From a virus (lineage: Duplodnaviria > Caudoviricetes): 64,000 nt of DNA. How positions within the stretch are numbered: position 1 is the first letter of the stretch; each line of letters starts with the position of its first letter. The notes beneath the pieces were generated by a model that saw only the letters and a list, made by a program, of their open reading frames with translations, was not told the origin of the DNA and searched no databases. Shown piece by piece: positions 1-64,000 of this stretch. The translations under genes were made by a program, and so were the position numbers. The DNA lies in IMG/VR virus record IMGVR_UViG_3300021399_000126, positions 1-64,000 of that record. The stretch is one strand, 5' to 3'.

Positions 1-70
1 CCCGGAGACTTTTCGAAGACCGCCGCGATGACATAGGGGGGTGGGTTTTCGCGAGACCCCCCGGGGGTAC
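1..70. other. GC-rich, G/C-run element at the window edge; possible genome-end or packaging-region signal
   Basis: Contains GGGGGGTGGG and CCCCCCGGGGG runs in an AT-rich genome, followed by about 260 nt of AT-rich non-coding DNA downstream of the last gene. Confidence 0.3.
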
Positions 71-405
71 TAAAATCAACTAGAAGTAAGCCAGCCGTCG
101 CCAAAGATTTAACAGAAAGCGGAAACAATAAACAAATTAGTTCTTTAAATTAATTATTAAATAGTTTTTAGTAATTAATTGTGTAACTTACTTGTTAATG
201 ATGCTTTCAATTGGTATGATCAGCACAAGGTTTAAGTAAATTAATTGTTAACAGAATTAATTTATTGATTTATTTACTTTAGTTAAGGAGATGTTTAAAC
301 CTTGTTGACATTTCTAGTTGATTGAAGACCTGGGGGTGTGCGAAGATTTATATAGGGGGGGGGGTATTAAACATGCTTTATATATAGATATTGAATCTAC
401 ATATA

Positions 406-717
406 TTAATTTGTTTCCGCAAACTCTTCTGCATTTGCTTTGCCTTCTTTAATAACTGAATCAAATGAATCAGCTGAAACCTTTCGATACAAATTACTAG
501 GATCATTCTTAACAATCCAATCAATTGCCCTATTAAGTTCACGTTGTGATTCAGCTTCTGTAAATCCATCTGAAAGTGTAGAGACTCTAGCTAGATAACC
601 GCAACTACAATGACCGCTTTTCTCATCAAAGTTATACCATAAATCCCATTGTGTGAATGGATTGTAAGGATTGTCAACAGTTGTTAGCATATAAACAGTT
701 GTGTTTGAATCGCTCAT
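406..717 (-). CDS. Conserved phage hypothetical protein (MLTTVDNPYNPFTQW motif)
   Basis: 103-aa ORF with an AGGAGAG RBS, directly downstream of the RNAP gene. Confidence 0.8.
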   Translation of the reverse strand: MSDSNTTVYMLTTVDNPYNPFTQWDLWYNFDEKSGHCSCGYLARVSTLSDGFTEAESQRELNRAIDWIVKNDPSNLYRKVSADSFDSVIKEGKANAEEFAETN

Positions 718-734
718 GCTATTAACTCTCCTTT

Positions 735-3608
735 CTATTCATTCTCACCATGAACCATCTTATTAACAAGTGATGTAGAACAGCCTAATCTATCGGCTAC
801 TTCTGCTTGTGTATAACCAGATGATAGCATAGCTTTAGCAAGCGCTATATTATTCTTATTAGTACTAATGTATTTAGTTGTGGTATTCTCTTTAGGTGTA
901 GCCATTTGCTTAAGTTCTGTTGAATCCATGTTAGAAATGATCTTCTGCATCATGGTTGAACCAATTGCTCCAGCTTGTATAGCTTCCCATTCTCTATCTG
1001 TTAAATGAACAAGTCTAGCTTTCTTAGAAGCACCAGTTAAAGCTCTTCCTTCTGCTAAAGCAGCATTCTCTATCTTTTTACGCCAATCTCTATCTTCTTT
1101 CTTAGCAGGGTTGTCTTTAAACTGAGCTTTAGTAATACTATTAGCAATTGCCTGAGCTCTTCTCTCTAAAGGTGCATTTAACATTGCTAATTTAACTTTG
1201 TCATTAAGAGAAGCTACTTCTTTAGCATATGTTTGAGCTGCAGAAGGTGATCTTTTTAAAGAAGGAATTTTAACAGACTCAAGTCTAGCTTGATTGGCCA
1301 TCTTCTTTAGCGTATTTGCATATTCGGCATATAGATTTTCTACTCTAGACCCAGTAGATAACTCATATGCATCTTTGGTCTCTGCCATCTGACTAGATTT
1401 GGTACGGTTGTATACTACTTTACCATTCTTATCTGTATAGTGTCTGCCTGTATACTGCCATTCTTTTTCACCTGTCTCTTTGTTTATTTTATACCAGGAT
1501 CTTTCAGGTACATCATACTCATTCTTAGCTCTAGATATCAGAGTAGATGCTCCATGTTTAGATGGATCATTAGGATTAACTTGATATGTTCTTTTTAATT
1601 CTGCAATATTATTATCCTTATAGCATTGTTTCCAGTCAAGTCCATGTTTCTCAGCATCAATAATCATCTGAGCACATTTAACAGCTCTAACAATATCTTC
1701 TGGAGGAGCACCTTTAATTCCCATATCTGTAAGAAGATTTGTACAAATACCCATTTGTCTCTGTTTCATAGTTGACGAAATTACTTTATCTGGATGTAAA
1801 GCTTTTTCTTCATCAGTCATTTTATAAAGCTCTTTTGGTTCGTAATTTCTTAATTCTGCAAATACACCTTCTTGTTTTGTTGTCTTAAAGTTTATTCCTT
1901 TTGTTGGTATAACTAAAACATTATCGCCATCAAAATCAGCTCCTGATAACTGGTGAGCAACATTAGCATTAATTCCAACAGCATCTATGGGTGATGTACC
2001 AAGCATCTTCTTTCCTTCTGCATTAGAGTTGTTTACTCTAAGAACTGGAATCTCAAATGTACCTTGGTGAGGATAACGTATACAAATTACTTCTTCTCCG
2101 TCTTTAAAATTAGTTGCATAGATCTCATTATCCTTTAAAGAAGTAACAGGAAGTATAGCACACGTTTTTTGCCTCGGTAATCCTGCTGCTTTAAGATCTA
2201 CTGCTGATGCATCACATTCTTCTGCAAAATCTATTAAAGCTTTCTTTCTAATTTCAGGATTTGTATACTGAGAAACTTCATCTAATTCTCTTTGTTTTTG
2301 AGCAATGCTTAATCTTAACTGATTTTCAACCAACTTAGTAGGTTGTTTAGCTAAGAACTGTGATGCTAGGTTAGTATTATTAGCCCAACCAGACCAAGTT
2401 CCTTCATCATTTACTTTATTTATAGCTGAAAGATGTTCATTACCATTTTTATCAGCGTACATTGATTGTCCACCAGCCATTATCGATGCACCAAAAGGAC
2501 GCTCCTTATCTACGCCGCCATCTTTAAAATAGTGTTTATTTTTATCTACTTTAGTATCAGCAGTTGATATGAACTTCTTATTTTCAAATTCATACCATCC
2601 TAAATCATTTGGATTCTCGTCACCTTTAGGATCCGCATCAACTTTAACACGTTCCATTTTCTTAAATGCTTTATTAGGACCATCAGCTCTACTTTTATTA
2701 GAGTTTAATATAATGTCATAGCCCTTAGGAACATTGTCAGAATATACAGCCATTCCTTTCAGGTATCTATCACCATCTACTGCTATTCTTACCTGTGAAT
2801 AGTTCGATTTTCCAAGATCAAGATCAGGAACACCTCTTCTTAATTCAATAACACCATCCTTATCAGCTCCACCATCTTCTGCATATTTAATAAATATTCT
2901 TGAAGAATCTATGGACTGAGGAAATTGTGTCTTTCTAAGTATTGGACCATCAGCACTATCATCAAAAGTAATATCTTTTAACGGTTTAACTTGTCCAACG
3001 TCTTTCATTAATTCTGGATATGTTGTATCTTTATCACCAAGTACCATAAAAGTAGTATTCTTTCCAGTACCAAGCTGCTTAACTTTAGGAGTAAATGTTT
3101 GATATCCTTCATCTTTAAGCATTTCCACAGCTGCATCCATTTTAGATCTTGCAACATTTAATCCTATTTCAGTCGATTCGCCAATATCAACAAATCTTTT
3201 CTTCTTTACTTCATCTTCAATTGCATCTTTAACAGCAAATATTACTTTATTTCGCTCTTCTGTCATAGGATCGAGCAAAGTTCTGACATAAGATTCACCC
3301 TTACCACCAAGCATCTTACCTATTGCTTCATTTGTATATCCGGCTTCTCTTTGTCTTTGAGCAAAAGAAATTTCGTCTCTTTTTCTTTGTGATCTTTCGA
3401 TCATGTTCCTTTTATTGAACATATCCATGGAAATACCCATGTCTTCGGCGATCTCTTTATTAGAAAATCCTTTCTTTCTCAACTCGTCTGCTCTGTCTAA
3501 GAACCAACTTTCATGTTGAAAAGGCTCATCTCCTGAACCCCAAGGATATCTACCAGATCTTCTAGGCATTCCATAATGTTGTAATTCGTCCATTCGAAAC
3601 TCGTCCAC
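735..3608 (-). CDS. Single-chain double-psi beta-barrel RNA polymerase (YonO / cellular RdRP-like) with N- and C-terminal HTH motifs
   Basis: RYPH...AVGIN...LSGADFDGDNVLV catalytic-loop signature; Q.IIDAEKHG segment; HTH-like segments GFSNKEIAEDMGIS, GYTNEAIGKMLG and GYTQAEVADRLGCSTSLV. Confidence 0.8.
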   Translation of the reverse strand: MDEFRMDELQHYGMPRRSGRYPWGSGDEPFQHESWFLDRADELRKKGFSNKEIAEDMGISMDMFNKRNMIERSQRKRDEISFAQRQREAGYTNEAIGKMLGGKGESYVRTLLDPMTEERNKVIFAVKDAIEDEVKKKRFVDIGESTEIGLNVARSKMDAAVEMLKDEGYQTFTPKVKQLGTGKNTTFMVLGDKDTTYPELMKDVGQVKPLKDITFDDSADGPILRKTQFPQSIDSSRIFIKYAEDGGADKDGVIELRRGVPDLDLGKSNYSQVRIAVDGDRYLKGMAVYSDNVPKGYDIILNSNKSRADGPNKAFKKMERVKVDADPKGDENPNDLGWYEFENKKFISTADTKVDKNKHYFKDGGVDKERPFGASIMAGGQSMYADKNGNEHLSAINKVNDEGTWSGWANNTNLASQFLAKQPTKLVENQLRLSIAQKQRELDEVSQYTNPEIRKKALIDFAEECDASAVDLKAAGLPRQKTCAILPVTSLKDNEIYATNFKDGEEVICIRYPHQGTFEIPVLRVNNSNAEGKKMLGTSPIDAVGINANVAHQLSGADFDGDNVLVIPTKGINFKTTKQEGVFAELRNYEPKELYKMTDEEKALHPDKVISSTMKQRQMGICTNLLTDMGIKGAPPEDIVRAVKCAQMIIDAEKHGLDWKQCYKDNNIAELKRTYQVNPNDPSKHGASTLISRAKNEYDVPERSWYKINKETGEKEWQYTGRHYTDKNGKVVYNRTKSSQMAETKDAYELSTGSRVENLYAEYANTLKKMANQARLESVKIPSLKRSPSAAQTYAKEVASLNDKVKLAMLNAPLERRAQAIANSITKAQFKDNPAKKEDRDWRKKIENAALAEGRALTGASKKARLVHLTDREWEAIQAGAIGSTMMQKIISNMDSTELKQMATPKENTTTKYISTNKNNIALAKAMLSSGYTQAEVADRLGCSTSLVNKMVHGENE

Positions 3609-3639
3609 GATCCATTCCTCCTCTTACTTCGCGCATCCT

Positions 3640-4191
3640 TTAGTCATTCTGTAAATCTTTTAAAATTTTTGAATACTTTCTAATTTTATCCATAATAGGC
3701 AGTATGATCTCTGCTGTAGGATTATCAATAAGTACTTCATTATTTTGATAAATCCTAGTTTCGATCTTTATATCACCTGGCTTTACAGAATATTCTAAAC
3801 AGAATAAAGCTGCATAAATATAGAGCTGTTCCATATGAGCTTTAATTTTGCCAGTTTTTAAATCGTGGATTCGTAATATATCATTCTTAAATCCTATAGC
3901 ATCTGTTGTACCATAACAAACATCAGAATAATATAATACAACTTCTGGATCTAGTCCAAATCCTATAGCATCGTTAATATGCATTTCAAGAGTATGACCA
4001 TTTGGTTTTTGCTTAATTCTATGTCTTATCGCCATAGCTGCATATTCATGAAGTTCTGTTCCTTCTTGAATAGCTTGAGCAGATTTCCATCTCTCAATTA
4101 CTTTCTTTTCATCATAATTTAACCAATGCCATTGACTAGCTCCTAGGAACGCATGTGATCCCTCAAGATTTGAGTGATTGTTCCATTTCAT
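3640..4191 (-). CDS. PD-(D/E)XK exonuclease (DUF2800 / Cas4-like)
   Basis: HAFLGAS, GTELHEYA, GTTDAI, IHDLKTG and QLYIYA motifs. Confidence 0.7.
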   Translation of the reverse strand: MKWNNHSNLEGSHAFLGASQWHWLNYDEKKVIERWKSAQAIQEGTELHEYAAMAIRHRIKQKPNGHTLEMHINDAIGFGLDPEVVLYYSDVCYGTTDAIGFKNDILRIHDLKTGKIKAHMEQLYIYAALFCLEYSVKPGDIKIETRIYQNNEVLIDNPTAEIILPIMDKIRKYSKILKDLQND

Positions 4192-4453
4192 CTAAGACTT
4201 CCTCCTTATTTTCAGGACTTATAAATCTTGCAAATGACATCTTATGCATTTTTTGAATATAATAATCCTGGTTCGGACGTTTAGATGCTTTTTTGTCTTT
4301 CTTACATTCAAGAGCAGCCCATCTTTTGCCTTTAAGTATTAATAAATCTGGTATACCTTGAATATAATTAGGATCATTTTTGAGCACTATACAATCCGGA
4401 CACCTGCATTTAATGTCATGAATAAGTTTGGATTGAAATTTGTTCTCGTTCAT
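4163..4453 (-). CDS. VRR-NUC domain nuclease / Holliday junction resolvase-like
   Basis: E..FQ, GIPDLLIL, ALECK and RPNQ motifs. Confidence 0.75.
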   Translation of the reverse strand: MNENKFQSKLIHDIKCRCPDCIVLKNDPNYIQGIPDLLILKGKRWAALECKKDKKASKRPNQDYYIQKMHKMSFARFISPENKEEVLDEMEQSLKS

Positions 4454-4534
4454 AATGCCTCCTAGACAAAAATGAAAAGAAAGCTTAAGTATTGCTCAAG
4501 ATAACAATCTCGAGTCTCTACTCTCTTCCTCTCC

Positions 4535-4559
4535 ATTATACAAGCAATAATTTTTGCGA
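4535..4559 (-). promoter_or_regulatory. Phage promoter motif driving the nuclease-RNAP operon
   Basis: TCGCA-N14-TATAAT. Confidence 0.7.
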
Positions 4560-4568
4560 TTTTATTTT

Positions 4569-5789
4569 TTAGTTTGAAAATGATGAATCCCTAAAAATTG
4601 TGGCTGCAAAATTCTTTTCATTAAAATCTTCTTTTAAATCAATACATCTTTTAATAGATTTGTCGATTGAACTATCACTTATTAATGAATAATAATATAA
4701 ATCAACATATAATGTGTTTAATCTATCAATTCGGCCACTTGCTTGTTCCATCATTCTATAGCTATAGTTCAAAGAATAGAATATCATACAATTTGTATCT
4801 ATACAATTCCAGCCTTCAGCACCTGATGCATATTGAACAAGATAAATCCATCTACCGGCTTTTGGTATTGATTGATGTTTGTGACCATTCCATTCAGCAT
4901 ATAAGTATTGTTTGTCTTCACAATATTTTCTTAATGCTTCCAACTCATAGTCAAAATTGTAAAATATAATTATTCTTGAACTATTTTCTAAAATTTTATC
5001 TATTGCTTCAAATCTACTAGGATCATTATTTACAACTTTTCTTATAGCTGACATTAATTGTGCAATATTTTCAAATGGCTCTTGAGTTTCATAATCTTTT
5101 CTCTCATCCATTATGTAGTCATATGAAACTTTATTATACTCAACGGGCACTGTAATATAATGTCTAACTGTATCTCTTTTAAATGGCATTTGAACAAGTA
5201 CCATGCTAAGAAAAGCTTTTAATCTACTAGTCTCGATATATCTATCAACTTTTGGAAACTTAGCAAATCTATTCCAAACTACATGTCTTCTCTCAAACTC
5301 TGTTTTATTCTTGTAAAATCCATTTGCTACAAATACCGGAATATAATCATGCCATTTATCCCCAGGAGTAGCACTTAGCAATATCCATAAGTTTTTCTTT
5401 GTAATTTTATAAAATGATTGTACCCATGCTCCATTGCCAACTACTCTTTGTTCATCGAATATAAAGAAAGCATTTTCAACATCTACATATTTTCCAATAT
5501 TGTTCCAAGAATCTATAGCTTTAGGTTTTATTAATAATGGAGCACACTCCTGTTCCCAATCGCAAGTGTCTCTTTTTCTAGCTGTTGTTATAATATATAA
5601 ATCAACAATATTAGTTGGTTTTTTATAACAAGGTTCATCATTACTATCATAAAGAGAGCCATTACAAATTTTACAAAAATAATATGCTAGAGCTGTAAGC
5701 GACTTCCCAGAACCGACTCCACCACATAAGATGGAGCCAGATCTGAGTTTTCTTATCGCTTCACGTTGATGAGAATATAATTTTATCAA
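4569..5789 (-). CDS. SF2 (SNF2-like) helicase
   Basis: Walker A GVGSGKS, Walker B FIFDEQ, SATPG, GAEGWN and QASGRIDR motifs. Confidence 0.85.
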   Translation of the reverse strand: MIKLYSHQREAIRKLRSGSILCGGVGSGKSLTALAYYFCKICNGSLYDSNDEPCYKKPTNIVDLYIITTARKRDTCDWEQECAPLLIKPKAIDSWNNIGKYVDVENAFFIFDEQRVVGNGAWVQSFYKITKKNLWILLSATPGDKWHDYIPVFVANGFYKNKTEFERRHVVWNRFAKFPKVDRYIETSRLKAFLSMVLVQMPFKRDTVRHYITVPVEYNKVSYDYIMDERKDYETQEPFENIAQLMSAIRKVVNNDPSRFEAIDKILENSSRIIIFYNFDYELEALRKYCEDKQYLYAEWNGHKHQSIPKAGRWIYLVQYASGAEGWNCIDTNCMIFYSLNYSYRMMEQASGRIDRLNTLYVDLYYYSLISDSSIDKSIKRCIDLKEDFNEKNFAATIFRDSSFSN

Positions 5790-6301
5790 TCAATATCTCC
5801 AGTTGCAATACCAATTGCAGAATCGGGAACATCTAAATATTTGCTAGCAAACCTATCTTCTGCTATTGTTACATACATTGATTTGAGATATCCTTTAATA
5901 CCTTTCTTTCCATTAACATCATAATGATAAGGTCTAATAACTAAATCAACTTTCTTAATTTCAGCCCAATCAAGAATATCGATTTCTTCCTCACCAAGTT
6001 TATTCTTTTTAACAGGTTTTCCATCAATTTCTGTAACAAGCCATACAATGGGTTTACTAAATCCATCATAATTAACTTTAACCTGCATATAAGGAACTTC
6101 CTCATCTTCAGGATCACGAGGTTTAAGTGTTCTTACATTCCAACCATCTTTAAGTAATCCATCAGCATCTTCAGGATTTAAAAGAACACAAAAGTTCCTA
6201 TTTCCCTTAGTATTAAATTTTCCTTCTTTTCCAGAAAAGTTCTTAAATCTAAGTTCTGCATTCTCAATTGCTATATCTTCATTCTGTATTTCACGTGCCA
6301 T
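5786..6301 (-). CDS. Putative single-stranded DNA-binding protein (phage OB-fold)
   Basis: Beta-rich sequence, G.KGYLKSMYV segment, acidic C-terminus; lies between replicase and helicase. Confidence 0.6.
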   Translation of the reverse strand: MAREIQNEDIAIENAELRFKNFSGKEGKFNTKGNRNFCVLLNPEDADGLLKDGWNVRTLKPRDPEDEEVPYMQVKVNYDGFSKPIVWLVTEIDGKPVKKNKLGEEEIDILDWAEIKKVDLVIRPYHYDVNGKKGIKGYLKSMYVTIAEDRFASKYLDVPDSAIGIATGDID

Positions 6302-6517
6302 AATTATTTGCTCCTTTCATTTTAAACATCATGGTCTTCTTTTTTAAGTTCTCTTTTATTTCTGATTCGTCTTAATTTTCTAGTGTGTCTTTTCCACCAT
6401 GACCATCCTTCTGGATGATTATTGGCAGATTTACACCAATGCTTTATAAAATTATCTTGAAATGTTGCTTTCTTAATACTTCTACTTCTATTCATTAGTG
6501 TAAACCTCCAAATATAA

Positions 6518-9500
6518 TCATGCTGCACTATTTAATGTTATATTACTAATATCTGTTTCTTCAGGAGCTGTTAACCAATCGATATCTCCATACTGACTAA
6601 TATTAGCAACTGCATCGTCAACAAGATTTTGGTGATATCTCTTGTCAACATCTTTCTCTTTGTGTAAAAGTTCAACTGTTTCAGATTCTAACCATCTAAA
6701 ATCTTTAGCTCCAGTTACGGAATCATATTTAAATCCACCATTTTTCTTGTCTTCTCTCTGTGATACTAACCATCCACCACCGCAACCAGGTTTAATAGGT
6801 GTAAACAAACCAGTCTTTCCAACAAATTTATAATTATGTTCACCTTCTGGCATATTTTCATTAAGATCAAGATAAATTGATGTCGTAACATTCTTGATTT
6901 CGCATAAATCTCTAAATATAATTTGCTCATGACTAAATAAAGTCTTAAATACATATGGTACTGCAAATTGTGTTCCGGTAGCGGTCCATTCTCCACCATG
7001 TTTAGCATTATCACCAGGAACATATCCATACATTGCATTACACATTCCACCAGTCTTATATCTTGCAATATAAACTGCATTATTTACTAAGCACATTTTA
7101 TCATATGTCGCTTCATGCTCAAATGTATATCCATAATCTTCGCCATATTCCATAACAAATTTAATAATTTCAGGAGTTGCATTAGGAATCTTAATTGAGT
7201 CGGTCTTAATATGAGCAACTGTGAATCCTCTCTTTTGAACCTCATGCTTGAGATTAACCATAAATAAGGCTCCACGTTTAGCAACAATATTATCAATATT
7301 TCTAGGATCTTTAAATGGATGCTCGAAACTAGCTGCTGTTAATCCATAAACTGAATTAATTGCTGTCTTTAATGCATTAGCTAAATCGCCTGATGTCATT
7401 GTTCCATCAATAACTTGTTGAATGAATGGCTTAAGCTTACCATTCAGCATATTATTTACAACATCCCATGCTTCATGTTTAATACTTACACGACCTTCAA
7501 CAATATCTCTATATGCTTTTGTAAATCTAGGACCGAACAAGCATTCAGCAATTGTGCTATGAGGATGCATAGATGCGACATCTAACAATGCAACATTAGA
7601 ATACATACCGGGTTCAGCATATACATATCCACCTTCGCCAACTTCTTCACCCATATAAATACTTTTGCCATTATCAAATGTATATCCAGGAAAATATGGT
7701 AATAAACTATTGGCTTCACCATGTCTATGACTCATCATCTTTGGACATGCTTCTCTTATAAATGCTTCAACATCATTTGGTAATGACATTACAGGCTCTG
7801 ATAAATTTCTATAACAGAACTCATTCTGAGGTTTCTTATTATTTTCAAATATAATTCTAGTTGTATGTGCATTAGTTGTATCATTTACTGATAATCCAGA
7901 TAACTCTGCCAATATCTTTCTTGCAGTCCAATCAGCACTTAAATAATGGAATGTTGCTTCTGTTGCTACAACATCATTAACACAATATTCAGCAACTGTC
8001 TCCCACATATCTTCGGGAACTGGTTGATCCCAAGGAAGACCTAACTCTTGGTGATGAATATTTAGTTCAATTTCGAATTTCTTCAAAGATTGTTTATGTG
8101 CTGCTGACGCAAAATCATAAACATCAGTATAGCTCAAATTATAAGCTTCACCAAATAATGAATTTTTACTTCCATTAACAATCCTTTGACTCAGATTATA
8201 TAACTGTTCATTATCATAACCCATTAATCTAGCATAAAGAATATGATTATCATAACGTCTATTATTGAATCCTATAAGATTAAACTTTATAAGTTGCTCG
8301 ATTTGTGAGCTTGTAGGATTTATCCATTTAATACACTCTTTACCATCAGGTTTCCAAACAACAACAAATAAATTCGGAAACACCTCGACATCATAAAAGA
8401 CAATATCATCTTTTTCTGCATTAACAAAATCACTAGATTCTTCAGACTTAAATTTCATGTTATTTACTTTAGCAATGCAATAAGTTGCATGATTTGTACT
8501 GCATGTTGCAAAATATAATATTGCAGGTCTTAAGTCTGTCACATCATAATGCATTCCACTATTATATGCATCTTCAAGAATTTTGTCAATAAAATCAATA
8601 CTAGGCTTTGTACCAGCATGATACTCTTTAGCTAAATTTTTCTTAATTAAAGTTCGTATGCTCTTTTCATTTTTAACTCCATCAAAATTTAACACTTTGT
8701 CCTCCTTCAATGGTAAACCAGAATTTATATGTGTAATTTCACAATTATTGAACTTAGTAAGTTTTCGTCTTAAAGCAGCATTACCAGTGTATACTTTAAT
8801 TTCAATATTATCATCATATACTCGACTAAGTTTACTAACATCTCCATCATAAATATAATGCAGATGTATACCTGCTTCAGACTTACTTAACTCAGCATAA
8901 GTTTTAGGCCACTTACTTGCAGCTTCTAAATTCTTTTGATAATCCTTTTCACCATTTTCATTCTTAATATCAAAATCTATAATAATAAGATTTTCAGGAG
9001 TTTTGACATAATGCAATTTTGTTGTGTCAAGATCACCCAACTTAGTTATAACATTTTCCCATTTTCTACTTGGTGTATCGTCTGCTTTAGTATATTGAGC
9101 CAAACAATCAGAATATAATTCATCAAATATATTCTTTGCTTCATCTGGGCTTACGAATGTTAACCATTCAGGAACTTTCTCATTTGAAGTCTCATTTTTA
9201 TCAACATCTACCTCATCTTCAATGTTAAATAATTCTTTTTTAAATCCTCTAAACAAATAATGTACAATATTACCATCCTTATTTCTGGCTGTATCTTTAT
9301 ATTCATTCCAATAGTTTGAAAACTCACTCTTAAATCTCATTTTTGGAAGAACATATTTTTCATTTGAATCGACACAATATGTTTTATATATTTCATAAGC
9401 AGCTTTTAAAGTTACTTCATTTTCATTTTTAAAATACACATAATTATCTTTGACAAAATTAAAGAAGTAGTCTGTTTGCTCTTGCATCAATAATGGTTTA

Positions 9501-10531
9501 TATGTATTATAATAAGACTTGCCCATTTCTTGATATTTCTTCAAACATTTATATGCTATTGCACCATATTCAAATTTGACTGCTTCCATTAAATCATAAT
9601 ATCTATTAGTTTCAATTAATTCACCGGTCGGATGAACATCTATTAATCTTCTTAATAATCCAGACTTTGCATCTGTTATTTGAACCGGTTTATTTGTTCC
9701 CATGAACAAAAATGATTGTGGCTTTAATGACCATTCATTTTTAAATTTAGCATTGATCTTAATTTCTTCGTGTGATACAATACTATTTAATTTTGTATTA
9801 TCTTCAATATGACTTAAATCACCATCGTGCTGTATCAATATAAGCGGATTAGTAGATAGCTGCTCTGTTGCAAATGTATCAGAACTTCTTGCTAATGACT
9901 TCGCATCCAATCTACCACACACATATCCATCGAACATTCCAGATATAATATTTAATATAGTACTCTTACCTGTACCAGAACTACCATATAACACTATAAA
10001 TTTTTGAATAGTTTTTGCATCTCCAGATATAATTGCTCCTATAGCCCATTCTAGTTTATCTCTTTCTGAAGGTTCATACAAAGTATTCATTATTTCATCA
10101 TATGCTTTTGTCTCGCCTGCTTCTATATTATATGGAAGACGCTTACTGACATAATCAGATCTCTTAACCGGCGTATTTGCAAACGTTATCTTTGAGTCTA
10201 ATAATTTACTAGAGTCATCGGACTCTTTCATATATTTTCTAAACTCAGTCCACACCTTTGATGAATATAATTTCATTGATTGTACTTCAACAAAACTATG
10301 ATTATCGGGATTTTCTTTGATCTTTTTAGCTCGATCGAACAATTCTTTATCAACCAATCGTATTAAATCCTTCGTATCAGTTGACCATAATCCCTTTTCT
10401 TCGTCCCAAACGCCATAAAAAGACCCTCCTTTTATCAATAAATCCTTAGATCCACCGACTATAAAATTAGGTCTAACATATGTTGTGTTTATGGATTTCA
10501 CATACTTTGTCTCTATTTGAAAGAAATCCAT
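6518..10531 (-). CDS. Fused SF3 helicase / primase / 3'-5' exonuclease / family B DNA polymerase
   Basis: GSSGTGKST and FMGTN (SF3); IIIDFDIK...SKSEAGIHLHY (AEP-like primase); FYDVEVF, GFNNRRYD and YCVNDV (Exo I-III); DVASMHP, KTAINSVYG and HIKTDS (PolB motifs A-C). Confidence 0.85.
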   Translation of the reverse strand: MDFFQIETKYVKSINTTYVRPNFIVGGSKDLLIKGGSFYGVWDEEKGLWSTDTKDLIRLVDKELFDRAKKIKENPDNHSFVEVQSMKLYSSKVWTEFRKYMKESDDSSKLLDSKITFANTPVKRSDYVSKRLPYNIEAGETKAYDEIMNTLYEPSERDKLEWAIGAIISGDAKTIQKFIVLYGSSGTGKSTILNIISGMFDGYVCGRLDAKSLARSSDTFATEQLSTNPLILIQHDGDLSHIEDNTKLNSIVSHEEIKINAKFKNEWSLKPQSFLFMGTNKPVQITDAKSGLLRRLIDVHPTGELIETNRYYDLMEAVKFEYGAIAYKCLKKYQEMGKSYYNTYKPLLMQEQTDYFFNFVKDNYVYFKNENEVTLKAAYEIYKTYCVDSNEKYVLPKMRFKSEFSNYWNEYKDTARNKDGNIVHYLFRGFKKELFNIEDEVDVDKNETSNEKVPEWLTFVSPDEAKNIFDELYSDCLAQYTKADDTPSRKWENVITKLGDLDTTKLHYVKTPENLIIIDFDIKNENGEKDYQKNLEAASKWPKTYAELSKSEAGIHLHYIYDGDVSKLSRVYDDNIEIKVYTGNAALRRKLTKFNNCEITHINSGLPLKEDKVLNFDGVKNEKSIRTLIKKNLAKEYHAGTKPSIDFIDKILEDAYNSGMHYDVTDLRPAILYFATCSTNHATYCIAKVNNMKFKSEESSDFVNAEKDDIVFYDVEVFPNLFVVVWKPDGKECIKWINPTSSQIEQLIKFNLIGFNNRRYDNHILYARLMGYDNEQLYNLSQRIVNGSKNSLFGEAYNLSYTDVYDFASAAHKQSLKKFEIELNIHHQELGLPWDQPVPEDMWETVAEYCVNDVVATEATFHYLSADWTARKILAELSGLSVNDTTNAHTTRIIFENNKKPQNEFCYRNLSEPVMSLPNDVEAFIREACPKMMSHRHGEANSLLPYFPGYTFDNGKSIYMGEEVGEGGYVYAEPGMYSNVALLDVASMHPHSTIAECLFGPRFTKAYRDIVEGRVSIKHEAWDVVNNMLNGKLKPFIQQVIDGTMTSGDLANALKTAINSVYGLTAASFEHPFKDPRNIDNIVAKRGALFMVNLKHEVQKRGFTVAHIKTDSIKIPNATPEIIKFVMEYGEDYGYTFEHEATYDKMCLVNNAVYIARYKTGGMCNAMYGYVPGDNAKHGGEWTATGTQFAVPYVFKTLFSHEQIIFRDLCEIKNVTTSIYLDLNENMPEGEHNYKFVGKTGLFTPIKPGCGGGWLVSQREDKKNGGFKYDSVTGAKDFRWLESETVELLHKEKDVDKRYHQNLVDDAVANISQYGDIDWLTAPEETDISNITLNSAA

Positions 10532-10554
10532 GGTTTTTGCTCCTTTTTTGCTTT

Positions 10555-10780
10555 TTAAAAATTTGTACGGGTTTTGTTTTTAACTTTATTATATTTATTA
10601 ACATTTTTCTTAATTAAATAAACACCACTGTACATGCCAAAACCCGTACAAAATAGCCATTTTTGGGCCATTTTTGCCCCTTTTTAGCCATTTTGTACAA
10701 AAATTTACAATATCTAAAAATTGCTAAAAATCAACTTTTTTGAAAAATGGCCAAAACCCGTACAAAACCCGTACAAGTTT
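10555..10780. repeat. Putative replication origin with iterons
   Basis: AAACCCGTACAA at about 10640, 10754 and 10765 plus an inverted copy at 10563; GCCATTTT x3 with an inverted AAAATGGC; TTTTGTACAAAA palindrome; AT-rich tract 10571-10620. Confidence 0.6.
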
Positions 10781-11570
10781 AGAACCTAATTTTTGGACTA
10801 TTTTCGTCAAACCACTCTTGCATTTGATACCATACTTCAACTCGTCTAACATCCCTGTTACACTTAAAAATTCCATTTTTTCCGCCATTTTCATAGTCAC
10901 GTCTTATGAACCTACTCAACTTGTCTTTTACAAATGAATAAACATATCCATTTTCATCAAATTTATCCAAATCCATCTGCTCAATTATGATCCAAAACCA
11001 CGTATTTGTCCTATTTCCGAGGTTCATATCGAACATCATTTGGTCATCTATACGTTCTGCTAAAGCTACTAACATTTCTAACCAAGAACAATCCTCATAT
11101 ATAATACTTTCTAACTCCGAATCACCAAATTCTGAGTGCTCAGACACAAATCTTTTCCTCAATGCAACACCATCTCTAGCCCTATTTACATCCATCGGAA
11201 CATTTTCATTTTCCACAAATGTATCATTAAATAGATGCATCAATAATGACGAATATTTTCGCACCATTTTACTATCAAGTTTGTCAATTAACCACCTAAA
11301 ATATAATGGTCTCAAATTAATACCTTTAATATCGTCCGTACAACCTTTGCAACCGTTAGAACCTTTATTATCTTTAAAACCATTAAAACTATTATTACTA
11401 TCATAACCTTTTTTGCAACCTTGTACAGCATTTCCATCTACAGCATAAGGATTATCAGAACTTTGTAACCCAGATTTCAATCCATAATAAAGTTCCTTAC
11501 CAAATTCCTTCTGCTTCCTAATCCTCCCCATTGAACTACTAAATTTCACCTTATCATCCATTGCTGCCAT
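10779..11570 (-). CDS. Conserved phage hypothetical protein (D.NRA.DG..LR motif)
   Basis: 263-aa ORF with an AGGAGG RBS, adjacent to the putative origin. Confidence 0.75.
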   Translation of the reverse strand: MAAMDDKVKFSSSMGRIRKQKEFGKELYYGLKSGLQSSDNPYAVDGNAVQGCKKGYDSNNSFNGFKDNKGSNGCKGCTDDIKGINLRPLYFRWLIDKLDSKMVRKYSSLLMHLFNDTFVENENVPMDVNRARDGVALRKRFVSEHSEFGDSELESIIYEDCSWLEMLVALAERIDDQMMFDMNLGNRTNTWFWIIIEQMDLDKFDENGYVYSFVKDKLSRFIRRDYENGGKNGIFKCNRDVRRVEVWYQMQEWFDENSPKIRF

Positions 11571-11624
11571 GCATAGAGTTACCTCCTTTCTTTAAATATA
11601 ATTCACAATTATACGCTTTAGGCG

Positions 11625-11670
11625 AAAAGATAAGAGAAACCATATCAAATACGATTTCCCTTAACTCTTT
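11625..11670 (-). terminator. Cassette-end hairpin with U-tract
   Basis: AAGGGAAAUC-loop-GGUUUCUCUU followed by AUCUUUU. Confidence 0.6.
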
Positions 11671-11672
11671 AA

Positions 11673-11900
11673 TTAAATGTAAAATGATCCATCAGATATG
11701 CAAATGATATTACCAAAGTTATTTGTATCAAACCATATCCTATATCCAAATACATATATATCTTTATCGTAAGCTTTTAATAAATATTTTTTTACTAAAT
11801 TAAAAGCTTCCTCACAAGATAAATGTCTTTTAGACATAGTTTCTAATTTTGATCCTTTAGCTTTTTTACTCCACATTTCAACTTCATATCTTTTATCCAT
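11673..11900 (-). CDS. Small cassette gene, hypothetical
   Basis: 75-aa ORF between the promoter at 11921 and the hairpin at 11625. Confidence 0.75.
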   Translation of the reverse strand: MDKRYEVEMWSKKAKGSKLETMSKRHLSCEEAFNLVKKYLLKAYDKDIYVFGYRIWFDTNNFGNIICISDGSFYI

Positions 11901-11920
11901 TTTAAATCACCTCCTTTACT

Positions 11921-11945
11921 ATTACAGAGGCAATATAATATGCGA
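11921..11945 (-). promoter_or_regulatory. Phage promoter motif
   Basis: TCGCA-N14-TGTAAT followed by AGTAAAGGAGG. Confidence 0.7.
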
Positions 11946-12755
11946 TTAATCTACGCCCATAAACTCATTATAACTCATTTCTTTAAATAAAATCTCATAG
12001 TCAGCATTATAAGCTTCATTACGCACAAATATCCTGTCCTTATCACCGCCTTCAAACTCTATGAGATTATCTAATCCTACAATATCATCAGCATCCGGAA
12101 CAATATCGTCGCCATCGTCAATCAATGTTCCATCTCTGAAGTAGGTAAATAGCTGCTTAGTAAAGGAATCAAACTGAGGATCCATATACTCCTCTTCAGT
12201 AATCATATAAGGTGGGAGAGCATTATACTGTGCACCTGCTGCCACTGTATCCTCTGTGTCTGCCATACGTTTTTCATAATCTTCATCAGACTCAAGATTT
12301 CGTGCCTCATTTTCAGCAATTCTCTCTTCATCATCCTCATCACGAGTAACAAAATTGAGTTTCTCTTCATCAGTCATATTGGCCATTTCTTCTTTTATTT
12401 TCTGGCGCTCTTCATCGGATATACTAAATGTCTTATATCCTTCTTTTCTTACTCTTTCCATATACTCCTTCTTAAGCTCATCGTTTTTCTTAGCCATTTC
12501 CTTGGCCTTCTTGACAGCAGCCTCCTGTTCGGGGGTCATGACATAATGATTAGGGTCACCATTAACAATAGTCTTATCTGCTACTTGCATTGTAGAGATT
12601 TGACGTACGTAATCATTTATTTCATCGTTCATCTGGTTTATAATATCATCAGTCTGCTTTTTCATTCTGTACTGGCCTACAAAATATCCACCAGCGAATC
12701 CTGCACCTGCTGCCACTACAACAGAAGCGAGTAATATAATTGTCTGTTTAGTCAT
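11946..12755 (-). CDS. Membrane-anchored acidic coiled-coil phage protein
   Basis: N-terminal TM segment VVVAAGAGFAGGYFVG; C-terminal PPY.I...F..FVRNE..DYEI. Confidence 0.7.
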   Translation of the reverse strand: MTKQTIILLASVVVAAGAGFAGGYFVGQYRMKKQTDDIINQMNDEINDYVRQISTMQVADKTIVNGDPNHYVMTPEQEAAVKKAKEMAKKNDELKKEYMERVRKEGYKTFSISDEERQKIKEEMANMTDEEKLNFVTRDEDDEERIAENEARNLESDEDYEKRMADTEDTVAAGAQYNALPPYMITEEEYMDPQFDSFTKQLFTYFRDGTLIDDGDDIVPDADDIVGLDNLIEFEGGDKDRIFVRNEAYNADYEILFKEMSYNEFMGVD

Positions 12756-12830
12756 TTGATTTGTTCTCCTTTAAAAAATATAATAATGCAAAAAGAAAAA
12801 GGCGCCTTTTAAGTGACGCCAATTTCTTTG

Positions 12831-12992
12831 TTAATTATTTAAACTATACTTCTTATCAATTTTCGTTGTAAGTCTAAGCATCTTTGTATATAAATATTTA
12901 GTTCTCAAAGATTCCACCCAGCATAATACATATATTATACCAGTACCAATCTTAGAAACCAGCCATATCATACCTAATTTAATTACTTTCAT
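12831..12992 (-). CDS. 53-aa cassette membrane peptide (not in ORF track)
   Basis: MKVIKLGMIWLVSKIGTGIIYVLCWVESLRTKYLY...; GGAGG RBS; between promoter 13036 and hairpin 12791-12830. Confidence 0.65.
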   Translation of the reverse strand: MKVIKLGMIWLVSKIGTGIIYVLCWVESLRTKYLYTKMLRLTTKIDKKYSLNN

Positions 12993-13035
12993 ACCATTTT
13001 CCTCCTTGTTATAGTTTAAACAGACACTATTGTCT

Positions 13036-13060
13036 ATTATAGAAGGGATAAAATGTGCGA
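13036..13060 (-). promoter_or_regulatory. Phage promoter motif
   Basis: TCGCA-N14-TATAAT followed by the hairpin AGAC-AATAGT-GTCT. Confidence 0.75.
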
Positions 13061-13100
13061 AAAGATTAGAGAGACCTTATTAAGATCTCCCAAAATCTTT
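13061..13100 (-). terminator. Cassette-end hairpin abutting the next promoter
   Basis: GGGAGAUC-UUAAUAA-GGUCUCUC then UAAUCUUUU running into CGCA. Confidence 0.65.
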
Positions 13101-13105
13101 TATCT

Positions 13106-13327
13106 TTATTTTTTACAATATTTATCTAAAAAATTTATTAAATTGTCTTCAACTTTAATGCAAAATTGTATGTCTCCATCTTTTGTTAAATCATCATAAT
13201 TCCGAATAAATACTTTATAAATAACAAATATAATTGTACCTATAAAGAATGCCGGAAATGTAACCATTTCAAACAAAAGCCACAGGACAAAACCATACCA
13301 TTTCCATTTTTTAAAAGCTGTTACCAT
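13106..13327 (-). CDS. Small cassette membrane protein
   Basis: 73 aa with a hydrophobic N-terminal half. Confidence 0.7.
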   Translation of the reverse strand: MVTAFKKWKWYGFVLWLLFEMVTFPAFFIGTIIFVIYKVFIRNYDDLTKDGDIQFCIKVEDNLINFLDKYCKK

Positions 13328-13363
13328 ATTTTATCCTCCATTTTTAAACAGACACTATTGTCT

Positions 13364-13388
13364 ATTATAGAAGGAATATAACTTGCGA
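13364..13388 (-). promoter_or_regulatory. Phage promoter motif
   Basis: TCGCA-N14-TATAAT plus the AGACAATAGTGTCT hairpin; 32 bp (13343-13374) identical to 13015-13046. Confidence 0.75.
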
Positions 13389-13714
13389 TCTATTTAATTT
13401 CACTTTCTTTATCATCAGAATTTATTGTAAGGATTGTTACTTCTTTAATTTTGTCTAATATTTCCTCAATAGAATCATATACTAAAAATGGAACACCTGA
13501 ACCCGAGGTGTATATCTTTGTTACATAAGTATCATTTACCTCAGATCTATAGAATCCATCTATGTTTTTTACATTAATATATAAGTCACCACTATATAGA
13601 CTTCGTAATTTAATCATATCCATTATTTTTATAACCTTTCTTTAAATATAATATGTGATCCATTGGGCCATCTCACTTTGTTCAATGACAAAAAAGAAAG
13701 AGGCCTTTTAAGCC

Positions 13715-13978
13715 TCAATCTCTTCTTTCGAGCGATACTTCATATACAGTATACTCTGGATCATATGTCAGTAGTGCATTATTTCTTATGTCGGCACGAA
13801 AATACATCCAACATTGGGACTTTTTCTCTTTTGACATGAATCCATTAACATACTGATTAAGTATATTAACTAATTCATTTAGGTCATCAGAATGAAAATC
13901 CTTTGCTTTAGTTTTTTCGTACACTATATTAAATGCTGTGTACTGATACGTCATAATCAATGTATATTGTTTATTCAT
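13715..13978 (-). CDS. Small cassette gene, hypothetical
   Basis: 87-aa ORF; SD directly follows the promoter TATAAT. Confidence 0.7.
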   Translation of the reverse strand: MNKQYTLIMTYQYTAFNIVYEKTKAKDFHSDDLNELVNILNQYVNGFMSKEKKSQCWMYFRADIRNNALLTYDPEYTVYEVSLERRD

Positions 13979-13994
13979 ATCTATTACCTCCTTT

Positions 13995-14019
13995 ATTATA
14001 GAAGGTATAATACATGCGA
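13995..14019 (-). promoter_or_regulatory. Phage promoter motif
   Basis: TCGCA-N14-TATAAT immediately followed by AAAGGAGG. Confidence 0.75.
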
Positions 14020-14024
14020 TTTAT

Positions 14025-14483
14025 TTAATGTCCAAAATATACTAAAAATTTATATATTGAAACATTTATCATATTAGACTTTAATTCTTTTATGGTATTA
14101 TTGTTTTGAATATATGTATCAATTTCAGATTGAATAAGTTGATCAGATTTCAAATCTGGATAAAGAGAAATTAAAGCCATAGTATCATCTTCTGGAGAAA
14201 CTTCATACATAATATCTTTCTCATATTGCATGTATTTCTCAACTGTAGCACTTATTTTAGATTCTATTTTTTGATTTTCTTCTTCATACATAGCTATCTT
14301 TTTAGGCGTTGTGTAGGATTTAGAAAATACATTAAATCCACATATACAAACAAATACTAAAACAATAACTGATAAGATACCACATAAACAACTTACAGTA
14401 TCAAAATCAGTATCAGTATGCTCGTCCAAAATAGCAAATACAACAGTAAGAATCATTAACAATATTAATAGTGCACTAAGCAT
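14025..14483 (-). CDS. Membrane protein with two N-terminal TM segments (LemA-like YPDLKS motif)
   Basis: Hydrophobic N-terminus and LYPDLKSDQLI motif. Confidence 0.55.
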   Translation of the reverse strand: MLSALLILLMILTVVFAILDEHTDTDFDTVSCLCGILSVIVLVFVCICGFNVFSKSYTTPKKIAMYEEENQKIESKISATVEKYMQYEKDIMYEVSPEDDTMALISLYPDLKSDQLIQSEIDTYIQNNNTIKELKSNMINVSIYKFLVYFGH

Positions 14484-14648
14484 TATGAATCCTCCTATTT
14501 AATTTTCTTGCCTAACCTATGACCAGTTGCTCCCAATTAGGCCGCCGTTCGATTCCCCGTATAAATATAATTTGTGATCTAATGATCAGCCATCTCACTT
14601 CGTTCAATGACAAAAACCTAAAGGGGCCATATAGACCCCCTTACAGGT

Positions 14649-14972
14649 TTAGTCATTCTTTTTAGCCTTCGACTTAAGGCTGTCTATTTCTTCCTGTAAA
14701 AACATAACTTCATCGCGAAGATCCTTAACAGTCTCAGTAAGACTATAGAGCATTTCTGTCTGAAGATTCTGCTGTTTTATTGCTTTTACCATCTGATCCT
14801 TGAATGAAGTTGCTAAGTCATATAACTGCTTCATATCGGCATATTCATCAGCTTCTAAGCTCATGAGTGTACCTATGTCAGCATATTTGCTTAACATCTT
14901 TTTCCCTAAGTCAAACGATTCCTCAATAACATCAGAATCCACCTTTGTTTCCATAATTTCTGAATACTTCAT
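14649..14972 (-). CDS. Cassette coiled-coil protein
   Basis: Start reassigned to MKYSEIM after AAGGAGG; bounded by promoter 15027 and hairpin 14611-14650. Confidence 0.7.
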   Translation of the reverse strand: MKYSEIMETKVDSDVIEESFDLGKKMLSKYADIGTLMSLEADEYADMKQLYDLATSFKDQMVKAIKQQNLQTEMLYSLTETVKDLRDEVMFLQEEIDSLKSKAKKND

Positions 14973-15026
14973 AAAAATTTCCTCCTTAACATTGTATTTT
15001 TTACAAGTTTCAACCATCTCTGGTCT

Positions 15027-15051
15027 ATTAAAGGAGGAATAAATTATGCGA
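15027..15051 (-). promoter_or_regulatory. Phage promoter motif
   Basis: TCGCA-N14-TTTAAT. Confidence 0.7.
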
Positions 15052-15218
15052 TTTACTCACCCAAAATCAATTTATCATTATAAGCATCTATACGAGCATC
15101 TAGTTCACCAATAATATTTTCGGGACTAGGATAATAATACTTCTTTCCTGTCCGTTCATATTCGTCCATCTGCTCTGTAACCCAATTTTTAAAATTTATA
15201 AGCTCTTCTACAACTTCC

Positions 15219-15743
15219 TTAGTTGCTGACATTGCTTTGTTCCTCCAATACTTTACTTTTTATTATAATTTCAAAACCTTTTTGTGTACAATAAATTGTT
15301 GAATTAGATGGATCATACATAATATCATAATTTTGAGTTTCATAATATGTATATCCATACCTTTTAGCCCATTTTTTATTTATTCGTTTCTTATGATGGG
15401 TTCGATTCTGTATTTTTTTCGTAGTTACTACTACTTTATATCTAGGTACACTGCATTCTAAAATCTTAGCTTCATGTTCATTTAATTCTTTAAGAGCTTT
15501 CATTATACTATCAGCTGTAATTCTATCATGCTGTGGTACAGAATAAGATAATGAGCCTGGTAAATCATCATGTTTGATAGCTTTATCTAAAACTTTAAAA
15601 TATAATGTTTCCTCAAGCTTTTGTGGATCTAGAATATCATATTTATATTTTGTATTAGACATATTCTCAAATATATCATCACTTATTTTTTCAATAGGTC
15701 CAAGTATATTTCTATCCTTTGTACCTAAATATAATTTGTCCAT
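15219..15743 (-). CDS. Hypothetical protein with the common phage motif RTHHKKRINKKW.KRYG
   Basis: 174-aa ORF. Confidence 0.65.
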   Translation of the reverse strand: MDKLYLGTKDRNILGPIEKISDDIFENMSNTKYKYDILDPQKLEETLYFKVLDKAIKHDDLPGSLSYSVPQHDRITADSIMKALKELNEHEAKILECSVPRYKVVVTTKKIQNRTHHKKRINKKWAKRYGYTYYETQNYDIMYDPSNSTIYCTQKGFEIIIKSKVLEEQSNVSN

Positions 15744-16964
15744 TTTTGTCTAAATAACTCCTCTCAGATAGCTCTAGAACGCGTTTAAAGGCCCTTTTTA
15801 GCCATTTTAAGCATAATAGTCGATAAATTGGTCGAAAAAATGTTAAAATGCCTGTATGAGGCTAATAGAGGCCTTGTCGCAAGTGACAGCATCTCACAAG
15901 TTCGATACTAAAACGATTCTAGAAAAGGCAATTTTTGGTGAATTTTGCTCCTTTTACGGTCCCTCCGGGACTTAATCATTTGTGACATTCCTCTTCGGTG
16001 GGAGATAATTTGTCCCATGAAGGAGTATGTAATAACTTTGCGAGGCGCATAGAGTCTTCATTACTGTAGCCGTTATATCGGAGAATCCTATATATGGACA
16101 TTTGAGATTGGCTGTCACCTCGTTTAAGTAATATTGATTGGTTTGATTTTGGGAGCATTTGTACATCTAATCCTCCATATTTTCATTAGGAATAAATTCT
16201 ATAGATATGTTTTTTATTTGACCATCATCATTACGCATATCAATTTTTATATCATTAACCCTACTCAAATTAATACCCAATCCATTAGATATAAATTCCT
16301 TGGTTGCATTACGTATTTGATCTTCTACGGGGATAACAATATAATGTCTATCATCTAATCCACTAGGAATATCTGCATATATACAAGGTAAATCATTTAC
16401 TTCAGGATACTTCTCAGCTATATCATTTGCATTTATTAATCTGTAACTCATATTAATCCTCCATATTTTCATTAGGAATAGCGCCATAATTATTTTCCAC
16501 CATATTTTTAATAATTTTAGGCTGAAAATTTATATTGTCATAATTGTATTTTAATTCTATGGTGGAGGCAATATATCTGCATAAGTCATCAAAAATTTCA
16601 AGAATACTGTTCCATTTTGTTTGATGATCTACAAATATAATATCATGTACAAAAGGTCTTTCTAGTATGGTAGACTTAAGTATAAAACTATCACCCAAAA
16701 TACTTAATGATAAGTCATATTCGTTAGCTATTTTTTGTAATTTTTCAAAATAATAGGACAAATCACTCATATCAATACTCCTTAATTTCTGCTTTTGATG
16801 ATTGATTAGTTAAAAGATAATACAACGTATCAGCCTGTTTACCTAATTCCATTTTCAGAATTTTAATATCATCACCATTTTTTCTAAGTATACATATACC
16901 AGCTTCATCTTCCAAAGCATTATCAAATGTTACTATGAGAGTATCTGACACATGATTGTTCATC

Positions 16965-18098
16965 TCAATCCTCCATATTCTTTATTTTCTCAATCCAATC
17001 ATTAAATGTGATTGACTCCATCATAAGACCCTCTCCAAACATACGGGTTTTGAGACCCATGATGATTTGGTTTTTAACATTATCATCGATACTTAAGAAT
17101 ATGTTTTCATATTCGTCATAATATCTCTTAAATCTCTTTTCTACAGCCTTACGATACTCCTGATTTTCCTGCTTAAGCCATTCATCTTTATTCATTGTGA
17201 AATAAGCATCATAAATCATTGTGGTTATGAAGAACTGAGCGTCTTCCTTTCTACCACGATCTCTAAATTCCTCAACTAATGCTGTATTACTGTCAAGCAT
17301 GTTATTATATGTCTTGAGAATATAATCAGGGTCATGACGGCAAACAGACTCATCGCGCCATCTCCAGAGATAAAATGCCATAGGCTGACCTGTCATCTGA
17401 TTGAATAAAGGACAATAAATGGTGTTTGTCGGACCTGCTATCTTCTGGCATAGGCAATTGAAGAAACTATCCTCATGGATTGTGAGGTTATCGTTCCAGC
17501 GGATGTTGTTATTTATAAGGAATTTAAGTCTATGCACCTTACCATGAACAAATGTTGAATCAGTCTGGTGAGGAACGTAAACCGGGGTTTCCTTATCCAT
17601 CTTAGGTCTACCAGTATGAGGATCTATAATAGGCTTTTTAGTCTTAGGATCAAATTCAGGCATTCTCGTCTCTTCGATAAAGGCTGACATCATGGTATCA
17701 AATACACCATCTTCTCTTTTAAGATCAATTTCTCTGAATATAGTGTACATACCAGTCATATTGAAGAACATATCATCAATATCACAGAACATTACATAGG
17801 GATTTCCCTTATGTTTCTGGTAGTCCTCAATAGCCTTATCAAGACATGCATTACGTGTAGCAGATACACCACGATGCTCACAAATATAATAATAGATTTT
17901 GAATGGGTATTTGTATCCGTTTATGGTGTAATTATCTTCTGATACCTCATAAGGATTCTCTTCAGGTTCACCATCCTTACAAATTATACAGTCAAGTTCA
18001 TCAAAATCAACATTCTGCTGTAAAGCAATAGAGTCCAAAAGAGGTTTTATCACGTCAAATGGCTCTTTATATTGAGGAACTAATATATGTAATTTCAT
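16965..18098 (-). CDS. Glycosyltransferase family 2 (GT-A fold)
   Basis: ILVPQYKE, GVSATRN, MFCDIDD (DxD) and HEDSFFN motifs. Confidence 0.8.
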   Translation of the reverse strand: MKLHILVPQYKEPFDVIKPLLDSIALQQNVDFDELDCIICKDGEPEENPYEVSEDNYTINGYKYPFKIYYYICEHRGVSATRNACLDKAIEDYQKHKGNPYVMFCDIDDMFFNMTGMYTIFREIDLKREDGVFDTMMSAFIEETRMPEFDPKTKKPIIDPHTGRPKMDKETPVYVPHQTDSTFVHGKVHRLKFLINNNIRWNDNLTIHEDSFFNCLCQKIAGPTNTIYCPLFNQMTGQPMAFYLWRWRDESVCRHDPDYILKTYNNMLDSNTALVEEFRDRGRKEDAQFFITTMIYDAYFTMNKDEWLKQENQEYRKAVEKRFKRYYDEYENIFLSIDDNVKNQIIMGLKTRMFGEGLMMESITFNDWIEKIKNMED

Positions 18099-18181
18099 TT
18101 TTATTTTCCTTTCATTAATTTAATGTAATATAAGGCGAAAATTTGATAGAAGCATTAAAAATTTTGATTCAAATGTTTTAT

Positions 18182-18451
18182 TTACATGTCTAACATTTCT
18201 TCTAATACTTTCACAGATTCCTCATACTCTTTTGAAGGTCCAAAATGATTTGGATCGACTTTTCTGGCTACCAAATCTGCTACTTGTAGCGGCCAAGTAA
18301 ATAAATTACTTGCTGCTGCACCAGCAAATATGACACCAGATCCAACTTTAGTCTTTCCGAATTTTGTATTTGAAACCCTTCTATGTAATTTTTCTACGGG
18401 TTCTGTAAATCCAATTTTATTATTACTGTTTACAAAAATATTATTTCCCAT
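18182..18451 (-). CDS. Small cassette gene
   Basis: 89-aa ORF after promoter 18476. Confidence 0.7.
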   Translation of the reverse strand: MGNNIFVNSNNKIGFTEPVEKLHRRVSNTKFGKTKVGSGVIFAGAAASNLFTWPLQVADLVARKVDPNHFGPSKEYEESVKVLEEMLDM

Positions 18452-18475
18452 TTTTATCCTCCTTCTGCTTCTATC

Positions 18476-18500
18476 ATTATAGGAGGAATATAATATGCGA
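18476..18500 (-). promoter_or_regulatory. Phage promoter motif
   Basis: TCGCA-N14-TATAAT. Confidence 0.75.
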
Positions 18501-18516
18501 AAAGAAGAAAGAGACC

Positions 18517-18705
18517 TTAAATAGTCTCTTTTATTATTTCTGAAGGATTATGACGACGATTACGTGCAATATATTCAATTTCTTTTGATGATGCTTTTTC
18601 TCTTTTATACATCATCGCATAATTAATATATTGCTCTAACACTGCTTCTTCATATTCATTCGTTACCTTACTAAGATCTCTTTCCTCTTTTTTAGTTAAA
18701 TTCAT
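18517..18705 (-). CDS. Small cassette gene
   Basis: 62-aa ORF between promoter 18721 and hairpin 18501-18532. Confidence 0.7.
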   Translation of the reverse strand: MNLTKKEERDLSKVTNEYEEAVLEQYINYAMMYKREKASSKEIEYIARNRRHNPSEIIKETI

Positions 18706-18720
18706 ATTATCACCTCCTTT

Positions 18721-18745
18721 ATTATAGAAGGAATATAATATGCGA
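18721..18745 (-). promoter_or_regulatory. Phage promoter motif (consensus copy)
   Basis: TCGCATATTATATTCCTTCTATAAT followed by AAAGGAGGTG. Confidence 0.8.
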
Positions 18746-18760
18746 AAAAAGAAAGGAGCA

Positions 18761-18997
18761 TTATGCTCCCTTCAAAAACTCTTTTGCCAATTCTTGAAGT
18801 TCAAGCTTCCCGTTTTCTGCAAAAGCATGAATATACTGGATCTCATCCTCAGTAAGGTTTTCTCCATTAATTGTTAATGTTCTTAACCATTCTTTAAAGA
18901 GAAAACCCTTCTTTAATGATCCACCAGCAATACTCCAACTTGCTACATAACGGGATACATAAATCCCATGAATCAACTTGTTTTCAAATTCGTTCAT
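18761..18997 (-). CDS. Small cassette gene
   Basis: 78-aa ORF between promoter 19038 and hairpin 18746-18772. Confidence 0.7.
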   Translation of the reverse strand: MNEFENKLIHGIYVSRYVASWSIAGGSLKKGFLFKEWLRTLTINGENLTEDEIQYIHAFAENGKLELQELAKEFLKGA

Positions 18998-19037
18998 ATT
19001 ATTATCCTCTCTTTCTAGATATACACCGCGTATATCT

Positions 19038-19062
19038 ATTATAGAAGGATTAAAATATGCGA
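19038..19062 (-). promoter_or_regulatory. Phage promoter motif
   Basis: TCGCA-N14-TATAAT followed by the hairpin AGATATAC-GCGGT-GTATATCT. Confidence 0.75.
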
Positions 19063-19111
19063 AAACTTAGAGCAACCATAAAATATAATTTATAGTTACT
19101 CTTTTGTTTTT

Positions 19112-19387
19112 TTACTTCCAATGAGAACTCCAAATAGAGCGATCAACTCCACTAATAGTTCCTAAATAATAAGTATCTTTGACACCATTAATCCGGAAGC
19201 AATTTATAACACCTATAGATCTGCTTTGACAAACAGATATTTTAGCACATTTAGAAAAATCAAATTCATCTAAATGAGACCAAAATGCCTCTTCCAAATC
19301 AGAAGTAAGGTTTCGATATACTTCCCTTTTAAGTATGATACTGTTTTTAATACTTATTTTCTTCTTTATAAGTTTCGCTATCTTCAT
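19112..19387 (-). CDS. Small cassette gene
   Basis: 91-aa ORF between promoter 19417 and hairpin 19062-19110. Confidence 0.65.
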   Translation of the reverse strand: MKIAKLIKKKISIKNSIILKREVYRNLTSDLEEAFWSHLDEFDFSKCAKISVCQSRSIGVINCFRINGVKDTYYLGTISGVDRSIWSSHWK

Positions 19388-19416
19388 ATGTAATTCTCCT
19401 TTCTGCCTTTCTGGCT

Positions 19417-19441
19417 ATTAAAGGAGCCTTATTTTTTGCGT
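19417..19441 (-). promoter_or_regulatory. Phage promoter motif with an abutting TTGTACGG box
   Basis: ACGCA-N14-TTTAAT. Confidence 0.65.
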
Positions 19442-19546
19442 CCGTACAAGTTCATACAATCTCTTTAAAATTTTATAAACTCCTTAATTAATATATGCGA
19501 AAAGAAGAAAGGAGCCATATTTCAGACTCCCTTCACATTCATAATC

Positions 19547-19630
19547 TCATTTCCATAGCTTCTTAAATATAAACTTAATTAAGCAAGCTAATAAAGCTAA
19601 CGAGATCAATACAAATGCAACGGTTAACAT
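19547..19630 (-). CDS. 27-aa hydrophobic cassette peptide (not in ORF track)
   Basis: MLTVAFVLISLALLACLIKFIFKKLWK; GAGGT RBS; between promoter 19672 and hairpin 19501-19533. Confidence 0.6.
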   Translation of the reverse strand: MLTVAFVLISLALLACLIKFIFKKLWK

Positions 19631-19671
19631 AAAATATACCTACCTCTCTTTCTTTAATCGACATTATTGTC

Positions 19672-19696
19672 ATTATAGGAGGCATATTTCTTGCGT
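19672..19696 (-). promoter_or_regulatory. Phage promoter motif with an abutting TTGTACGG box
   Basis: ACGCA-N14-TATAAT plus the GACAATAATGTC hairpin. Confidence 0.7.
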
Positions 19697-19723
19697 CCGT
19701 ACAAGTTCATACAACCTTAGCAA

Positions 19724-19978
19724 TTATTCAGTAGTTTCTTCAAGAGATTTTATTTTTTCGTTTTTAATTTCTTCAACTTTCTTATTAAAATCTTCCAATT
19801 CTTCCCTTGTTACAGCGTTTGCCTCATTAACAACCTTTTCCAAAATGCCCTGAAGTACTACTCTCTTAACTTCTATTGGAAGATTAAATTCATTTAAAGC
19901 TTGAATTATATGATTTTCAAGGTTTCGAACTTGAAGATTTATTCCCATGATTGAGCTATCTACCATTTGATCACTCAT
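19724..19978 (-). CDS. Hypothetical protein
   Basis: 84-aa ORF with an AAGGAG RBS. Confidence 0.7.
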   Translation of the reverse strand: MSDQMVDSSIMGINLQVRNLENHIIQALNEFNLPIEVKRVVLQGILEKVVNEANAVTREELEDFNKKVEEIKNEKIKSLEETTE

Positions 19979-20182
19979 AACAAATCTCCTTATAATATAT
20001 GACTAAATAATATAATGTGAGGACGCTACCACCGCCTCTGCCCAGAAATAACTTTCCCATCTTTGTGCACAAGATGTCTGGAGCCCCCGAAATTATTCGT
20101 TCAGAATGTCTCTCAGCTCATATACATAAGCGGGACATACAGCTAAAAATTATAATATACAGGTCTCGTAAGAGCCCTATAA

Positions 20183-21094
20183 TCAAATCTTATCTACAAT
20201 TACACCATCAACATTAAAGTCAAGAAGCCACTTATCATCGTTCTCGTTAACTCCTTCTTCAACTAATGCAATTCTGAAGTCAACATATCCGTCGCCGTCA
20301 CCATTATCAAGCCATCCAACAAGCTGACCATAATCTGTACGATCATAACCGAGCATGTCATATACATCATTTAAGAACAAGAACCCTTGACTTCTAAGCT
20401 TAAGATTTGCTACCTGTTCCTGTGTCTTAAGGAATTCCTCATTATATACTCTACCACAGCCATCATTTGTGTTAGTTATGTAGAATATATCGCAGGTCGA
20501 TGCACTATAATATCTAGCATATTCACTAGGGAGACTAGGATCGACAAGATTCATCTTCTTATCAACCATCTTGACATTACCCTTTTTGTCAGTTGTCTCA
20601 ACTGCTACAACTTCTGTATGTCTGCCAGTAAGAATATCTCGCTCAACATCTTCACCATATCTATCCTTAACTCTTTGACGATATGCCTCGAATGCTGCTG
20701 TGACTGACTCAAGAGCTGCTAATGATGTAGCAAGCCTCTTTCTCATGATACCATGTGCTGAGATACTAAGTACTACAGATGCACCTGCTAAACCTGCTGC
20801 CGGAGCATATGCTAAAGCGATCTTTCCTCCAGTCTTAACATATTCCTTAGCAAGTTCCTTCTTATACTCAACAATCTCTTCAGGATGATCTGATGACTCA
20901 ATATCACCCATCTTATCCTTAACGTCATCAACTCTTTCTGCATGATCATCAAGAATTTCTTCGAGCTTAAGTGTCCCTCTTGCTACAAAATATAATGCTG
21001 CTGCACCTGTAAGAATTGACGCGCCAATCATAATTTCCGGAGCGTGCTGCTTACACAGATGAGCTGCTTTAAACATTATCTGTTTGAATCCCAT
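20183..21094 (-). CDS. DUF6353-like phage protein, paralogue 1
   Basis: HAPEI-TM segment, YAPA, F.AYR.RV, GFLFLNDVYDMLG...GQLVGW, DFNVDG; family name from recall. Confidence 0.6.
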   Translation of the reverse strand: MGFKQIMFKAAHLCKQHAPEIMIGASILTGAAALYFVARGTLKLEEILDDHAERVDDVKDKMGDIESSDHPEEIVEYKKELAKEYVKTGGKIALAYAPAAGLAGASVVLSISAHGIMRKRLATSLAALESVTAAFEAYRQRVKDRYGEDVERDILTGRHTEVVAVETTDKKGNVKMVDKKMNLVDPSLPSEYARYYSASTCDIFYITNTNDGCGRVYNEEFLKTQEQVANLKLRSQGFLFLNDVYDMLGYDRTDYGQLVGWLDNGDGDGYVDFRIALVEEGVNENDDKWLLDFNVDGVIVDKI

Positions 21095-21700
21095 TGTCGT
21101 TCTCCTTTTCTTCATTGTTATCTTTATTTAATGCAGATATAATTACATTTCCAACAGTAGCTGCTATGCTGGTGAGGCTTAGCATAAATATAAACGGATG
21201 TCTGCATGCGAAATCCCATATATTTGTTTTACTCATTTTTTTTTTTTTCACTCCTATAAAGTAAATTGTCGTAAGACAGCCTTTTACTCCTTTCAAGAGA
21301 CTTTATCCTATCAAAAGAAAGAGAGGGTTCCTAAAAATATAAGAACCCTCAGTGAAAGGATAAAAATGGATTATATAATCAGGCAGTTTTAAGCTTGCTC
21401 CTCTCAGACACAAGCTTTTCCCGCCAATGATTAGCAAAATATGAATTTGATCCACGAGTTTTAGATCTAGACTTGTTTTGACCATGCTTGTTGATCTGTC
21501 TAAATCCTTCAAGCTGCATGCGATTTCTCGCGAGAGCTCTTTTATATGATCTTAATATGCTCATATATTATCTCCTTTAAATATAATTGTAAGCCTCATC
21601 CCTAGCTTACTCGGCCTAACCCACTTCTTCCTTACCATAGTTACTAGGCTTCCTTATATTTTATAACATGGGCTCGAAGTGGCTTCTCCAAGGGTCCATA

Positions 21701-22429
21701 TTATAATTGCTCTAAATCCGGTAAATCGAGAATACATCCTCCATGAACCGGACGCGGCTTTACACCGCTAAGATTGGTCCAACCCCAGAACTTATCTGTA
21801 GCCTCCCAGGTTTGATCAACCATATCATAATAGTCAGCCACAGAACACTGACCATAATCGGCAATGAGATCTTGCATATCCATAAGAACCTGCATTGCGA
21901 TCTGTCGATCAGGTATTATAATATCATCAAACGATCGGCGATTACGTCTTCCATATCTCTTATCTTCGTTATTATCACGATTTGATACTCGAGATGATGT
22001 ACTATAATCCTTATAACCACCTACAATACGTCTATTGTTGCCGCCTCTTCTACTTCTTGATCCAGCATCACCAAATAACAATATATTAATGGCACCATTT
22101 ACCAAATCAGCTATTGTTTCTTTAGCGCTAGGAATAAGAATATCCCACAAAATATATGATCCAACAGTATCAGACTCTTCAGATAAGAAAGTATCTTTGA
22201 ATCGCTCACCAAGTGGCTTCTTTTTTCTTACACCAGTAACCACTTTTTTAACTGCTGGACGCTCATCAGACTGAGTATTTTTCACACCAGCAGATTTCTT
22301 TATATTTTCAATTTCTTTTTTATTCTGCTGCTCTAATTCCATTTCAGCCTTTGTTTTTTTACTATTGCCAGGAAGATTCTTATATTCATCAAATACACTT
22401 CCTAACATAGGTGTATTTCCATCAGCCAT
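21701..22429 (-). CDS. Conserved phage protein sharing the C-terminal SV.D.Y...WGW module
   Basis: LIPSAKETIAD and YGQCSVADYYD...WGWTNL. Confidence 0.65.
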   Translation of the reverse strand: MADGNTPMLGSVFDEYKNLPGNSKKTKAEMELEQQNKKEIENIKKSAGVKNTQSDERPAVKKVVTGVRKKKPLGERFKDTFLSEESDTVGSYILWDILIPSAKETIADLVNGAINILLFGDAGSRSRRGGNNRRIVGGYKDYSTSSRVSNRDNNEDKRYGRRNRRSFDDIIIPDRQIAMQVLMDMQDLIADYGQCSVADYYDMVDQTWEATDKFWGWTNLSGVKPRPVHGGCILDLPDLEQL

Positions 22430-22751
22430 TATCAGTCTCCTCTTCTATAGTTTCGTCATCACTAGATGATATGCCCTTAACTACATTTGAAATCGTATCT
22501 ACAACCTTAACACAATTATCAATTTGATCATCGACATAAGATTCAGCAGCATTACCAACAGCTCCAGCCAATGCAGTAGCACCGACAAGCATAAGAACTT
22601 TCTTAAGAGTTTTGTCTGTTGGAAGAATTACCGCTTTACCATATCTGGTCATAATATAACCAGCTCCAAATGATGCTGCGCTGCCAATGATAAATTTTGC
22701 AGCTGTGATTCCGATCTGTTTCATGTCAATTTTAAATCGTTTTGTCTCCAT
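22422..22751 (-). CDS. Small membrane protein
   Basis: Two Gly/Ala-rich hydrophobic segments; start at METKRF. Confidence 0.65.
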   Translation of the reverse strand: METKRFKIDMKQIGITAAKFIIGSAASFGAGYIMTRYGKAVILPTDKTLKKVLMLVGATALAGAVGNAAESYVDDQIDNCVKVVDTISNVVKGISSSDDETIEEETDNG

Positions 22752-22828
22752 ATTTTTATCCTTTCTTAGAAAAAACATAGAGAGATCATACCTGCATTAA
22801 TATCACAAGTACGACCTCCCTTCTCTCT

Positions 22829-22853
22829 ATTAAAGACGCAATAAATTGTGCGA
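22829..22853 (-). promoter_or_regulatory. Phage promoter motif followed directly by a long hairpin and U-tract
   Basis: TCGCA-N14-TTTAAT. Confidence 0.7.
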
Positions 22854-22876
22854 TTGCATCATTTGTCATACTGGTT

Positions 22877-23767
22877 TTACCACCTATGCAAATCACCATA
22901 CTGATATCTAGGAGCTATAAGATAGTCAATAACCAAGCAAGGTCCACCACCATGCTCTTCATCAGCCAATATAGAACTAAATGTCAAATCTATTAGACCA
23001 GTCATTGAGTTCCATCCAAGCTGCTCACCCATAGTTACCTGAGGTAATCCAAGCTCATAATAGAAATCATTAAGTGAAATATAATCCTCATGAAGAAGTC
23101 TTTCATTCAGATTATTAACTATTCTATGAATCTTATCAATATCTGACTTAAAATATCTTCCTGTATAACTATCATAGCAAAGTGCATCACCAGCTCCAGT
23201 TATGATAATCGGTGCACCATTTGGATTGCCTTCTGTCGCAGGAGGATTCTTTTCTACCTTTTCCTCAGCAATTTTCTTAATTACTTCTGCTGCTTTCTTT
23301 TCACCGATCTGCTCTACAACCTTATTCTTATAAGTTCTAAAAGCCTCCTCTGTGGCTGTGAGAGCTGCACTTGTGGCTGTAAGACGCTGAACAGAGATTG
23401 AGTTTGCACCAATAAATGCTGCTATTGATGCACCACCCATAAGTACTGCAGGAATATAAAGAGGAGCAATTTCCTTTACTACATCCTTAAACGCAGGTCT
23501 ATACTCTTTATCTGGAACTTTATCCATCAATTCCTGAGTTCCGACAAATATCTGTGCCTCATCAGTCTCATCCTTATGCTCTGAAAGATACTGCTTCTCA
23601 CATAATTTACTAATTTCAAGGTTTTTATCGTCCTTTAGTTTCTGTACTCTTCTTTGTGCTTCCGGTGTAACCTTTACAGCAAAGAATACTGTTCCTCCTA
23701 TTCCAAGACATCCTGCTACTGTAAGAATAGTAGGTAAGTGCTTAACAAAGTTTTCTTTGAATCCCAT
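22877..23767 (-). CDS. DUF6353-like phage protein, paralogue 2
   Basis: HLPTIL-TM segment, YIPA, YDSYTGRYF, YISLNDFYYELGL...GEQLGW. Confidence 0.6.
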   Translation of the reverse strand: MGFKENFVKHLPTILTVAGCLGIGGTVFFAVKVTPEAQRRVQKLKDDKNLEISKLCEKQYLSEHKDETDEAQIFVGTQELMDKVPDKEYRPAFKDVVKEIAPLYIPAVLMGGASIAAFIGANSISVQRLTATSAALTATEEAFRTYKNKVVEQIGEKKAAEVIKKIAEEKVEKNPPATEGNPNGAPIIITGAGDALCYDSYTGRYFKSDIDKIHRIVNNLNERLLHEDYISLNDFYYELGLPQVTMGEQLGWNSMTGLIDLTFSSILADEEHGGGPCLVIDYLIAPRYQYGDLHRW

Positions 23768-23823
23768 TGTGATTCTCCTTTCATATGTTAAAAAGTTATA
23801 GACGCGCTATCTACACATCTATC

Positions 23824-23848
23824 ACTATAGAAGTAAAAATTTTTGCGA
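23824..23848 (-). promoter_or_regulatory. Phage promoter motif
   Basis: TCGCA-N14-TATAGT plus a 5' hairpin. Confidence 0.65.
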
Positions 23849-24270
23849 TTTTAGAAATTTGTGATTTTGATTGGCCGCTTATTATCAAATATAATGTCAG
23901 TTAACTGCTTAATGCTAGTCTCAATAAATTCTGGCTTTTCACTCGGGCTAATGGCCTCCATTACCTTAACTGCCTTTTCTACATCATCCGTACAAGTTAC
24001 AGCAACACCATTAACTACTACTGGTATGTTTTTGGAATTGTTATAAATACAGAAATTATTTGGCTCACAAACATGATCGACGATAGACTTGATTGTAAGT
24101 TCTACACCATTATGCATACCAGTATTTACACCATTAACAAATCCCTTTTTATATAATATAACACCTCCAACAACTACTACTCCACCTCCGATAACCCAAG
24201 GAATAGCCTTTTTAATAAGTTTCTTAGCCTTCTTTTTGTAAATTTCAATCTTTTTCATTTTTTTTTTCTC

Positions 24271-24555
24271 CTAATGTTCAATAATAGTTACTGTGCCTTC
24301 CCATATACCATAAACTGAATCCTCTTGCCAAGTATAAGTTTCCGGATATTCATCTTCTCGCATAGGCCTGGAAAGATACCATAAATTATCTCCATCTTTC
24401 CATGTTATTTCTAATAATTTCTGACCTTCTGGAAGATCAATGGTATATTTTCCTCCATAGCCCTTAGCCATACTTTGTGCACAACCAGAAAAACAGAATA
24501 TAATAGCAAATAACATAAGCAGCGACATACCTAAAGTTATAATTTTTCTAATCAT
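24271..24555 (-). CDS. Conserved phage lipoprotein-like protein
   Basis: Lipobox-like FSGC; GG...I.LP.GQKL..ITWK...LWYL.RPM. Confidence 0.65.
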   Translation of the reverse strand: MIRKIITLGMSLLMLFAIIFCFSGCAQSMAKGYGGKYTIDLPEGQKLLEITWKDGDNLWYLSRPMREDEYPETYTWQEDSVYGIWEGTVTIIEH

Positions 24556-25598
24556 TTAATATACTCCATTCTTTTATATCTATAATACTTGTCCCATCAT
24601 ATACTTCCATTGGATAATAACAGCCAATCCAAGTGTTTTTACTGGAAAACTCATATTGCTGATAACAGGTATTCCATACATTTACCTCGTCTAGAATATC
24701 TTTTGTTCGAATATTAAAATCATCTCTCAAGTTGTCGTTTTCAAGTTCAGATATAATTTTATTATACTTATTTCGCATTTCTATATTTGTATGATTAACA
24801 CCATATTTACTATGACATAGTATTAATAATATAAGCATGATTGCGAATGCAAAACCAAATATAACTATACCGATACCTGCATAAATTGTTTTATCAAAAA
24901 TATTATCAAGAGTGTCTAATAGTTTGTCTTTTTTCGTTAATTTTATTAATTCAGTTTTCTCTTCATCTGTCATTTCTTCAAAATTTTTCCAAACCCGAGA
25001 ACTAAAACCTGTTCCTGATTTATTTATAACATTAATTTTATGCCTTATGCTATCTTGTACATTATAAATAACTTTATTAGTCATAATATAACTTACAATT
25101 GTAATAATTATACATAAAATAAGTAATATTCCTGTTAATAATATAAGTAACATTTTTCAACCTCCGTAAACTTTTAATTCCTTTTCTATTTGTTCATACA
25201 TTTCTTGATTAAGAATTATTTTAACTGGTTCTTCAGCATACTCTCTATTCCAAGTTGCAAAACAAGGTCCACCATTTTTATAGCAATCAGTCTTCTCACA
25301 ATCTTTATTTTTTTCTGGATCACACATATAAAGATTTAAATATAATTCCTTATCACAATATGGACACCAGACCATTTTTCTAACAAGATCTGTCTTAACC
25401 ATATCTTGATACACTTCAAACTCTTTACCACAATAATCACATTTTATAATTTGTTTCATATTATATACTCCAAATTATCCATAATAGTAATGCAACCAAC
25501 GATCCAATTATTGGAACAATACATATTGGAATAGTTGTCTCAAGTACTTCTCTTAATTTTTTTCTCATCTTTACCTCCGGGAAAAACTTAAAGGGATA

Positions 25599-25712
25599 TT
25601 AAATCCCTAAAAGTTTGTATATGGAGTTGCAAATGACAACACCTAACATTGGAACCCAGATTATAGCTGTCTCCAGCATAAAGGTTCCGATCTTTTTTAT
25701 TAAGTTATACAT
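25599..25712 (-). CDS. 37-aa hydrophobic cassette peptide (not in ORF track)
   Basis: MYNLIKKIGTFMLETAIIWVPMLGVVICNSIYKLLGI; AAGGAGG follows the promoter by 4 nt. Confidence 0.6.
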   Translation of the reverse strand: MYNLIKKIGTFMLETAIIWVPMLGVVICNSIYKLLGI

Positions 25713-25730
25713 AAGCAAACCCTCCTTTTC

Positions 25731-25755
25731 ATTAAAGAAGGATTAAATTATGCGA
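25731..25755 (-). promoter_or_regulatory. Phage promoter motif overlapping the 3' end of the PurA-like gene
   Basis: TCGCA-N14-TTTAAT. Confidence 0.7.
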
Positions 25756-26847
25756 ATTAACACAATCCCTTGTTGGACCATTACTAATGTAATTATAAGA
25801 AAAATTTTCATCTGGTTTAATTTCGTCAGCATGTGTTAAAGCTATAGTTGTTTTAACTTTATAAGGTGATGAATCAATTTTTATTCGTTCGTACAACGCT
25901 TCATAGTTTATATTAGCATACCGAAGATTTCCTTGAAATGGATTATAAACATTTGTTTTATCAACAAATCCAAAATCTATTTCATCATCAAGTTTACCAT
26001 CACCATGTCTAGTGAGATAGGTTCTAGAAACATAGCAAGCTTCTATATCCAAATCTTTTCTATCACCAATAATATCAAAAACAGCTTTCAATCCAGTATT
26101 ACTAGATGTTCCATATTCAGGATCATAATCTTTATCTAATAATAAACCTTGAGCGTTTTCAAATATAATGGTATCATAGTGATCAAACAAATAATCTTGG
26201 TCACAAACCGGAGTACAAATATGTTGCATAGACCTAAAATCTTGTATAAAATTATTTATAAGATTATCAGAATAATAAGCGTTTTTCCAATTTCCAGATA
26301 AATGTATATTATTTTCTTCCATCTTCTGTTTATAATATACATCTCTAATATCCAATAAATCTTTTTCTATTTCATTATCTGTCATGCATGCATATCTTAT
26401 AAAGTTTGCACCATTTCGTCTTTTTGTTTCATAAACACCATATCCACAACTATTATTAAGGCCTTGCTCAGTCATGAAAAGTATGTTATAAATCATATCA
26501 AATGGTGTACTAACCAAACAATTATTATTTATCCGTGGTCTTGGAGTAAATCTAGTATCCTTGTTTAATAGTTTATACTCCTCTACAAATATAAGAGGAT
26601 TGGAAACAAATTGAGCTGGAATATAAGTATCCGCACCAGCAAATGTTCCACTTCCAAAATGATGAAAAATATGTCTTAAATTATTAACCTGTACAGTATG
26701 ACCTCTTTGTGATCCACCATTCGTTAAAACATTTAGGCACTTGGCATTTTTATCAGCTTCAAGAGCCTGATGACAAAAATAATCTGTCATCAAGCCCTTT
26801 CCCTCGTCTCCGTAGTTTGCTCCTATAACAGCTTTGACTACTACCAT
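25732..26847 (-). CDS. Adenylosuccinate synthetase-like protein (divergent PurA family)
   Basis: GANYGDEGKG, NGGSQRGHTV, FENAQGLLLD, RTYLTRHGDG, DKTN and GNLRY motifs. Confidence 0.85.
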   Translation of the reverse strand: MVVVKAVIGANYGDEGKGLMTDYFCHQALEADKNAKCLNVLTNGGSQRGHTVQVNNLRHIFHHFGSGTFAGADTYIPAQFVSNPLIFVEEYKLLNKDTRFTPRPRINNNCLVSTPFDMIYNILFMTEQGLNNSCGYGVYETKRRNGANFIRYACMTDNEIEKDLLDIRDVYYKQKMEENNIHLSGNWKNAYYSDNLINNFIQDFRSMQHICTPVCDQDYLFDHYDTIIFENAQGLLLDKDYDPEYGTSSNTGLKAVFDIIGDRKDLDIEACYVSRTYLTRHGDGKLDDEIDFGFVDKTNVYNPFQGNLRYANINYEALYERIKIDSSPYKVKTTIALTHADEIKPDENFSYNYISNGPTRDCVNSHNLILL

Positions 26848-27704
26848 GAAATTTCTCCTTTTGAATTTACAGGGCTATTAATAGGCTTATTTTTTGATGA
26901 ATTTAATATAACATTTATAATATCATCACTTATAGAATTCATCGTTGACTTAATGAAATGATCACCCAAAATCTCGTTCCAACCATAATATATCTCATTT
27001 ACATCAAACCTTGATGATCTATGATTTACGTCCAGATGATATATATCAAATTTATCTATAGCATCTTTATATAGCTCATGTGTATCAATATCACCCTGAA
27101 TATAATTACCCAAAGAAGCTGATAATCCGTCCTGTGGAAGATATGGATTAATCATTTCATCACCAATTGTTATAATGATACCTTTTTCACCACGATTCCA
27201 ACAATCTAATCGTGTATTATGAAGTCCAAAATACCAAGCAGCAGAATATGATTCATAACTATTTCCTCCGCCGCCAAATTCAAACCAAACTTTATCGAGT
27301 TGTTCAGCAATTCGTATATCTGACTCAAATTGAGATGCTTGTATCGGAGCACTATCATATGCTAAATCACCAATGCCCATTATCATAAATTCAATATCGG
27401 GTATTTCCTTGTACAATTTTGTCATTATGACATTGAGTTTCTTAGCTACTTCTACGGCTGCATCACCCATAGAACCAGTCACATCAAGTGCTAATATAAC
27501 TGGTTTTGTATTTGGATGTTCTTCTGAATCACAACATTCTCTTATAACATTATGAGGATTTAATGCTGGATCAATACTTCTTGATTTAAACATTTCTTGA
27601 TTGCTTAAATTAGAGGCTATTGCACCGGTACTATCTAATGAGACTCCTCTTGTACTAGCTGTATAGGATGCAAATTTTACAGAGCTCCAACTTCCACTAC
27701 CCAT
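26841..27704 (-). CDS. VWA (MIDAS) domain protein
   Basis: LALDVTGSMG, GIGD, GGGGN..ESY and TIGDE motifs. Confidence 0.8.
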   Translation of the reverse strand: MGSGSWSSVKFASYTASTRGVSLDSTGAIASNLSNQEMFKSRSIDPALNPHNVIRECCDSEEHPNTKPVILALDVTGSMGDAAVEVAKKLNVIMTKLYKEIPDIEFMIMGIGDLAYDSAPIQASQFESDIRIAEQLDKVWFEFGGGGNSYESYSAAWYFGLHNTRLDCWNRGEKGIIITIGDEMINPYLPQDGLSASLGNYIQGDIDTHELYKDAIDKFDIYHLDVNHRSSRFDVNEIYYGWNEILGDHFIKSTMNSISDDIINVILNSSKNKPINSPVNSKGEISW

Positions 27705-28291
27705 TATTCATTTACCTCCTCTTCTTCTGAATCATCTTCATCAGTATCGAAATTGAACATTCCAGAGAACATATTATTCATACCACCTCCAAACATCATC
27801 ATGAAAGGAAGTGCATTATTCATAGAGGAATTTGAGGAAGAACCCTTTAACATTTCAGACATCATCATATACTGCATAATATTTTTGGTGCCTTTCTTTC
27901 CTTTAAAATTATCTCCAAACATTGAAACAATCTTGCCATAAAAATATGTATTGCCCATGAATACATGTCTTTCCGGAAGAAGAGTTTCAACGGTTGAATC
28001 TTCATAATTGATTACTGTTATTTTGTCTTTTGTAGCGTCAATAACACATTTAGGCTTTCCGGAAGCAAGAATGATATCACCTTTATGAACTTTGTTTGTT
28101 GGTATAACGAAAAAGAAGTCTTCCCCTATATCGAATACAAAATTACTACAGTTGGTGAGTCTGTTAGTGTTTATGTCATATGATTTATATCCAGATTCCG
28201 TTTTTACAGCTATTCCTCCGCTCATAGATAATCTGCACATACCAGGTGCGATCTTTCCAAACATTGTCCCCATAAAATTTTCAGTATTCAT
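27704..28291 (-). CDS. Conserved protein with a Met-rich C-terminus, coupled to the VWA gene
   Basis: Stop/start overlap with the VWA gene; YMMMSEM and PFMMMF segments. Confidence 0.7.
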   Translation of the reverse strand: MNTENFMGTMFGKIAPGMCRLSMSGGIAVKTESGYKSYDINTNRLTNCSNFVFDIGEDFFFVIPTNKVHKGDIILASGKPKCVIDATKDKITVINYEDSTVETLLPERHVFMGNTYFYGKIVSMFGDNFKGKKGTKNIMQYMMMSEMLKGSSSNSSMNNALPFMMMFGGGMNNMFSGMFNFDTDEDDSEEEEVNE

Positions 28292-28336
28292 TTTTTTTTC
28301 TCCTTTCAATGACTTTGTCATAAGTTCCTAATATTT

Positions 28337-28903
28337 TTATTTCCTTCTAGCTCTGTAGTAAGAAGGTCTTCTATAAGTATACTCATCATCTTCGTCAATT
28401 GTGCCATTCTTAAATTCAGCTTCTAACTTATACTGCTTGAATATAAGTTTCGCGTGCTGAACAGGAGTAATATTCTTATGAACATATGATGAAAGTCGAT
28501 TAATACTCATCTGAAACTCAACGTCTAATGCTCTCTTGAATCCTTCCTGATAAGATATGATATCAGTATTATTATTGGCATATTTACCAAGTTCATAAAA
28601 ACAAATTGGCTGATCAGATTTTTCAGTATTAGTAAAATACATTGTGAATATATCAGATGAACGAATATAATCTGCTTCCCAATTAATCTGTCTTCTGATT
28701 TCTTCTGTATCAGAATTCTTAGGCCACTTATCACGACGAGGATTAAATATAACAAGTTTATCAGTCTTTTCCTCAGGTAAAGACTTTAAGTAGTCAATTA
28801 CCTCCTGCTGCCAATCATCACAATCGGTTATACCACCAGCAAGAAACACGGTAATCTCTTCTCTAGTAGGAACATAGTATTCTGGTGCAGTAATTACTTT
28901 CAT
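28337..28903 (-). CDS. Nucleoside 2-deoxyribosyltransferase-like protein
   Basis: VFLAGGI..C.DWQ, FNPRR, QINWE and PI.FYELG motifs. Confidence 0.75.
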   Translation of the reverse strand: MKVITAPEYYVPTREEITVFLAGGITDCDDWQQEVIDYLKSLPEEKTDKLVIFNPRRDKWPKNSDTEEIRRQINWEADYIRSSDIFTMYFTNTEKSDQPICFYELGKYANNNTDIISYQEGFKRALDVEFQMSINRLSSYVHKNITPVQHAKLIFKQYKLEAEFKNGTIDEDDEYTYRRPSYYRARRK

Positions 28904-29251
28904 TTTTTTTTCTCCTTTTAATTATTTTTAAATTCTTTTACAGATTTTATAAAACCTTTAATAAAGCCAACGATATGACCGCTAATATATACAAATGGTG
29001 CTATAATTATATAAATAACTTTCATACTTTAAATACCTCCATAATTTCCGTATATAACATCTGATTTAGTAAAGAATTTATCATAAAATTTGAAATGTGG
29101 TTCACTATTAGTCAGTGTAGCAATTGCTAATTCTATCCCATTGATCATACCGATAGCATGCTCATCATCATAACTAGATAAACTGTCTTGAGCAGATCTA
29201 AATTTGGAAACTATAGCATCTAATTCATTTTTATCCATTTTTTCTCCTCAT

Positions 29252-29905
29252 TTAAAAATCACAAACCTTTATCTTTACTGTAATTCGTTTGCCATTTCGA
29301 TCGTACAAGTCTTCATAGGGCTTACAAACTAATCCTTCCATATTAGCAGTTCCAATCAATGACTTTGGATGAGTCTTAACAAATTTTACAGCATTGTCAA
29401 GTGGCCCAACACATACAATAGGAACTACATCTATTCCTAAAGATTTAGCAATATCTTCAAGGCTGCTTCGGTTCGCCCAAACATTACTTCCTGGGAAATA
29501 AATGTCAAACAAGATAAATGAAGTATCATCTGGAATATAGTCTTTGCCACATTTCTGTATCTTATTACCGTAACCTTCACCAAAGAATATAACTTCTTTT
29601 TCACCAAATAACTGTTCGAGTAGCTCTTCCATTTCATTAGTTAAGAATATACTTTCCAACTTTTCTAGAAGATGCTTTGGAATATCAGCTTTTTCAGTTC
29701 TTCCTTGAAACGAAACTTTATGACCATCCCATATTATGCCAATGTTTGTACCATCAATTTTTTCTGTGCAAATCCAATCAAGATCTTTCAAATATTCTAC
29801 AGCTTTATTACGGAACTGCCCCTCAATCAACTTCTTAGTTCCTTCTGTATCACGTTCGTAGATTGTTTCAATTTTTGTATAAGTGTACATATTATCTCCT
29901 TTCAA
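29252..29905 (-). CDS. RNA ligase (Rnl2-like nucleotidyltransferase)
   Basis: EKIDGTN, FGEGYG, FDI, EGLV and KIK motifs. Confidence 0.8.
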   Translation of the reverse strand: MKGDNMYTYTKIETIYERDTEGTKKLIEGQFRNKAVEYLKDLDWICTEKIDGTNIGIIWDGHKVSFQGRTEKADIPKHLLEKLESIFLTNEMEELLEQLFGEKEVIFFGEGYGNKIQKCGKDYIPDDTSFILFDIYFPGSNVWANRSSLEDIAKSLGIDVVPIVCVGPLDNAVKFVKTHPKSLIGTANMEGLVCKPYEDLYDRNGKRITVKIKVCDF

Positions 29906-31663
29906 GAATTAAATTTTTATTTCCACAATATAATATCTGACTCTGGTACATTTTTTTCATCTGGGATATCAGTTATACCATAATGTATATCGTATCTTTT
30001 TTCAACATTATCATCTAACACATGTATATTTGATATAACACCCATAAGATAGCTTGACTTAGGATATAATGCATTAGATGTGGTCATAACTTTGTCACCT
30101 AATTTATACTTACTTTTACTCATTTATTTATCCTTTCTTATCCCTCACAATCCTCTCTGCCTTTTCATTAAACTTAAATAACCATTCATCATTTTCACGA
30201 ATATCATCATTTGATAGTGAAAGGAAAGTAACACCTTTTTTGTCATTGGATCCCCTTTGAACTACTACAGCTATCTGTAAACCTACAATCTTTGTATCAT
30301 CTTCAATGTTTAATGTAAATGCTTTCTTCATTTATTATTCCTCAACTTCCGTAAAAAGGACATTTACCCTGTTCACGTTCCTCACAACAGCTATTTAATG
30401 TTCTGCCTGTCTCGTATCTACGCATATATTTAACATTTTCTTCTTCAAGCATTATCAAAAAATGTTTCCACAACTTTATAGGATGTATGTCAGTACATGA
30501 TAGATCTGGAGTATCTATTAAGAATGTGAATATATAAGTCTTGTTCAGTACTAAATAGAAGTTGACATATAATTCTGCATCTGCCCCCTCAATCTTCTTT
30601 GTTGTTTTGGTTGAGAACAGTTTTATCTTTTTCATACTTCCTCACTTTCCATCAGTGGCTTTTATAGTATGATTATAATTCCAACAATGATCAATATCAA
30701 TGTATTCAGTAGTATTATCAGAAGCTCGTTCTTTAAATTCTGTGAATATATCATCTATACAATTAGTACAAATAACCAAATTTTCTATAGAATCGATACT
30801 ATCATTGCCCCAATCATGATGACCTGTCGTTACTTCATACCACTCAATGCGTTTCGAGTATTTTATTTCTCTTATATCTTTAAATTCATCATGCACAATT
30901 TGTCTAATTAATTTACCACATTTATCGCAATATACTTCTGTTATATAAGGAACTTTTTGTTCAATTATAGCACTTTTATATTGTATTTTTTCACTCATAA
31001 TAAGCATCCTCTTCATCTACTATTTTACGCCAATGTGTTATATCGTTCTTAAAACTAACCATACTATCAGGATCATGATGTATAGAATAATAATATGATT
31101 TATAATATTCATCTATTCCATAATTATTATTTTTGCACTTAAATAAATAAAATCCATCTTCTTTAGGCAGCCCTTCTTTTTCGACATTATGCCAAATATA
31201 ATTCTCTAATGCATTTATACAAGGCTTGGATTCATGTTCATCAAGTTTATATGCTTTATAGTCATAAGCAGGCCAATTTTTAATATTAGTTAGTACATCT
31301 ACAGCTCTCATATCCATATTTATTTACCCTTTCTTTTATCTGAATAAATAGCTGATGATAGTAAGTTTATTACTTCTTCAATATCATTTTCATCAAAAAC
31401 ATTAAACATATCAGCATCTGTGTAGTCACTTTTCAAATCCCAGTCATATTCCGCTAATAAATCATCACCATTAGTATCTATATAAAAGGCTCCGAATGTT
31501 GGATAATCTAAATCACCACTCGTAATATGAATAGCTGGATCAAACGAGTCATTATTCCAATTTTCTTGAAATACAAATTTTTTACCTGGATTACTGGTCA
31601 ACAAAGTTAAAAATTCATTTCTGGTTAAATTTTTCATATTCGCCCTTTCTTTTTTTTTTTTTT

Positions 31664-32218
31664 TTATTCTATATATTTGAAAAATTCTTTAAGTCCAAAC
31701 TTCTTTTTTATTATGGCCATAGCAAGTCCTTTTTCTTTGTCCCATCTTTCACCTTTATTGACTTTTACAACTGTCTTAGACCCATCTTCCCATAATACTA
31801 TGGTAGCTGGTTTATTAAATATAACTTTCTTTATTCCTAAATTTACATTAGCTGGTAATTCATAAATTGATTTTCCGTAAATTGAATTAAGGGCCATCTT
31901 TGTAGGCATTGGATGCATACCATAAAATGAATTAGTCACAGAAATACGTGTATAATTAATTGTAACGTATACTTCATCAAAGAAGGTATCATTATTAGAT
32001 ACCAGAAGTTTAACATATTTATTGTCAAACAACAACTTGAAATTATTAGATGATGTTAAATCTGTAGTGATCCTACAATTATTAGAATTTGAAATAATAC
32101 CAGTTACTATTAAGTTTGAGATGACAATATCATCATCAAAATTTTTAATTTCATGTGGCACCATGATGTTAAATTCTTCACAACGAGGAATTTCACCTAA
32201 AGATATATGTTTAATCAT
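31664..32218 (-). CDS. Phage protein with the IKKVIFN.PATIV.W.DG.KTVVK domain
   Basis: Recognisable conserved phage C-terminal domain. Confidence 0.65.
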   Translation of the reverse strand: MIKHISLGEIPRCEEFNIMVPHEIKNFDDDIVISNLIVTGIISNSNNCRITTDLTSSNNFKLLFDNKYVKLLVSNNDTFFDEVYVTINYTRISVTNSFYGMHPMPTKMALNSIYGKSIYELPANVNLGIKKVIFNKPATIVLWEDGSKTVVKVNKGERWDKEKGLAMAIIKKKFGLKEFFKYIE

Positions 32219-33467
32219 TATTATTTATCCTTTCTTTTCCATATTCATCAATAATTCGCAATATATCATCTTTCATATCTCTTGCCCCTTTATGCCCCTC
32301 ATAAGAACTTACAGATACATAATCTACAGGGTTTAACCTCTCTATTTTTTTCACTATCTCATCAAGTACAGCCTTTTTCATATCTCCAACTGTAGTTCCT
32401 TCTGGAATGATAATGATTCGTTCCAAATCTTTTTCTTTAAGGGTTCCCTTATGGACTAAATTTTTTAATCGGCAAAGCAAGCTCATTCCTTTTTAATCCT
32501 CACTTTAATATAATCTCTAATAGCAGATGTATCATTCTTTAAATCATTATATATTGATTCATCTATGGCATATGCATATATTTTGCAATTTTTTCTCCTC
32601 ATACCACATCTGCAGTATCTATTTGTTTCTGTTACACTGTCAAGTATTGGTGACACAGATCTAAAAGTTGTATAATCATTGAACGCGTCACCAACTCCTT
32701 CATATATTACAGCTCTAACACCATAATATACCTTGCCTTCTATATTGACACTGATGGTGTCAAATTCTTCTATCATATATTCATCGCCAAATATATAACA
32801 TTTGTTGCCCAAAAAATCTTTTTCTTCTCTAACTGCACAATATAATTCTGCCTTCTTTTTGTCATCGAATACTGCGCATATATGATAATCAGAATATTCA
32901 CCCTCTGTCACAACATAAATTTTCATTTTATTTCTCCTTTTGAAGTTTTCTCATTTCATCATTCCACAACTTTCTTACTTTAGAATCACTCCATTTAGGC
33001 AAGTCAAATACTATAGTGTATTTACATTTGCAACAAGTAATAATTACATGCCCATTTCCGTCCATGATACTTTTACGACGATTATGGCCACAAATACAAG
33101 GTAAATAATGAGAATCATCCGTACAAGTCTTTACTGGTTTTTTGTATTCCCTATCCCAAAATTTATATGCTGGACAATCATCACAATTATGTTCAGGACA
33201 TATTGAACTGTCTATTACAGCACATATACTAGCTGGATATTCGTCTATTTTTAAACCAAAAACCTCTTCAAATTTTTCAGCGTTTGTCATATTTTACCTC
33301 TTCTTTTTTAATTCTAATACATTTTTCAGCCCATGGTCCAGGCACATATGCATAATCATGAATTGGATCTTCTATTGCAGTTTCCCAATCGGCACAGTCT
33401 ACTTTTTCATCACAGATATCGAATTCGGGACAATCTCCACAATTTACATATTCTACCATTTTTCACC

Positions 33468-34250
33468 TCACCAATTAGTAGCTATATCTATGCCAGTAGG
33501 ATTCCATTTAACAAATCCTCCAGTATCACATACAATAGCTAAACCAAGACTTGTTTGAACTAATGATCCATATGGATGAAGATCAAAATTTGCAGCGACC
33601 ATAATATAATCGCCAAACATCTTGCAACCATCCTCACGGACCCAATATTCTCCTTTATAGCCTTTATTTTTTAGTCGAGTTACTATACCAGACATATCCA
33701 AATTGTAATATGTCTCTGATCCGTTTGGCCCCTGTATACGTCCACGAGATGAGGATAATTTTGTGCCGTCATAAGAATATAATGGTTCAATGTCCGTTAT
33801 GTATTCAGACATAACATATAAAATCTCATCATCATACTCGATAAGACTCCAATCGCCGCATTTTCCTACAACCATTATCTCTTCATATGGTCTCAATACA
33901 CAATAAACATTGTCCTCACTATCTTTATTAGCAGATACTCGAGCATTTAAATAATTTCCTCGTACCTGTTTAAGATGCTTGTCTACCCATTCGGCAATCG
34001 GCTTATTTTGACGTATATGCTCGGAAATATAAGTTAAGTCTTCTTCTAGATATTGCTCATAATTTTTATCATGAGCTAACAATCTAGCTGCACCACCAAG
34101 TGGTAACTCTGCAGAAATATAATTTTTAGGTATTGGCTCTCCAAAGTTTTCTATGTTTTCATGTTCAGGTATTAAAAATGGTACGATAATAAATGATAAA
34201 ACTATAAATAATATAATGATTATAAACCACTTATTTTTTGATTTCATCAT
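33468..34250 (-). CDS. Membrane-anchored SH3-like plus 3D/lytic-transglycosylase-like cell-wall protein
   Basis: N-terminal TM; LNARVS...GDWSLI...YVMSEYI (SH3b-like); VAAN...PYGSLV.TSLG...DTGG...IDI. Confidence 0.6.
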   Translation of the reverse strand: MMKSKNKWFIIIILFIVLSFIIVPFLIPEHENIENFGEPIPKNYISAELPLGGAARLLAHDKNYEQYLEEDLTYISEHIRQNKPIAEWVDKHLKQVRGNYLNARVSANKDSEDNVYCVLRPYEEIMVVGKCGDWSLIEYDDEILYVMSEYITDIEPLYSYDGTKLSSSRGRIQGPNGSETYYNLDMSGIVTRLKNKGYKGEYWVREDGCKMFGDYIMVAANFDLHPYGSLVQTSLGLAIVCDTGGFVKWNPTGIDIATNW

Positions 34251-35268
34251 GACCCTCTTTACTTCTCCTGATGTGATAGAAATACCTGATTATACCATTT
34301 ACTGCCTTTTATGCATCTTCTTAATACTTCAGCTTTACTAATATTTAATTTTTCTGCCTGTTCACAGACCCATTTGTAATCGTCAGAATCTATAAAAGTA
34401 GTTACTGGAAAAGTATAATTAGCATTTAGACTTCTTTTATTAGGTCTCTTATCATGTGGCATTTTATAATGATTCATATCATTCTCAACCCTCTTTTCTC
34501 CATATATTATACAAACAAGATTTATGAAAATATTCTTTTTTACTGCCAGTACCTTTTCTTATTACATATTGAACATCTGGGTTCTTGCCATGAAGTTCAA
34601 AATCATAAATACAATTATGACAAAATTTACAGCGTCTAGCCATACTATAACTCATATCATTTTTCACTTTCCTCAGGAAATAATGCATTTATTAATTCTT
34701 GATCTATTACAGTACCCAATTTGATTTCCAGCATAAGCTTATGAACATTATTGATTCTTTTATAGCAATCTATTTCTTCCTTAAGATTACCGATCATTGA
34801 TTCATAATGTTTGATCGACTTATCTACTAATTCATTTGTAGTCAGCTCTTCAACCATTATTTCCTCATTTTCTGTCTTAGAGTTTAATACATACCACGCA
34901 CATGTATCACAATTATGATTACATACACCACTTTGTACTGCCATAGCACACATTTGTTTTTTAATATTATCACTGTTTTCTTTTGCCTTTTTCTTATTGA
35001 TAAAGAGAGATTTGAGCCAATAAATAATCTTTTCAAATATATTTAATTCTCTCATTTTTTACTCCTCTTTTTCCACCTTTTACATTCTTTCCTATATCGT
35101 CTTGAATACTTTTCTAAAATCTCATATAAGGCAATTTCATTTATCTGTGTCTGTCCTAATGGATCTACGACATACCAATCCTCTCCTAAAAGATAATTGA
35201 TTATAAATGTTCTAAATTCTGCATCTGACACACCGACACCGAACATATTATCTTTATCTTCACGGTTT

Positions 35269-36009
35269 TTATATCGTTCGTTCATAAATTCTATGAGTGT
35301 CATTTCTTTTATCTTCACTTTCTATCACCCACTTACCTTCATATTGTGGTAGCCACTCCTTTTCTGAATCTGAACTTAAATCATATGGCTTTATAAAAAT
35401 ATCTATATAGTCATTATCTTCTATTCTGTGATAACTATAACAATATTTAAAATCACTATGTTTTTCGTCCCATCCAAGAGTTGATTTATATTGCAAAGGA
35501 TCTAACCCAAGTGAGTCTACTAGATCTCTGAAATATATATACTTCTTTTCTTTCAACATAACTTCAAAATTATTAATGATACGATGTATAAAAATAATAT
35601 TGTACTCGAAATTGTCATTCATCCATTCTGATGATTGATCATCGAATTTTAATCTTATCATGTTATTTTTCTCACTTTCTACTTTATATTGTTCAAACAT
35701 ATCAATAACACTAAGACAATAGTTGATACCTTTAAGAAATTCCGTTTTACCATTAACTTCTTGTTCCCATGCTCCGGTATCCATTATCTCTGACTTAATC
35801 TTGTCAAGTACCTCAATCATTTCCTTTGGCAGATCCATTAGCCCTGCTTGGTATAACTCAAAGTCGAAAGGCACTGTGTCTTGCTCTAATAGTTTGATTA
35901 CACTATCATATATTTCAATATTTTCAAGAGTATCTGCTTGATTCAATCGTTCTTCATCTCGCCTTTTCCACTCTTTGAAAATTCTTATTAATTCTTCTTT
36001 TGCCATCAT
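35269..36009 (-). CDS. Composite hypothetical protein with a DUF6353-like C-terminal module
   Basis: YIYFRDLVDSLGL...LGW segment. Confidence 0.5.
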   Translation of the reverse strand: MMAKEELIRIFKEWKRRDEERLNQADTLENIEIYDSVIKLLEQDTVPFDFELYQAGLMDLPKEMIEVLDKIKSEIMDTGAWEQEVNGKTEFLKGINYCLSVIDMFEQYKVESEKNNMIRLKFDDQSSEWMNDNFEYNIIFIHRIINNFEVMLKEKKYIYFRDLVDSLGLDPLQYKSTLGWDEKHSDFKYCYSYHRIEDNDYIDIFIKPYDLSSDSEKEWLPQYEGKWVIESEDKRNDTHRIYERTI

Positions 36010-36577
36010 TTCTTATTCCTCACTATCAAAACAAAACCTTTACTTCTTCTCTATTATTTTTATTTAGAAAAACAATAGTTTTACCTGATATCAATTTGCA
36101 ATAGTTATTAGCTGCTTCAGTTAAAGTTTTTCCTCTCCCAACTACACCTTTAAAACAGTAAACATCGTCAATCCAGCCATCCTTATATCCAACACAAATA
36201 TTGTCATCAATGTCCTTAGATACTTCCAAAGGATGATTATCAAGGCTTAATAATTTATTAAATGTGTCATATATTTCATTGTTGACATCTTGTCTGTTAT
36301 AACCTCTAAAAGCATTTAATGCTCTTTCATATAAATCGTTTCCTTTTTCATCTGAAATACTTTTCTGATTTGTATATTTGTCGAATATATCGCATATCTC
36401 TGTAGCAATGTCTAAATCATCAATATATTCTAAAATCTCATCTCTTATCTTGCCAAGTACTTCAATCATTTCTTTTGAAGATACTGTATTATCTGCCATT
36501 ATTTATTCCTCTCTTTCTGTGGTGCTATATCGGCAACACCACTTTCCGCCGCTGATTTTCCCTCAGCAGTAAAAGAA

Positions 36578-36661
36578 TGCTGGCAACGAGACTCGAACTC
36601 GTACGATCTTACGATCATTGGATTTTAAGTCCAAGGCGTCTACCTATTCCGCCATGCCAGC
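36578..36661 (-). tRNA. tRNA-Leu(TAA)
   Basis: GCTGGCA/TGCCAGC acceptor stem; TTGGA-CT-TAA-AA-TCCAA anticodon arm; long variable arm; ACGAG-TTCGAGT-CTCGT T arm; no encoded CCA. Confidence 0.92.
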
Positions 36662-36761
36662 ATGAATAGAGCTCACTAGAAAGGAGGTTGTGAATATAAT
36701 TATGTGAGACTCTATTCTAAAAATGTGAGGTAAAAATGGAAATTAGGCTCTTACAAGCCAA

Positions 36762-36880
36762 TGGTGTGGGTAGGGAATCGAACCCTACATGATGGTATCA
36801 AATACTGATTAGCTACTTCAGTCTTCATCGTGATTATACTTGATATAACCACTGCGTTTATCCACTTCCGCCACCACACC
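36762..36880 (-). tRNA. Aberrant 119-nt tRNA-Leu(CAA)-like RNA
   Basis: GGTGTGG/CCACACC-A acceptor; Leu-type D arm; 8-bp anticodon stem with loop ATCAAGT; about 40-nt variable region; 6-bp T stem with TTCGATT loop. Confidence 0.65.
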
Positions 36881-36925
36881 ACTCAACATTACGGAGGACC
36901 GTGTCCATTATGCAAAACACGGACA

Positions 36926-36997
36926 CAGGGCTAGTCGGATTCGAACCGACGCATCCAGCAGTCAAAGTGCTGTGTCTTTCCGCTTGGCTATAGCCCT
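36926..36997 (-). tRNA. tRNA-Gln(TTG)
   Basis: AGGGCTA/TAGCCCT acceptor; CAGCA-CT-TTG-AC-TGCTG anticodon arm; GTCGG-TTCGAAT-CCGAC T arm. Confidence 0.92.
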
Positions 36998-37033
36998 AAA
37001 AAGATTAGAGGAACCTTAATAGATTCCTCTAAT
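36998..37033 (-). terminator. Cassette-end hairpin directly abutting the tRNA-Gln 5' end
   Basis: AGAGGAAUC-UAUUAA-GGUUCCUCU followed by AAUCUUU. Confidence 0.6.
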
Positions 37034-37067
37034 GTCGTTACCAATATTCAATTTTCATCGGGGAGTT

Positions 37068-37256
37068 TTATGACTCCTCAGTATTATCAGCATCAGAATC
37101 GGAGTCATCCAACTCATCAGCATCACAGATCTCGAAGTCATCTTCGGTCATGGTCTTCTTACGACCACCGAAGATTCCCCAGAGAATCCCGGCGATGCCT
37201 GCAGCTGTGATTCCAGCTCCGATACCAACTTTTGCCTTGTTACTAAGTTTCTTCAT
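37068..37256 (-). CDS. Small single-TM cassette protein with an acidic tail
   Basis: MKKLSNKAKVGIGAGITAAGIAGILWGIFGG... Confidence 0.7.
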   Translation of the reverse strand: MKKLSNKAKVGIGAGITAAGIAGILWGIFGGRKKTMTEDDFEICDADELDDSDSDADNTEES

Positions 37257-37301
37257 AATTTGTTCTCCTTTCATGTTGAAACTTTCATTGGTTATTACAT
37301 C

Positions 37302-37326
37302 ATTATATAAGTAATATTTTTTGCGA
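37302..37326 (-). promoter_or_regulatory. Phage promoter motif
   Basis: TCGCA-N14-TATAAT. Confidence 0.7.
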
Positions 37327-37758
37327 TTTATTCGTTTGTTAATCCAAGAACTACATCATCTTTATTCATGCACCTCCGGCTTATCCTCTTCATACTTCTG
37401 AATACCGCAGATATTAGCATAATTTATGGCCGCTACTTCTTCACGATAGTTACCATTATTAACATAGAAAACAATTTCATCAGTATAGCTGTTATGCTCA
37501 TATCCATGTGCTGTTATTATGATGCTTTCATCTTCACTAAACTCCGGAATAATAACTTCAAACATGTTTAGTCTTTTTTCCTTAGTTGCTTCTTCTACGT
37601 CAGGATATACCATAAAATTAGCATTATTCACGATACCAACCAGATTCTTTTTACACCAAATACTGTGTACTTTTTTATAATCAAGATAAGTATAAAGCGT
37701 ATTAGTTACATCAGACATTTTAAAAAACTTTATGTTTCTAAGAACTCTTGTTTTCTTG

Positions 37759-38127
37759 TTATTGAATATTATTGTTGCATTCATCTTTTTTCTCCTCTTT
37801 TTTATAAATATAATGATCGCAATCGAATCCATTTATAGTAAGCCAATCAAATAGAACCTCATCTTGCATGGATGATTCACAGACCAATATTGGATCTTTA
37901 CCATGTGCTAAATATAATAATCTATTTAATGTATAAATAACATCAAGATTATTCAATTTATCGGCATATCCAATTCTATCGTCTTTTTTAACAGGTGCTA
38001 AATCTGGATACTCAATACCTCCGCCATTAACATACCAAGGTGGTGCTTTTCGAGCTACAGATATAGGAATACCAATATTTTCATCTGGCTTTTTTGTAAT
38101 ATCTATAAATCTACTTAGATATATCAT
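37759..38127 (-). CDS. DUF488-like protein
   Basis: PISVARKAPPWY...Y..LAP...ILVC motif pattern. Confidence 0.45.
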   Translation of the reverse strand: MIYLSRFIDITKKPDENIGIPISVARKAPPWYVNGGGIEYPDLAPVKKDDRIGYADKLNNLDVIYTLNRLLYLAHGKDPILVCESSMQDEVLFDWLTINGFDCDHYIYKKEEKKDECNNNIQ

Positions 38128-40397
38128 ATTTTTTCTCCATTTTATTAATTGCATCAAGAACTTTGTCACGTCCGTACAAGTCTATAAGTTCTACTAATGA
38201 AAAATAAAGCCACTTCATATAGTCCATTTCGTCATAAAATTGTTTTGACAATTATTTAATCCTCCGTTATAATCTGCTTAATATTGACAAAATGCAATTT
38301 ACCATTTTCGTCTTTAGCTACAACACTATTTGTCTGATGCTCGTCAATGAAATCGATAGTACATTTACCATAATTAGTAGTAAATATAATATCACCTTCT
38401 TTAAACTGAGCTAATTTTTGTTCATCATTTTTAATTTTTTGCAGCTTCCTTCTCATCTTATCTCCTAACAATTTCAAATCCCAAAACCATTTGTCTTGAA
38501 ATTACTACATCTCGACTTAAAGTATAGAATTCATAAGTCATATCTCCTGGGAAGAATATATTGTCATATACATCTTTTAAAGTCATAGTAGTACCATTAG
38601 CCAAATGGATTATAACATCATAAAACTCCCTATCTAAAGTCTCATTAACAATTTTTGTAGGAGCATTAAATATTTCATTTAGAATCCGATGCTTTCCCAT
38701 CTTTTCTCCTTTTCAAAACTCTAACAAAATCACTCCATAGAGCATCACAGAATTTCTTAAGGTTTGCTGTCTCCTCATCTTTTTCAAATTTTCCCATACT
38801 CCAACAAGCGTAAGCAACACCTGCTCTAAAACCTTGTTCAAGTATATCCTGTTCATTTTTGCTTTTATTTACATGATTATTTGCCATATTTTTACCTCTT
38901 TAAATTTCTATACATTGCTGTGTCTTTAATAAGATCCCATCTCTCGTCTTTTGTTAATGAGAACCAAATATTTAAAAGTGTGTAGAATTCGCTTACAGAT
39001 ATTTGACGTTTTCTCAAATAAGCTACAAACTCATCTCTATTCATTGTATTTTTCATTTTTATGGTCCCTCCGGGACTAAGATTTGCAATATTTTATTTGT
39101 ACATAGGCTTTTACTGGCTCGACACATATTCCTTTAAATTCATGACTAGGATATATTTCATTATCAGTTAAATTGACATAAACAATATCTGAACCTACAA
39201 AGACCATTGATAATGCCATTTTTGTTTTTAAATAAATATGATTATTATATCTAAAGCACTCACCTATATTTAAGTCATCAGTATAAATCAATCTTTTACT
39301 AATTAAATCATCTTTAATTTCCATTAAAATTTCCTCCTTATATCTTCCCATTCCTTATATATTCGGATGTTACGGTCAATGTACTCTTGGGCATCTGTCA
39401 TTGCTTGCTCAGTTGCCATATCTTGAGAGAGTATCCCTTTTGGATCTGGTATAAACACTTGCATCCATTTATTTAACTCACGAATACGTCTACCAAGCCA
39501 AGATTTTGGTATAGGTGCATACACATACTTGGTCAAATATAATGGGTATTCCTTTAGCCAACGCCTATCATATGGATCAAGAACTTCTGTTGTGTCAAAC
39601 ACTATTTCATGACACATTATCGTGTCTTCGTCCTTTTGAATTTTATTGGCTATTGCTGTAAGCTTTGTCATATATTCATTAGCAGCTAGGATGTAATTCT
39701 GTTGATCTTCTTTTGAAAGAACGTCAAAATTTAAATTGACAAATAGATCCAATCCAGGTAACTTTTCTGTTTTTTCGTACATCTCTCTTACCTCATTGTC
39801 CATTTTTTGACATCTCCTCTATTAATAAACGTACGTACAACGGTTTTAATCTAGTAGCAAATTCCTGAATTGCTACTCCATACTCTGCCATATAATCTAT
39901 ACCTAAAATATTTACAGCATCCTCTGCATTTGCTTCAAAAAAGTGATGAATAGCCTCCATCATATCAGGAATAGCTAACATATCTTTAGCGAAATCAGAT
40001 TCTTTGAAATCTTTTGCCATAACCATATTATTTAGTAAATTTAATTTCTTAGCTGCTTCTTGATCTGTGAATGCTTTACGCTTTAAATTTAAAATATCAT
40101 TGGCTGCTTTATTTATTTTTGAATTTTCATTTGACTTATCTTTTACATCATTCATTAACTCATCTAAAATCTCATCTACGATATTATCATCGTCCATTTT
40201 TATTATGCCTCCGTTTTCTATTTCGATCAACTGACTTACGTATCCAATCTCGTTCGTCTTTTGCTTCCTTTCTTTTATTGTATTCTGTTTCTTTTTTCTT
40301 TTTAAATTCCAAATATAATGGACATTGATCGTGATATGATCCACATCCTTTTCTATCACAATTGACACATGGAGCTTTCATATAAATATAGTCCTCT

Positions 40398-40862
40398 TTA
40401 TACATAAAATAAAGCTAGATCATTTATAGCTTTCATTTCTTCCTCAGTTATTCCACCACAATCATATTTTTCGTCAAGATTGTAAAGGCATTGCCAAAAA
40501 TATCTATCATTATGCCAATTCCAAAATAACAATTCATATGACACATAATCTTTATAATTCTTATTGATTTTTTCGATGAATTCATCAAATTTCTTTTTGG
40601 CAGTGATCGTGGTGCTAAATCCTCTTTTACACATTTCATCTAGCACCAATTCTGAATATGTGTAAAAGTGTGAAATCGGATAATCCATAATCTTATTTAC
40701 AAGAATATGGTTTGGGGTGCCTATCATAGCTATGTTGCGTGCTATAGTACAGCAATCTTGCCATTGAAATATCAATCTTTGAGATGGCAATGCATGAATT
40801 AAATCTTTATGCCAAAGTCTTAATTCACCTCTTTGCGATAATGTATTATCTAATCTTTCCAT
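40398..40862 (-). CDS. Pyrimidine-dimer DNA glycosylase / endonuclease V-like protein
   Basis: RLWHKDLI..LP.Q.L..QW..CC, NHILVN, EM.KRG and WHNDRY..QC..NL.EK. Confidence 0.7.
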   Translation of the reverse strand: MERLDNTLSQRGELRLWHKDLIHALPSQRLIFQWQDCCTIARNIAMIGTPNHILVNKIMDYPISHFYTYSELVLDEMCKRGFSTTITAKKKFDEFIEKINKNYKDYVSYELLFWNWHNDRYFWQCLYNLDEKYDCGGITEEEMKAINDLALFYV

Positions 40863-40875
40863 TATTATTTCTCCA

Positions 40876-40918
40876 TAAAAACTAAAGAGTAGACCTATAT
40901 TTCAAGATCTACTCTTTA
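40876..40918 (-). terminator. Cassette-end hairpin
   Basis: UAAAGAGUAGAUC-loop-GGUCUACUCUUUA followed by GUUUUU. Confidence 0.7.
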
Positions 40919-40924
40919 TTTGAA

Positions 40925-41140
40925 TCATGCATTCCTTGTAAAAGGATGGGCAAACATTTCTGACCATGCATCAGTAACAGCTGTGATCCAAGGTATACGT
41001 CTTCTCGTCCATATATTATGGATGAAATCAACCATCATCAGTACTCCTGTGATGGCAAATATCATTGTCCATATTATTATGTACATAAATGATATAATAC
41101 CTGATCCAACAGTTATTGCTACATTTTTTAAAGTTTTCAT
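40925..41140 (-). CDS. Small cassette membrane protein
   Basis: 71-aa hydrophobic ORF between promoter 41177 and hairpin 40876. Confidence 0.7.
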   Translation of the reverse strand: MKTLKNVAITVGSGIISFMYIIIWTMIFAITGVLMMVDFIHNIWTRRRIPWITAVTDAWSEMFAHPFTRNA

Positions 41141-41176
41141 GTTCTTATCCTCCTTTGAATACAGTTAACATGTTTC

Positions 41177-41201
41177 ATTATAGAAGGATTAAAATGTGCG
41201 A
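41177..41201 (-). promoter_or_regulatory. Phage promoter motif
   Basis: TCGCA-N14-TATAAT. Confidence 0.75.
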
Positions 41202-41470
41202 AATATAATTAAGATGGATTATTCGACCCATAATCAGATGGACTATGCTTCTTTTCTTCATCCGTATAACTCTTAGACAATGTTGTTTGAACTAATTTAA
41301 GAGATGTTGTCGGATTGAAGAACACAAGCCCAGCAAATAGCAAGCACCAAGGTGTTTTAAAGTATATGACAGTAAGATATGCGAAACATAATACTGCCAA
41401 ACACCAAATAAGTCTGAATAAACCGGTGAAAATATAATATTTAACCATACACCAGTTGTCGAATGATGCG

Positions 41471-42250
41471 TTATTCATATATTGCCTCCTTCTTCTTTCT
41501 ACCTGGAGTTTTCTTAACCTTTACACTATTTAGCATAGCCTTATCTTGCTTTTCTTCAGCGATATTGTTATGCTTTTTATACTTTGTCAGAAATTCATTG
41601 CTAAGATTTCTGCAATCCATCAACTTCCAGTCCAATCTGTTTGTGACCGGCACAACATAACTCTTATACTTTTTAACTAACTCAAATACCTCAGTATAAG
41701 TATCACAGAGTGTTGAAATATCTGTGTCATCAACTTCAAAATTCTCAATCTTCTTCTGAAGCTCATATCTTCCAGCAATAAGAGATTCAAGAAAAGCATG
41801 ATAATACGGATAAGAGTTTTTAAACTCCTCTTCTTCATATGCCGTTTCTACGAAGAATCTGGCATTTCCTGTAAAAGCTGATGTACCCTGCTGATTAGTC
41901 TTGTCAACACATGCAGCATACACATTAAGAACCCAGTCTATAACTGGCTCATCCCACTTTCCAAGCACAGCTAGTCCAGAATTTACATATATTAGATCTC
42001 TTACGAAATCTTCTGAAGGAGAAATGATTGAACACATGTAACTCTGACAAATATAATTAGGCTGATGTAAACATGGGTCATTGTTCATCATAACACGTAA
42101 CATACGCTCGTCGTTTGACAACGTTGGATCAAGCGACAGATCAGCCCACTGTGATACACTTTCTTTCTTGCTGATAATCTCTTTCGATTTTGCAGCATAT
42201 GTTTTTGCATCAATTCTCCAGCTCTTATTATTCTCAACTTTTTTAGCCAT
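41471..42250 (-). CDS. Hypothetical protein
   Basis: 259-aa ORF with a GGAGG RBS. Confidence 0.75.
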   Translation of the reverse strand: MAKKVENNKSWRIDAKTYAAKSKEIISKKESVSQWADLSLDPTLSNDERMLRVMMNNDPCLHQPNYICQSYMCSIISPSEDFVRDLIYVNSGLAVLGKWDEPVIDWVLNVYAACVDKTNQQGTSAFTGNARFFVETAYEEEEFKNSYPYYHAFLESLIAGRYELQKKIENFEVDDTDISTLCDTYTEVFELVKKYKSYVVPVTNRLDWKLMDCRNLSNEFLTKYKKHNNIAEEKQDKAMLNSVKVKKTPGRKKKEAIYE

Positions 42251-42251
42251 A

Positions 42252-43106
42252 TTAAGCCTCCTTCATCTTTGCATAAAGCGCAACAATAGATTCACTAATG
42301 TGACCTACTCCTTTTATTTTAGTTATAGCATTTAACCCGTTTTTCTGTAAAAAGAAATATAACTGGTTAATGTTATTTATACAATTCCTTACAAAACTGT
42401 TCACATACCTTGTTGCATAAGAATCATTTAATTTTGCTTCAGGGCATAGAAAATTTCTTAACATATTTATAGAACTAATACCAACCCCATTCGGATCTTT
42501 ATCAGATGGTACATCATTTGCAGTATTATAGATATCAGCAAATTTCTTCCGGTCAGAATCCTGTAAATCTTTTGGAAATTTAGAATATAATTTATTCCTT
42601 AATTCAGATTTAACAGACTGAGGATATAGTAATGTTTGATACATGTCAGGATCGTCAAATAGTGTTACAAAATCTGACATGGTTATAATACCCTTATCAT
42701 TAAGCATCTTAATAATCATTTTCTGAGAAGAAAGAGACCACCTCTTATTTATCTCAAATTTAAGATTCATATGAGATGCTCGTCTTTCGAGAAGTTTTAT
42801 GATATAATCATCACTACTTTTCTCAGCTTCTTTTTCACAGAACTCTTCAAAAGTAGGTTTCTTTTCGTCCGTACAACTCTTAGAAGAATTTTCTGAACGA
42901 TTTAAAACCTTGCCAGTGGTTACAGGACCAGAATCTTCAGAATCAACCTCATTAAAAGGATATTCTTTTTCCTCTGCATGATCAGAGAGATACTGTTCAC
43001 ACTTACCTCTTATAAGACCCAATTTAAAAGCATTCACAGTTGGGTCTCTGTCCAGCTTTGATATTTCCATTAAATCATTAACGAGCACTAAGTCTCCTTT
43101 AGTCAT
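42252..43106 (-). CDS. Hypothetical protein with a C-terminal HhH-like motif
   Basis: ITKIKGVGHIS segment. Confidence 0.6.
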   Translation of the reverse strand: MTKGDLVLVNDLMEISKLDRDPTVNAFKLGLIRGKCEQYLSDHAEEKEYPFNEVDSEDSGPVTTGKVLNRSENSSKSCTDEKKPTFEEFCEKEAEKSSDDYIIKLLERRASHMNLKFEINKRWSLSSQKMIIKMLNDKGIITMSDFVTLFDDPDMYQTLLYPQSVKSELRNKLYSKFPKDLQDSDRKKFADIYNTANDVPSDKDPNGVGISSINMLRNFLCPEAKLNDSYATRYVNSFVRNCINNINQLYFFLQKNGLNAITKIKGVGHISESIVALYAKMKEA

Positions 43107-44027
43107 ATTTGACCTCCCTATAATAAATTATTTGCAGCGCAATACTCCTCAATTGTGTACTGATGGTATTGTTCAATTTTTTCAACATTTTTAACTTTAA
43201 CAAAAAGGCCATCTTTTAAAATATAATATGGACTTTTTATAGTTTTATTGTATATAGCCGCTACCTGTTTATACGGCATCAGTCGACATTTCGTCTGCCA
43301 TCCCGGATTCTGACTCAGCGACATTATCGCTGCCCTCATGCTGTGCATTGGTGTCTTTTTCTTCATTTTCAACCTCCGAAAGATCCCAAGTTACACCGAA
43401 ATTGAGAATATTTTCATCAATATCATGTGCTGGGATGTACTTTTGGATCACTACTACTTCTCTAACTGCCAACGACTTTGTCACTATCTTGGCACTATTA
43501 TTTGCCATAGCTGTAAGCAAGGCCATGTAGTTCTCTTTTGCAAAGATCAATGCTTCAGTTAAACTAGGAAATACTATTGCATCCTTAGAATCATAAGAAA
43601 ATCTATAGCCTGTTGAGTCACTTGACTCTGAAACATAATAGAAATTCTTCTTTCCCTTAAATACACCGTTTACGCTAATTACAAATTTTGACATAGTTTT
43701 TTCTCCTTTTATTAAATAATATCTTCGTCAGTGATTTCGATGGGCAAACTAATATTTTTAGCTCCTTTCTGGCCCAAATATAATTTCACTGTATCTTTAT
43801 CTGGTTCTGCCCTAAGAACAATATCTTTAGAAACTCCCAATGCTTCTGAGAATTTTTCGGATATTATCTTTGTGTTTAGATGATGCGCTGCATCACAAGT
43901 AAATTTCAATACTAACATATTTCCTCCATAAAAAGCTAAGAGGAACCTTATTAGATTCCTCTTAACCAATTTGCCATGAATCGCCATGTGCTAACGCCGC
44001 TGTTTTGCCCACAGCAGTAAGAGCATT

Positions 44028-44189
44028 TTAATATTCTTCAGGAATTTTCAGATATTTTTTAACCGCAATTGTCGGAAGATGTAGCTTCGTTGCGATTTCA
44101 TACCATTCTAAATGTTCCTCGTAACGAAGTATATCAATCTCCTCTTTTTCTTTTTCGGTTAATACATAAATCTTAATTTTATTTCCCAT
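44028..44189 (-). CDS. 53-aa HTH protein (not in ORF track)
   Basis: MGNKIKIYVLTEKEKEEIDILRYEEHLEWYEIATKLHLPTIAVKKYL; sigma4/LuxR-like HTH pattern; SD immediately after the promoter. Confidence 0.65.
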   Translation of the reverse strand: MGNKIKIYVLTEKEKEEIDILRYEEHLEWYEIATKLHLPTIAVKKYLKIPEEY

Positions 44190-44203
44190 TTTAATCACCT
44201 CCT

Positions 44204-44228
44204 ATAATAGAAGGCTTAATATTTGCGA
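44204..44228 (-). promoter_or_regulatory. Phage promoter motif
   Basis: TCGCA-N14-TATTAT immediately followed by AGGAGGTG. Confidence 0.7.
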
Positions 44229-44786
44229 TTATTCATCTTCTGCATCTTCTTTACCAGAATTGATATGGAAGATATATGACTTACCATCTTCACTCATTGT
44301 AGCATTTTTAGTTAGACTGTTGCATATCGATCCAGCAGTGCGTCCTGTTATAGCCACATCTATTAATTTCAATCCGGCTATAATAATAGCACCAATACCA
44401 ACACCAGTTAATAAACCGTGAACCATGGGTGACTTTCTGTAAAGATCCATTGATACATCATAAGCACTTTTCTTCATATTTTATCTCCTTTTTTATGTTT
44501 AGAATGAAGTATTTGCGGGAAAATTAGCAATCTTAGGATCTATTTTTAAAGCATCACAAATATAACCCTTTAAATCTATAATACTAGCATATTTAAATTC
44601 TTTTCTTTTATATAAAAAATTGTCATCATATACATCACGAATTAAATATATTATTTGGTTGTCGTCACACAATTCAATTTTTGTTATAACACCCAATCTA
44701 TCTTTTACACATGTGTTAACAGCTCCATATGGATGATCGACAGTTATAATCACAATATCACCTACAGAATACATATTTATTTCCTC

Positions 44787-45590
44787 CTATGTAAATAATG
44801 GACAAGATATAATATTTCCCTTACTATCTCTTTTAGAACCTTTAGGATCGTTCCTAAAATCACTTTTCATTAGATAACATTTATTATAACTTGTCTTGCA
44901 GGTTGCACATAATGATACAAAAGTTTCTTTTTTCTTAGTTCTTGGCGCAGAATATAATTTTGTTACAGATTCACTCCTTTCTTTTTTAATAATTTCTAGA
45001 TGCTTTTGCCACTTTTTCTCACATTCTTCTGAACATCTAGAAATTTCATTAGGAATTTTACCTATTGGATAAATTTTGATTTGTTTCTTGTTACATACTG
45101 GACAAAATTCTATTCTTTGAACTTCTGTAGCTTTTGGTTTTGGCTTGATTTTTGGAATGCTATAAGTTTTATGCATATATACTTGTCGACATTCAGGTGA
45201 ACAAAATTGAGTTTGCCATCTGTCCGGATCTACTCCTTTTGCACCATTTATTGGCTTTAAACACTGCCTACAAAGCATATGTTTAGCTGACCACTTTTTT
45301 CTACATTCTACTGAACAAAAGAAATGAATATTATCAGGATCGTCGGATAAACCTTTTCCCATAATTACTAAATCTGGTGGTATCTTAAATGCTTTATTAC
45401 AGTTTGAACAAATGTAATCCTGTAACTTTGGTTGATAATAAATTCTTTTATTTCTATTTATTTCTTTAGCCATTTTGACCTTTAATCGATCAGAATTTGG
45501 TGAACATTCTGGACAATATTTCCTATTTGATCGATTTGCATCAAATGATTTACCGCATATCTCACATTCTTTTATCATAACGAACGACAC
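44787..45590 (-). CDS. Multi-CxxC zinc-binding protein (TRASH/MYM-like repeats)
   Basis: Repeated C..C and FCS..C motifs. Confidence 0.65.
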   Translation of the reverse strand: MSFVMIKECEICGKSFDANRSNRKYCPECSPNSDRLKVKMAKEINRNKRIYYQPKLQDYICSNCNKAFKIPPDLVIMGKGLSDDPDNIHFFCSVECRKKWSAKHMLCRQCLKPINGAKGVDPDRWQTQFCSPECRQVYMHKTYSIPKIKPKPKATEVQRIEFCPVCNKKQIKIYPIGKIPNEISRCSEECEKKWQKHLEIIKKERSESVTKLYSAPRTKKKETFVSLCATCKTSYNKCYLMKSDFRNDPKGSKRDSKGNIISCPLFT

Positions 45591-45872
45591 CTCTTACAAT
45601 GCTTCTTTATTCTCTCTAAATTTGCATTTATATGATTTAAAAGAGATTGTGTTTCTGGTGAATATAATTTGTCCAATTCTTCCTGTATTTCTTCCACCTG
45701 ATCATTTATATATCTGAAATTATAATCCAGAAATATAGCTTTTTCAGATTCATTTCTTAATTCTCTATCACCTTTAACGATTAATGCCAATTTGTCAAGT
45801 GGTACATTCATTGCCCAATCCATAGCTTGATCAAAAGAACAACCCGTCTTTTTTTCATAAATGTCAGCTGCT

Positions 45873-46358
45873 TCAATAGCCAGTTCTTTTATTTTTCCCA
45901 TTTTTACACCTTTCTTCATGATTATTTTCCCATCCGACGATATCTGTTTCATCAGTTTCCATAAGTAAATTATACTTTTTCCATATATCATATAATTTTG
46001 GCATCTGAATAGCTATCCAATCTACTAGTGGCTCATTTGAAGACCATGATGTTGGATCTAGATGAGATTGATTGCCTAATCCACATTCATATATAAAAGC
46101 ATGTGTTACCTCATGTCTCAAAGTATGTTTATAACGTTCATACCTTGTGTCAGGATATCTAGAGGCATATTTAAATTCATTTTGATCAGTAAGATCAGCT
46201 ATAATAATATTTTTAATATAAAAATCAGTATAACCGTTGCATGGGTGATCTGATAAAATGAAATCATCGGAAACCTTTTTTATTTTTACAGTATAATCAA
46301 TTCCTAAAATGTTTATTTTTTTAGGAACTTCGAATTCTTTTTCTTTAATTTTTCCCAT
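45873..46358 (-). CDS. HExxH metallopeptidase-like protein
   Basis: TLRHEVTHAFIYECGL...NE..VDWIAIQ.PK. Confidence 0.65.
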   Translation of the reverse strand: MGKIKEKEFEVPKKINILGIDYTVKIKKVSDDFILSDHPCNGYTDFYIKNIIIADLTDQNEFKYASRYPDTRYERYKHTLRHEVTHAFIYECGLGNQSHLDPTSWSSNEPLVDWIAIQMPKLYDIWKKYNLLMETDETDIVGWENNHEERCKNGKNKRTGY

Positions 46359-46517
46359 ATTTTCTCACCATTTTGACCTTTCATTTTTAAATTTAAAAGA
46401 CTTAGAGGAACCATATTCGATTCCTCTACGCCTAACAACTACAAGAAAGGAGGATGCGGAATGATAAAATATACCATTTTTGATATACTTTACCACTCTC
46501 ATCCATCTTTCCACATC

Positions 46518-46542
46518 ATAATAGGAGGAATATTTTTTGCGA
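46518..46542 (-). promoter_or_regulatory. Phage promoter motif
   Basis: TCGCA-N14-TATTAT. Confidence 0.65.
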
Positions 46543-46600
46543 AAGATAAAGAAAAATATGAAGGAAGCCATAAGACTTCCTTGTTTTTAATGAAAGTTAT

Positions 46601-46699
46601 TTAACTCTCACGTTTTGACTCGATATACTCGAGTGCCTTTTCACGGCTCTCGAATATAATACCATCAACAACGTATACTTCTCTCTCATTATTTTCCAT
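46601..46699 (-). CDS. 32-aa cassette peptide (not in ORF track)
   Basis: MENNEREVYVVDGIIFESREKALEYIESKRES; GGAGG RBS. Confidence 0.65.
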   Translation of the reverse strand: MENNEREVYVVDGIIFESREKALEYIESKRES

Positions 46700-46752
46700 T
46701 TTTTTATCCTCCATTTTCCTTCATATTACTGATAAGACACTATTATCTTATC

Positions 46753-46777
46753 ATTATAGGGGTAATAAATTTTGCGA
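46753..46777 (-). promoter_or_regulatory. Phage promoter motif
   Basis: TCGCA-N14-TATAAT plus the GATAAGAT-AATAGT-GTCTTATC hairpin. Confidence 0.75.
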
Positions 46778-46852
46778 AAGATAAAAGACTTAGAGAGACC
46801 ATAATTGATCTCTCTATTGTCTGTTACCCATAACCAATTCCTAACAAAGGAA

Positions 46853-47212
46853 TTAAGGCTTTCTGCACTGATTTGAAGGCGAGAACTTTGATCGTCCCAT
46901 TTCGATCTGAATCTCGTCGTCAGGATTCTGAGATCTGCGATATTGCACATTGTAATTTATCACTGGAACTATAACACCCCCGACAGCTGCCAATCCAGCT
47001 AAAACTGCTGCCCAGATCTTAGCTCTACTTTCAACTTTCGAGCTTTCAATCTTAGCAATAGCTTCATACTTTTGTGCCATCTGGATGCGAAGTTCCTTCT
47101 TTCGTTCTGGTGTGCAGTTTTCGCGCCACATTTCCTCTTCGTCCATTGCGACAAGATCCAATAAATCATCGGACATTGTTTTCTTCTTCTTAAACCAATC
47201 TTTTATTGCCAT
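46853..47212 (-). CDS. Cassette single-TM protein
   Basis: 119 aa; IWAAVLAGLAAVGGVIVPVI segment. Confidence 0.7.
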   Translation of the reverse strand: MAIKDWFKKKKTMSDDLLDLVAMDEEEMWRENCTPERKKELRIQMAQKYEAIAKIESSKVESRAKIWAAVLAGLAAVGGVIVPVINYNVQYRRSQNPDDEIQIEMGRSKFSPSNQCRKP

Positions 47213-47248
47213 TTTATTCTCCTTTCTAAAACGGTTAATAAGTTACCT

Positions 47249-47273
47249 ATTATATAAGCCATAATTTTAGCGA
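47249..47273 (-). promoter_or_regulatory. Phage promoter motif (variant)
   Basis: TCGCT-N14-TATAAT. Confidence 0.65.
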
Positions 47274-47326
47274 AAAGCCTAAAGAGGCCATAATGACCCC
47301 TTTTAGGTTTTATTGGGTTTCTTTTA

Positions 47327-47704
47327 TCACCACTCCCAAATTAAGGTGAACAGATCACAATATTTAACTACCAAATTTTGTAACGCACAATATATAACTG
47401 ATGGTTCACAATCTTCATTAGTATTTTCTGCTATATCGGCTGCTAAATCCTCCATAAAAGCTACTAAAGTATCGTCAGTTTCATTTGCAACTCTTTTTGC
47501 TAAATCATAGCATGTATCTCCATCCCTATAAAAACGATTCAATTCTTTCTCTCTACGTTTTTTAGTAATGCAGAGTAATACTATTTGTGCAGGAAGAGTT
47601 ATAAGATTCACTGCAATAACTAGTGGCCAGTACAAAATACCTGCCAATATAGTTAATACTACATTTCTAAGAATCATTCCAACATTGTACATAAAGTTTT
47701 TCAT
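47327..47704 (-). CDS. Cassette membrane protein
   Basis: Start MKNFMY after AAGGAGG. Confidence 0.7.
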   Translation of the reverse strand: MKNFMYNVGMILRNVVLTILAGILYWPLVIAVNLITLPAQIVLLCITKKRREKELNRFYRDGDTCYDLAKRVANETDDTLVAFMEDLAADIAENTNEDCEPSVIYCALQNLVVKYCDLFTLIWEW

Positions 47705-47746
47705 GTTACATTTCCTCCTTAATGTTAAACACAGCACTATTACTGT

Positions 47747-47771
47747 ATTATAGAAGGAATAAATTGTGCGA
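47747..47771 (-). promoter_or_regulatory. Phage promoter motif
   Basis: TCGCA-N14-TATAAT plus the ACAGT-AATAGT-GCTGT hairpin. Confidence 0.75.
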
Positions 47772-47816
47772 AAAGATTAGAGAGACCATAATTGATCTCT
47801 CTACATTCTAAATTTT

Positions 47817-47918
47817 TTAAATCGAAGATAATAGCCACATGCCTACTATAAATGCGACTATCGTTAGTAATCCTACTATATCTCGGATCACCTTCAATAT
47901 TTGTCTAATTGTAAACAT
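47817..47918 (-). CDS. 33-aa hydrophobic cassette peptide (not in ORF track)
   Basis: MFTIRQILKVIRDIVGLLTIVAFIVGMWLLSSI; AAGGAGG RBS. Confidence 0.65.
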   Translation of the reverse strand: MFTIRQILKVIRDIVGLLTIVAFIVGMWLLSSI

Positions 47919-47946
47919 ATTCTTTTTACCTCCTTATAATTAATCT

Positions 47947-47971
47947 ATTATAGAAGGAATATAATATGCGA
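47947..47971 (-). promoter_or_regulatory. Phage promoter motif (consensus copy)
   Basis: TCGCATATTATATTCCTTCTATAAT. Confidence 0.8.
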
Positions 47972-48015
47972 AAAACTCAAAGAGGCCATAATGACCTCTT
48001 CAAGTCTCTCCATAT

Positions 48016-48228
48016 TTAATTGTTCTTATTATTATAATGTAAAGTCATGCATCGAACATTATTCATATTATAAGCCACCCTCTGATGATCTAAATCATTC
48101 ACAAAAATGAAGCCATTATTAATTTCAATTACCCCTTTACCTTCAAGATATTTGAAACTTACATTTCCTTCACCTACGATGTGAATTTCACCTTCTCCAT
48201 CAAAGAAACTAATAAATAATTCTGTCAT
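48016..48228 (-). CDS. Small cassette gene
   Basis: 70-aa ORF. Confidence 0.7.
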   Translation of the reverse strand: MTELFISFFDGEGEIHIVGEGNVSFKYLEGKGVIEINNGFIFVNDLDHQRVAYNMNNVRCMTLHYNNKNN

Positions 48229-48268
48229 AGTACAGTCCTCCTTTATAATATAAGCGACACTATTGTCT

Positions 48269-48293
48269 ATTATAGAAGGAATAATTTTTGCGT
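48269..48293 (-). promoter_or_regulatory. Phage promoter motif
   Basis: ACGCA-N14-TATAAT plus the AGACAATAGTGTC hairpin. Confidence 0.75.
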
Positions 48294-48331
48294 GAAAAAA
48301 TTATAGAAGGGATGAAAACATTAGTTAATAG

Positions 48332-48481
48332 TTACTTTTGTAAACTAACTTGTTTTCTTGCTACATCAAGAGCTACTCGTTCAGCTCTCTTATTACCTTT
48401 AGTTCCTCGTCTAACGAGAATCTGCTGTGCTAAGATTTGAGCCTGACGCTCAAGATTTTCATCTTCAAGTCTTTTACTCAT
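48332..48481 (-). CDS. 49-aa basic cassette peptide
   Basis: Start reassigned to MSKRLEDE after GAGGT. Confidence 0.6.
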   Translation of the reverse strand: MSKRLEDENLERQAQILAQQILVRRGTKGNKRAERVALDVARKQVSLQK

Positions 48482-48509
48482 AATTACCTCACTTTCTATC
48501 CCTTCTATC

Positions 48510-48534
48510 ATTATACAAACAATAAATCTTGCGT
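48510..48534 (-). promoter_or_regulatory. Phage promoter motif with an abutting TTGTACGG box
   Basis: ACGCA-N14-TATAAT. Confidence 0.65.
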
Positions 48535-48611
48535 CCGTACAAGTTTTTATCCATTTTGAAAAAATTAAAGAAACCATAAAAAGAAGAGGAGCAATATGCT
48601 CCCCGACTTTA

Positions 48612-48932
48612 TTAGTCCTTGTAGTATAATATGTTATACGCTAATATATCGCCTGTATTGTTTGTAACTATTTGAAATTCAAATTCATTACAATCATATA
48701 CAAGACCATACATTTCTGTACCATCCTCATACTCAACTCCTATAAAGTCGATATTCTGCTCTTCTTCTTTATCGAGATACATTTCATAATTGAGTATCTC
48801 GGTATAATCCATTTCTTCATATTTAGTAACATATGCATCATCAACATTGTATACTTCAGTATCTTCTACCAAAGTCATCCCAACGAATGACATAAACATC
48901 TTTATTACCATTGTTAAAATAAATTTTACCAT
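48612..48932 (-). CDS. Acidic cassette protein
   Basis: 106 aa, very Glu/Asp/Tyr-rich. Confidence 0.65.
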   Translation of the reverse strand: MVKFILTMVIKMFMSFVGMTLVEDTEVYNVDDAYVTKYEEMDYTEILNYEMYLDKEEEQNIDFIGVEYEDGTEMYGLVYDCNEFEFQIVTNNTGDILAYNILYYKD

Positions 48933-48977
48933 AATTTTATCCTCTTTTCTATAAAATGTCGACAGCCAATTCTGTCT

Positions 48978-49002
48978 ATTAAAGAGGTAATAAATTTTGC
49001 GT
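48978..49002 (-). promoter_or_regulatory. Phage promoter motif
   Basis: ACGCA-N14-TTTAAT plus the GACAG-AATTGG-CTGTC hairpin. Confidence 0.7.
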
Positions 49003-49053
49003 ATTTTGAAAAAATTAAAGAAGCCTTATTTTCTAAAGCTTCTTAATTTTTTA

Positions 49054-49176
49054 TTATACAATACCGAAATTAAGAACTCGGTATCCTTTTGCTTTACACC
49101 AATCAAGACCTTCCTGAACAGTTTCGAATACTGCCCAACGGATCTCGTTGTCTACTAAAAAGAATACTCTTCTCAT
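49054..49176 (-). CDS. 40-aa cassette peptide (not in ORF track)
   Basis: MRRVFFLVDNEIRWAVFETVQEGLDWCKAKGYRVLNFGIV. Confidence 0.65.
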   Translation of the reverse strand: MRRVFFLVDNEIRWAVFETVQEGLDWCKAKGYRVLNFGIV

Positions 49177-49195
49177 AACTTCGTACCTCCTTTCT

Positions 49196-49220
49196 ATAAA
49201 AGAGGTATTAAATTTTGCGA
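49196..49220 (-). promoter_or_regulatory. Phage promoter motif (variant)
   Basis: TCGCA-N14-TTTTAT followed by AGAAAGGAGG. Confidence 0.6.
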
Positions 49221-49263
49221 AAAATTAAAGAGGCCATATTTTTAAAAAAGAGAAAGAGGCCTT

Positions 49264-49386
49264 TTAAGCCTCGTCCTCTAATTCTTCAATTAAAAAGCAT
49301 TCAATTCTAAATGCACAAGAGTCACAATCATCACATGGGTGACCTTCTGCTTCACATATCTTGTACATTTCTATTAATTCATCCAT
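49264..49386 (-). CDS. 40-aa Cys-rich acidic cassette peptide (not in ORF track)
   Basis: MDELIEMYKICEAEGHPCDDCDSCAFRIECFLIEELEDEA. Confidence 0.65.
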   Translation of the reverse strand: MDELIEMYKICEAEGHPCDDCDSCAFRIECFLIEELEDEA

Positions 49387-49402
49387 TTTTTATCACCTCC
49401 TT

Positions 49403-49427
49403 ATTACAGAAGGAATATAATCTGCGA
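49403..49427 (-). promoter_or_regulatory. First phage promoter motif of the early region
   Basis: TCGCA-N14-TGTAAT immediately followed by AAGGAGGTG. Confidence 0.7.
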
Positions 49428-49604
49428 CTAAGGATTCGGACCCTAGTTCTTCATACCAAGCAGAAAGGTAGACCTTGGTAGACGTTTTATACCGGATATA
49501 AACTATCGCAAACCTTATAAGTCACCCCTCACACGGAGGTTTTATTTTATCAGGAGAACTCGGCAAGGTTTTAGAGGTATCTTATAAGGGGTTGTGTGAG
49601 GGGT
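49427..49604 (-). ncRNA. Putative structured RNA (pseudoknot, hairpins and T-loop hairpin)
   Basis: Interleaved 11-bp and 9-bp complementary blocks; TACCAAG/CTTGGTA stem; ACTAGGG-TCCGAAT-CCTTAGT. Confidence 0.5.
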
Positions 49605-49676
49605 ATGAAACATGTATAAATTCGTAGCCATTTTGAATTGTTTACGAAATTAGATATAATGTCGTTGGTACAATCT

Positions 49677-49913
49677 TTACTCTTCTGTAGGTTCCTCTAC
49701 AACTACGGGATGGCTGATAAACTCCTTATAGCCCTCAACATTATCCAACTGTGAGTCAAGAATTTTTACCGATGCCGTTGATACATCGGGCGCATTCCAT
49801 AAAATCTTACAAACATCGTGGAATTTTGCCTTTGCACTATCAAGGTTACTCCACTCTGTTATCTGCTCTGTCTGTAAAGCTCCATTTGAAACATAGATTA
49901 CATAATATTTCAT
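49677..49913 (-). CDS. Small tail-associated hypothetical protein
   Basis: 78-aa ORF, last of the late cluster. Confidence 0.7.
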   Translation of the reverse strand: MKYYVIYVSNGALQTEQITEWSNLDSAKAKFHDVCKILWNAPDVSTASVKILDSQLDNVEGYKEFISHPVVVEEPTEE

Positions 49914-49928
49914 TTATTTGTTCCTCCT

Positions 49929-50546
49929 TTAGTTTTCGTGTAGAATAACAATCGTAGCAGTTCTTCCAATAAAGTTAGCATTTTGCGGCAGATTGTCCGA
50001 AGTAATAATTATGCCATTGAGTTGACTTACTATTACTCTGATATTTTCATTATAATAAGCAACGTATGATAGGTTTAAATCAGTAAACCTTGTGGGGACA
50101 CCTTTGTTTTTAACATCATACGGAACATATATGCCAAATCTACTATCACTAATTGATATATATGTTCCGATGTAGGTTCCAGCCGCTCTTCCATCAATTT
50201 TGCTTATCGCCTCAACAATCTCACCATTAATGTTTTCCAGCGCATTCCCTACTGTCTTAATCACATAATTCGTGTTCAGCGTGAATGTTGCTCCGCTTGC
50301 TATATCTGTCTTGGCTCTTACAAGGACTCCGTTTAAGTAGAAATATGTTCCTGCAGGAATTGTCGAACCCGTTGTATTTGTCGTTCCCGTGAGGTCAAGG
50401 TTCGTTAAATCGGCTTTCCTTGCGCATTTATCTTGCACATTCTTTGTCGGGTCTCCGCCAAGATATACCCTATCAGCAGGATAATGCTCTGGCATAACCA
50501 ATAATGGGTAATCTATTCCGTTTTTCTTTAATATTGCTTTTGACAT
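49929..50546 (-). CDS. Tail fibre-associated protein
   Basis: Thr/Gly-rich GTYFYLNG.L.RAKT.IASGATFT..TN module. Confidence 0.6.
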   Translation of the reverse strand: MSKAILKKNGIDYPLLVMPEHYPADRVYLGGDPTKNVQDKCARKADLTNLDLTGTTNTTGSTIPAGTYFYLNGVLVRAKTDIASGATFTLNTNYVIKTVGNALENINGEIVEAISKIDGRAAGTYIGTYISISDSRFGIYVPYDVKNKGVPTRFTDLNLSYVAYYNENIRVIVSQLNGIIITSDNLPQNANFIGRTATIVILHEN

Positions 50547-50551
50547 ATTGC

Positions 50552-52417
50552 TCACCTCTTAGGAATGTATGCTACATTAATCTGTGCCACGTGACAGGAA
50601 TAAGTTACATAATCTTTTCTCGATACGTTGATGCCGTAGATGTAATCAGTTTTTAATTCCGATGCGGTTGGATACTCACCATCTTTTAATATTCTAAATA
50701 CTTTCATACCATTTATTTCAAGGCTAATTCCCGAATAAGAATCATTGCTCAATCTTCCTTTTATAGTTACTATCCCATCTGATGTTGGTTCATAAGTGCC
50801 GCTTACGCTTTCAACTTGAGAAGATGCATAAATATTTGTTGCAGAATAAGTGTGTCCTGCATCAATAATATCAATCTTCTGCTTTACAGTAGTATTACTA
50901 TCATACAAGCACCTATTCGCCGTAGTCTGTAAATCTACTACTGCTTTTTTGTTGCCATAGTAGAGGGTGATTTTTGTACCGTTGGCTGGTTTGGTCGTGG
51001 ATTTATCTGAATAACTTGAACCTGTGGATTCTTCAAATTGTGAATTGCTATCCTCGATGTAATAAGTCCTTATCCTTGCTCCCGCACTTTCAGACAAGCC
51101 TTGAAAGAAGGTAACTGATGTTCCGTAATTCGCACGAAGTACACTGATATTTTTATTCCCATTAGTAAGGATTATTGCAAGATATGCGTTATCTCTTACT
51201 TTAGAAAAATCCATTTCTGTGGCTATTTCATTTAGCAAGGTCGCATAAGTCTTAACCCCATCTGCCGTAACCTCTACATAATCCTCACTTGCAGGCTCTA
51301 TTACACTTCCATCGCCATCGGGTATTAGATATAGTCCGTCCTCGGTTTCAGAAGAATAGTCTGCACTTGCGACAGATTTGATTACTTCGACTATAGTCTT
51401 TTCATTCGTGGGGTCGTCTGATACATGACTATCCGTAAACTGCATCGTTGGTTCTTGTGCTACCGCTGTTCCGCTTGCATCTACAATGATATGATCGTTT
51501 GAACCACGGTCTATACATATCAAATTGTAGTTTCCGCTATATACAAAGGTAGCAATATCTCCAGCTTTTATCACGTCTGCAACTATCTTTGCTCCTTGAT
51601 AATATATGTTCTTTGCACCCTTGTTGTTTATATTAAGAGTTGCATTTGCTGGAACACTATTTGTAAACTTAACAGATACAATTCCATTCGTCACAAGCGA
51701 ATATCCTGATAATGTTGCTACCTTTGCCGTAGTAGCCGCTGCAGTTGAACAGATAGCATATCCAAACCCCAAAGCTTGTGGAGTATAAGTGGTGTTATTA
51801 TCAGCACTCGAACCTGCCCATACCCAATAAGTACCATCGTATACATAGTAGTTGTAATAATTCAACCTACCAAAATATGTTGTATTAGTTCCTGTCGGTG
51901 TTGCCGTATTTCCACCATATATCTGCTTTGCACCTGTATTGTTTACATTCAACTTAACAGGGTTTTCAGTGGTAGCAGAATAGGTATTGTTTGCATCAAA
52001 TTTTACGGCAAGAATTGATCCTACTTTGAGTTCAAAGTTCTGTTCGTTTGATACTGTGACAGCTTTAATCTGATTTGCTTCTTCACCTGTGCAAGTGCCG
52101 TAAAAAATTCCACCACCACTGCCAGTAATTTGTACTACAGTTTTATCGTCTGTGCTGTTATCGGTAACTGTAACACCTGTGCCAGTAAACTGTAAATTGG
52201 TGCGCTGTGTCATATCAGTACCATCGCCGTCTTTTATCGTGTGTCCTCCACTACTTTGCTCAGGAACATCAGTTATTAAATAATGTGTTCCAGCTCTTTC
52301 TTCATCTGTTAATGCTATCCATTCAGCGTAAGTTATTTCAACTGGCTTAGTATCTTTTTTGGAATTTATAGCATTCATTAATGATGTGGCATTATCATTT
52401 GATACAAAATTAGCCAT
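50552..52417 (-). CDS. Tail fibre / receptor-binding protein with internal repeats
   Basis: Duplicated YG.C.T...K.VT...G.I..VKF..N...LN.N..GAK.IY domains; start MANFVS. Confidence 0.65.
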   Translation of the reverse strand: MANFVSNDNATSLMNAINSKKDTKPVEITYAEWIALTDEERAGTHYLITDVPEQSSGGHTIKDGDGTDMTQRTNLQFTGTGVTVTDNSTDDKTVVQITGSGGGIFYGTCTGEEANQIKAVTVSNEQNFELKVGSILAVKFDANNTYSATTENPVKLNVNNTGAKQIYGGNTATPTGTNTTYFGRLNYYNYYVYDGTYWVWAGSSADNNTTYTPQALGFGYAICSTAAATTAKVATLSGYSLVTNGIVSVKFTNSVPANATLNINNKGAKNIYYQGAKIVADVIKAGDIATFVYSGNYNLICIDRGSNDHIIVDASGTAVAQEPTMQFTDSHVSDDPTNEKTIVEVIKSVASADYSSETEDGLYLIPDGDGSVIEPASEDYVEVTADGVKTYATLLNEIATEMDFSKVRDNAYLAIILTNGNKNISVLRANYGTSVTFFQGLSESAGARIRTYYIEDSNSQFEESTGSSYSDKSTTKPANGTKITLYYGNKKAVVDLQTTANRCLYDSNTTVKQKIDIIDAGHTYSATNIYASSQVESVSGTYEPTSDGIVTIKGRLSNDSYSGISLEINGMKVFRILKDGEYPTASELKTDYIYGINVSRKDYVTYSCHVAQINVAYIPKR

Positions 52418-52585
52418 TTTGAATCCTCCTTTATGTGAGTTATTTTTATAAACCATTTATATTAATTAAGAAACACACCGGTAGGGATTCGGACCCTCCT
52501 TAAGACCCATCTGTCACAGTGTTTAGAAGCCACTTCGAGTATGTTATATAAATATTACCATTTGTCTTAATATTCTGATTATAAA

Positions 52586-53383
52586 TTATCGTTTAACCTT
52601 TATGATTTGATAGGGAATTAGAAATTCCATTCCTACCGATTCATTTCTTACCACTGTTATATATTGGGGATTTCCGGATGCATCACCCTTAAGCCCAAAT
52701 GTCACAGAGGTGCATGCAGTGAAATGCACTGTTGCATTTGCACTTCTTGTGAATGTTGCTGTTCTTTGCTCAAAATCTAGACTTCCACTATTTGCACTGC
52801 CACCATAGCTTCCGCCTGTTCGGTTCGCATACACATAATCAATACCTGTATATTCTTCATAACCTGAAGAATAAGGATTATTACTTAATTTAAATATAAT
52901 TTTTACATAATCACAATTAGACAAATCCACCCCTGTTATATCTTTTTCTCCAAATGATGCACTTGTGTCAGGGTTTGTCCAAACGAGAGTTTCCTTTGTA
53001 TAGCTTGGTTTATTCAACAAATCATTGTAAGACCCCGTAAATGCTACTGTCTTAAGGTCAGCAAAGAATTTCTTTATCTTGCCAAAAAGGGTTGAAACTT
53101 TTTCCCCACTCTCGATATTTGTCCTTGTTGAGGCCTGTGTAAATGTAGGCTTTGCAAGTTCGTCAATTGCACCTTGTACTTTAGTTGCAGAGAGTTCACT
53201 AGATGTATTATCATAGTCTAAGTCGTCAGCGTCACTTGGAACATCAGGCTTATTTTTGATATAATCAGGCCTTGTATTATCTGATGCATCCCAATCAGAT
53301 TGTATTTGTGAAAAGCCACCACCTCCACCACCAGCGCCAATTAATTTATTTCCATATGATTCATAAGCTTGTTGAATGCTCAT
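52586..53383 (-). CDS. Tail fibre-like protein
   Basis: QSDW...DYIKNKP, A..VQGAIDEL and VAFTGSYNDL.NKP motifs typical of phage fibres. Confidence 0.65.
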   Translation of the reverse strand: MSIQQAYESYGNKLIGAGGGGGGFSQIQSDWDASDNTRPDYIKNKPDVPSDADDLDYDNTSSELSATKVQGAIDELAKPTFTQASTRTNIESGEKVSTLFGKIKKFFADLKTVAFTGSYNDLLNKPSYTKETLVWTNPDTSASFGEKDITGVDLSNCDYVKIIFKLSNNPYSSGYEEYTGIDYVYANRTGGSYGGSANSGSLDFEQRTATFTRSANATVHFTACTSVTFGLKGDASGNPQYITVVRNESVGMEFLIPYQIIKVKR

Positions 53384-53522
53384 AACTATCCTCCTTTATA
53401 TTTTATATGACTCGTTCATAATTTAGAATCCGGTAATGGGGAGTTGCACCCCATAGTGATACCTAAAATCTTGCATCATACCGGTATACGTCCGTACAAC
53501 TCTTGTACGAGGCTTAAAAATA

Positions 53523-54614
53523 TTAATCAAGTAATCCAATCAAAGTATTAACCTGTGCTGTGGTAAGCTCGTCAGGTTCTGCAGCGTTAATCAATGACTC
53601 CATAGTAACTGATTCTACTTCTGTGGAATCCCAAGGAGCACCAGCTGTATGAGCAGCCGTGAATCTATAAAGACCATTAGCATATATTACAACATCACCA
53701 ATCTCATAAGCATTCTGATCATCAAATACATCAGCAAGCTGAGAAGCAAGTCCTGCAACAGCATTTACTCTAGCAGTAACTTCCTCAGCAAGAAGAGTTT
53801 CAACAGTAACTGCAGCAACCTCTGCAGGATTCCAAGGATCATTAGCAGTATGAGCTGACGTGAATCTGTAAAGCTTATGACCATATACTACAACGTCGCC
53901 AACTGCATAATCTGAAGCAGCACTGAATACGTCAGCAAGACTCTCTGCAAGATTGTCAAGACCACCATCCATGGAAGCTAATCTAGCATATACTGCCTTA
54001 AACAGATCTTCAACAGTTGTAGCAGAAACCTCAGATGCATCCCAAGGATCAGCAGCAGTATGAGCTGAAGTAAATGTATAAAGAGCACCTTCGTATACAG
54101 TAAGATCACCGATAGCATAAGCTGCTGTTGAATCAAATTCAGCTGTGATCATATCAGATACAACCTGAATAGCAGCATAAATACCCTCAACATCAACAAA
54201 CGTTGAAATTACATCATACTGTACAAGAACAGTCTTTTCATAATATGTCTTTCCAGGATCGACAGCAGTATCGGTAGAAAGAACATACTTTCCGCCAACT
54301 AATTCATACCATCTCTCAGTAGAAGGATCTTCTGATCCAGCAGGTGTTACAGCTGCATATGTTGAGTTATCAGCAATTACGATATTTGTTCCTGCTGAGT
54401 AATCTTTACCAGCGCCCTCTATGAATCTAGAGTCAGTTGTGAAATCATCGGTAATGTTGTATACCCAACCAGCCTGAGCTTCAGTAGGGGTAGCAGGAAT
54501 GTTAGCAAACGCGCTATTTCCCTTAATTACATAAGCACCGTTAAGAGTAGCAAATTTCTCAGCAATAGCAGTCATAAGACTTGTGGCGTTAGCATAAGAT
54601 ACAAAATTTCCCAT
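53523..54614 (-). CDS. Structural protein with three CBM5/12-like repeats
   Basis: F....Y.IGD.V.Y...LY.FT.AHTA..PW repeated three times. Confidence 0.7.
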   Translation of the reverse strand: MGNFVSYANATSLMTAIAEKFATLNGAYVIKGNSAFANIPATPTEAQAGWVYNITDDFTTDSRFIEGAGKDYSAGTNIVIADNSTYAAVTPAGSEDPSTERWYELVGGKYVLSTDTAVDPGKTYYEKTVLVQYDVISTFVDVEGIYAAIQVVSDMITAEFDSTAAYAIGDLTVYEGALYTFTSAHTAADPWDASEVSATTVEDLFKAVYARLASMDGGLDNLAESLADVFSAASDYAVGDVVVYGHKLYRFTSAHTANDPWNPAEVAAVTVETLLAEEVTARVNAVAGLASQLADVFDDQNAYEIGDVVIYANGLYRFTAAHTAGAPWDSTEVESVTMESLINAAEPDELTTAQVNTLIGLLD

Positions 54615-54650
54615 AGTTTTTAATCTCCTTTGTTTGAAATATAATATTGT

Positions 54651-55337
54651 TTAAAGTAAAGCAAGTAATGAGTCCATTTGATCACTAGATAAAGGCTCTA
54701 CATCACTAACCTTTACTTCATTCCAAATATAAGTAGCATTTACACTATCGTAAACACATTGGTAAAAGAACCCAGTTTTGTAAGTACTTGTCATTGCGCC
54801 AACATACTGAACAATCTTATTTAAAAATACGATAGCAGGTGTTGGCATAACATCATATTGTGATAATTTCTTTTGTTCAGCCCATTCAATACCATTCCAT
54901 AACCAGAAATTTTCATCTTCGATAGAATAATACATCTTTCTATCTGCGGCTGTAAATATAGCTGGTAATAAAGAACTATTTTGTACTATATCATAGTTAC
55001 CATCTGGTGATCCAATTTCGTTCCATTTAGTATCATCGAATTCTACATCATCATTCGGTGTGATACATCTATAGAAACAACTTGCATAAATGGCAAGATC
55101 ACCATATTCGTAATGATTTCCTGATTCCCATACATAAATAGGTGTACCATCATTGACGATCATCTGGGATTCTCTGGTATCACCAGCATCATTCTTCCAT
55201 TCGAATGTAACTATGTTTCGACCATTTTGATGAACTATTGATTTAATAGTACAAGCAGCACCTTTTAATCCACCAAATTGGACAGCCGTTTCATCTGTGT
55301 ATTTCTTAGATAATACATAAGATTGAGTAGCATTCAT
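54651..55337 (-). CDS. Structural protein with a CBM-like motif
   Basis: WESGNHYEYGDLAIY..CFYRC...FD..KW. Confidence 0.6.
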   Translation of the reverse strand: MNATQSYVLSKKYTDETAVQFGGLKGAACTIKSIVHQNGRNIVTFEWKNDAGDTRESQMIVNDGTPIYVWESGNHYEYGDLAIYASCFYRCITPNDDVEFDDTKWNEIGSPDGNYDIVQNSSLLPAIFTAADRKMYYSIEDENFWLWNGIEWAEQKKLSQYDVMPTPAIVFLNKIVQYVGAMTSTYKTGFFYQCVYDSVNATYIWNEVKVSDVEPLSSDQMDSLLALL

Positions 55338-55596
55338 TTAATACCACCCCCTTACTGCCAACGCCAAGTTCCATCTGATTTAAGAAATGCTGCATCCCCG
55401 TCAGCTGTTAATACAACGGATCCCATTGTTAATTTAACATTTGGCTGCATACCGACGATATCCATATCAGTTTCACCAGTTTCCATATCAACATCAGCAA
55501 CATCGGATCTATCATCAGCAAAGAGGTTAACTTTTTGTACATTACCATAACTGGTTTCGATATTATCTACTCTAACCATTTTGAATTTTAACCTCC

Positions 55597-55902
55597 TTAT
55601 TCCTCAGGTACATCAACATTTTTTGTGATAGCCTCATTCTCATGAGTGGCAAACCATTTTGTAACTGCTTCCATTACCTTATCGATTTGCGGTTCTTGAC
55701 TTAATGTCTGATAATATTTAGCTGTTGACACGCCAATTAACGCACCGATAAATGTACTAATAGCCGGCATGATCATTAATACTTCTGTAGTATAAGGTAT
55801 ATTAAAAGCTGTACCAATAACACCATATAAAGTAGTCAATGCCGGTATAGCTGTAAGAGCAAGCCATTTTAATACATTATAAACTTTATCTGGAATTTTC
55901 AT
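55597..55902 (-). CDS. Holin (Dp-1 type)
   Basis: DKVYNVLKW....IPA...LY...I.TF.GALIGVST..Y. Confidence 0.8.
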   Translation of the reverse strand: MKIPDKVYNVLKWLALTAIPALTTLYGVIGTAFNIPYTTEVLMIMPAISTFIGALIGVSTAKYYQTLSQEPQIDKVMEAVTKWFATHENEAITKNVDVPEE

Positions 55903-55923
55903 AAAATCGAGAATCCTCCTTTC

Positions 55924-56235
55924 CTAATGTACAAAATTTGAGATTGCTGAGATAATCATGCTCGCAGCAGCGGTTATAAAAGCTGATATGACTATCCATG
56001 TAGCTTTATTCCACTTTTCTTTAGGCTGATCATCTAATTTTCTAACAGTCTCAGATAATTCATTTATGTTTTCTTCTATTGCATTTTGTTTCTGAGCTAT
56101 TAATTGGGTAGTTGTGTTAAGTTCACGAATCTGCTCAATTATCTGCTCGGCCTTGTCCATTCTTTTGCTTAAAGATTCTATGGCATTGTGGCATTCACTA
56201 AGCTGGACAGCAATGTCAGTTTCCGATAATGGCAT
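55924..56235 (-). CDS. XhlA-like coiled-coil plus TM lysis accessory protein
   Basis: Coiled coil, P..KW motif and C-terminal TM; within the lysis module. Confidence 0.6.
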   Translation of the reverse strand: MPLSETDIAVQLSECHNAIESLSKRMDKAEQIIEQIRELNTTTQLIAQKQNAIEENINELSETVRKLDDQPKEKWNKATWIVISAFITAAASMIISAISNFVH

Positions 56236-56255
56236 AATTATCTACCTCACTTACT

Positions 56256-56498
56256 TTAGAATATATGGAACAAAACCAATGCTACGGTGATTAACACAGT
56301 TGTCCCAATACCTATACCTAATAGGTGTGATACTAAGAACTTTCGTTCTTTTACAAATTTGTCATTGATGTTAACTAGGCTAGCAGAGATGTTGCTTATC
56401 TGCTCGCCTATAACATCTTGTTGACGCTCGACTTGACACATTCTTTGGCTTAGATCTGTTACTTTCATTTGAATATCGTCTAATTTTGAGTTAGCCAT
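56256..56498 (-). CDS. Second XhlA-like coiled-coil plus TM protein
   Basis: Coiled coil followed by a C-terminal TM. Confidence 0.5.
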   Translation of the reverse strand: MANSKLDDIQMKVTDLSQRMCQVERQQDVIGEQISNISASLVNINDKFVKERKFLVSHLLGIGIGTTVLITVALVLFHIF

Positions 56499-56584
56499 AG
56501 TAACATCACCTCCATTCTAAAATATAATTTAAAATGAAACCAAATGGTGATTTACTCCTTCAAGAGATCTTAAAGAATGTGCCT

Positions 56585-58426
56585 CTATTTTATAGTTAAG
56601 ACCTGACCAACTTGTATCTTATTAGGATTCTCGATTTTATTGGCCTCAACTAGTTTCTTTACTGTAGTATTATATCGTTTAGCGATAGATGAAAGGGTAT
56701 CGCCCTTAACTACTACATAAGGTTTTTCAGTCTCTTTTCGGCTGGCTACAATTTTATTAACTTCTTCCTGAACAGCTCTAGCGTTATATCCAGCAGCTGT
56801 AAGTTTGATTGTTCTAGCGGGATTATTGCCCCATACACCAGCTAAAACTTCATTAGCCAACTGAACAATCGACTTATTAGTTTTGAATGTAGATCTCTCT
56901 TTAATGATTCGATCGACTTCAGCCTGGACTGCTGTATATTTAGCTCCTAGAGCTTTCTTTCTATCTTCTCCATTGCCATATTTACCTGCCAAAACATCCT
57001 GAGCTAATTCTGCTATTGATTTCTCAACAGTGGTGTATTTATCAGGTGTTTCTATTTCTGTATGATCAAATTTAGTATAGAAATAATCCTTATCAACCAC
57101 AATACCATCAATGTTATTTGTATCTAAGTAATTTGCTGTTCCACCATATTGCCAGATATCAATAGTATTACCTGACGTAATAATCGGAGCTTTAGATGAA
57201 TATCTTGCAACCCAGTGGTAATACTTAGAAAGTTCTTTATCATTAAATCTGGTATTGAATTGAGATTCTGATGTGTAAATACCAACCTTATAGCCATAAG
57301 ATTCCATTGTTTGGCAGAAGGCTTTGATTATGTTTGTAAGATGATCATAACCTTGGTTAAGCATCTTTCCTTCTACATCGTACCATACATAATGGATGTC
57401 TTTGCCATCTATGATAGATTTGAAGTAGTTTGCTTCCTTGACAGCATCTTCATTAGAGAATGCATTACCAAAGAAATATACACCATTAAGCATGCCGGCA
57501 GCTTTAGCCTGATGGTAGAAATCTTCAAATATAGAATCCTGATATAATCCAGCATCAGCTCCACCAGCCTTAATAATGACCTGAGTATATCCCTGTCTTT
57601 TAGCAGATGCTAATACAAGATTTTTCTGATATCTCGCTATGTCTATTCCCTTTGTAGGATCTTCAGGAGGATATACAACTGTCGTCGGCTTTGACGGTTC
57701 TGCTGAAGAAGTCGGTATCTTTATGATTTGACCTACTTGTATAAGGTTGGGGTTTGTGATTTCAGGATTAATAGCTAATATGGCATCTACAGTTGTACCA
57801 TATTTATATGCTATAGCACTGAGAGTGTCTCCTGGTTGAACAGTATACTCTATATAAGGTACTGAGGGCTCTGGAGCAGGCTGAGGTTCGGGCTTATTGG
57901 TATAGTCTATCCACTTTGTAAGAAGACCATAGTCAGTCCAAGAATAAGCCTGAGAAGATGATCCTTTATATCTTAGTCGTCTACCTTGAGAATCGACATA
58001 AGAATATAATACTTTTCCTTCCCATGCTCCGGTACACTCAACTACATTATATACTTTACCATCTTCAGCTGTGAAGTCACCAATATAAACTCCGGCATGA
58101 GGATGGTTTGACAAGTAAAGATATGTTCCGGGAACACAAATCTTTGAGAAATCTTTTGATATGCCGGTACATTGCATGAGGAGATGGTATCCGTCACAAT
58201 CTCCAGTAGGGAAAGAGGAGGGAGAAACATAATAGCCATCTACTCTTACATCTGACCATCCGCCTAAGATTGACTTTATAAGATTCCAACAATCAAAAGA
58301 AAAACGTCCCTTACTAGCATCGTAATAACCACAGTTCCGTGGGAAATGGTTATCATAGATGTTAGGGACATCATGAGCAAGTTTCAACTTATCGAGAAAC
58401 TGCTGCTGTGTCATAACTATAGCCAT
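56585..58426 (-). CDS. Modular endolysin: NlpC/P60-like peptidase, LysM, GH25 muramidase, 2x CW_7, LysM
   Basis: FDCWNLIK...HAGVY..VVECT; YTVQPGDTLSAIA; GIDIARYQ...YDVE...WQY; A..VLAG.YGNG..RK x2; YVVVKGDTLSSIA. Confidence 0.9.
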   Translation of the reverse strand: MAIVMTQQQFLDKLKLAHDVPNIYDNHFPRNCGYYDASKGRFSFDCWNLIKSILGGWSDVRVDGYYVSPSSFPTGDCDGYHLLMQCTGISKDFSKICVPGTYLYLSNHPHAGVYIGDFTAEDGKVYNVVECTGAWEGKVLYSYVDSQGRRLRYKGSSSQAYSWTDYGLLTKWIDYTNKPEPQPAPEPSVPYIEYTVQPGDTLSAIAYKYGTTVDAILAINPEITNPNLIQVGQIIKIPTSSAEPSKPTTVVYPPEDPTKGIDIARYQKNLVLASAKRQGYTQVIIKAGGADAGLYQDSIFEDFYHQAKAAGMLNGVYFFGNAFSNEDAVKEANYFKSIIDGKDIHYVWYDVEGKMLNQGYDHLTNIIKAFCQTMESYGYKVGIYTSESQFNTRFNDKELSKYYHWVARYSSKAPIITSGNTIDIWQYGGTANYLDTNNIDGIVVDKDYFYTKFDHTEIETPDKYTTVEKSIAELAQDVLAGKYGNGEDRKKALGAKYTAVQAEVDRIIKERSTFKTNKSIVQLANEVLAGVWGNNPARTIKLTAAGYNARAVQEEVNKIVASRKETEKPYVVVKGDTLSSIAKRYNTTVKKLVEANKIENPNKIQVGQVLTIK

Positions 58427-58495
58427 TTGCTCATCTCCTTTTCTTTTTACTATCTCTAAAATATTCGATAGTCGTTATTAAATTTAAGAGCATGA

Positions 58496-58529
58496 TTAGG
58501 CCTCCCATAAATAGTATTGGAAGGCCTAG
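58496..58529 (-). terminator. Hairpin after the giant LRR gene
   Basis: UAGGCCUUCCA-loop-UGGGAGGCCUA. Confidence 0.5.
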
Positions 58530-58562
58530 AATTAAGATTAATAATATATTAGTCATTTTGAA

Positions 58563-61500
58563 TTAATATTGTATTATACCAAATTTACTACTAATTTGAG
58601 ATAGCCAAGTAGCATATGGTTCTGCTGATAAATATCTAGAATAATAAGCTGTTGGAACTTGTATCAAAAATGCACTTTTTATAGTTATTCCAGAATGCAT
58701 AGAAACAACTCGATTTCCAAATTTTACAAGATTTATACAACTTGGTAACCCATAATCTCCAATTTCTTCAACATTTAATAACTCTAATAAAGTTAGTGAT
58801 GTACCATATAAAGCACGTGAACCTATATATTTCAGTTTTGGAGCTGAAAAATATTTTAATTTACTACAACTATAAAAAGCATAATCATAAATACTTAAAC
58901 ATTCTGGTAAAGAAATAGTTGATATACTTTCATGTTGACTAAATACACTAGATCCTATATACGTACATTTAGGTAAATAGATTGAACTCGTGGTCCACGA
59001 TACAGTTATAGAATAGTCTAATCCAGATTGTAAATTTGATAATGATAAGTATCTATTAGCATATATTTTAAAATTAGTACTTGCTGGTAATCTTGAAAAA
59101 CCTAATGTAATATTTGATCCAGAAATAATCATACTAGTAGAAGGATCAATTGATATATTTGATAATTTTGGCATATACACATTATTAGCACTTATATAAC
59201 AATATGAAAAATTCCCACGAGATACATATAACACATTCAATGTTTCCAACATTGGACAATTAATATTTGATCTTGCTGATATTCTATTATTAAAAGTGTT
59301 TGTATTAATAATCGAACAATTTGGTAAATTTAAAACTGAAAATATTGTATTTCTATCAATGTTATAGCCACTACTATTAAAATCCGGGAGTGATCCGCGT
59401 GGGTTATAATCACCAGTAATTCTTAAATCACAATATTCCGTTATAGCACTAGCTCCAAAAGTCATATCATAAATAGCTACAAAATATCTACTATTATATG
59501 TATGTGTAATAAAAGTTGATACACTTATTAAATTCAATGACGATAACTGAACATCCTGTAAATATAATGTACTCATATAAGATGGTAAAACTGTCTGATA
59601 ATTACTGTAATTATAAAATGGATAATAATTACCAATCAATAATGTACCTTTTGAAAACTTTGGTAATGAAATATTAAAATTAGCTGGAAATGTTTCGCTA
59701 GTAGACCATTGTCCTGGACCATGTATCCAAACGTATCCTTCTTCTAATTTTGGAAACGATATATTAAAATTATATATATAAGAACTATGAAGATTTCCAC
59801 CTATATCCATAGCATTATCTATCCATCCATTAAAATATAATGCCCCATTACCTGTTATTTTCTTTAATTTTGGTATCTCTATATAACCAGTATTCCATAT
59901 CTCTAAGGTTTGTCTTTTTTCGGATTCCGTTACAGTATAATATATATTATTACCATCAGTCCAAATATCTTGACCGTAAAAATAATTAGAATTTCTAAGT
60001 CCAGACCAAATCATTTTATACCATATATGAGTTGATTTATTTAATTTATATTGTTCTTCAGTAGTACGACCACCACTATAATATATATTAGTTCCATCTG
60101 TCCAAATATTTTGACCGTAAAAATAATATGGACTATAAAAATCTATTTCCACCCAAGTATTAGTAGAAATATTTAATTTATATTGAGGGGTGTCACCGTA
60201 ATAATAGCTATAATATATATTAGAACCATCAGTCCAAACATAATTGCCATCAAAATCAGTCAACCCATGCCAAGTCATTTTAGACCAAGTATGAGTTGAT
60301 TTATTTAATTTATATTGACTACTATTAATACTATAATATATATTATTTCCTTCTTTCCAAATGTATTCTCCATTAAAATTAGTCAACCCAGACCAAGTCA
60401 TTGGTTCCCAAGTATTTATTGATTTGTTTAATACATATTGATTAGTTCCTGAACTATAATATGTATCTATTCCATCTGTCCATATATAAGAACCATAAAA
60501 ATTTGTTAATCCAGACCAATTTATTTTAGACCATTTACGATTTTCAATATTAAATTTATATTGCTTATCACCATAACTATAATATACATTTAATCCTTCA
60601 TGCCATACACCAACACCTCGCATTTGGTAAGTTGGTCCATACCAATCAAATATTGACCATGTATGTGTGCTAATATCTAATTTATATTGAAGATAATTAC
60701 TTCGTGAATCATAAGCGGAATAGTACACATTAGTTCCATCAGTCCAAACATAATTGCCGTTAAAATCTGTTAATCCAGACCAAGTCATTCGAGACCATGT
60801 ATTAGTACTAAAATCTAATTTATATTGAGTAGATGAACTGCTATAATATATATTATAACCATCAGTCCAAACATAATTACCATTAAAACTGGTTAATCCA
60901 GACCAAGTCATTTTGGACCATTTATGAGTACTAGAATCTAATTTATATTGAATAGATGAACTGCTATAATATACATCACTGCCACTCTTCCAAATATATT
61001 GACCATAAAAATCTGTTAAACCAGACCAATTCATTTTAGACCACGTATGAGTACTAATATCTAATTTATATTGAGTAGATGAATCGCTATAATATATATC
61101 TGTTCCATCAGTCCAAACATAATTACCATACAAATCTGTCAACCCAGACCAAGTCATTGGTTCCCAAGTATTTATTGATTTGTTTAATACATATTGATTA
61201 GTTCCTGAACTATAATATGTATCTATTCCATCAGACCACATACGACTACCAGATGCATTTTCTGGTAATCCAATCCAATTTATTTTAGACCATTCATTTG
61301 TGTTTCTATCCAGTATATATTGATCGTGCCTAATACTTTGATATATATCGGTTCCATCTGTCCATATGCAAGAGCCATCTAATGTGCATGCTGGGCCAAT
61401 AAATGTTGTCTCAATCCAAGTATTTGTTACTTCATCTAATATAAATTGATCATTATGATTATATTGATTACCATAATAACTATAATATATATTGACTCCA

Positions 61501-63680
61501 TCAGTCCAAACATTAACACCATCTAATTCATCATATCCATTCCAAGTTTCTTCTGACCATATTCTAGTATTTTTATCTAATATAAATTGTTTATTCGTAT
61601 CACCAGTTGGTTTATAACTATAGTATATTTTATCACCATTATTCCATATTTTAGAGCCATCAAAATTTTCTGCTTTGCTAAGTTGTGTATATTTATTCCA
61701 TGTATGTGTACTGATATCTAATTTATATTGTTTAAGACCTCGTGTATAATATATATCCGTTTCATCTGTCCATATGCAAGAGCCATCGAAATCTGTAAAT
61801 CCATACCAAGTCATTGTTTCCCAAGTACTAGTTTCTATAATAAGCTTATAATGATGATATTCGCCAGATTGACTATTGGTTGAAGAATAATATATATCTG
61901 TTCCATCTGTCCATATATTATAGCCATCGAAATCTGTTAATCCAGACCAAGTCATTGGTTCCCAAGTATTAGTTGACCTATTTAATTTATACTGTTGATT
62001 TGCTTTATATTGATTAGATGAACTACTATAATATATATCTGTACCATCGGTCCATATATAATAACCATAAAAAGCTATTAATTCTATACCATGCCATGAT
62101 ATTTTTATCCACTTATTGTTATTTTTATCTAATTTATAATGATTATATTCATAACTATAATATATATCATTGCCATCATGCCAAATGCCATTCCCATTAT
62201 AATTATGTAAGCCATCTATTTCATAATTAATCCATGTTTCATTATCTACCAATTTTTGATTAGTATTAAAATGCTCAGAATTAATTTCTATTTCTTCACA
62301 TTTATCACAAATTAATTCATTAATACCTAATGCACCAGTATCATAGCTGCTTAGTAAATTAGCAATTAATTTATTGCCACCAAATTCTATTCTATTAACC
62401 ATATTTAAATACTGATTAGTCACAGCTATCTCTAATGTATATTCACTACTCCATAATATTAATTCTGAAAGTTTTGGTAGAATATAAGTATTAATTAATG
62501 GTGTTTTATAAAAACCATTAAGACCATTTCCTAAAAAAGTAAATGATGTACAATTTGGTAATTTCAATATCGATAAACTTGAGCAGCCATTAAATGCATA
62601 TTCTTTAACTGTCTCGCATCTTGATAATGTAATTTTTGATAAATATGAACATCCTTTAAAAGCATGTGACTCTATAAATCTACATGCTGGTGCAAAAACT
62701 TCTCTTAAATATTCGAAATTTGTAGTATCTGACGTAAATATTGATAATTTTGGTACGTATAAATATCCTATACCACTACTTACAAAACTTAATATGGTTT
62801 TTGATATAGTTTCACAATTTTCAAGATATAAAGCATCTACAAGAATATAAGCATTGCTTATGATTTTACACTTTGGAAAATATGCATCACAAGCAAGAAC
62901 CATTCTTACTGATTGTGGATAACTATTACTAATACCGGATATATAGCTAACATTATTAAAATATAATGATTTTTGTGATTCAACAATAGAGCCAAATGGA
63001 TAATTTATAAGCGATTCATTATCAATGTATGAATAACCTAACAAATATAACTCTTTTAAACTACTACAATCTCGAAATACTTCATAACCTAATGATGATA
63101 CTTTTGGAATCGTAATACTAGATAATTTTGAACATCCATAAAAAGCCCAAGAATCTATTTTTTTACATTCTGGTAAATATACAGTTTCTAAATTACGACA
63201 TCCGTCCCAACTTCTACTCGCAACAAATGCATATTTACCAATCCATTCACATTTATTTAAATATATCTCTTTTAAATTTGTACATCCATAAAATGCATTA
63301 TATATTGTATAACCATCACTGGCTGATTCTATATAAGAAACATTTGGAAGACTTAATGTAGTTAAACTATAACATCCGTAAAAAGTTTGTTCACCTATAA
63401 ACTCTAATTTATCGGCATTTATTTCTTCTATGTTAATACCATCATAATGATCTTGACCAATTAATCGTCCTTGTATAGTTTTAACGTTCGGCATATCTAA
63501 TTTTTTTAAATTACGCATATACCAACTACTAGTACCAAATAATCCACTTCTAACATTACTTAATATACCAGTATTTAGATATGTTAGAGATTGTAAATCG
63601 CCATTTTGATATGCTTTTACATAATCGTCAACTGATAAATAAGTTTCACTATTATGTTGTTCAATAAGAGCTTCTGCCAT
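58563..63680 (-). CDS. BspA-type LRR protein with an inserted array of 18 Kelch-like beta-propeller repeats
   Basis: I...AF.GC..L..I.LP repeats at both ends; central repeats WSGLT.F.G.Y(I/V)WTDG..IYYS....QYKL..ST.TW. Confidence 0.8.
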   Translation of the reverse strand: MAEALIEQHNSETYLSVDDYVKAYQNGDLQSLTYLNTGILSNVRSGLFGTSSWYMRNLKKLDMPNVKTIQGRLIGQDHYDGINIEEINADKLEFIGEQTFYGCYSLTTLSLPNVSYIESASDGYTIYNAFYGCTNLKEIYLNKCEWIGKYAFVASRSWDGCRNLETVYLPECKKIDSWAFYGCSKLSSITIPKVSSLGYEVFRDCSSLKELYLLGYSYIDNESLINYPFGSIVESQKSLYFNNVSYISGISNSYPQSVRMVLACDAYFPKCKIISNAYILVDALYLENCETISKTILSFVSSGIGYLYVPKLSIFTSDTTNFEYLREVFAPACRFIESHAFKGCSYLSKITLSRCETVKEYAFNGCSSLSILKLPNCTSFTFLGNGLNGFYKTPLINTYILPKLSELILWSSEYTLEIAVTNQYLNMVNRIEFGGNKLIANLLSSYDTGALGINELICDKCEEIEINSEHFNTNQKLVDNETWINYEIDGLHNYNGNGIWHDGNDIYYSYEYNHYKLDKNNNKWIKISWHGIELIAFYGYYIWTDGTDIYYSSSSNQYKANQQYKLNRSTNTWEPMTWSGLTDFDGYNIWTDGTDIYYSSTNSQSGEYHHYKLIIETSTWETMTWYGFTDFDGSCIWTDETDIYYTRGLKQYKLDISTHTWNKYTQLSKAENFDGSKIWNNGDKIYYSYKPTGDTNKQFILDKNTRIWSEETWNGYDELDGVNVWTDGVNIYYSYYGNQYNHNDQFILDEVTNTWIETTFIGPACTLDGSCIWTDGTDIYQSIRHDQYILDRNTNEWSKINWIGLPENASGSRMWSDGIDTYYSSGTNQYVLNKSINTWEPMTWSGLTDLYGNYVWTDGTDIYYSDSSTQYKLDISTHTWSKMNWSGLTDFYGQYIWKSGSDVYYSSSSIQYKLDSSTHKWSKMTWSGLTSFNGNYVWTDGYNIYYSSSSTQYKLDFSTNTWSRMTWSGLTDFNGNYVWTDGTNVYYSAYDSRSNYLQYKLDISTHTWSIFDWYGPTYQMRGVGVWHEGLNVYYSYGDKQYKFNIENRKWSKINWSGLTNFYGSYIWTDGIDTYYSSGTNQYVLNKSINTWEPMTWSGLTNFNGEYIWKEGNNIYYSINSSQYKLNKSTHTWSKMTWHGLTDFDGNYVWTDGSNIYYSYYYGDTPQYKLNISTNTWVEIDFYSPYYFYGQNIWTDGTNIYYSGGRTTEEQYKLNKSTHIWYKMIWSGLRNSNYFYGQDIWTDGNNIYYTVTESEKRQTLEIWNTGYIEIPKLKKITGNGALYFNGWIDNAMDIGGNLHSSYIYNFNISFPKLEEGYVWIHGPGQWSTSETFPANFNISLPKFSKGTLLIGNYYPFYNYSNYQTVLPSYMSTLYLQDVQLSSLNLISVSTFITHTYNSRYFVAIYDMTFGASAITEYCDLRITGDYNPRGSLPDFNSSGYNIDRNTIFSVLNLPNCSIINTNTFNNRISARSNINCPMLETLNVLYVSRGNFSYCYISANNVYMPKLSNISIDPSTSMIISGSNITLGFSRLPASTNFKIYANRYLSLSNLQSGLDYSITVSWTTSSIYLPKCTYIGSSVFSQHESISTISLPECLSIYDYAFYSCSKLKYFSAPKLKYIGSRALYGTSLTLLELLNVEEIGDYGLPSCINLVKFGNRVVSMHSGITIKSAFLIQVPTAYYSRYLSAEPYATWLSQISSKFGIIQY

Positions 63681-63685
63681 AATTA

Positions 63686-64000
63686 TTATTCTCCTTTACC
63701 AGTCCACATTAAATGGTCACTTAATAAACCCCATACTGAATGATTTAAAAATTGTTCAGTTATTGTTGATGGTATAATTATTATATACTCACTATTCATA
63801 TTATCAAAAGCATCAATACTTTCTAATATTGGAGGTGCTGATACGCTTGTTAATATAATTTGACTTAATGATTGACATCCATCAAAAGCATGCGATCCTA
63901 CATATTCCAAAGTACTATATCCAAAATGAAAAACTCCAGAATATAAAGAACAATTATAAAAAGCATATTCATGAACACTGATCAATCCAGTTGGACCATT
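63686..64000 (-). CDS. C-terminal part of a BspA-type LRR protein (continues beyond the window)
   Basis: HEYAFYNC, VGSHAFDGCQSL, PPIL...AF...I.IP; frame open to the window edge. Confidence 0.7.
   Translation of the reverse strand, partial: NGPTGLISVHEYAFYNCSLYSGVFHFGYSTLEYVGSHAFDGCQSLSQIILTSVSAPPILESIDAFDNMNSEYIIIIPSTITEQFLNHSVWGLLSDHLMWTGKGE

Follow-up and report, generated by a model that had tools for sequence, protein, structure and literature searches.

The gut phage analysed here carries many copies of a 25-base signal as well as a gene for a 957-aa polymerase-like protein, and the question raised is which enzyme reads the signal. A search of the window (the whole stretch of DNA that was analysed, 64,000 nt) for WCGCA-N14-TATAAT with at most one mismatch showed 32 matches, and dinucleotide shuffles (n = 100) gave 4.9 ± 2.5 matches with a maximum of 12, so that none (0/100) reached 32. 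The preliminary description had listed 27 minus-strand copies with 14 nt between the boxes and none in the late region. All 27 were recovered on the minus strand with a box-to-box distance of exactly 14 nt (Table 1), and no minus-strand copies were present from 49.5 to 97.9 kb, the half of the 97.9-kb genome that holds the structural genes. A large proportion of the listed left ends (26/27) were among the 32 matches, while the remaining copy (left end 49196, hexamer TTTTAT, 2 mismatches) was recovered with a relaxed pattern only. The relaxed pattern produced 29 matches on the minus strand, namely the 27 copies and two weaker look-alikes (21187 and 36833), and 2 on the plus strand, both judged to be chance.

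Table 1. Putative promoter copies and the predicted polymerase gene. Signed positions count from the inferred start (+1), the nucleotide behind the hexamer; SD, Shine-Dalgarno sequence.
Feature	Position	Strand	Hexamer	Context
Single-chain two-barrel RNA polymerase, 957 aa (by fold; 1706 family, PHROG 4291)	735..3608	-		GTG start
Putative promoter	4535..4559	-		ahead of exonuclease-RNA polymerase operon; TG before hexamer
Putative promoter	11921..11945	-	TGTAAT	SD 4 nt past hexamer
Putative promoter	13036..13060	-		then AGACAATAGTGTCT hairpin from +1; upstream terminator
Putative promoter	13364..13388	-		then AGACAATAGTGTCT hairpin from +1
Putative promoter	13995..14019	-		AAAGGAGG right after hexamer, ATG +17
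Putative promoter	15027..15051	-	TTTAAT	5' hairpin
Putative promoter	18476..18500	-		upstream terminator
Putative promoter	18721..18745	-		exact consensus; AAAGGAGG right after hexamer, ATG +16; terminator immediately upstream
Putative promoter	19038..19062	-		8-bp 5' hairpin from +1; upstream terminator
Putative promoter	19417..19441	-		ACGCA type; AACTTGTACGG abuts; 5' hairpin
Putative promoter	19672..19696	-		ACGCA type; AACTTGTACGG abuts; 5' hairpin from +1
Putative promoter	22829..22853	-	TTTAAT	
Putative promoter	23824..23848	-	TATAGT	10-bp 5' hairpin
Putative promoter	25731..25755	-	TTTAAT	SD 3 nt past hexamer
Putative promoter	37302..37326	-		ahead of small ORF and two tRNA genes
Putative promoter	41177..41201	-		
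Putative promoter	44204..44228	-	TATTAT	AGGAGG from first nt past hexamer, ATG +15
Putative promoter	46518..46542	-	TATTAT	
Putative promoter	46753..46777	-		9-bp 5' hairpin from +1; upstream terminator
Putative promoter	47249..47273	-		TCGCT variant; upstream terminator
Putative promoter	47747..47771	-		5' hairpin from +1; upstream terminator
Putative promoter	47947..47971	-		exact consensus; strong terminator hairpin (-20.6 kcal/mol) immediately upstream
Putative promoter	48269..48293	-		ACGCA type; then AGACAATAGTGTC hairpin
Putative promoter	48510..48534	-		ACGCA type; TTGTACGG abuts upstream; TG before hexamer
Putative promoter	48978..49002	-		ACGCA type; hairpin at predicted transcript 5' end; terminator hairpin upstream
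Putative promoter	49196..49220	-	TTTTAT	weakest hexamer; SD 3 nt past hexamer
Putative promoter	49403..49427	-	TGTAAT	SD from first nt past hexamer, ATG +17

The copies sit in intergenic gaps on the coding strand, before early and middle genes, with terminator hairpins directly upstream and an SD and start codon directly downstream. No copies were found in gene interiors or structural operons; the copy at 25731..25755 overlaps the 3' end of an adenylosuccinate-synthetase-like ORF (25732-26847). This placement, which was also seen in relatives across phyla, leaves hardly any room for a strand-specific signal other than a promoter, whether for replication, recombination or packaging or as a duplicated terminator cassette, even though the genome also contains ATTATATT and TTGTACGGAYG, repeated strand-specific words whose function is unknown.

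The consensus of the 27 copies was an uninterrupted conserved block of 25 nt followed by two purines. Positions C-24, G-23, C-22, T-15, T-6, T-4, and T-1 were invariant; A-14 and C-10 were found in 26/27 copies each and C-7 in 23/27. The hexamer had been described as followed by a purine, with the SD immediately behind it in several copies. A purine occupied +1 in all 27 copies and +2 in 26, and an AGGAGG-type SD lay 0-4 nt past the hexamer in seven (left ends 49403, 49196, 44204, 25731, 18721, 13995, and 11921), where the start codon followed 12-20 nt past the hexamer. Hairpins beginning at +1 to +3 were found at 11/27 copies, against a rate of 15% at random positions (binomial p = 0.0012). 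As there are no transcript data for this phage, which no RNA run contained, the placement of +1 is inferred from the SD and hairpin positions only.

A different start, about 7 nt past the hexamer, would be expected if the host sigma-A RNA polymerase used TATAAT as its -10 box while a phage protein bound at TCGCA replaced the -35 contact; the HTH modules carried by the 957-aa protein could act as this activator. TATAAT fully matches the sigma-A -10 consensus, and TANNNT is also compatible with actinobacterial sigma factors, so the hexamer alone cannot exclude the host RNA polymerase. A TG is present one base upstream of the hexamer at 4535 and 48510, and a similar layout is known from the MotA/AsiA middle promoters of T4, in which an upstream box is paired with a retained -10. 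The same motif was called a sigma-70 -10 promoter in the genome announcement of a cluster DJ phage (PMC9671010). Use by the host enzyme is nevertheless judged unlikely, since a +7 start would remove or cut the SD at 7/27 sites (as it would in phage 1706) and truncate the 5' hairpins that start at +1, and since the +1/+2 purines stand directly behind the hexamer. Neither a -35 box nor, as a general feature, a TG extension is present in the motif, and the 'spacer' is itself conserved, with invariant positions between the boxes, unlike sigma-type spacers, which bears out the earlier statement that the geometry does not resemble that of sigma-A. The hexamer variant (TATAGT or TATAAT) tracks phage lineage rather than host, and the DFDGD two-barrel polymerase would be left without a role. 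No canonical sigma-A promoters that were intergenic and well placed were found in the genome.

The preliminary description had also proposed that the DFDGD protein has a two-barrel RNA polymerase fold and HTHs of its own, and both features were found. Foldseek analysis of the AF2 model (pLDDT 78) showed QDE-1 (E 6.5e-8), RDR2, and the phage P74 gp62/P32 gp64 RNA polymerases as top matches, and the fold aligner ranked QDE-1 best (Z 12.8 across 373 residues), with Z 11.0 for P74 gp62 and 9.1 for P23-45 gp96. Residues 479-570 matched the DPBB domain by fold comparison, and GADFDGD (residues 556-562), which lies within this double-psi beta-barrel, was invariant among 30 homologues. The protein exceeded the threshold for Pfam RdRP and matched PHROG 4291 with E = 0. 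N-terminal HTH repeats (~35-135), a barrel core (~230-790), and a C-terminal HTH (923-956) make up its layout, and the three HTH modules at the protein ends are conserved family-wide. By its modelled fold, the protein is a single-chain two-barrel RNA polymerase, while its catalytic activity is inferred. A search for the T7-type RNA polymerase family in the genome gave no match, but the search controls were also silent.

Earlier predictions of this polymerase family date from 2010, when Ruprich-Robert and Thuriaux described YonO-like proteins of a '1706 family' (PMC2919709), and from 2021, when it appeared as the HTH-flanked 'putative RNA polymerase' of an actinophage/Lactococcus/Faecalibacterium group (bioRxiv 10.1101/842583). 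Lactococcus phage 1706 orf75 is homologous over its full length (33% identity, E 3e-151), and also has GADFDGD and HTHs at either end. In its family the gene is last or next-to-last at the right end of the genome; here it is the last one before the genome end. The difference is a low-confidence 40-residue insertion (~320-365) in the copy of this phage. Actinophage homologues were 40-43% identical. A link between family and promoter is in neither of the two publications, and no paper tying a 1706-family polymerase to this promoter and no bench work on the family were found in the literature.

Across phages, the motif and the polymerase gene occurred together. All 10 polymerase-bearing actinophages tested contained co-oriented YCGCR-N14-TRTART-purine, with forward/reverse matches of 17/1 in ReqiPepy6, 7/1 in Duffington, 6/0 in Scap1, and 4/0 in Mudcat, while Rainydai, DizzyRudy, Qui, DrGrey, and Breylor17 had 5-22 forward and 0 reverse (backward-pattern controls 0-2). 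Their SD lies 11 nt past the hexamer, which is compatible with either start site. Lactococcus phage 1706 contained about 12 copies of YCRCA-N14-TATAGT (relaxed upstream box), also with the SD close behind the hexamer, and the close uncultured low-GC relatives G018 and G028 showed the same motif geometry. No copies occurred in four phages that infect similar hosts and lack the polymerase gene. In a sample of 49 pattern-bearing IMG/VR records, 13 of the 16 with a completeness of 90% or more encode the polymerase, and the other three had one chance-level match each; multi-match records without the gene were all fragments (47-69% complete). Since phages of two bacterial phyla, Actinobacteria and Firmicutes, that share one polymerase carry the same signal, the 25-base signal is most likely the promoter of that polymerase, an enzyme that is itself untested. 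It is considered probable that the 27 sites act as promoters for a transcription system belonging to the phage itself, served by the 957-aa polymerase. The earlier interpretation is therefore supported overall, with start site, factor independence, and catalytic activity as inference. Its term 'private transcription system' does not hold in the sense of exclusive to this phage, because the system is the mark of a very large group of phages.

An alternative is that the polymerase transcribes from these promoters without recognising them by itself. Lactococcus phage P118 encodes the polymerase but has TTTTA in place of TCGCA, so not all polymerase-bearing phages share the upstream box, and a separate small phage or host factor could read TCGCA or the hexamer while the fused HTHs do other work such as DNA tethering or packaging. 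Initiation factors are required by all well-studied cellular two-barrel polymerases, and more than 100 genes of the phage are without a functional assignment. For YonO, the sole relative at family level that has been studied experimentally, no promoter has been defined, and whether it requires a factor is unknown (PMC5467207). Such a factor is thought improbable given the family-wide conservation of the three end-located HTH modules and the absence of any detected sigma-like protein or sigma-70 region 2 in the genome. The 2021 preprint moreover calls the protein a signature genetic element of a phage group with conserved genes in two genomic regions (10.1101/842583). The inference preferred here is thus that the HTHs recognise the promoter unaided.

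Under recognition by the polymerase itself, the continuous 25-bp duplex promoter would probably be contacted in its upstream part (TCGCA at -25..-21 and T-15/A-14) by the fused HTH modules, the hexamer TATAAT (-6..-1), which is AT-rich, would probably be melted, and RNA would begin at the conserved purine right behind the hexamer. Each promoter would head a short early/middle cassette, often bracketed by an upstream intrinsic terminator and a downstream protective 5' hairpin or immediate SD.

YonO of SPbeta, the only Firmicutes-phage relative of the broad class shown to be a DNA-dependent RNA polymerase, is likewise a single-chain DxDGD polymerase of ~100 kDa and a distant relative of multisubunit RNAPs and QDE-1 (PMC5467207). 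It belongs to a different sequence family and transcribes a single long late operon that has one start site and no defined promoter (PMC5467207), in contrast to the 27 short early/middle cassettes and the sharply defined promoter of this phage. The P23-45 enzymes gp96 (virion, tape-measure fusion) and gp64, with P74 gp62 (both non-virion), are two-barrel RNAPs with their own promoter motifs (PMC10770324). These single-chain siphovirus polymerases of Thermus phages match the 957-aa protein in fold, and their early-gene upstream motifs also co-occur with the polymerase gene across relatives, but they show no detectable sequence similarity to it, their promoter sequences differ, and they lack fused HTH modules in the matches examined. 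P23-45 uses two enzymes, whereas only one candidate was found in this genome. T7/T3/SP6 promoters likewise consist of a continuous ~23-25-bp conserved block with AT-rich sequence up to -1, direct starts at purines, and occur as many co-oriented copies in terminator-bounded units, although their enzymes have a right-hand fold unrelated to the two-barrel protein.

One copy would drive an operon whose last gene encodes the polymerase, and the first polymerase molecules would therefore probably be delivered within the virion, as is the case for N4, crAss-like phages, and P23-45. The annotation of phage 1706 orf75 as a 'structural protein' by its depositors suggests the same, and the inference of virion carriage, unlike in N4 and crAss-like phages, rests on this single database annotation alone. 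The proposed likeness to N4 gp50 and crAss-like gp66 is that a particle-carried enzyme transcribes the early genes; gp66 is a two-barrel enzyme like the 957-aa protein, while N4 differs in its hairpin promoters and T7-like fold, and both enzymes are far larger. In the closest relatives, a motif copy likewise lies ~0.9 kb upstream of the polymerase gene.

The recurring motif given in the preliminary description was confirmed. All 27 of its minus-strand copies were recovered by pattern search, co-oriented and with exactly 14 nt between the two boxes. A search for WCGCA-N14-TATAAT with at most one mismatch gave 32 matches in the window against 4.9 ± 2.5 in shuffled sequences, and the copy at 49196, with two mismatches in the hexamer, was recovered only by a relaxed pattern. 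The late region had been described as free of the motif, and no minus-strand copy was found by pattern search at 49.5-97.9 kb. With the hexamer numbered -6 to -1, the 27 copies aligned as one continuous conserved block of 25 nt and not as two boxes with a free spacer. C-24, G-23, C-22, T-15, T-6, T-4, and T-1 were invariant, and A-14 (26/27), C-10 (26/27), and C-7 (23/27) were nearly so; the consensus hexamer was TATAAT, preceded by the bases CTTC. The purine said to follow the hexamer was found at +1 in 27/27 copies and at +2 in 26/27.

The copies were located in intergenic gaps, and many had a strong, terminator-like hairpin with a T-run upstream. A hairpin starting no more than 3 bases after the hexamer was present at 11 of the 27 copies, against 15% of random positions (p = 0.0012); the sequences of these hairpins differed from copy to copy, so a structure at the RNA 5' end fits better than a protein binding site. 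The placement of Shine-Dalgarno (SD) sequences close to the hexamer also held, as an AGGAGG-type SD began 0-4 nt after the hexamer at seven copies (49403, 49196, 44204, 25731, 18721, 13995, and 11921), with the start codon 12-20 nt after the hexamer. Several of the genes concerned were also shielded by terminators from upstream read-through. That the repeats serve a function other than that of a promoter was considered very unlikely.

Initiation of the sigma-A type takes place about 6-8 nt after the -10 box. The motif met the sigma-A pattern in its TATAAT hexamer only. A TTGACA -35 box at 17 ± 1 bp or a TG extension was lacking: no -35 was conserved among the 27 copies, the conserved box being instead TCGCA at 14 bp, and TG preceded the hexamer at 4535 and 48510 only. 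The spacer, which should be variable, held the conserved positions -15, -14, -10, and -7. At the seven SD-adjacent copies, initiation 6-8 nt past the -10 box would leave no usable leader: a start about 7 nt after the hexamer would cost the ribosome sites. This evidence is indirect, no transcript ends being available. The claimed misfit of the promoter geometry to sigma-A was thus upheld on the missing -35 and TG elements, the conserved spacer, and the SD placement. Sigma-70 region 2 was absent from the genome in a search with positive controls. Matches to TTGACA-N16-18-TATAAT were as frequent on the coding strand as on the non-coding strand; those on the coding strand lay almost all inside genes, and the few intergenic ones fell within the gaps of promoter cassettes and not at the head of separate gene blocks. 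For the matches at 48298 and 48296, the "-10" was the hexamer of the promoter motif itself. If the TATATT in the spacer (-17 to -12) were the actual sigma-A -10 box, transcription would begin within TATAAT; this possibility was considered and rejected because relatives carry TTACAC or TTTACA at that position.

The serious rival is host sigma-A acting with a MotA-like activator, and it was judged improbable. TATAAT is a perfect -10 box, and the same motif was read as a -10 promoter in the genome announcement of Gordonia phage Vardy (PMC9671010), but this reading conflicts with the placement of the SDs and hairpins, with the conserved "spacer", and with a hexamer variant that is bound to lineage, and it leaves the candidate phage RNA polymerase, a protein of 957 aa, without a role. 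In T4 middle promoters of the MotA type, the upstream box lies 12 ± 1 bp from the -10 box and the start about 7 nt downstream, whereas the spacing here was exactly 14 bp in every copy and the SD placement argues against a +7 start. T7-type promoters are a continuous block of about 23 bp that runs up to the start site, and here a 25-nt block is followed by purines, which is a resemblance of layout only. A search for a T7-like polymerase gene (Pfam PF00940) gave zero matches here, but none in its control genomes either, and is therefore uninformative.

The comparison with other phages, made at the level of sequence, is the decisive evidence. With TCGCA-N14-TRTART-R and one mismatch allowed (backward-pattern controls 0-2), ReqiPepy6 (Rhodococcus) had 17 forward and 1 reverse copies, Duffington (Gordonia) 7 and 1, Scap1 (Streptomyces) 6 and 0, and Mudcat (Arthrobacter), which has a TCGCG variant, 4 and 0. 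With YCGCR-N14-TRTART-R and no mismatch (controls 0-2), there were no reverse copies in Rainydai (Streptomyces; 5 forward), DizzyRudy (Microbacterium; 5), Qui (Arthrobacter; 22), DrGrey (Streptomyces; 11), or Breylor17 (Arthrobacter; 10), and sk1, phiC31, ReqiPine5, and GTE2, which are without the polymerase gene, had 0 forward and 0 reverse copies each. The full element in actinophages was TCGCA-N14-TATAAT followed by GAGACCCCTAYGAAAGGA, 5-8 nt, and ATG. Lactococcus phage 1706 contained about 12 copies of YCRCA-N14-TATAGT-AGAAAGAAGG, while P118 retained the downstream part (TTTTACATACCC-TATAAT-G) with TTTTA in place of TCGCA. T-15, A-14, C-7, the hexamer, and the purine after it were common to the actinophages, 1706, and P118, and in all of them the copies were clustered just downstream of the structural module. 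The choice of TATAGT or TATAAT tracked the phage lineage and not the host.

Megablast of the right end against cultured phages gave nothing beyond one 42-bp match, and no close relative was confirmed in IMG/VR by peptide patterns; relatives were obtained instead through the DNA pattern of the promoter motif. The two closest uncultured low-GC relatives had the same promoter type, with one copy lying about 0.9 kb ahead of the polymerase gene, like that at 4535 here. IMG/VR was scanned for the 14-base motif core, and in the small sample of 49 matching records checked for the polymerase gene, 26 contained it. Among records at least 90% complete, the gene was present in 13/16, and the 3 exceptions had a single chance-level match each. 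The multi-match records without the gene (5/5) were fragments, 47-69% complete, as would be expected because the gene sits at the very end of the genome.

The 957-aa protein matched PHROG 4291 end to end (E = 0, residues 5-954) and orf75 of phage 1706 at 33% identity (E 3e-151), and at least 7998 related proteins were found at E < 1e-5 in a database search. In 30 aligned homologues, G556, A557, D558, D560, and D562 of the GADFDGD loop (556-562) were strictly invariant, as were the R-x-P-H motif (511-514) and other core residues, and F559 and G561 were present in at least 90%. Pfam RdRP (PF05183) matched residues 549-675 at 30.5 bits (cut-off 23.8). The helix-turn-helix (HTH) modules ascribed to the protein were found at both termini by Pfam and profile searches: HTH_23 and HTH_3 scored over cut-off at 923-956, a GerE-like match at 46-61 was slightly under cut-off, and a repeated HTH pattern covered residues 32-135. 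A profile search against PDB sequences returned HTH matches only, the barrels being visible only by fold search.

An AlphaFold2 model built on the 30-homologue alignment had a mean pLDDT of 78. Foldseek against the PDB ranked QDE-1 first (E 6.5e-8), followed by plant RDR2, the RNA polymerases P74 gp62 and P32 gp64 of phages, P23-45 gp96, and, ranked below these, largest subunits from cellular polymerases. An independent fold aligner gave QDE-1 at Z 12.8 (rmsd 4.1 over 373 residues, model 230-789), RDR2 at Z 12.0, Pol I A190 at Z 11.5, and P74 gp62 at Z 11.0. Residues 479-570, the DFDGD segment, matched isolated double-psi beta-barrels (DPBB) at Z ~10 and the largest subunits of RNA polymerases at Z 10-11.5; lack of a DPBB fold, which would have refuted the preliminary description, was therefore not encountered. 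By homology, DxDGD in a predicted DPBB, architecture, and HTHs, the protein qualifies as a member of the 1706-family single-chain two-barrel RNA polymerases (PHROG 4291), its RNA synthesis being inferred. An insertion of 40 residues, absent from relatives and of very low model confidence, was faintly similar to parts of ORFs located in the genome at 54.2 kb and 68.6-69.7 kb (positions are listed in the table).

The record is 97,886 bp long, was rated complete by CheckV, and is covered by the window over its initial 64 kb. All 149 genes called (149/149) were on the minus strand. An 18-nt overlap, CTTCGAAAAGTCTCCGGG, was common to the record's two ends (window 1-405 and genome 97820-97886), so the record was assembled as a circle, and the G/C-run sequence beside it resembled the cos end of Streptomyces phage Scap1. 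The polymerase gene would then likely lie about 0.7 kb from the probable physical right end. Transcription order runs from the structural and lysis half (97.9 to ~50 kb) to the small early and replication genes (49.4 to 4.5 kb), and closes with the genes for the single-strand annealing protein, the helicase, the exonuclease, and the 957-aa protein, in that order. The structural half had few gaps and zero of these promoters, and its driver was not identified. The same right-end gene order was found in Lactococcus phages 1706 and P118 and in many Arthrobacter, Gordonia, Streptomyces, Rhodococcus, and Microbacterium phages, in which the polymerase homologue is the last or next-to-last gene. Elsewhere in the genome, the adenylosuccinate-synthetase-like protein was divergent (Pfam PF00709, E 1e-22, far under PurA equivalog cut-offs) and matched PHROG 1211, a name pointing to PurZ-type enzymes, with a nucleoside 2-deoxyribosyltransferase-like gene near it. 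Identification as PurZ is unproven. Ordinary PurA proteins are its best relatives of solved structure, which leaves a modified-purine genome as no more than a possibility.

Positions of genes and sequence words in the window
Feature	Position	Strand	Remark
Single-strand annealing protein	5786-6301	-	
Helicase	4569-5789	-	
Exonuclease	3640-4191	-	
957-aa protein	735-3608	-	last of terminal gene set
Insertion in 957-aa protein	2520-2650		residues ~320-365
Adenylosuccinate-synthetase-like protein	25732-26847	-	
Nucleoside 2-deoxyribosyltransferase-like protein	28337-28903	-	
tRNA-Leu(UAA)	36577-36662	-	downstream of promoter copy 37302
Weak motif look-alike	36833		between the two tRNA genes
tRNA-Gln(UUG)	36925-36998	-	downstream of promoter copy 37302
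634-aa ORF	50552-52456	-	structural/lysis half; no PHROG match
Multi-domain endolysin	56585-58426	-	
1705-aa ORF	58563-63680	-	structural/lysis half; no PHROG match
TTGTACGGAYG-type words	10651-10776, 11343, 19449, 19704, 23995, 33126, 38179, 42876, 48542, 53499	-	

In all cells, transcription is the work of two-barrel RNA polymerases, and to our knowledge all of the cellular ones require separate initiation factors. In the mechanism inferred as most likely here, the fused HTH modules (two or more N-terminal and one sigma-4-like C-terminal) would read the upstream part of the promoter block, TATAAT would be melted, and RNA would start at the purine directly after it. The likeness to T7-type promoters lies in the contiguous recognition block, the AT-rich element ending at -1, and the purine start, while the enzyme class differs. 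Because the polymerase gene closes an operon headed by one of these promoter copies, and host-type promoters were not evident, the first enzyme molecules need another source. In the original GenBank entry for phage 1706, the homologue orf75 carries the annotation "structural protein", and this single database annotation suggests virion delivery of the polymerase, for which N4, crAss-like phages, and P23-45 offer a parallel. Lactococcus phage P087 was rejected as a second "structural" case because its orf86 is unrelated. An N-terminal HYG...PWGSG was likewise rejected as a shared virion-cargo tag, being carried by the polymerase alone in this genome. No RNA data set was listed as containing the phage. 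The one DNA data set with all of it is probably its source, a gut sample, and two metatranscriptome runs of that sample contained next to none of the phage's words.

The interpretation given in the preliminary description was supported by predicted fold, gene context, and cross-phylum co-occurrence, while the start site, factor independence, virion carriage, and catalytic activity are inferred without bench data. It is tentatively proposed, as a reading that may well prove wrong, that one virion-delivered polypeptide with a two-barrel core and three fused HTHs reads a 25-bp duplex promoter unaided and starts right after a TATAAT-like melting element, the near-identical promoter YCGCR-N14-TATART-purine being kept from Actinobacteria to Firmicutes. 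That the phage polymerase depends on a separate specificity factor could not be excluded, and was thought unlikely. The polymerase family has been known from sequence since 2010, as the "1706 family" of YonO-like proteins (PMC2919709). YonO itself has been shown to be an RNA polymerase, its promoter being undefined (PMC5467207), and P23-45 sets the precedent of phage polymerases of the two-barrel type that have motifs of their own (PMC10770324). A literature search found no paper linking the 1706 family to this promoter or testing either, and no bench test of any family member.

If the single-polypeptide reading is true, the enzyme would be the first two-barrel RNA polymerase known to be promoter-specific without the help of factors and to have a defined promoter, and it would be ready for use as an orthogonal expression system in Gram-positive bacteria. 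The 1706 family may show how a minimal two-barrel polymerase locates promoters alone. The analysis provides a precise, testable promoter consensus and a predicted start site, and 1706, ReqiPepy6, and many SEA-PHAGES isolates are cultured phages suited to testing them. In databases, family members mostly go under the name "helix-turn-helix DNA-binding protein" or "RNA-dependent RNA polymerase"; confirmation would set right the annotations in hundreds of phage genomes already deposited, explain the early-gene expression of these phages, and yield a compact orthogonal polymerase-promoter pair for high- and low-GC Gram-positive hosts.

Other strand-specific words were also observed. The 8-mer ATTATATT had 79 coding-strand copies and 5 on the other strand in the whole genome (window span 2700-56600), with 70 copies at 2.5-57 kb against 7-11 expected (Markov order 1-3). 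It was found in every one of the three reading frames as well as in gaps; for 13 copies a start codon followed 15-45 nt later, with the SD coming directly after the word. A comparable word, [CGT]ATATT[CT], had about 130 forward and 0 reverse copies in ReqiPepy6 (36-77 kb), about 90 and 1 in Duffington, and 24 and 0 in Scap1, but was not seen in Mudcat or Rainydai. Some intergenic copies stood immediately before an SD (ReqiPepy6 73519; Duffington 50842 and 51509), the same arrangement as at the main promoters, and one lay directly ahead of the ReqiPepy6 polymerase gene. The ATTATATT-type word is unexplained; a further class of promoter, a signal for pausing, and a site of priming or nicking are all conceivable, and the same enzyme could read ATTATATT and the BATATTY words as a second signal.

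TTGTACGGAYG-type words had 12 coding-strand copies and 1 on the other strand, with neighbours mostly 4.3-5.7 kb apart, apart from two wider intervals (about 8.4 and 9.1 kb). Such a word may be an origin or a regulator site. Three TTGTACGGGTTTTG copies were clustered just upstream of the primase/polymerase gene, and at 19449, 19704, and 48542 the word adjoined promoters with ACGCA in place of TCGCA.

What the first reader, a model, noticed from the sequence alone, without database searches (positions are those of the whole stretch)
36762..36880. Non-canonical 119-nt tRNA: 8-bp anticodon stem, branched 40-nt variable arm, 7+6 acceptor/T helix
Seen: intact acceptor, D and T arms between two normal tRNAs. 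The anticodon arm is GUGGUUAU-AUCAAGU-AUAAUCAC (CAA after U), the variable region is GAUG..ACUGA/UCAGU..CAUC, and the T stem is GUAGGG/CCCUAC. All insertions stay base-paired, which argues against simple decay. Inference: a tRNA mimic or decoy (anticodon nuclease, T-box or LeuRS sponge), a frameshifting tRNA, or a substrate processed with the phage RNA ligase.
Basis: partly seen in the sequence, partly recalled or inferred. Interest (0 to 1): 0.7.

Follow-up and report, generated by a model that had tools for sequence, protein, structure and literature searches.

The report
Oversized leucine-tRNA-shaped phage RNA
A rumen phage carries, between two ordinary tRNA genes, a 119-base gene that keeps the top half of a leucine tRNA but has an over-long codon-reading arm and a giant extra arm. 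It most likely makes a tRNA-shaped RNA that does not read codons, one of a large and little-studied class of phage RNAs whose job is unknown.

Summary
On the minus strand of 36762-36880 lies a 119-nt tRNA-shaped gene with:
- a perfect 7-bp acceptor stem;
- a Leu-type D arm;
- an 8-bp hairpin with the 7-nt loop AUCAAGU;
- a 39-nt extra arm closed by GAUG/CAUC;
- a 6-bp T stem;
- discriminator A.

ARAGORN and Rfam miss it. "Branched" is not supported; the extra arm folds best as one interrupted hairpin.

It belongs to a large class. One pattern scan of IMG/VR returned at least 115 phage loci with 103-134-nt genes that keep a tRNA-Leu top half and replace the lower half with a 52-83-nt hypervariable insert. 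A covariance model built from 79 of them, without the candidate, scores it 56.7 bits; phage T5 "RNA1", annotated as a tRNA-like stable RNA of unknown function, scores 53.0. Seventeen of the 100 sequences share the 7/6 acceptor/T layout, with covarying T-stem pairs.

The candidate is the only one of the 100 that still has a strong anticodon-like hairpin, and its triplet is CAA (Leu). I read it as a tRNA-Leu(CAA) derivative that is processed, and probably leucylated, like a tRNA but cannot decode. Its role is unproven; I favour a decoy or sponge. An ARAGORN "intron" call is an artefact of loose settings.

No divergent homologue or RNA data could be obtained. This scan has noted the class before on other genomes.

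The parts
36762..36880 (-). Whole 119-nt tRNA-Leu-like gene, from G1 to discriminator A119; no CCA is encoded
   Evidence: Sequence. Family model R1: 56.7 bits, full length. Folding z-score -3.9.
36874..36880 (-). Acceptor stem, 5' strand (GGUGUGG); U at -1
   Evidence: Seven Watson-Crick pairs with 36763-36769. U(-1) is shared with both neighbouring tRNAs.
36854..36871 (-). Leu-type (class II) D arm: GCG/CGC stem, loop with A14, A15, G18, G19
   Evidence: Differs at two bases and one extra base from the D arm of the neighbouring tRNA-Leu(UAA). The matching columns are invariant in the 79-member alignment.
36830..36852 (-). Hairpin 1 at the anticodon-arm position: 8-bp stem, loop AUCAAGU (CAA); can close to 10 bp plus a CAA triloop
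   Evidence: Pair probability 0.97-0.98. Stems of at least 8 bp arose in 21 of 200,000 shuffles. It is the only such hairpin among the 100 class sequences compared.
36791..36829 (-). Expanded variable arm (39 nt): closing stem GAUG/CAUC, inner hairpin ACUGA/UCAGU with a 9-nt loop, followed by the AU spacer
   Evidence: Constrained MFE. Same layout (4-bp closing stem, then 2 nt, then the T stem) as the neighbouring tRNA-Leu and as class member L108.
36797..36803 (-). AUUUGAU segment of the variable arm, complementary over 7 nt (one G.U) to the hairpin-1 loop; it carries UUG, the codon for CAA
   Evidence: Seen directly in the sequence. 1.4% of shuffles of 52-92 give such a complement. The alternative fold that uses it has -33.2 against -35.1 kcal/mol.
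36770..36788 (-). T arm with a 6-bp stem GUAGGG/CCCUAC and loop UUCGAUU; U48 lies immediately 5' of it
   Evidence: The 7/6 layout is shared by 17 of the 100 sequences (8 distinct scaffolds). The outer pair is always G-C, and pairs 2-4 covary.
36762..36769 (-). Acceptor stem 3' strand (CCACACC) plus discriminator A; followed by U(+1)
   Evidence: A73 is the main LeuRS determinant (PMC2377443).
36925..36998 (-). Canonical tRNA-Gln(UUG), 44 nt upstream of the element
   Evidence: ARAGORN; Rfam 56.2 bits.
36577..36662 (-). Canonical tRNA-Leu(UAA), 99 nt downstream of the element
   Evidence: ARAGORN; Rfam 60.2 bits.

Best explanation
The gene is a derivative of a phage tRNA-Leu(CAA) that has left decoding and become a tRNA-shaped small RNA. 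It belongs to the same broad class as phage T5 RNA1.

Shown:
- It keeps a complete Leu-type top half: acceptor stem, D/T elbow, U48 and A73.
- Its lower half is expanded: 3 extra pairs in the anticodon stem, about 25 extra nucleotides in the variable arm, and 1 extra pair in the T stem.

Inferred:
- It is transcribed with the neighbouring tRNAs.
- Host RNase P and a 3' tRNA-trimming enzyme cut it out. It has U(-1) and U(+1) like its neighbours.
- The host adds CCA.
- Host LeuRS probably charges it with leucine, because LeuRS needs only the elements it retains.
- It cannot work on the ribosome. The anticodon-like loop sits 3 bp too far from the elbow and can zip shut, and the acceptor/T helix is 13 bp.

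My best guess for its role (about 0.2-0.25 on its own) is that it acts off the ribosome as a decoy or sponge for a host factor that grips class II tRNA top halves or variable arms. Examples are tRNA-cleaving defence nucleases or enzymes that act on the acceptor end. A tRNA-scaffolded carrier of the variable insert is the next option.
For: Top half:
- Seven perfect acceptor pairs and a Leu-type D arm nearly identical to the neighbouring tRNA-Leu.
- U8, A14, A15, G18, G19, U48, U55, C56 and A73 are all present. These are the LeuRS recognition elements, and deleting the whole anticodon arm costs only a 2.5-fold loss of affinity (PMC2377443).
- Model R1, built from 79 IMG/VR members without the candidate, gives 56.7 bits. 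The phage's own tRNA-Leu scores 53.9 and T5 RNA1 scores 53.0.

The class:
- 95 of 111 parsed members have a perfect 7-bp acceptor stem, and 86 of 111 have A73.
- Inserts are 52-83 nt.
- The Rfam tRNA model spans several members at 31-42 bits with the anticodon arm treated as a local insertion.
- The 7/6 layout recurs with covariation.
- No partner protein gene recurs near 103 elements, so host machinery is implied.

Leu ancestry of the lower half:
- The loop triplet CAA is a Leu anticodon.
- The variable arm starts and ends where that of the neighbouring tRNA-Leu does.

Against decay:
- Hairpin 1 has p about 1e-4, and the folding z-score is -3.9.
- The only two changes in about 99%-identical relatives from three other gut runs are G-C to G.U in the T stem and A to G in the D loop.

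Against decoding:
- Natural anticodon stems are 5 bp, rarely 6 (PMC7609411).
- TTG is a minor codon here, 8.9 per 1000 against 37.6 for TTA, and tRNA-Leu(UAA) already covers it.

Precedent for a decoy role: Septu and retron-Eco7 cut the variable loop of class II tRNA-Tyr, and phage tRNAs counter them (PMC13096335).
Against: - There is no expression, end-mapping or charging data. No RNA run held the locus.
- No divergent homologue of this element was found, so no pair in hairpin 1 or the variable arm is backed by covariation.
- The known relatives are about 99% identical, so their two structure-neutral changes carry little weight.
- Model R1 scores ordinary tRNA-Leu almost as high. It therefore tests the top half only, not membership of the oversized class as such.
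- The candidate differs from 99 sampled class members by keeping an anticodon-like hairpin. It could be a different thing that merely shares tRNA-Leu ancestry.
- 23% of class members lack A73, so leucylation is not a universal class feature.
- PMC2377443 also says that the orientation and maximal length of the variable arm matter for one LeuRS, so the 39-nt arm might hinder charging.
- The decoy role is conjecture.
Confidence: 0.6

Rival explanations
1. It is a working, if odd, tRNA-Leu(CAA) that decodes UUG. The extra pairs and the long variable arm would be tolerated or compensated on the ribosome.
For: - The 7-nt loop has U at 33, the Leu anticodon CAA and a purine at 37, on a body with full Leu identity.
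- It sits in a tRNA cluster with the same -1/+1 context as its neighbours.
Against: - The anticodon stem is 8 bp; known natural stems are 5 bp, or 6 bp in Sec, Pyl and mt-Ser (PMC7609411).
- A32-U38 and U33.G37 can pair, so the loop closes to a triloop.
- G37 after A36 is not what I recall for UUR-reading Leu tRNAs (own knowledge).
- The acceptor/T helix is 13 bp.
- TTG is rare, and the neighbouring tRNA-Leu(UAA) already reads it.
- tRNA finders reject it.
Confidence: 0.1
2. It is a split or interrupted tRNA. Nucleotides 35-78 would be removed and the ends rejoined, for instance by a nuclease plus the phage RNA ligase. The product would be a 75-nt tRNA with stem GUGGU/ACCAU and loop UUUUGAU (anticodon UUG) on a Leu-identity body.
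For: - After deleting 35-78, default ARAGORN calls a 75-nt tRNA(UUG).
- A canonical 5-bp stem plus a U33/R37 loop reachable by one deletion occurs in only 0.16-0.55% of shuffled inserts.
- The phage encodes an RNA ligase (PF09414, 29252-29905).
Against: - The ARAGORN intron call itself is meaningless. The same settings call a full-span 'intron tRNA' in 889 of 1000 shuffles, and at default settings the real sequence is not called while 22 of 1000 shuffles are.
- 44 nt is far too short for a group I intron, and Rfam finds none.
- The junctions form no bulge-helix-bulge motif (inspection folds).
- The fold is 6-10 kcal/mol worse than fold A.
- The product would lack the variable arm that goes with its class II D arm, and would put Leu at Gln codons.
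- The phage already has a tRNA-Gln(UUG).
- No DNA form without the 44 nt was seen in four gut runs (table 5).
Confidence: 0.05
3. It is a tRNA-Leu pseudogene that picked up insertions and is decaying without function.
For: - Gene finders and Rfam miss it.
- There is no expression evidence.
- There is no constraint signal. Relatives are about 99% identical across the whole region, spacers included.
Against: - Every helix of the top half is perfect and all tertiary nucleotides are kept.
- The inserted material is itself paired (z -3.9, hairpin p about 1e-4).
- More than 100 independent phage genes share the design, and the 7/6 variant shows covariation.
- One class member, T5 RNA1, is annotated as a stable RNA.
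Confidence: 0.12
4. It is an RNA switch. The CAA loop pairs with the UUG-containing segment of the variable arm, as an intramolecular 'codon-anticodon' helix or kissing contact. The RNA would then alternate between two folds and sense or regulate something.
For: - There is 7-nt complementarity between 37-43 and 78-84; 1.4% of shuffles give this.
- The alternative fold C is within 2 kcal/mol of fold A.
Against: - This is a post-hoc observation in an AU-rich, near-palindromic stretch.
- The pairing probability of hairpin 1 is 0.98, so the alternative is rarely populated in the model.
- There is no comparative support.
Confidence: 0.05

Closest known systems
Bacteriophage T5 RNA1 (gene rna1, T5s03, NC_005859 30501-30644; annotated 'tRNA-like stable RNA with unknown functions')
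   Same: - Phage-borne and located in a tRNA cluster.
- Leu-type D arm (CCGGAAUUGGUAGACGG), T arm and acceptor stem.
- Oversized middle.
- Scores 53.0 bits on the family model, against 56.7 for the candidate.
- The Rfam tRNA model spans it only weakly (24 bits over 131 nt).
   Different: - T5 RNA1 is 144 nt. By my reading, it keeps a 5-bp anticodon-type stem with a roughly 50-nt insertion in the loop, plus a normal class II variable arm and a 5-bp T stem.
- The candidate keeps a closed 8-10-bp hairpin with a Leu triplet, puts its extra RNA in the variable arm, and has a 6-bp T stem.
- The inserts share no sequence similarity.
Canonical class II tRNA-Leu of bacteria and phages (for example the neighbouring tRNA-Leu(UAA), 36577-36662)
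   Same: - Acceptor stem, D arm, U8-A14, A15-U48, G18/G19-U55/C56 and A73.
- The variable arm begins right after the anticodon stem and ends 2 nt before the T stem.
- CAA is a Leu anticodon.
   Different: - The anticodon stem is 8 bp, not 5.
- The variable arm is 39 nt, not about 13.
- The T stem is 6 bp, not 5.
- The loop can close.
- ARAGORN and Rfam do not detect it.
tRNA-Sec, selC* tRNA-Cys and allo-tRNAs (PMC5389517, PMC7609411)
   Same: - Non-canonical acceptor/T helix; tRNA-Sec has 13 bp, as here.
- Longer anticodon stem and long variable arm.
- Some occur in phages or metagenomes.
   Different: - Their layouts are 8/5, 9/4, 8/4 or 9/3, never 7/6.
- Their anticodon stems reach 6 bp, not 8.
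- tRNA-Sec has a 6-bp D stem and a UCA anticodon.
- The candidate has a Leu-type D arm, and the Rfam tRNA-Sec model gives no hit.
Bacteriophage T4 species 1 and species 2 RNAs (rnaC, rnaD; NC_000866 70908-71171)
   Same: - Small stable phage RNAs of unknown function, encoded beside tRNA genes.
- rnaC has a tRNA-type T arm.
   Different: - rnaC matches the family model only weakly (19.4 bits over part of its length), and rnaD does not match at all.
- Neither has a Leu-type D arm.
Phage tRNAs that counter tRNA-cleaving defences (T5 and T6 tRNA-Tyr against retron-Eco7 and Septu; PMC13096335)
   Same: - A phage-encoded class II tRNA body whose variable arm differs from the host's.
- Proposed there to act as a decoy or supplement.
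   Different: - Those are functional decoders of normal size.
- No defence system, cleavage or rescue has been tested for the candidate.

Membership tests
Canonical tRNA (class II tRNA-Leu) | 7-bp acceptor stem, D arm and T loop with the conserved tertiary nucleotides, discriminator A73 | tested here: met
   Read directly from the sequence. The top half scores like a true tRNA-Leu on model R1.
Canonical tRNA (class II tRNA-Leu) | 5-bp anticodon stem with an open 7-nt loop | tested here: not met
   The stem is 8 bp, and 10 bp plus a triloop in the MFE and ensemble. Natural stems are 5 bp, rarely 6 (PMC7609411).
Canonical tRNA (class II tRNA-Leu) | 5-bp T stem giving a 12-bp acceptor/T helix; variable arm of roughly 10-20 nt | tested here: not met
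   The T stem is 6 bp (7/6, 13 bp in all) and the variable arm is 39 nt.
Canonical tRNA (class II tRNA-Leu) | Recognised by tRNA gene finders and covariance models | tested here: not met
   ARAGORN at default settings finds nothing. Rfam tRNA and tRNA-Sec give no hit, even at E up to 10 on 601 bases.
Phage oversized tRNA-Leu-like RNAs (T5 RNA1 type) | Leu-type top half (acceptor stem, UGGCGGAA..GG..ARACGC D arm, GGUUCRAnUCC T arm) | tested here: met
   R1 gives 56.7 bits over the full length, the best hit in the window, against 53.0 for T5 RNA1. Note that R1 also scores ordinary tRNA-Leu at 35-54 bits.
Phage oversized tRNA-Leu-like RNAs (T5 RNA1 type) | The region between the D arm and the T stem is greatly enlarged (52-83 nt in the sample, against about 33-36 nt in tRNA-Leu) | tested here: met
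   65 nt (28-92) lie between the D arm and the T stem.
Phage oversized tRNA-Leu-like RNAs (T5 RNA1 type) | No usable anticodon arm | tested here: inconclusive
   The candidate is the only one of the 100 with a strong hairpin and a 7-nt U33/R37 loop. The stem is too long and the loop can close, but non-decoding is inferred, not shown.
Phage oversized tRNA-Leu-like RNAs (T5 RNA1 type) | Accumulates as a stable processed RNA in infected cells | not testable with these tools
   No RNA holder was listed. Reads were laid on DNA contigs.
tRNA-Sec / allo-tRNA | 8/5, 9/4, 8/4 or 9/3 acceptor/T layout; for Sec a UCA anticodon and a 6-bp D stem | tested here: not met
   The layout is 7/6, the triplet is CAA, and the D stem is 3 bp with a 12-nt loop. 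Rfam RF01852 gives no hit.
Intron-containing tRNA | Group I intron, or a bulge-helix-bulge motif at the exon-intron junctions | tested here: not met
   44 nt is too short, with no Rfam intron hit. The junction fold has one 3-nt bulge followed by an 8-bp helix, not a BHB. The ARAGORN intron call is reproduced by 889 of 1000 shuffles.
LeuRS substrate (leucine identity) | A73 plus the tertiary core: U8-A14, A15-U48, G18-U55, G19-C56 | tested here: met
   All are present in the sequence. The criteria come from PMC2377443. Actual charging was not tested.

The most novel reading that the evidence does not exclude
The candidate, and the class it belongs to, would be RNA-based counter-defence. These would be leucine-tRNA look-alikes, matured and perhaps charged by host enzymes. 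Their re-modelled lower halves would soak up or mislead host factors that attack or sense class II tRNAs. The candidate would be a caught-in-the-act intermediate between a true tRNA-Leu(CAA) and the anticodon-less scaffolds.
Probability: 0.2. Interest if true: 0.75.

Novelty: new variant of a known kind. Interest (0 to 1): 0.5.

Why it matters
Phage genomes are annotated with tools that miss these genes: 1 of 115 class members was called by default ARAGORN. A common kind of phage RNA is therefore invisible in databases.

The only described members I could tie to it are stable RNAs of T5, and loosely of T4. By their GenBank annotation their function is unknown.

This candidate is useful because it still shows its origin: a Leu anticodon, a Leu-type variable-arm frame and all LeuRS determinants. 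That links ordinary phage tRNA-Leu genes to the anticodon-less scaffolds and gives a concrete substrate for testing three things:
- whether such RNAs are processed, CCA-tailed and leucylated;
- whether a 7/6 acceptor/T helix and an 8-bp anticodon stem exclude an RNA from translation;
- what they bind.

If they prove to be decoys for tRNA-directed defence systems, that would add an RNA class to phage counter-defence.

Tried and rejected
Searches for homologues of this element:
- Exact hairpin-1 sequence in IMG/VR: no hit.
- D-arm/T-loop gapped pattern in IMG/VR and JGI metagenomes: no hit.
- blastn against GenBank phages: only 20-30-nt T-arm or chance hits.
- Neighbouring proteins and the RNA polymerase in IMG/VR: no close relatives.
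- Neighbour-protein alignments in GTDB genomes: nothing.
- JGI metagenomes: one contig (L126) that has lost synteny and carries no tRNA.
- The genome search draws no 'relatives' for a virus record.

Expression:
- No RNA holder was listed.
- The single read-laying run was used on four DNA runs. It gave only about 99%-identical copies.

Intron reading:
- Rejected as evidence after the shuffle control.

Antisense target in the phage's own genome:
- The best antisense match is 12 nt, E 0.26, which is chance level.

Partner protein for the class:
- No recurrent neighbour was found.

Promoter scan of the spacers:
- 6 sites against 3.7 +/- 2.2 expected, which is not significant.

The 43-codon ORF overlapping the element (36751-36882):
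- Not pursued. The tRNA-type structure explains the region.

NC_055904 (cr273_1):
- It has the same length as this genome (97,886 bp) by coincidence. It is an unrelated crAss-like phage.

Literature:
- Six full-text searches found no paper describing this class (one search failed on a term that was too short).
Full report
**Setting**

The window is part of a 97,886-bp IMG/VR virus record rated 100% complete. It has 32.9% G+C, and all 93 predicted long ORFs lie on the minus strand. Sequencing runs that hold the locus are animal gut metagenomes, mostly from ruminants (goat, sheep, bovine). The genome has only two tRNAs that standard tools call:
- tRNA-Gln(UUG) at 36925-36998;
- tRNA-Leu(UAA) at 36577-36662.

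These match the phage's preferred A-ending codons: TTA 37.6 and CAA 17.5 per 1000.

**The observation**

- a 7-bp acceptor stem, then U8 G9;
- a Leu-type D arm (GCG/CGC stem; A14, A15, G18, G19 in the loop);
- one linker base;
- an 8-bp hairpin GUGGUUAU/AUAAUCAC with loop AUCAAGU;
- a 39-nt arm closed by GAUG/CAUC, with an inner ACUGA/UCAGU hairpin;
- the spacer AU;
- a 6-bp T stem GUAGGG/CCCUAC around UUCGAUU;
- the 3' acceptor strand and discriminator A.

No CCA is encoded. The base before the 5' end and the base after the discriminator are both U, as in the two neighbouring tRNAs.

The features exceed chance:
- The folding z-score is -3.9.
- A hairpin of at least 8 bp with a 7-nt U33/purine-37 loop at that exact spot arose in 21 of 200,000 shuffles of the insert.

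Two details need correcting:
- With the top half constrained, the best fold of the extra arm is a single interrupted hairpin, not a branched arm.
- The '7-nt loop' can zip up through A-U and U.G to a 10-bp stem with a CAA triloop. Pair probabilities in hairpin 1 are 0.82-0.98.

ARAGORN at default settings and the Rfam tRNA and tRNA-Sec models do not detect the gene, even at E up to 10.

**An alternative cloverleaf, and why I set it aside**

With introns allowed and the score threshold lowered, ARAGORN calls exactly 36762-36880 as 'tRNA-Gln(UUG) with a 44-nt intron'. After deleting nt 35-78, default ARAGORN accepts the 75-nt remainder, with stem GUGGU/ACCAU and loop UUUUGAU.

The control is decisive for the first point. 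The same settings call a full-span intron tRNA in 889 of 1000 sequences whose insert was shuffled. At default settings the real sequence is not called, while 22 of 1000 shuffles are.

A stricter test of my own asked for a 5-bp stem with at most one G.U in register with the T arm, plus a U33/R37 loop. Only 0.16-0.55% of shuffles pass it, so the pairing potential is real. Several points still count against splicing:
- 44 nt cannot be a group I intron.
- There is no bulge-helix-bulge motif.
- Four gut DNA runs showed no copy lacking the 44 nt.
- The product would be a Leu-identity tRNA reading Gln codons, beside an existing tRNA-Gln(UUG).

The phage does encode an RNA ligase (PF09414, 29252-29905), but nothing ties it to this RNA. 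I keep this reading at about 5%.

A related fact: loop 37-43 is complementary over 7 nt to 78-84, which contains UUG, the codon for CAA. This happens in 1.4% of shuffles. It allows a third fold within 2 kcal/mol of the first. I record it as a possible switch or kissing contact, without comparative support.

**Relatives of the element itself**

I found none that are informative. Contigs from three other gut runs carry the element with just two changes:
- C108U, which turns a T-stem G-C into G.U;
- A23G, in the D loop.

The whole 700-nt region is about 99% identical, so this says little. The other routes are listed under Tried and rejected.

**The class**

I scanned IMG/VR for a Leu-type D arm followed 55-85 nt later by a T loop. 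That spacing is too long for any normal tRNA-Leu. Parsing them gave 111 parsed elements (99 distinct sequences), 103-134 nt long:
- 95 of 111 have a perfect 7-bp acceptor stem.
- 86 of 111 have A73.
- The insert between D arm and T stem is 52-83 nt and essentially unalignable.

The Rfam tRNA model spans several members end to end at 31-42 bits, with the anticodon arm treated as a 44-68-nt local insertion. Default ARAGORN of 115. Only 34 of 115 have a canonical tRNA within 500 nt. No protein family recurs next to 103 elements beyond small groups of related phages, which points to host rather than phage partners. One subfamily's insert forms a pseudoknot with a compensatory C-G to U-A change, so at least some inserts are selected structures.

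A covariance model (R1) built from 79 members, without the candidate, gave these scores:

| Sequence | Bits |
|---|---|
| Candidate (full length, E about 8e-15) | 56.7 |
| The phage's own tRNA-Leu | 53.9 |
| T5 RNA1 | 53.0 |
| T4 tRNA-Leu | 40.5 |
| T5 tRNA-Leu | 35.2 |
| T4 rnaC | 19.4 |

R1 thus certifies a Leu-type top half; the oversized middle is a separate, directly visible criterion. T5 RNA1 is annotated in GenBank as a 'tRNA-like stable RNA with unknown functions'. By its sequence it is built on the same plan. Earlier notes of this scan reached the same class from other genomes and supplied the T5/T4 lead. I reached the class independently and tested the T5 link myself.

**The 7/6 helix**

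Seventeen of the 100 sequences compared, 8 distinct scaffolds including the candidate, have a 6-bp T stem directly abutting a 7-bp acceptor stem:
- The outermost T pair is always G-C.
- Pairs 2-4 covary (C-G/U-A, G-C/A-U, A-U/G-C/G.U).
- The base before the stem is always U, which fits an A15-U48 tertiary pair.
- 'CAU' precedes the stem in 5 of 8.

The nearest scaffold, L108, ends ...GGCAUC AU GUGAGG UUCGAUU CCUCAC CACAUCA A. That has the same layout as the candidate's ...CCAUC AU GUAGGG UUCGAUU CCCUAC CCACACC A, and its insert is likewise closed by a GAUGCC/GGCAUC stem two bases before the T stem.

The review I checked lists 13-bp acceptor domains only as 8/5 and 9/4, and puts anticodon stems at 5 bp, or 6 bp in Sec, Pyl and mt-Ser (PMC7609411).

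**What sets the candidate apart**

Among the 100 sequences, it alone has a strong hairpin with a 7-nt U33/R37 loop right after the D arm. The triplet shown, CAA, is a leucine anticodon on a leucine-type body. Its variable arm starts right after that hairpin and ends two bases before the T stem, as in the neighbouring tRNA-Leu (GAUC...GAUC GU, then the T stem).

The simplest history is a tRNA-Leu(CAA) gene that gained:
- three pairs in the anticodon stem;
- about 25 nt in the variable-arm loop;
- one T-stem pair.

Loop changes (A32, G37, U38) also let it close.

**Mechanism**

Shown: the anatomy above.

Follows from established knowledge:
- LeuRS recognises A73 and the tertiary core and does not need the anticodon arm (PMC2377443). 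All those elements are present, so leucylation is plausible.
- The same paper warns that variable-arm orientation and maximal length matter for one enzyme.

Inferred:
- Maturation is by RNase P, a 3' trimming enzyme and the CCA-adding enzyme.
- The RNA is excluded from decoding, because the loop is 3 bp too far from the elbow and the acceptor/T helix is one pair too long.

Conjecture: the RNA acts off the ribosome as a decoy or sponge. The precedent is that Septu and retron-Eco7 cut the variable loop of class II tRNA-Tyr, and phage tRNAs with different variable loops counter them (PMC13096335).

Not supported:
- A frameshifting role, because the loop is 7 nt.
- A T-box decoy role, because the distance from anticodon to elbow is wrong (inference).

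**Verdict**

The candidate is a new variant of a known but barely described kind (T5 RNA1-type phage tRNA-like RNAs, derived from class II tRNA-Leu).

Confidence in 'a non-decoding, tRNA-Leu-derived, tRNA-shaped RNA' is about 0.6. The specific decoy role is about 0.2. The main gaps are expression data and divergent homologues.

Noticed in passing
L007 about 1365-1430, minus strand (IMGVR_UViG_3300031994_000050, about 51165-51223 of the record): A 91-kb phage sharing one protein motif with this one has tRNA-Gln(UUG) followed about 70 nt later by a 59-62-nt tRNA-like gene. It has an acceptor stem, D arm and T arm but no anticodon arm (Rfam tRNA 45.2 bits). By sequence it looks like a deletion derivative of that phage's own tRNA-Gln.
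   Followed up: partly
L127 1404-1529 (NC_055904.1 cr273_1, gap before the primase gene); the same in NC_055903.1: An unannotated tRNA-like element sits in two crAss-like pig-gut phages. It has a GUAGGG/CCCUAC T arm identical to the candidate's and a possible GGCUC/GAGCC closing stem. The family model gives only 15 bits (E 0.03).
   Followed up: partly
IMG/VR loci L021, L038, L033, L036, L044, L064 (elements listed): In one subfamily of the oversized tRNA-Leu-like genes the insert looks like an H-type pseudoknot. A hairpin loop (GCCA or GUCA) pairs with a downstream UGGC or UGAC, a compensatory C-G to U-A change, and a conserved CAACUCAU lies before the T stem.
   Followed up: partly
window 37004-37033, minus strand: A 13-bp hairpin followed by CUUUUU runs straight into the first base of tRNA-Gln. 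It looks like a terminator, yet leaves no room for a promoter before the tRNA cluster. It may be a processing signal or a signal specific to the phage polymerase.
   Followed up: no
window 36746-36759, minus strand: A small GGCUU-GUAA-GAGCC hairpin followed by a U-rich run starts 3 nt after the element's discriminator. In run X3 the only change there (36757 G>A) turns C-G into U.G.
   Followed up: no
window 735-3608 (-), 25732-26847 (-), 29252-29905 (-): The phage encodes three notable genes:
- a 957-aa protein matching PHROG 4291 (labelled 'RNA-dependent RNA polymerase'), with full-length relatives (about 43% identity) in Arthrobacter phages;
- a protein matching PHROG 1211 (labelled 2-aminooxy adenylosuccinate synthetase);
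- an RNA ligase (PF09414).
   Followed up: partly
L021 2697-2745: A DUF2693-FD RNA (Rfam RF02926, 76 bits) lies 6 kb from an oversized tRNA-Leu-like gene. An October 2026 preprint reports that this motif folds like a tRNA. The phage therefore carries two kinds of tRNA mimic.
   Followed up: no

Follow-up and report, generated by a model that had tools for sequence, protein, structure and literature searches.

Tandem promoter, small-gene and hairpin cassettes with variable cargo in a phage of the Lactococcus phage 1706 lineage

Ten consecutive, co-oriented units occupy the minus strand from 49427 to 46395 of the 64,000-nucleotide stretch that was analysed (the window), and related phages retain the same kind of array while its gene content changes cassette by cassette. 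We take the units to be autonomous and bounded by terminator and promoter, with junctions that probably double as expression signals and as recombination joints, in the manner of the PeSL/PmSL (promoter-early stem-loop) elements of T4-type myoviruses (Comeau et al. 2014, PMC4122927), and with promoters that are probably read by a phage polymerase. The probability of this combined reading is put at roughly 0.68. This rumen/gut phage belongs to the lineage of Lactococcus phage 1706 and FP_oengus, which shares an RdRP-like RNA polymerase; these two and Arthrobacter cluster phages are its nearest named relatives.

Anatomy of the array

The array lies in the middle of the genome, directly after the tail-fibre genes and at the head of the non-structural region. 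Every unit begins with a predicted TCGCA-N14-TATAAT-purine promoter and a Shine-Dalgarno site. The C of the CGCA was located on the minus strand at 49426, 49219, 49001, 48533 and 48292 for units 1 to 5 and at 47970, 47770, 47272, 46776 and 46541 for units 6 to 10, which gives spacings of 207, 218, 468, 241, 322, 200, 498, 496 and 235 bp in that order. The ten-unit tandem array of the original prediction was thus recovered with all ten promoters and a spacing of 200-498 bp. The units and their neighbour are as follows.

Cassette 1, 49224-49427, minus strand: promoter 49403-49427; ORF 49264-49386, 40 aa, acidic, 5 Cys; hairpin 49256-49272 with U-tract
Cassette 2, 49006-49223, minus strand: promoter 49196-49220 with second box TTTTAT; ORF 49054-49176, 40 aa; hairpin 49018-49044
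Cassette 3, 48538-49005, minus strand: promoter 48978-49002; ORF 48612-48932, 106 aa, acidic, N-terminal hydrophobic helix; hairpin 48586-48604
Cassette 4, 48320-48537, minus strand: promoter 48510-48534; ORF 48332-48481, 49 aa, basic; without terminator
Half-promoter remnant, 48300-48319, minus strand: end of a spacer and TATAAT without TCGCA, directly upstream of the cassette 5 promoter
Cassette 5, 47975-48299, minus strand: promoter 48269-48293; leader stem-loop; ORF 48016-48228, 70 aa; hairpin about 47976-48004
Cassette 6, 47775-47974, minus strand: promoter 47947-47971; ORF 47817-47918, 33-aa membrane peptide; hairpin 47778-47803
Cassette 7, 47277-47774, minus strand: promoter 47747-47771; ORF 47327-47704, 125 aa, membrane; hairpin about 47278-47307
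Cassette 8, 46781-47276, minus strand: promoter 47249-47273; ORF 46853-47212, 119 aa, one membrane helix; hairpin 46791-46816
Cassette 9, 46546-46780, minus strand: promoter 46753-46777; ORF 46601-46699, 32 aa; hairpin 46561-46582
Cassette 10, 46395-46545, minus strand: promoter 46518-46542; no conserved ORF; long-hairpin RNA of ~90 nt; terminator 46403-46428
161-aa gene with HExxH motif (phrog_1233), 45873-46358, minus strand: next gene after the array, lacks its own promoter; conserved in relatives, where it serves as the anchor for the array slot

A small ORF of 32-125 aa was found in nine of the ten units, four of them encoding a membrane helix. An ORF had been claimed for every unit, which did not hold for unit 10 (46541 to 46403), where a conserved hairpin RNA takes the place of a credible ORF. 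Two of the predicted ORF sizes were mended, to 49 aa in unit 4 and, by comparison with a relative, to 32 aa in unit 9. The array region gave only sub-threshold noise with Rfam and contained no detectable tRNA.

Direct folding of the junctions showed a GC hairpin with a U-tract at nine of the ten unit ends, abutting the next promoter. Seven of the folds had z <= -4.4, two were weaker (z about -1.5) and none was seen after unit 4. At most junctions the T-tract continues directly into TCGCA, as had been predicted to occur often, and terminator-like sites between 45 and 51 kb numbered 11 against 2.4 expected. The exceptional junction behind unit 4 is the one that carries the half-promoter remnant, which is read as the scar of an imprecise cassette loss; 'degraded 1/2 PeSLs' are comparable elements of T4-type phages (PMC4122927). 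A leader stem-loop after the -10 box had also been considered as a defining feature of the units. It occurs in about 11 of 27 units and was dropped because its free energy is not above background.

Promoter class, polymerase and recombination genes

With up to one mismatch allowed, TCGCA-N14-TATAAT matched 28 sites in the 64-kb window, compared with 2.62 +/- 1.51 in shuffles, and 26 of the 28 were on the minus (coding) strand. The 97.9-kb genome has about 27 convincing copies, which are confined to 4558-49426; the structural half has none. The main dispersed repeat family consists of terminator-promoter composites of 65-70 nt, and the hairpins of cassettes 6 and 8 are identical at 26 of 26 positions. 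Canonical sigma-A promoters were not enriched, and a search of the structural half for a late-promoter motif found nothing obvious. The smaller arrays and single cassettes that had been predicted outside the main array are all present, with the following promoter positions.

Second array, 12831-14019, minus strand: three cassettes, promoters at 14018, 13387 and 13059
Third array, 18182-19696, minus strand: five cassettes, promoters at 19695, 19440, 19061, 18744 and 18499
Single cassettes: promoters at 11944, 15050, 25754, 37325, 41200 and 44227

Three further genes bear on how such cassettes might be transcribed and exchanged.

RdRP-like (YonO-type) single-chain RNA polymerase, 735-3608, minus strand: 957 aa, HTH domains at both ends
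Exonuclease, 3640-4191, minus strand: phrog_3953, likely the partner of the annealing protein
Single-strand annealing protein, 5786-6301, minus strand: phrog_4787

An HTH-flanked RdRP-like polymerase is carried by a supercluster of Actinobacteria and Firmicutes phages (preprint 10.1101/842583), and for the related enzyme YonO the promoter is still undefined in PMC5467207. Of the genomes that carry the motif, seven reach 90% completeness or more, and all seven encode the polymerase; FP_oengus has the polymerase and lacks the motif. A purine directly follows TATAAT in 220 of 225 motif copies (98%), and in 52 of the 225 the Shine-Dalgarno core begins 0-3 nt after TATAAT. A sigma-type start is disfavoured, since initiation 6-8 nt downstream would cut off this core; transcription would instead begin at the purine itself, and the transcribing enzyme would be the phage RdRP-like polymerase rather than the host sigma-A holoenzyme. 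The cassette motif is of interest as a specific candidate promoter for the RdRP-like polymerases of the supercluster, which are uncharacterised.

In the mechanism that we propose, any gene inserted between two junctions would receive from them start and stop signals for itself, and the junction repeats would supply short homologies for recombination, probably through the phage annealing protein and exonuclease. The arrays would then act as hyperplastic accessory-gene regions, as PeSLs do in T4-type phages.

Cargo turnover and breakpoints among relatives

As judged from their sequences, the small ORFs of the array are real genes. Six pairs shared with a relative and having unsaturated dS, the 33-aa and 49-aa genes included, showed dN/dS values of 0.14-0.37; the 32-aa gene pair is 79% identical, with saturated dS. 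Pfam and PHROGs gave no match for any of the nine array proteins, and the ESM Atlas no usable match for the 106-aa and 119-aa proteins. The 106-aa protein of cassette 3 has a homologue in the related genome G001 (54% aa identity) and, separately, a second homologue with 80% identity. That the products act on the host envelope, in host takeover or in defence is a guess only, and the original prediction of host-takeover or anti-defence peptides found no support in these searches. The array draws attention to numerous very small genes that are conserved and for the most part unannotated, among them membrane peptides of 21-33 aa.

The array region had no blastn match among GenBank phages, an IMG/VR search with the flanking 208-aa protein found nothing, and the same search with the 161-aa anchor protein found one contig only; a scan of one metagenome added a single 3.3-kb contig. 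A 3.2-kb contig carries the nearest match to the anchor gene, with 95% aa identity. Since the sole long relative is distant, with 40-80% protein identity, the breakpoints of the studied genome resolve only to positions between ORFs.

Cassette content and order, whose conservation among relatives would have spoken against the original prediction, differ between them. The relatives retain the array, its slot and the junction elements, and the cargo is subject to gains, losses, replacements, reordering without inversion and moves between arrays. In G001 the corresponding slot has 17 promoters in 4.8 kb, all in one orientation, and the order in terms of the cassettes listed above is 5, 4, the unit of the 14018 array, new, 3, new, 6, new, new, new, 8, 9, 10 and a unit that matches the gene at 18499. 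The main array of G001 accordingly includes the 87-aa gene from the leading cassette of the second array (14018), and the 89-aa gene of the last cassette of the third array (18499) has a partial match to the gene in the last unit of the G001 main array (31 aa, 45% identity, tblastn E about 8e-6). The hairpin RNA of cassette 10 is conserved, and G001 has two paralogues of it. A second clade, made up of six phages of 58-61 kb that share this promoter type, also shows cassette indels and replacements, as well as one swap in order. None of the array proteins of the studied phage was found in the examined sequence pieces of other clades, so exchange may be confined to close kin.

Breakpoints had been predicted to fall at the junction motifs, and they are enriched there. 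One was resolved inside a promoter/leader: between L015 and G001, which are 92% identical in nucleotide sequence, collinear homology starts at L015:250, and the gene, terminator and promoter spacer upstream of this position are replaced. Among 144 unique ends of homology blocks in the closer pairs, 40 lie within -10 to +30 of a motif, where 9.6 were expected; intergenic DNA elsewhere has 56 against an expectation of 26, and genes have 48 against 108. These numbers have to be read with the qualification that breakpoints are not independent events and that BLAST block ends are drawn towards shared motifs. When only non-genic ends are counted, 42% fall in the motif window compared with 27% expected. 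The excess at the motif over other intergenic DNA is modest. Orthologous cassettes partly retain similarity in the promoter spacer, which means that some joints must lie outside the promoter. Within an operon that lacks internal promoters, G001 and L015 differ by a 411-bp gene indel, and the 20-nt repeat that flanks it comes from the ribosome-binding and start region, not from a promoter.

Alternative readings and known systems

The breakpoint data would also be met by an ordinary early region with many promoters, in which the likeness of the junctions reflects functional constraint, illegitimate or general recombination and selection drive the turnover, and the repeats have no special role. 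Nearly every intergenic gap of the array consists of the junction element, so under selection for intact genes any viable joint would fall there; the repeat at the 411-bp indel and the clade-specific cargo also fit. We consider this reading unlikely, because terminators need structure and not sequence, yet hairpins and loops recur down to identical stems and whole composites. The enrichment of block ends among non-genic DNA, the half-promoter scar and the retention of one intact junction per gene through changes of order argue in the same direction. Movement by a site-specific system, integron-like or homing, is very improbable. Tandem co-oriented cassettes with hairpin junctions superficially resemble integron arrays, which are defined by IntI and promoter-less attC cassettes; here the genome has no tyrosine recombinase (no PF00589 match), every cassette has its own promoter, and the hairpins are plain perfect stems with U-tracts. 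An integron cassette array is therefore disfavoured.

The signals themselves can be read in other ways as well. Host RNA polymerase might serve the promoters if a phage activator redirected it at TCGCA near -30, as MotA and AsiA do. T4 middle promoters have a MotA box centred near -30, upstream of a sigma-type -10, and the geometry here, with a box near -30 and about 14 bp before a perfect sigma-type -10, fits this well. Mot-box PmSLs exist among the T4-type elements (PMC4122927). The polymerase gene is itself preceded by a cassette-type motif (4535-4559), which creates a bootstrap problem for the phage enzyme unless it is injected. We nevertheless give host transcription only a minority chance: the purine after TATAAT, the closeness of the Shine-Dalgarno core and the joint occurrence of motif and polymerase in the near-complete genomes speak against it, and no homologue of MotA, AsiA or sigma region 2 was found, although divergent ones would escape detection. 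Still less probable is that the array yields one long message in which the hairpins serve to process or stabilise the RNA, or that they act as upstream promoter elements. In favour of this idea, the 161-aa gene lies past the last hairpin without its own promoter, so some read-through is needed, and a YonO-type polymerase may not stop at intrinsic terminators. However, a U-tract comes after each hairpin, which is the arrangement of an intrinsic terminator, and a single message would have no need of a promoter for every gene. The hairpin is not part of the promoter since promoter copies at operon starts have none.

The preferred reading of autonomous units with dual-purpose junctions was likened to T4-type PeSL elements in the original prediction. 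PeSL elements of T4-type myoviruses were reportedly described by Arbiol et al. in 2010 (PMC2839356). In both systems a composite of stem-loop, promoter and ribosome-binding site recurs between small ORFan genes, most copies are in non-structural regions that vary, and degraded half-elements occur. Indels, replacements and displacements that distinguish relatives are found beside the elements, for the studied genome at cassette resolution only. This shared anatomy and comparative pattern support the analogy. Membership in the T4 PeSL family did not stand, because promoter class and phage lineage both differ: TCGCA-N14-TATAAT-purine takes the place of TTGACA-N17-TATAAT (sigma-70 early) or Mot-box middle promoters, and the phage is a member of a siphovirus-type supercluster with Gram-positive hosts that is unrelated to the T4-like myoviruses. 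At 200-500 bp per unit the arrays here are also more tightly packed, and one of the units is a non-coding RNA. In T4-type phages, excision of the inter-element DNA as mini-circles is a further criterion. The idea of regulatory repeats that double as recombination joints is thereby extended beyond T4-type phages, to an unrelated Gram-positive phage group whose junctions carry a non-sigma promoter class, which suggests that plug-in gene arrays arose by convergent evolution.

A host-takeover module of Bacillus phage SPO1 was reportedly described by Stewart et al. in 1998, a paper cited in PMC12282133. It comprises many small genes in short operons with strong early promoters, ribosome-binding sites and terminators, and it lies in the terminal redundancy. 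The cluster of small genes in many short promoter-terminator units is similar here, a likeness of gene layout; shut-off of host functions by the products is a further criterion of the SPO1 type. SPO1 uses host sigma-A consensus promoters, whereas the promoter here is non-canonical. In the record as it stands, which has no end repeats, the present array is mid-genome and mid-contig, and the 'direct terminal repeat' labels on the records of relatives do not fix the physical ends.

More broadly, the junction may be a portable expression adaptor tied to a private phage polymerase, with the annealing recombinase turning the arrays into a fast-turnover accessory library across a large, mostly uncultured phage group that extends from the dairy Lactococcus phage 1706 to rumen and gut phages. 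We hold this extension tentatively and at somewhat less than even odds. If it is true, any gene or small RNA between two junctions would be a self-contained unit whose expression is limited to infected cells. We found no paper that describes these promoters or arrays. In phage 1706 (NC_010576) a cognate motif occurs 11 times in one orientation; six of the copies form an array right after the tail-fibre gene, at 24.0-25.4 kb, each behind a T-tract. The order of tail fibres, small-gene array and replication genes with primase-polymerase, annealing protein, exonuclease and polymerase is the same, whereas in phage 1706 the second box is TATAGT, the first is often CCACA or GCACA, and no array protein is held in common. 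On Lactococcus lactis, phage 1706 provides a cultured system in which such arrays and promoters can be studied.

Array anatomy

TCGCA-N14-TATAAT occurs ten times on the minus strand of window positions 49427-46395, at intervals of 200-498 bp. The motif is matched 28 times in the window (26 on the coding strand), against 2.6 +/- 1.5 times in shuffled sequences, and good copies genome-wide are confined to 4.5-49.4 kb, with none in the structural half. Downstream of the array promoters stands a strong Shine-Dalgarno site, with a small ORF behind it (49 aa in unit 4, 32 aa in unit 9). Eleven terminator-like sites were observed where 2.4 were expected. A GC hairpin with a U-tract folds at nine of the ten junctions, with z <= -4.4 at seven, and at most junctions the U-tract DNA is continuous with the next TCGCA. 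The ten-unit array of the original prediction is real and statistically solid. Its description needs correction in the ORF lengths of units 4 and 9, in unit 10, where no ORF is conserved, and in unit 4.

Dispersed repeats in the window are mainly these junctions, once the repeats within a 1705-aa protein are set aside. The junctions form composite terminator-promoter families of up to 65-70 nt, and two terminators share a 26-nt identity. Unit 4 lacks a terminator and has a half-promoter remnant at 48300-48319.

One short leader stem-loop was found directly 3' of TATAAT at 13015-13036, 13343-13364 and 48248-48269 (-), behind promoters 35 kb apart, and it carries their identity well past the promoter itself. 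About 11 of the 27 promoters have a stem-loop of this kind behind them, its strength not above background. Strings resembling a tRNA T-arm (GGTTCGAATCC-type) lie directly upstream of cassette promoters at window 49430-49465 and, in the long relative G001, at ~7870-7890; ARAGORN detected no tRNA in window 45000-50500.

Cassette turnover among relatives

In G001 (IMGVR_UViG_3300028591_000270) the array occupies an unchanged slot, from the tail genes to a 161-aa HExxH gene, with 17 promoter copies in 4.8 kb and a different cargo. The units follow in the order 5, 4, one from the smaller array at 14018, new, 3, new, 6, three new, 8, 9, 10 and a partial match to the gene of the 18499 unit. All shared units are co-oriented, so the changed order is not an inversion. 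Of the G001 units, five lack a homologue in any part of this genome, and units 1, 2 and 7 are absent from the G001 contig. Conservation of cassette content and order, which would have spoken against shuffling, was thus not observed.

Between G001 and the 3.3-kb contig L015, identity is 92% and collinearity begins within a promoter (L015:250); upstream of this point L015 has an unrelated gene, a terminator and a promoter spacer. A 20-nt direct repeat of the ribosome-binding/start region lies on either side of a 411-bp indel (G001 2448-2859 versus L015 2611-2626) that comprises one Cys-rich 131-aa gene; gene-sized indels are thus marked by repeated translation signals besides promoters. Beyond these, a motif scan of IMG/VR yielded at least 22 contigs (34-52% GC), each with 4-13 copies in a single orientation. 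Six of them belong to one clade of 58-61 kb phages, whose cassette strings have gained, lost or replaced pieces of unit size and, in one case, swapped order.

Breakpoints were scored as homology-block ends pooled over genome pairs (144 unique ends) with a motif window of -10 to +30. This window held 40 ends (9.6 expected), other intergenic DNA 56 (26 expected) and genes 48 (108 expected), which places 42% of the non-genic ends in the motif window against 27% expected; the events behind these ends are not independent, block ends called by BLAST are pulled toward shared motifs and, within arrays, intergenic is nearly equivalent to junction. The compared sequences firmly support turnover of the cargo cassette by cassette. 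For the same three reasons, recombination via junction homology is only plausible, and the predicted shuffling stands as a comparative pattern rather than as a mechanism. The half-promoter scar and the indel with its flanking repeat fit short-homology recombination, which could be performed by the single-strand annealing protein and exonuclease that the genome also encodes.

Measured against the PeSL definition in PMC4122927, the array is alike in composite anatomy, copy number, variable-region location, link with rearrangements and a degraded half-element, but differs in promoter class and phage lineage. The predicted analogy with these elements of T4-type phages therefore holds in part: the array would work like a PeSL system while lying outside the PeSL family. 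The SPO1 host-takeover module has a similar layout but another promoter type and position. An integron was excluded, since an integrase is absent and each cassette has its own promoter.

Expression and products of the units

The first promoter box is 14 bp from the TATAAT box instead of the 17 bp of sigma-A, so the promoter is not sigma-A-like; canonical promoters were not enriched. Across genomes, the base after TATAAT is a purine in 220 of 225 copies. In 52 of the 225 the Shine-Dalgarno core starts 0-3 nt past TATAAT and would be cut off if transcription began 6-8 nt downstream, as with sigma factors. An RdRP-like polymerase is encoded in each of the seven motif-bearing genomes with a completeness of at least 90%; Faecalibacterium phage FP_oengus has the polymerase and lacks the motif. 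We infer, with a probability of about 0.6, that the phage polymerase starts transcription at the purine after TATAAT. Reading of the promoters by the host polymerase with an unknown activator would match their geometry, which is that of T4 Mot-box promoters, and is the less likely alternative; a search for sigma, MotA and AsiA homologues found none. If the phage polymerase is the reader, its own gene, which sits behind a motif copy at 4535-4559, would require an injected enzyme or some host transcription.

In the relatives G007-G010, polymerase residues 3-80 match the starts of two further proteins of ~190-215 aa per genome (E 1e-9 to 1e-11). These N-terminal ~75 residues may be a module common to the proteins, in the form of an HTH domain or of a targeting tag.

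Eight cassette genes have a counterpart in G001 (37-79% amino acid identity), and dN/dS is 0.14-0.37 where dS is unsaturated, the 33-aa and 49-aa genes included. Judged by their sequence conservation, the micro-ORFs are genuine genes. A hydrophobic helix is present in four of nine array products, and none of the nine matched Pfam or PHROGs. The ESM Atlas gave no usable result for the two products submitted (106 and 119 aa); the 106-aa protein has a single other homologue among 5.8 billion proteins. Unit 10 (window 46395-46545, -) consists of a ~90-nt long hairpin RNA and a terminator. The hairpin is kept in G001 with a few compensatory changes and in two copies (L011 3925-4110 and 8575-8760), the first and second-to-last array units; in Rfam it had a sub-threshold match only.

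In the cultured Lactococcus phage 1706 (NC_010576) a cognate motif, whose second box is TATAGT, occurs 11 times in one orientation. Six copies form an array right behind the tail-fibre gene, where a long T-tract precedes every copy, and two lie in front of, and putatively drive, unannotated membrane-peptide ORFs in GenBank 'intergenic' gaps:

24784-24849 and 25198-25299: hydrophobic micro-ORFs of 21 and 33 aa, each with its own motif copy

We found no paper describing such promoters or arrays. The array gains interest from the apparent link of its junctions to a private polymerase and from the existence of a cultured model.

Phage identity and genome layout

The full IMG/VR record is 97,886 bp long, the window being its first 64 kb (~32% GC, nearly all genes on the minus strand). 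By its large genes, among them those of the annealing protein and the exonuclease, the phage is identified as a member of the Actinobacteria/Firmicutes phage supercluster (preprint 10.1101/842583):

735-3608: RdRP-like (YonO-type) polymerase, 957 aa, HTH domain at each end
6518-10531: primase-polymerase fusion

The closest named relatives are FP_oengus (DNA polymerase 52%) and Arthrobacter phages (RNA polymerase 43%); GenBank phages gave no match at the nucleotide level. Separate 'linear' assemblies stop at shared positions, which lie a few hundred bases beyond the polymerase gene and just before the first structural-side genes (window position 1, full record 97886, G001 56618, position 1 of G007 and G009), a hint that these are fixed physical ends of the genome and not chance contig breaks.

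A 371-aa protein (window 25732-26847, -) matches phrog_1211, a PurZ-type adenylosuccinate synthetase homologue (E 5e-42), and the phage may carry 2-aminoadenine in place of adenine. The cassette promoter at 25731-25755 overlaps the 3' end of this gene. In the 1705-aa protein (window 58563-63680, -) a 123-nt (41-aa) repeat recurs in tandem at ~59.9-62.2 kb, in at least 15 copies, and these repeats also occur in the homologous tail-region protein of G001.
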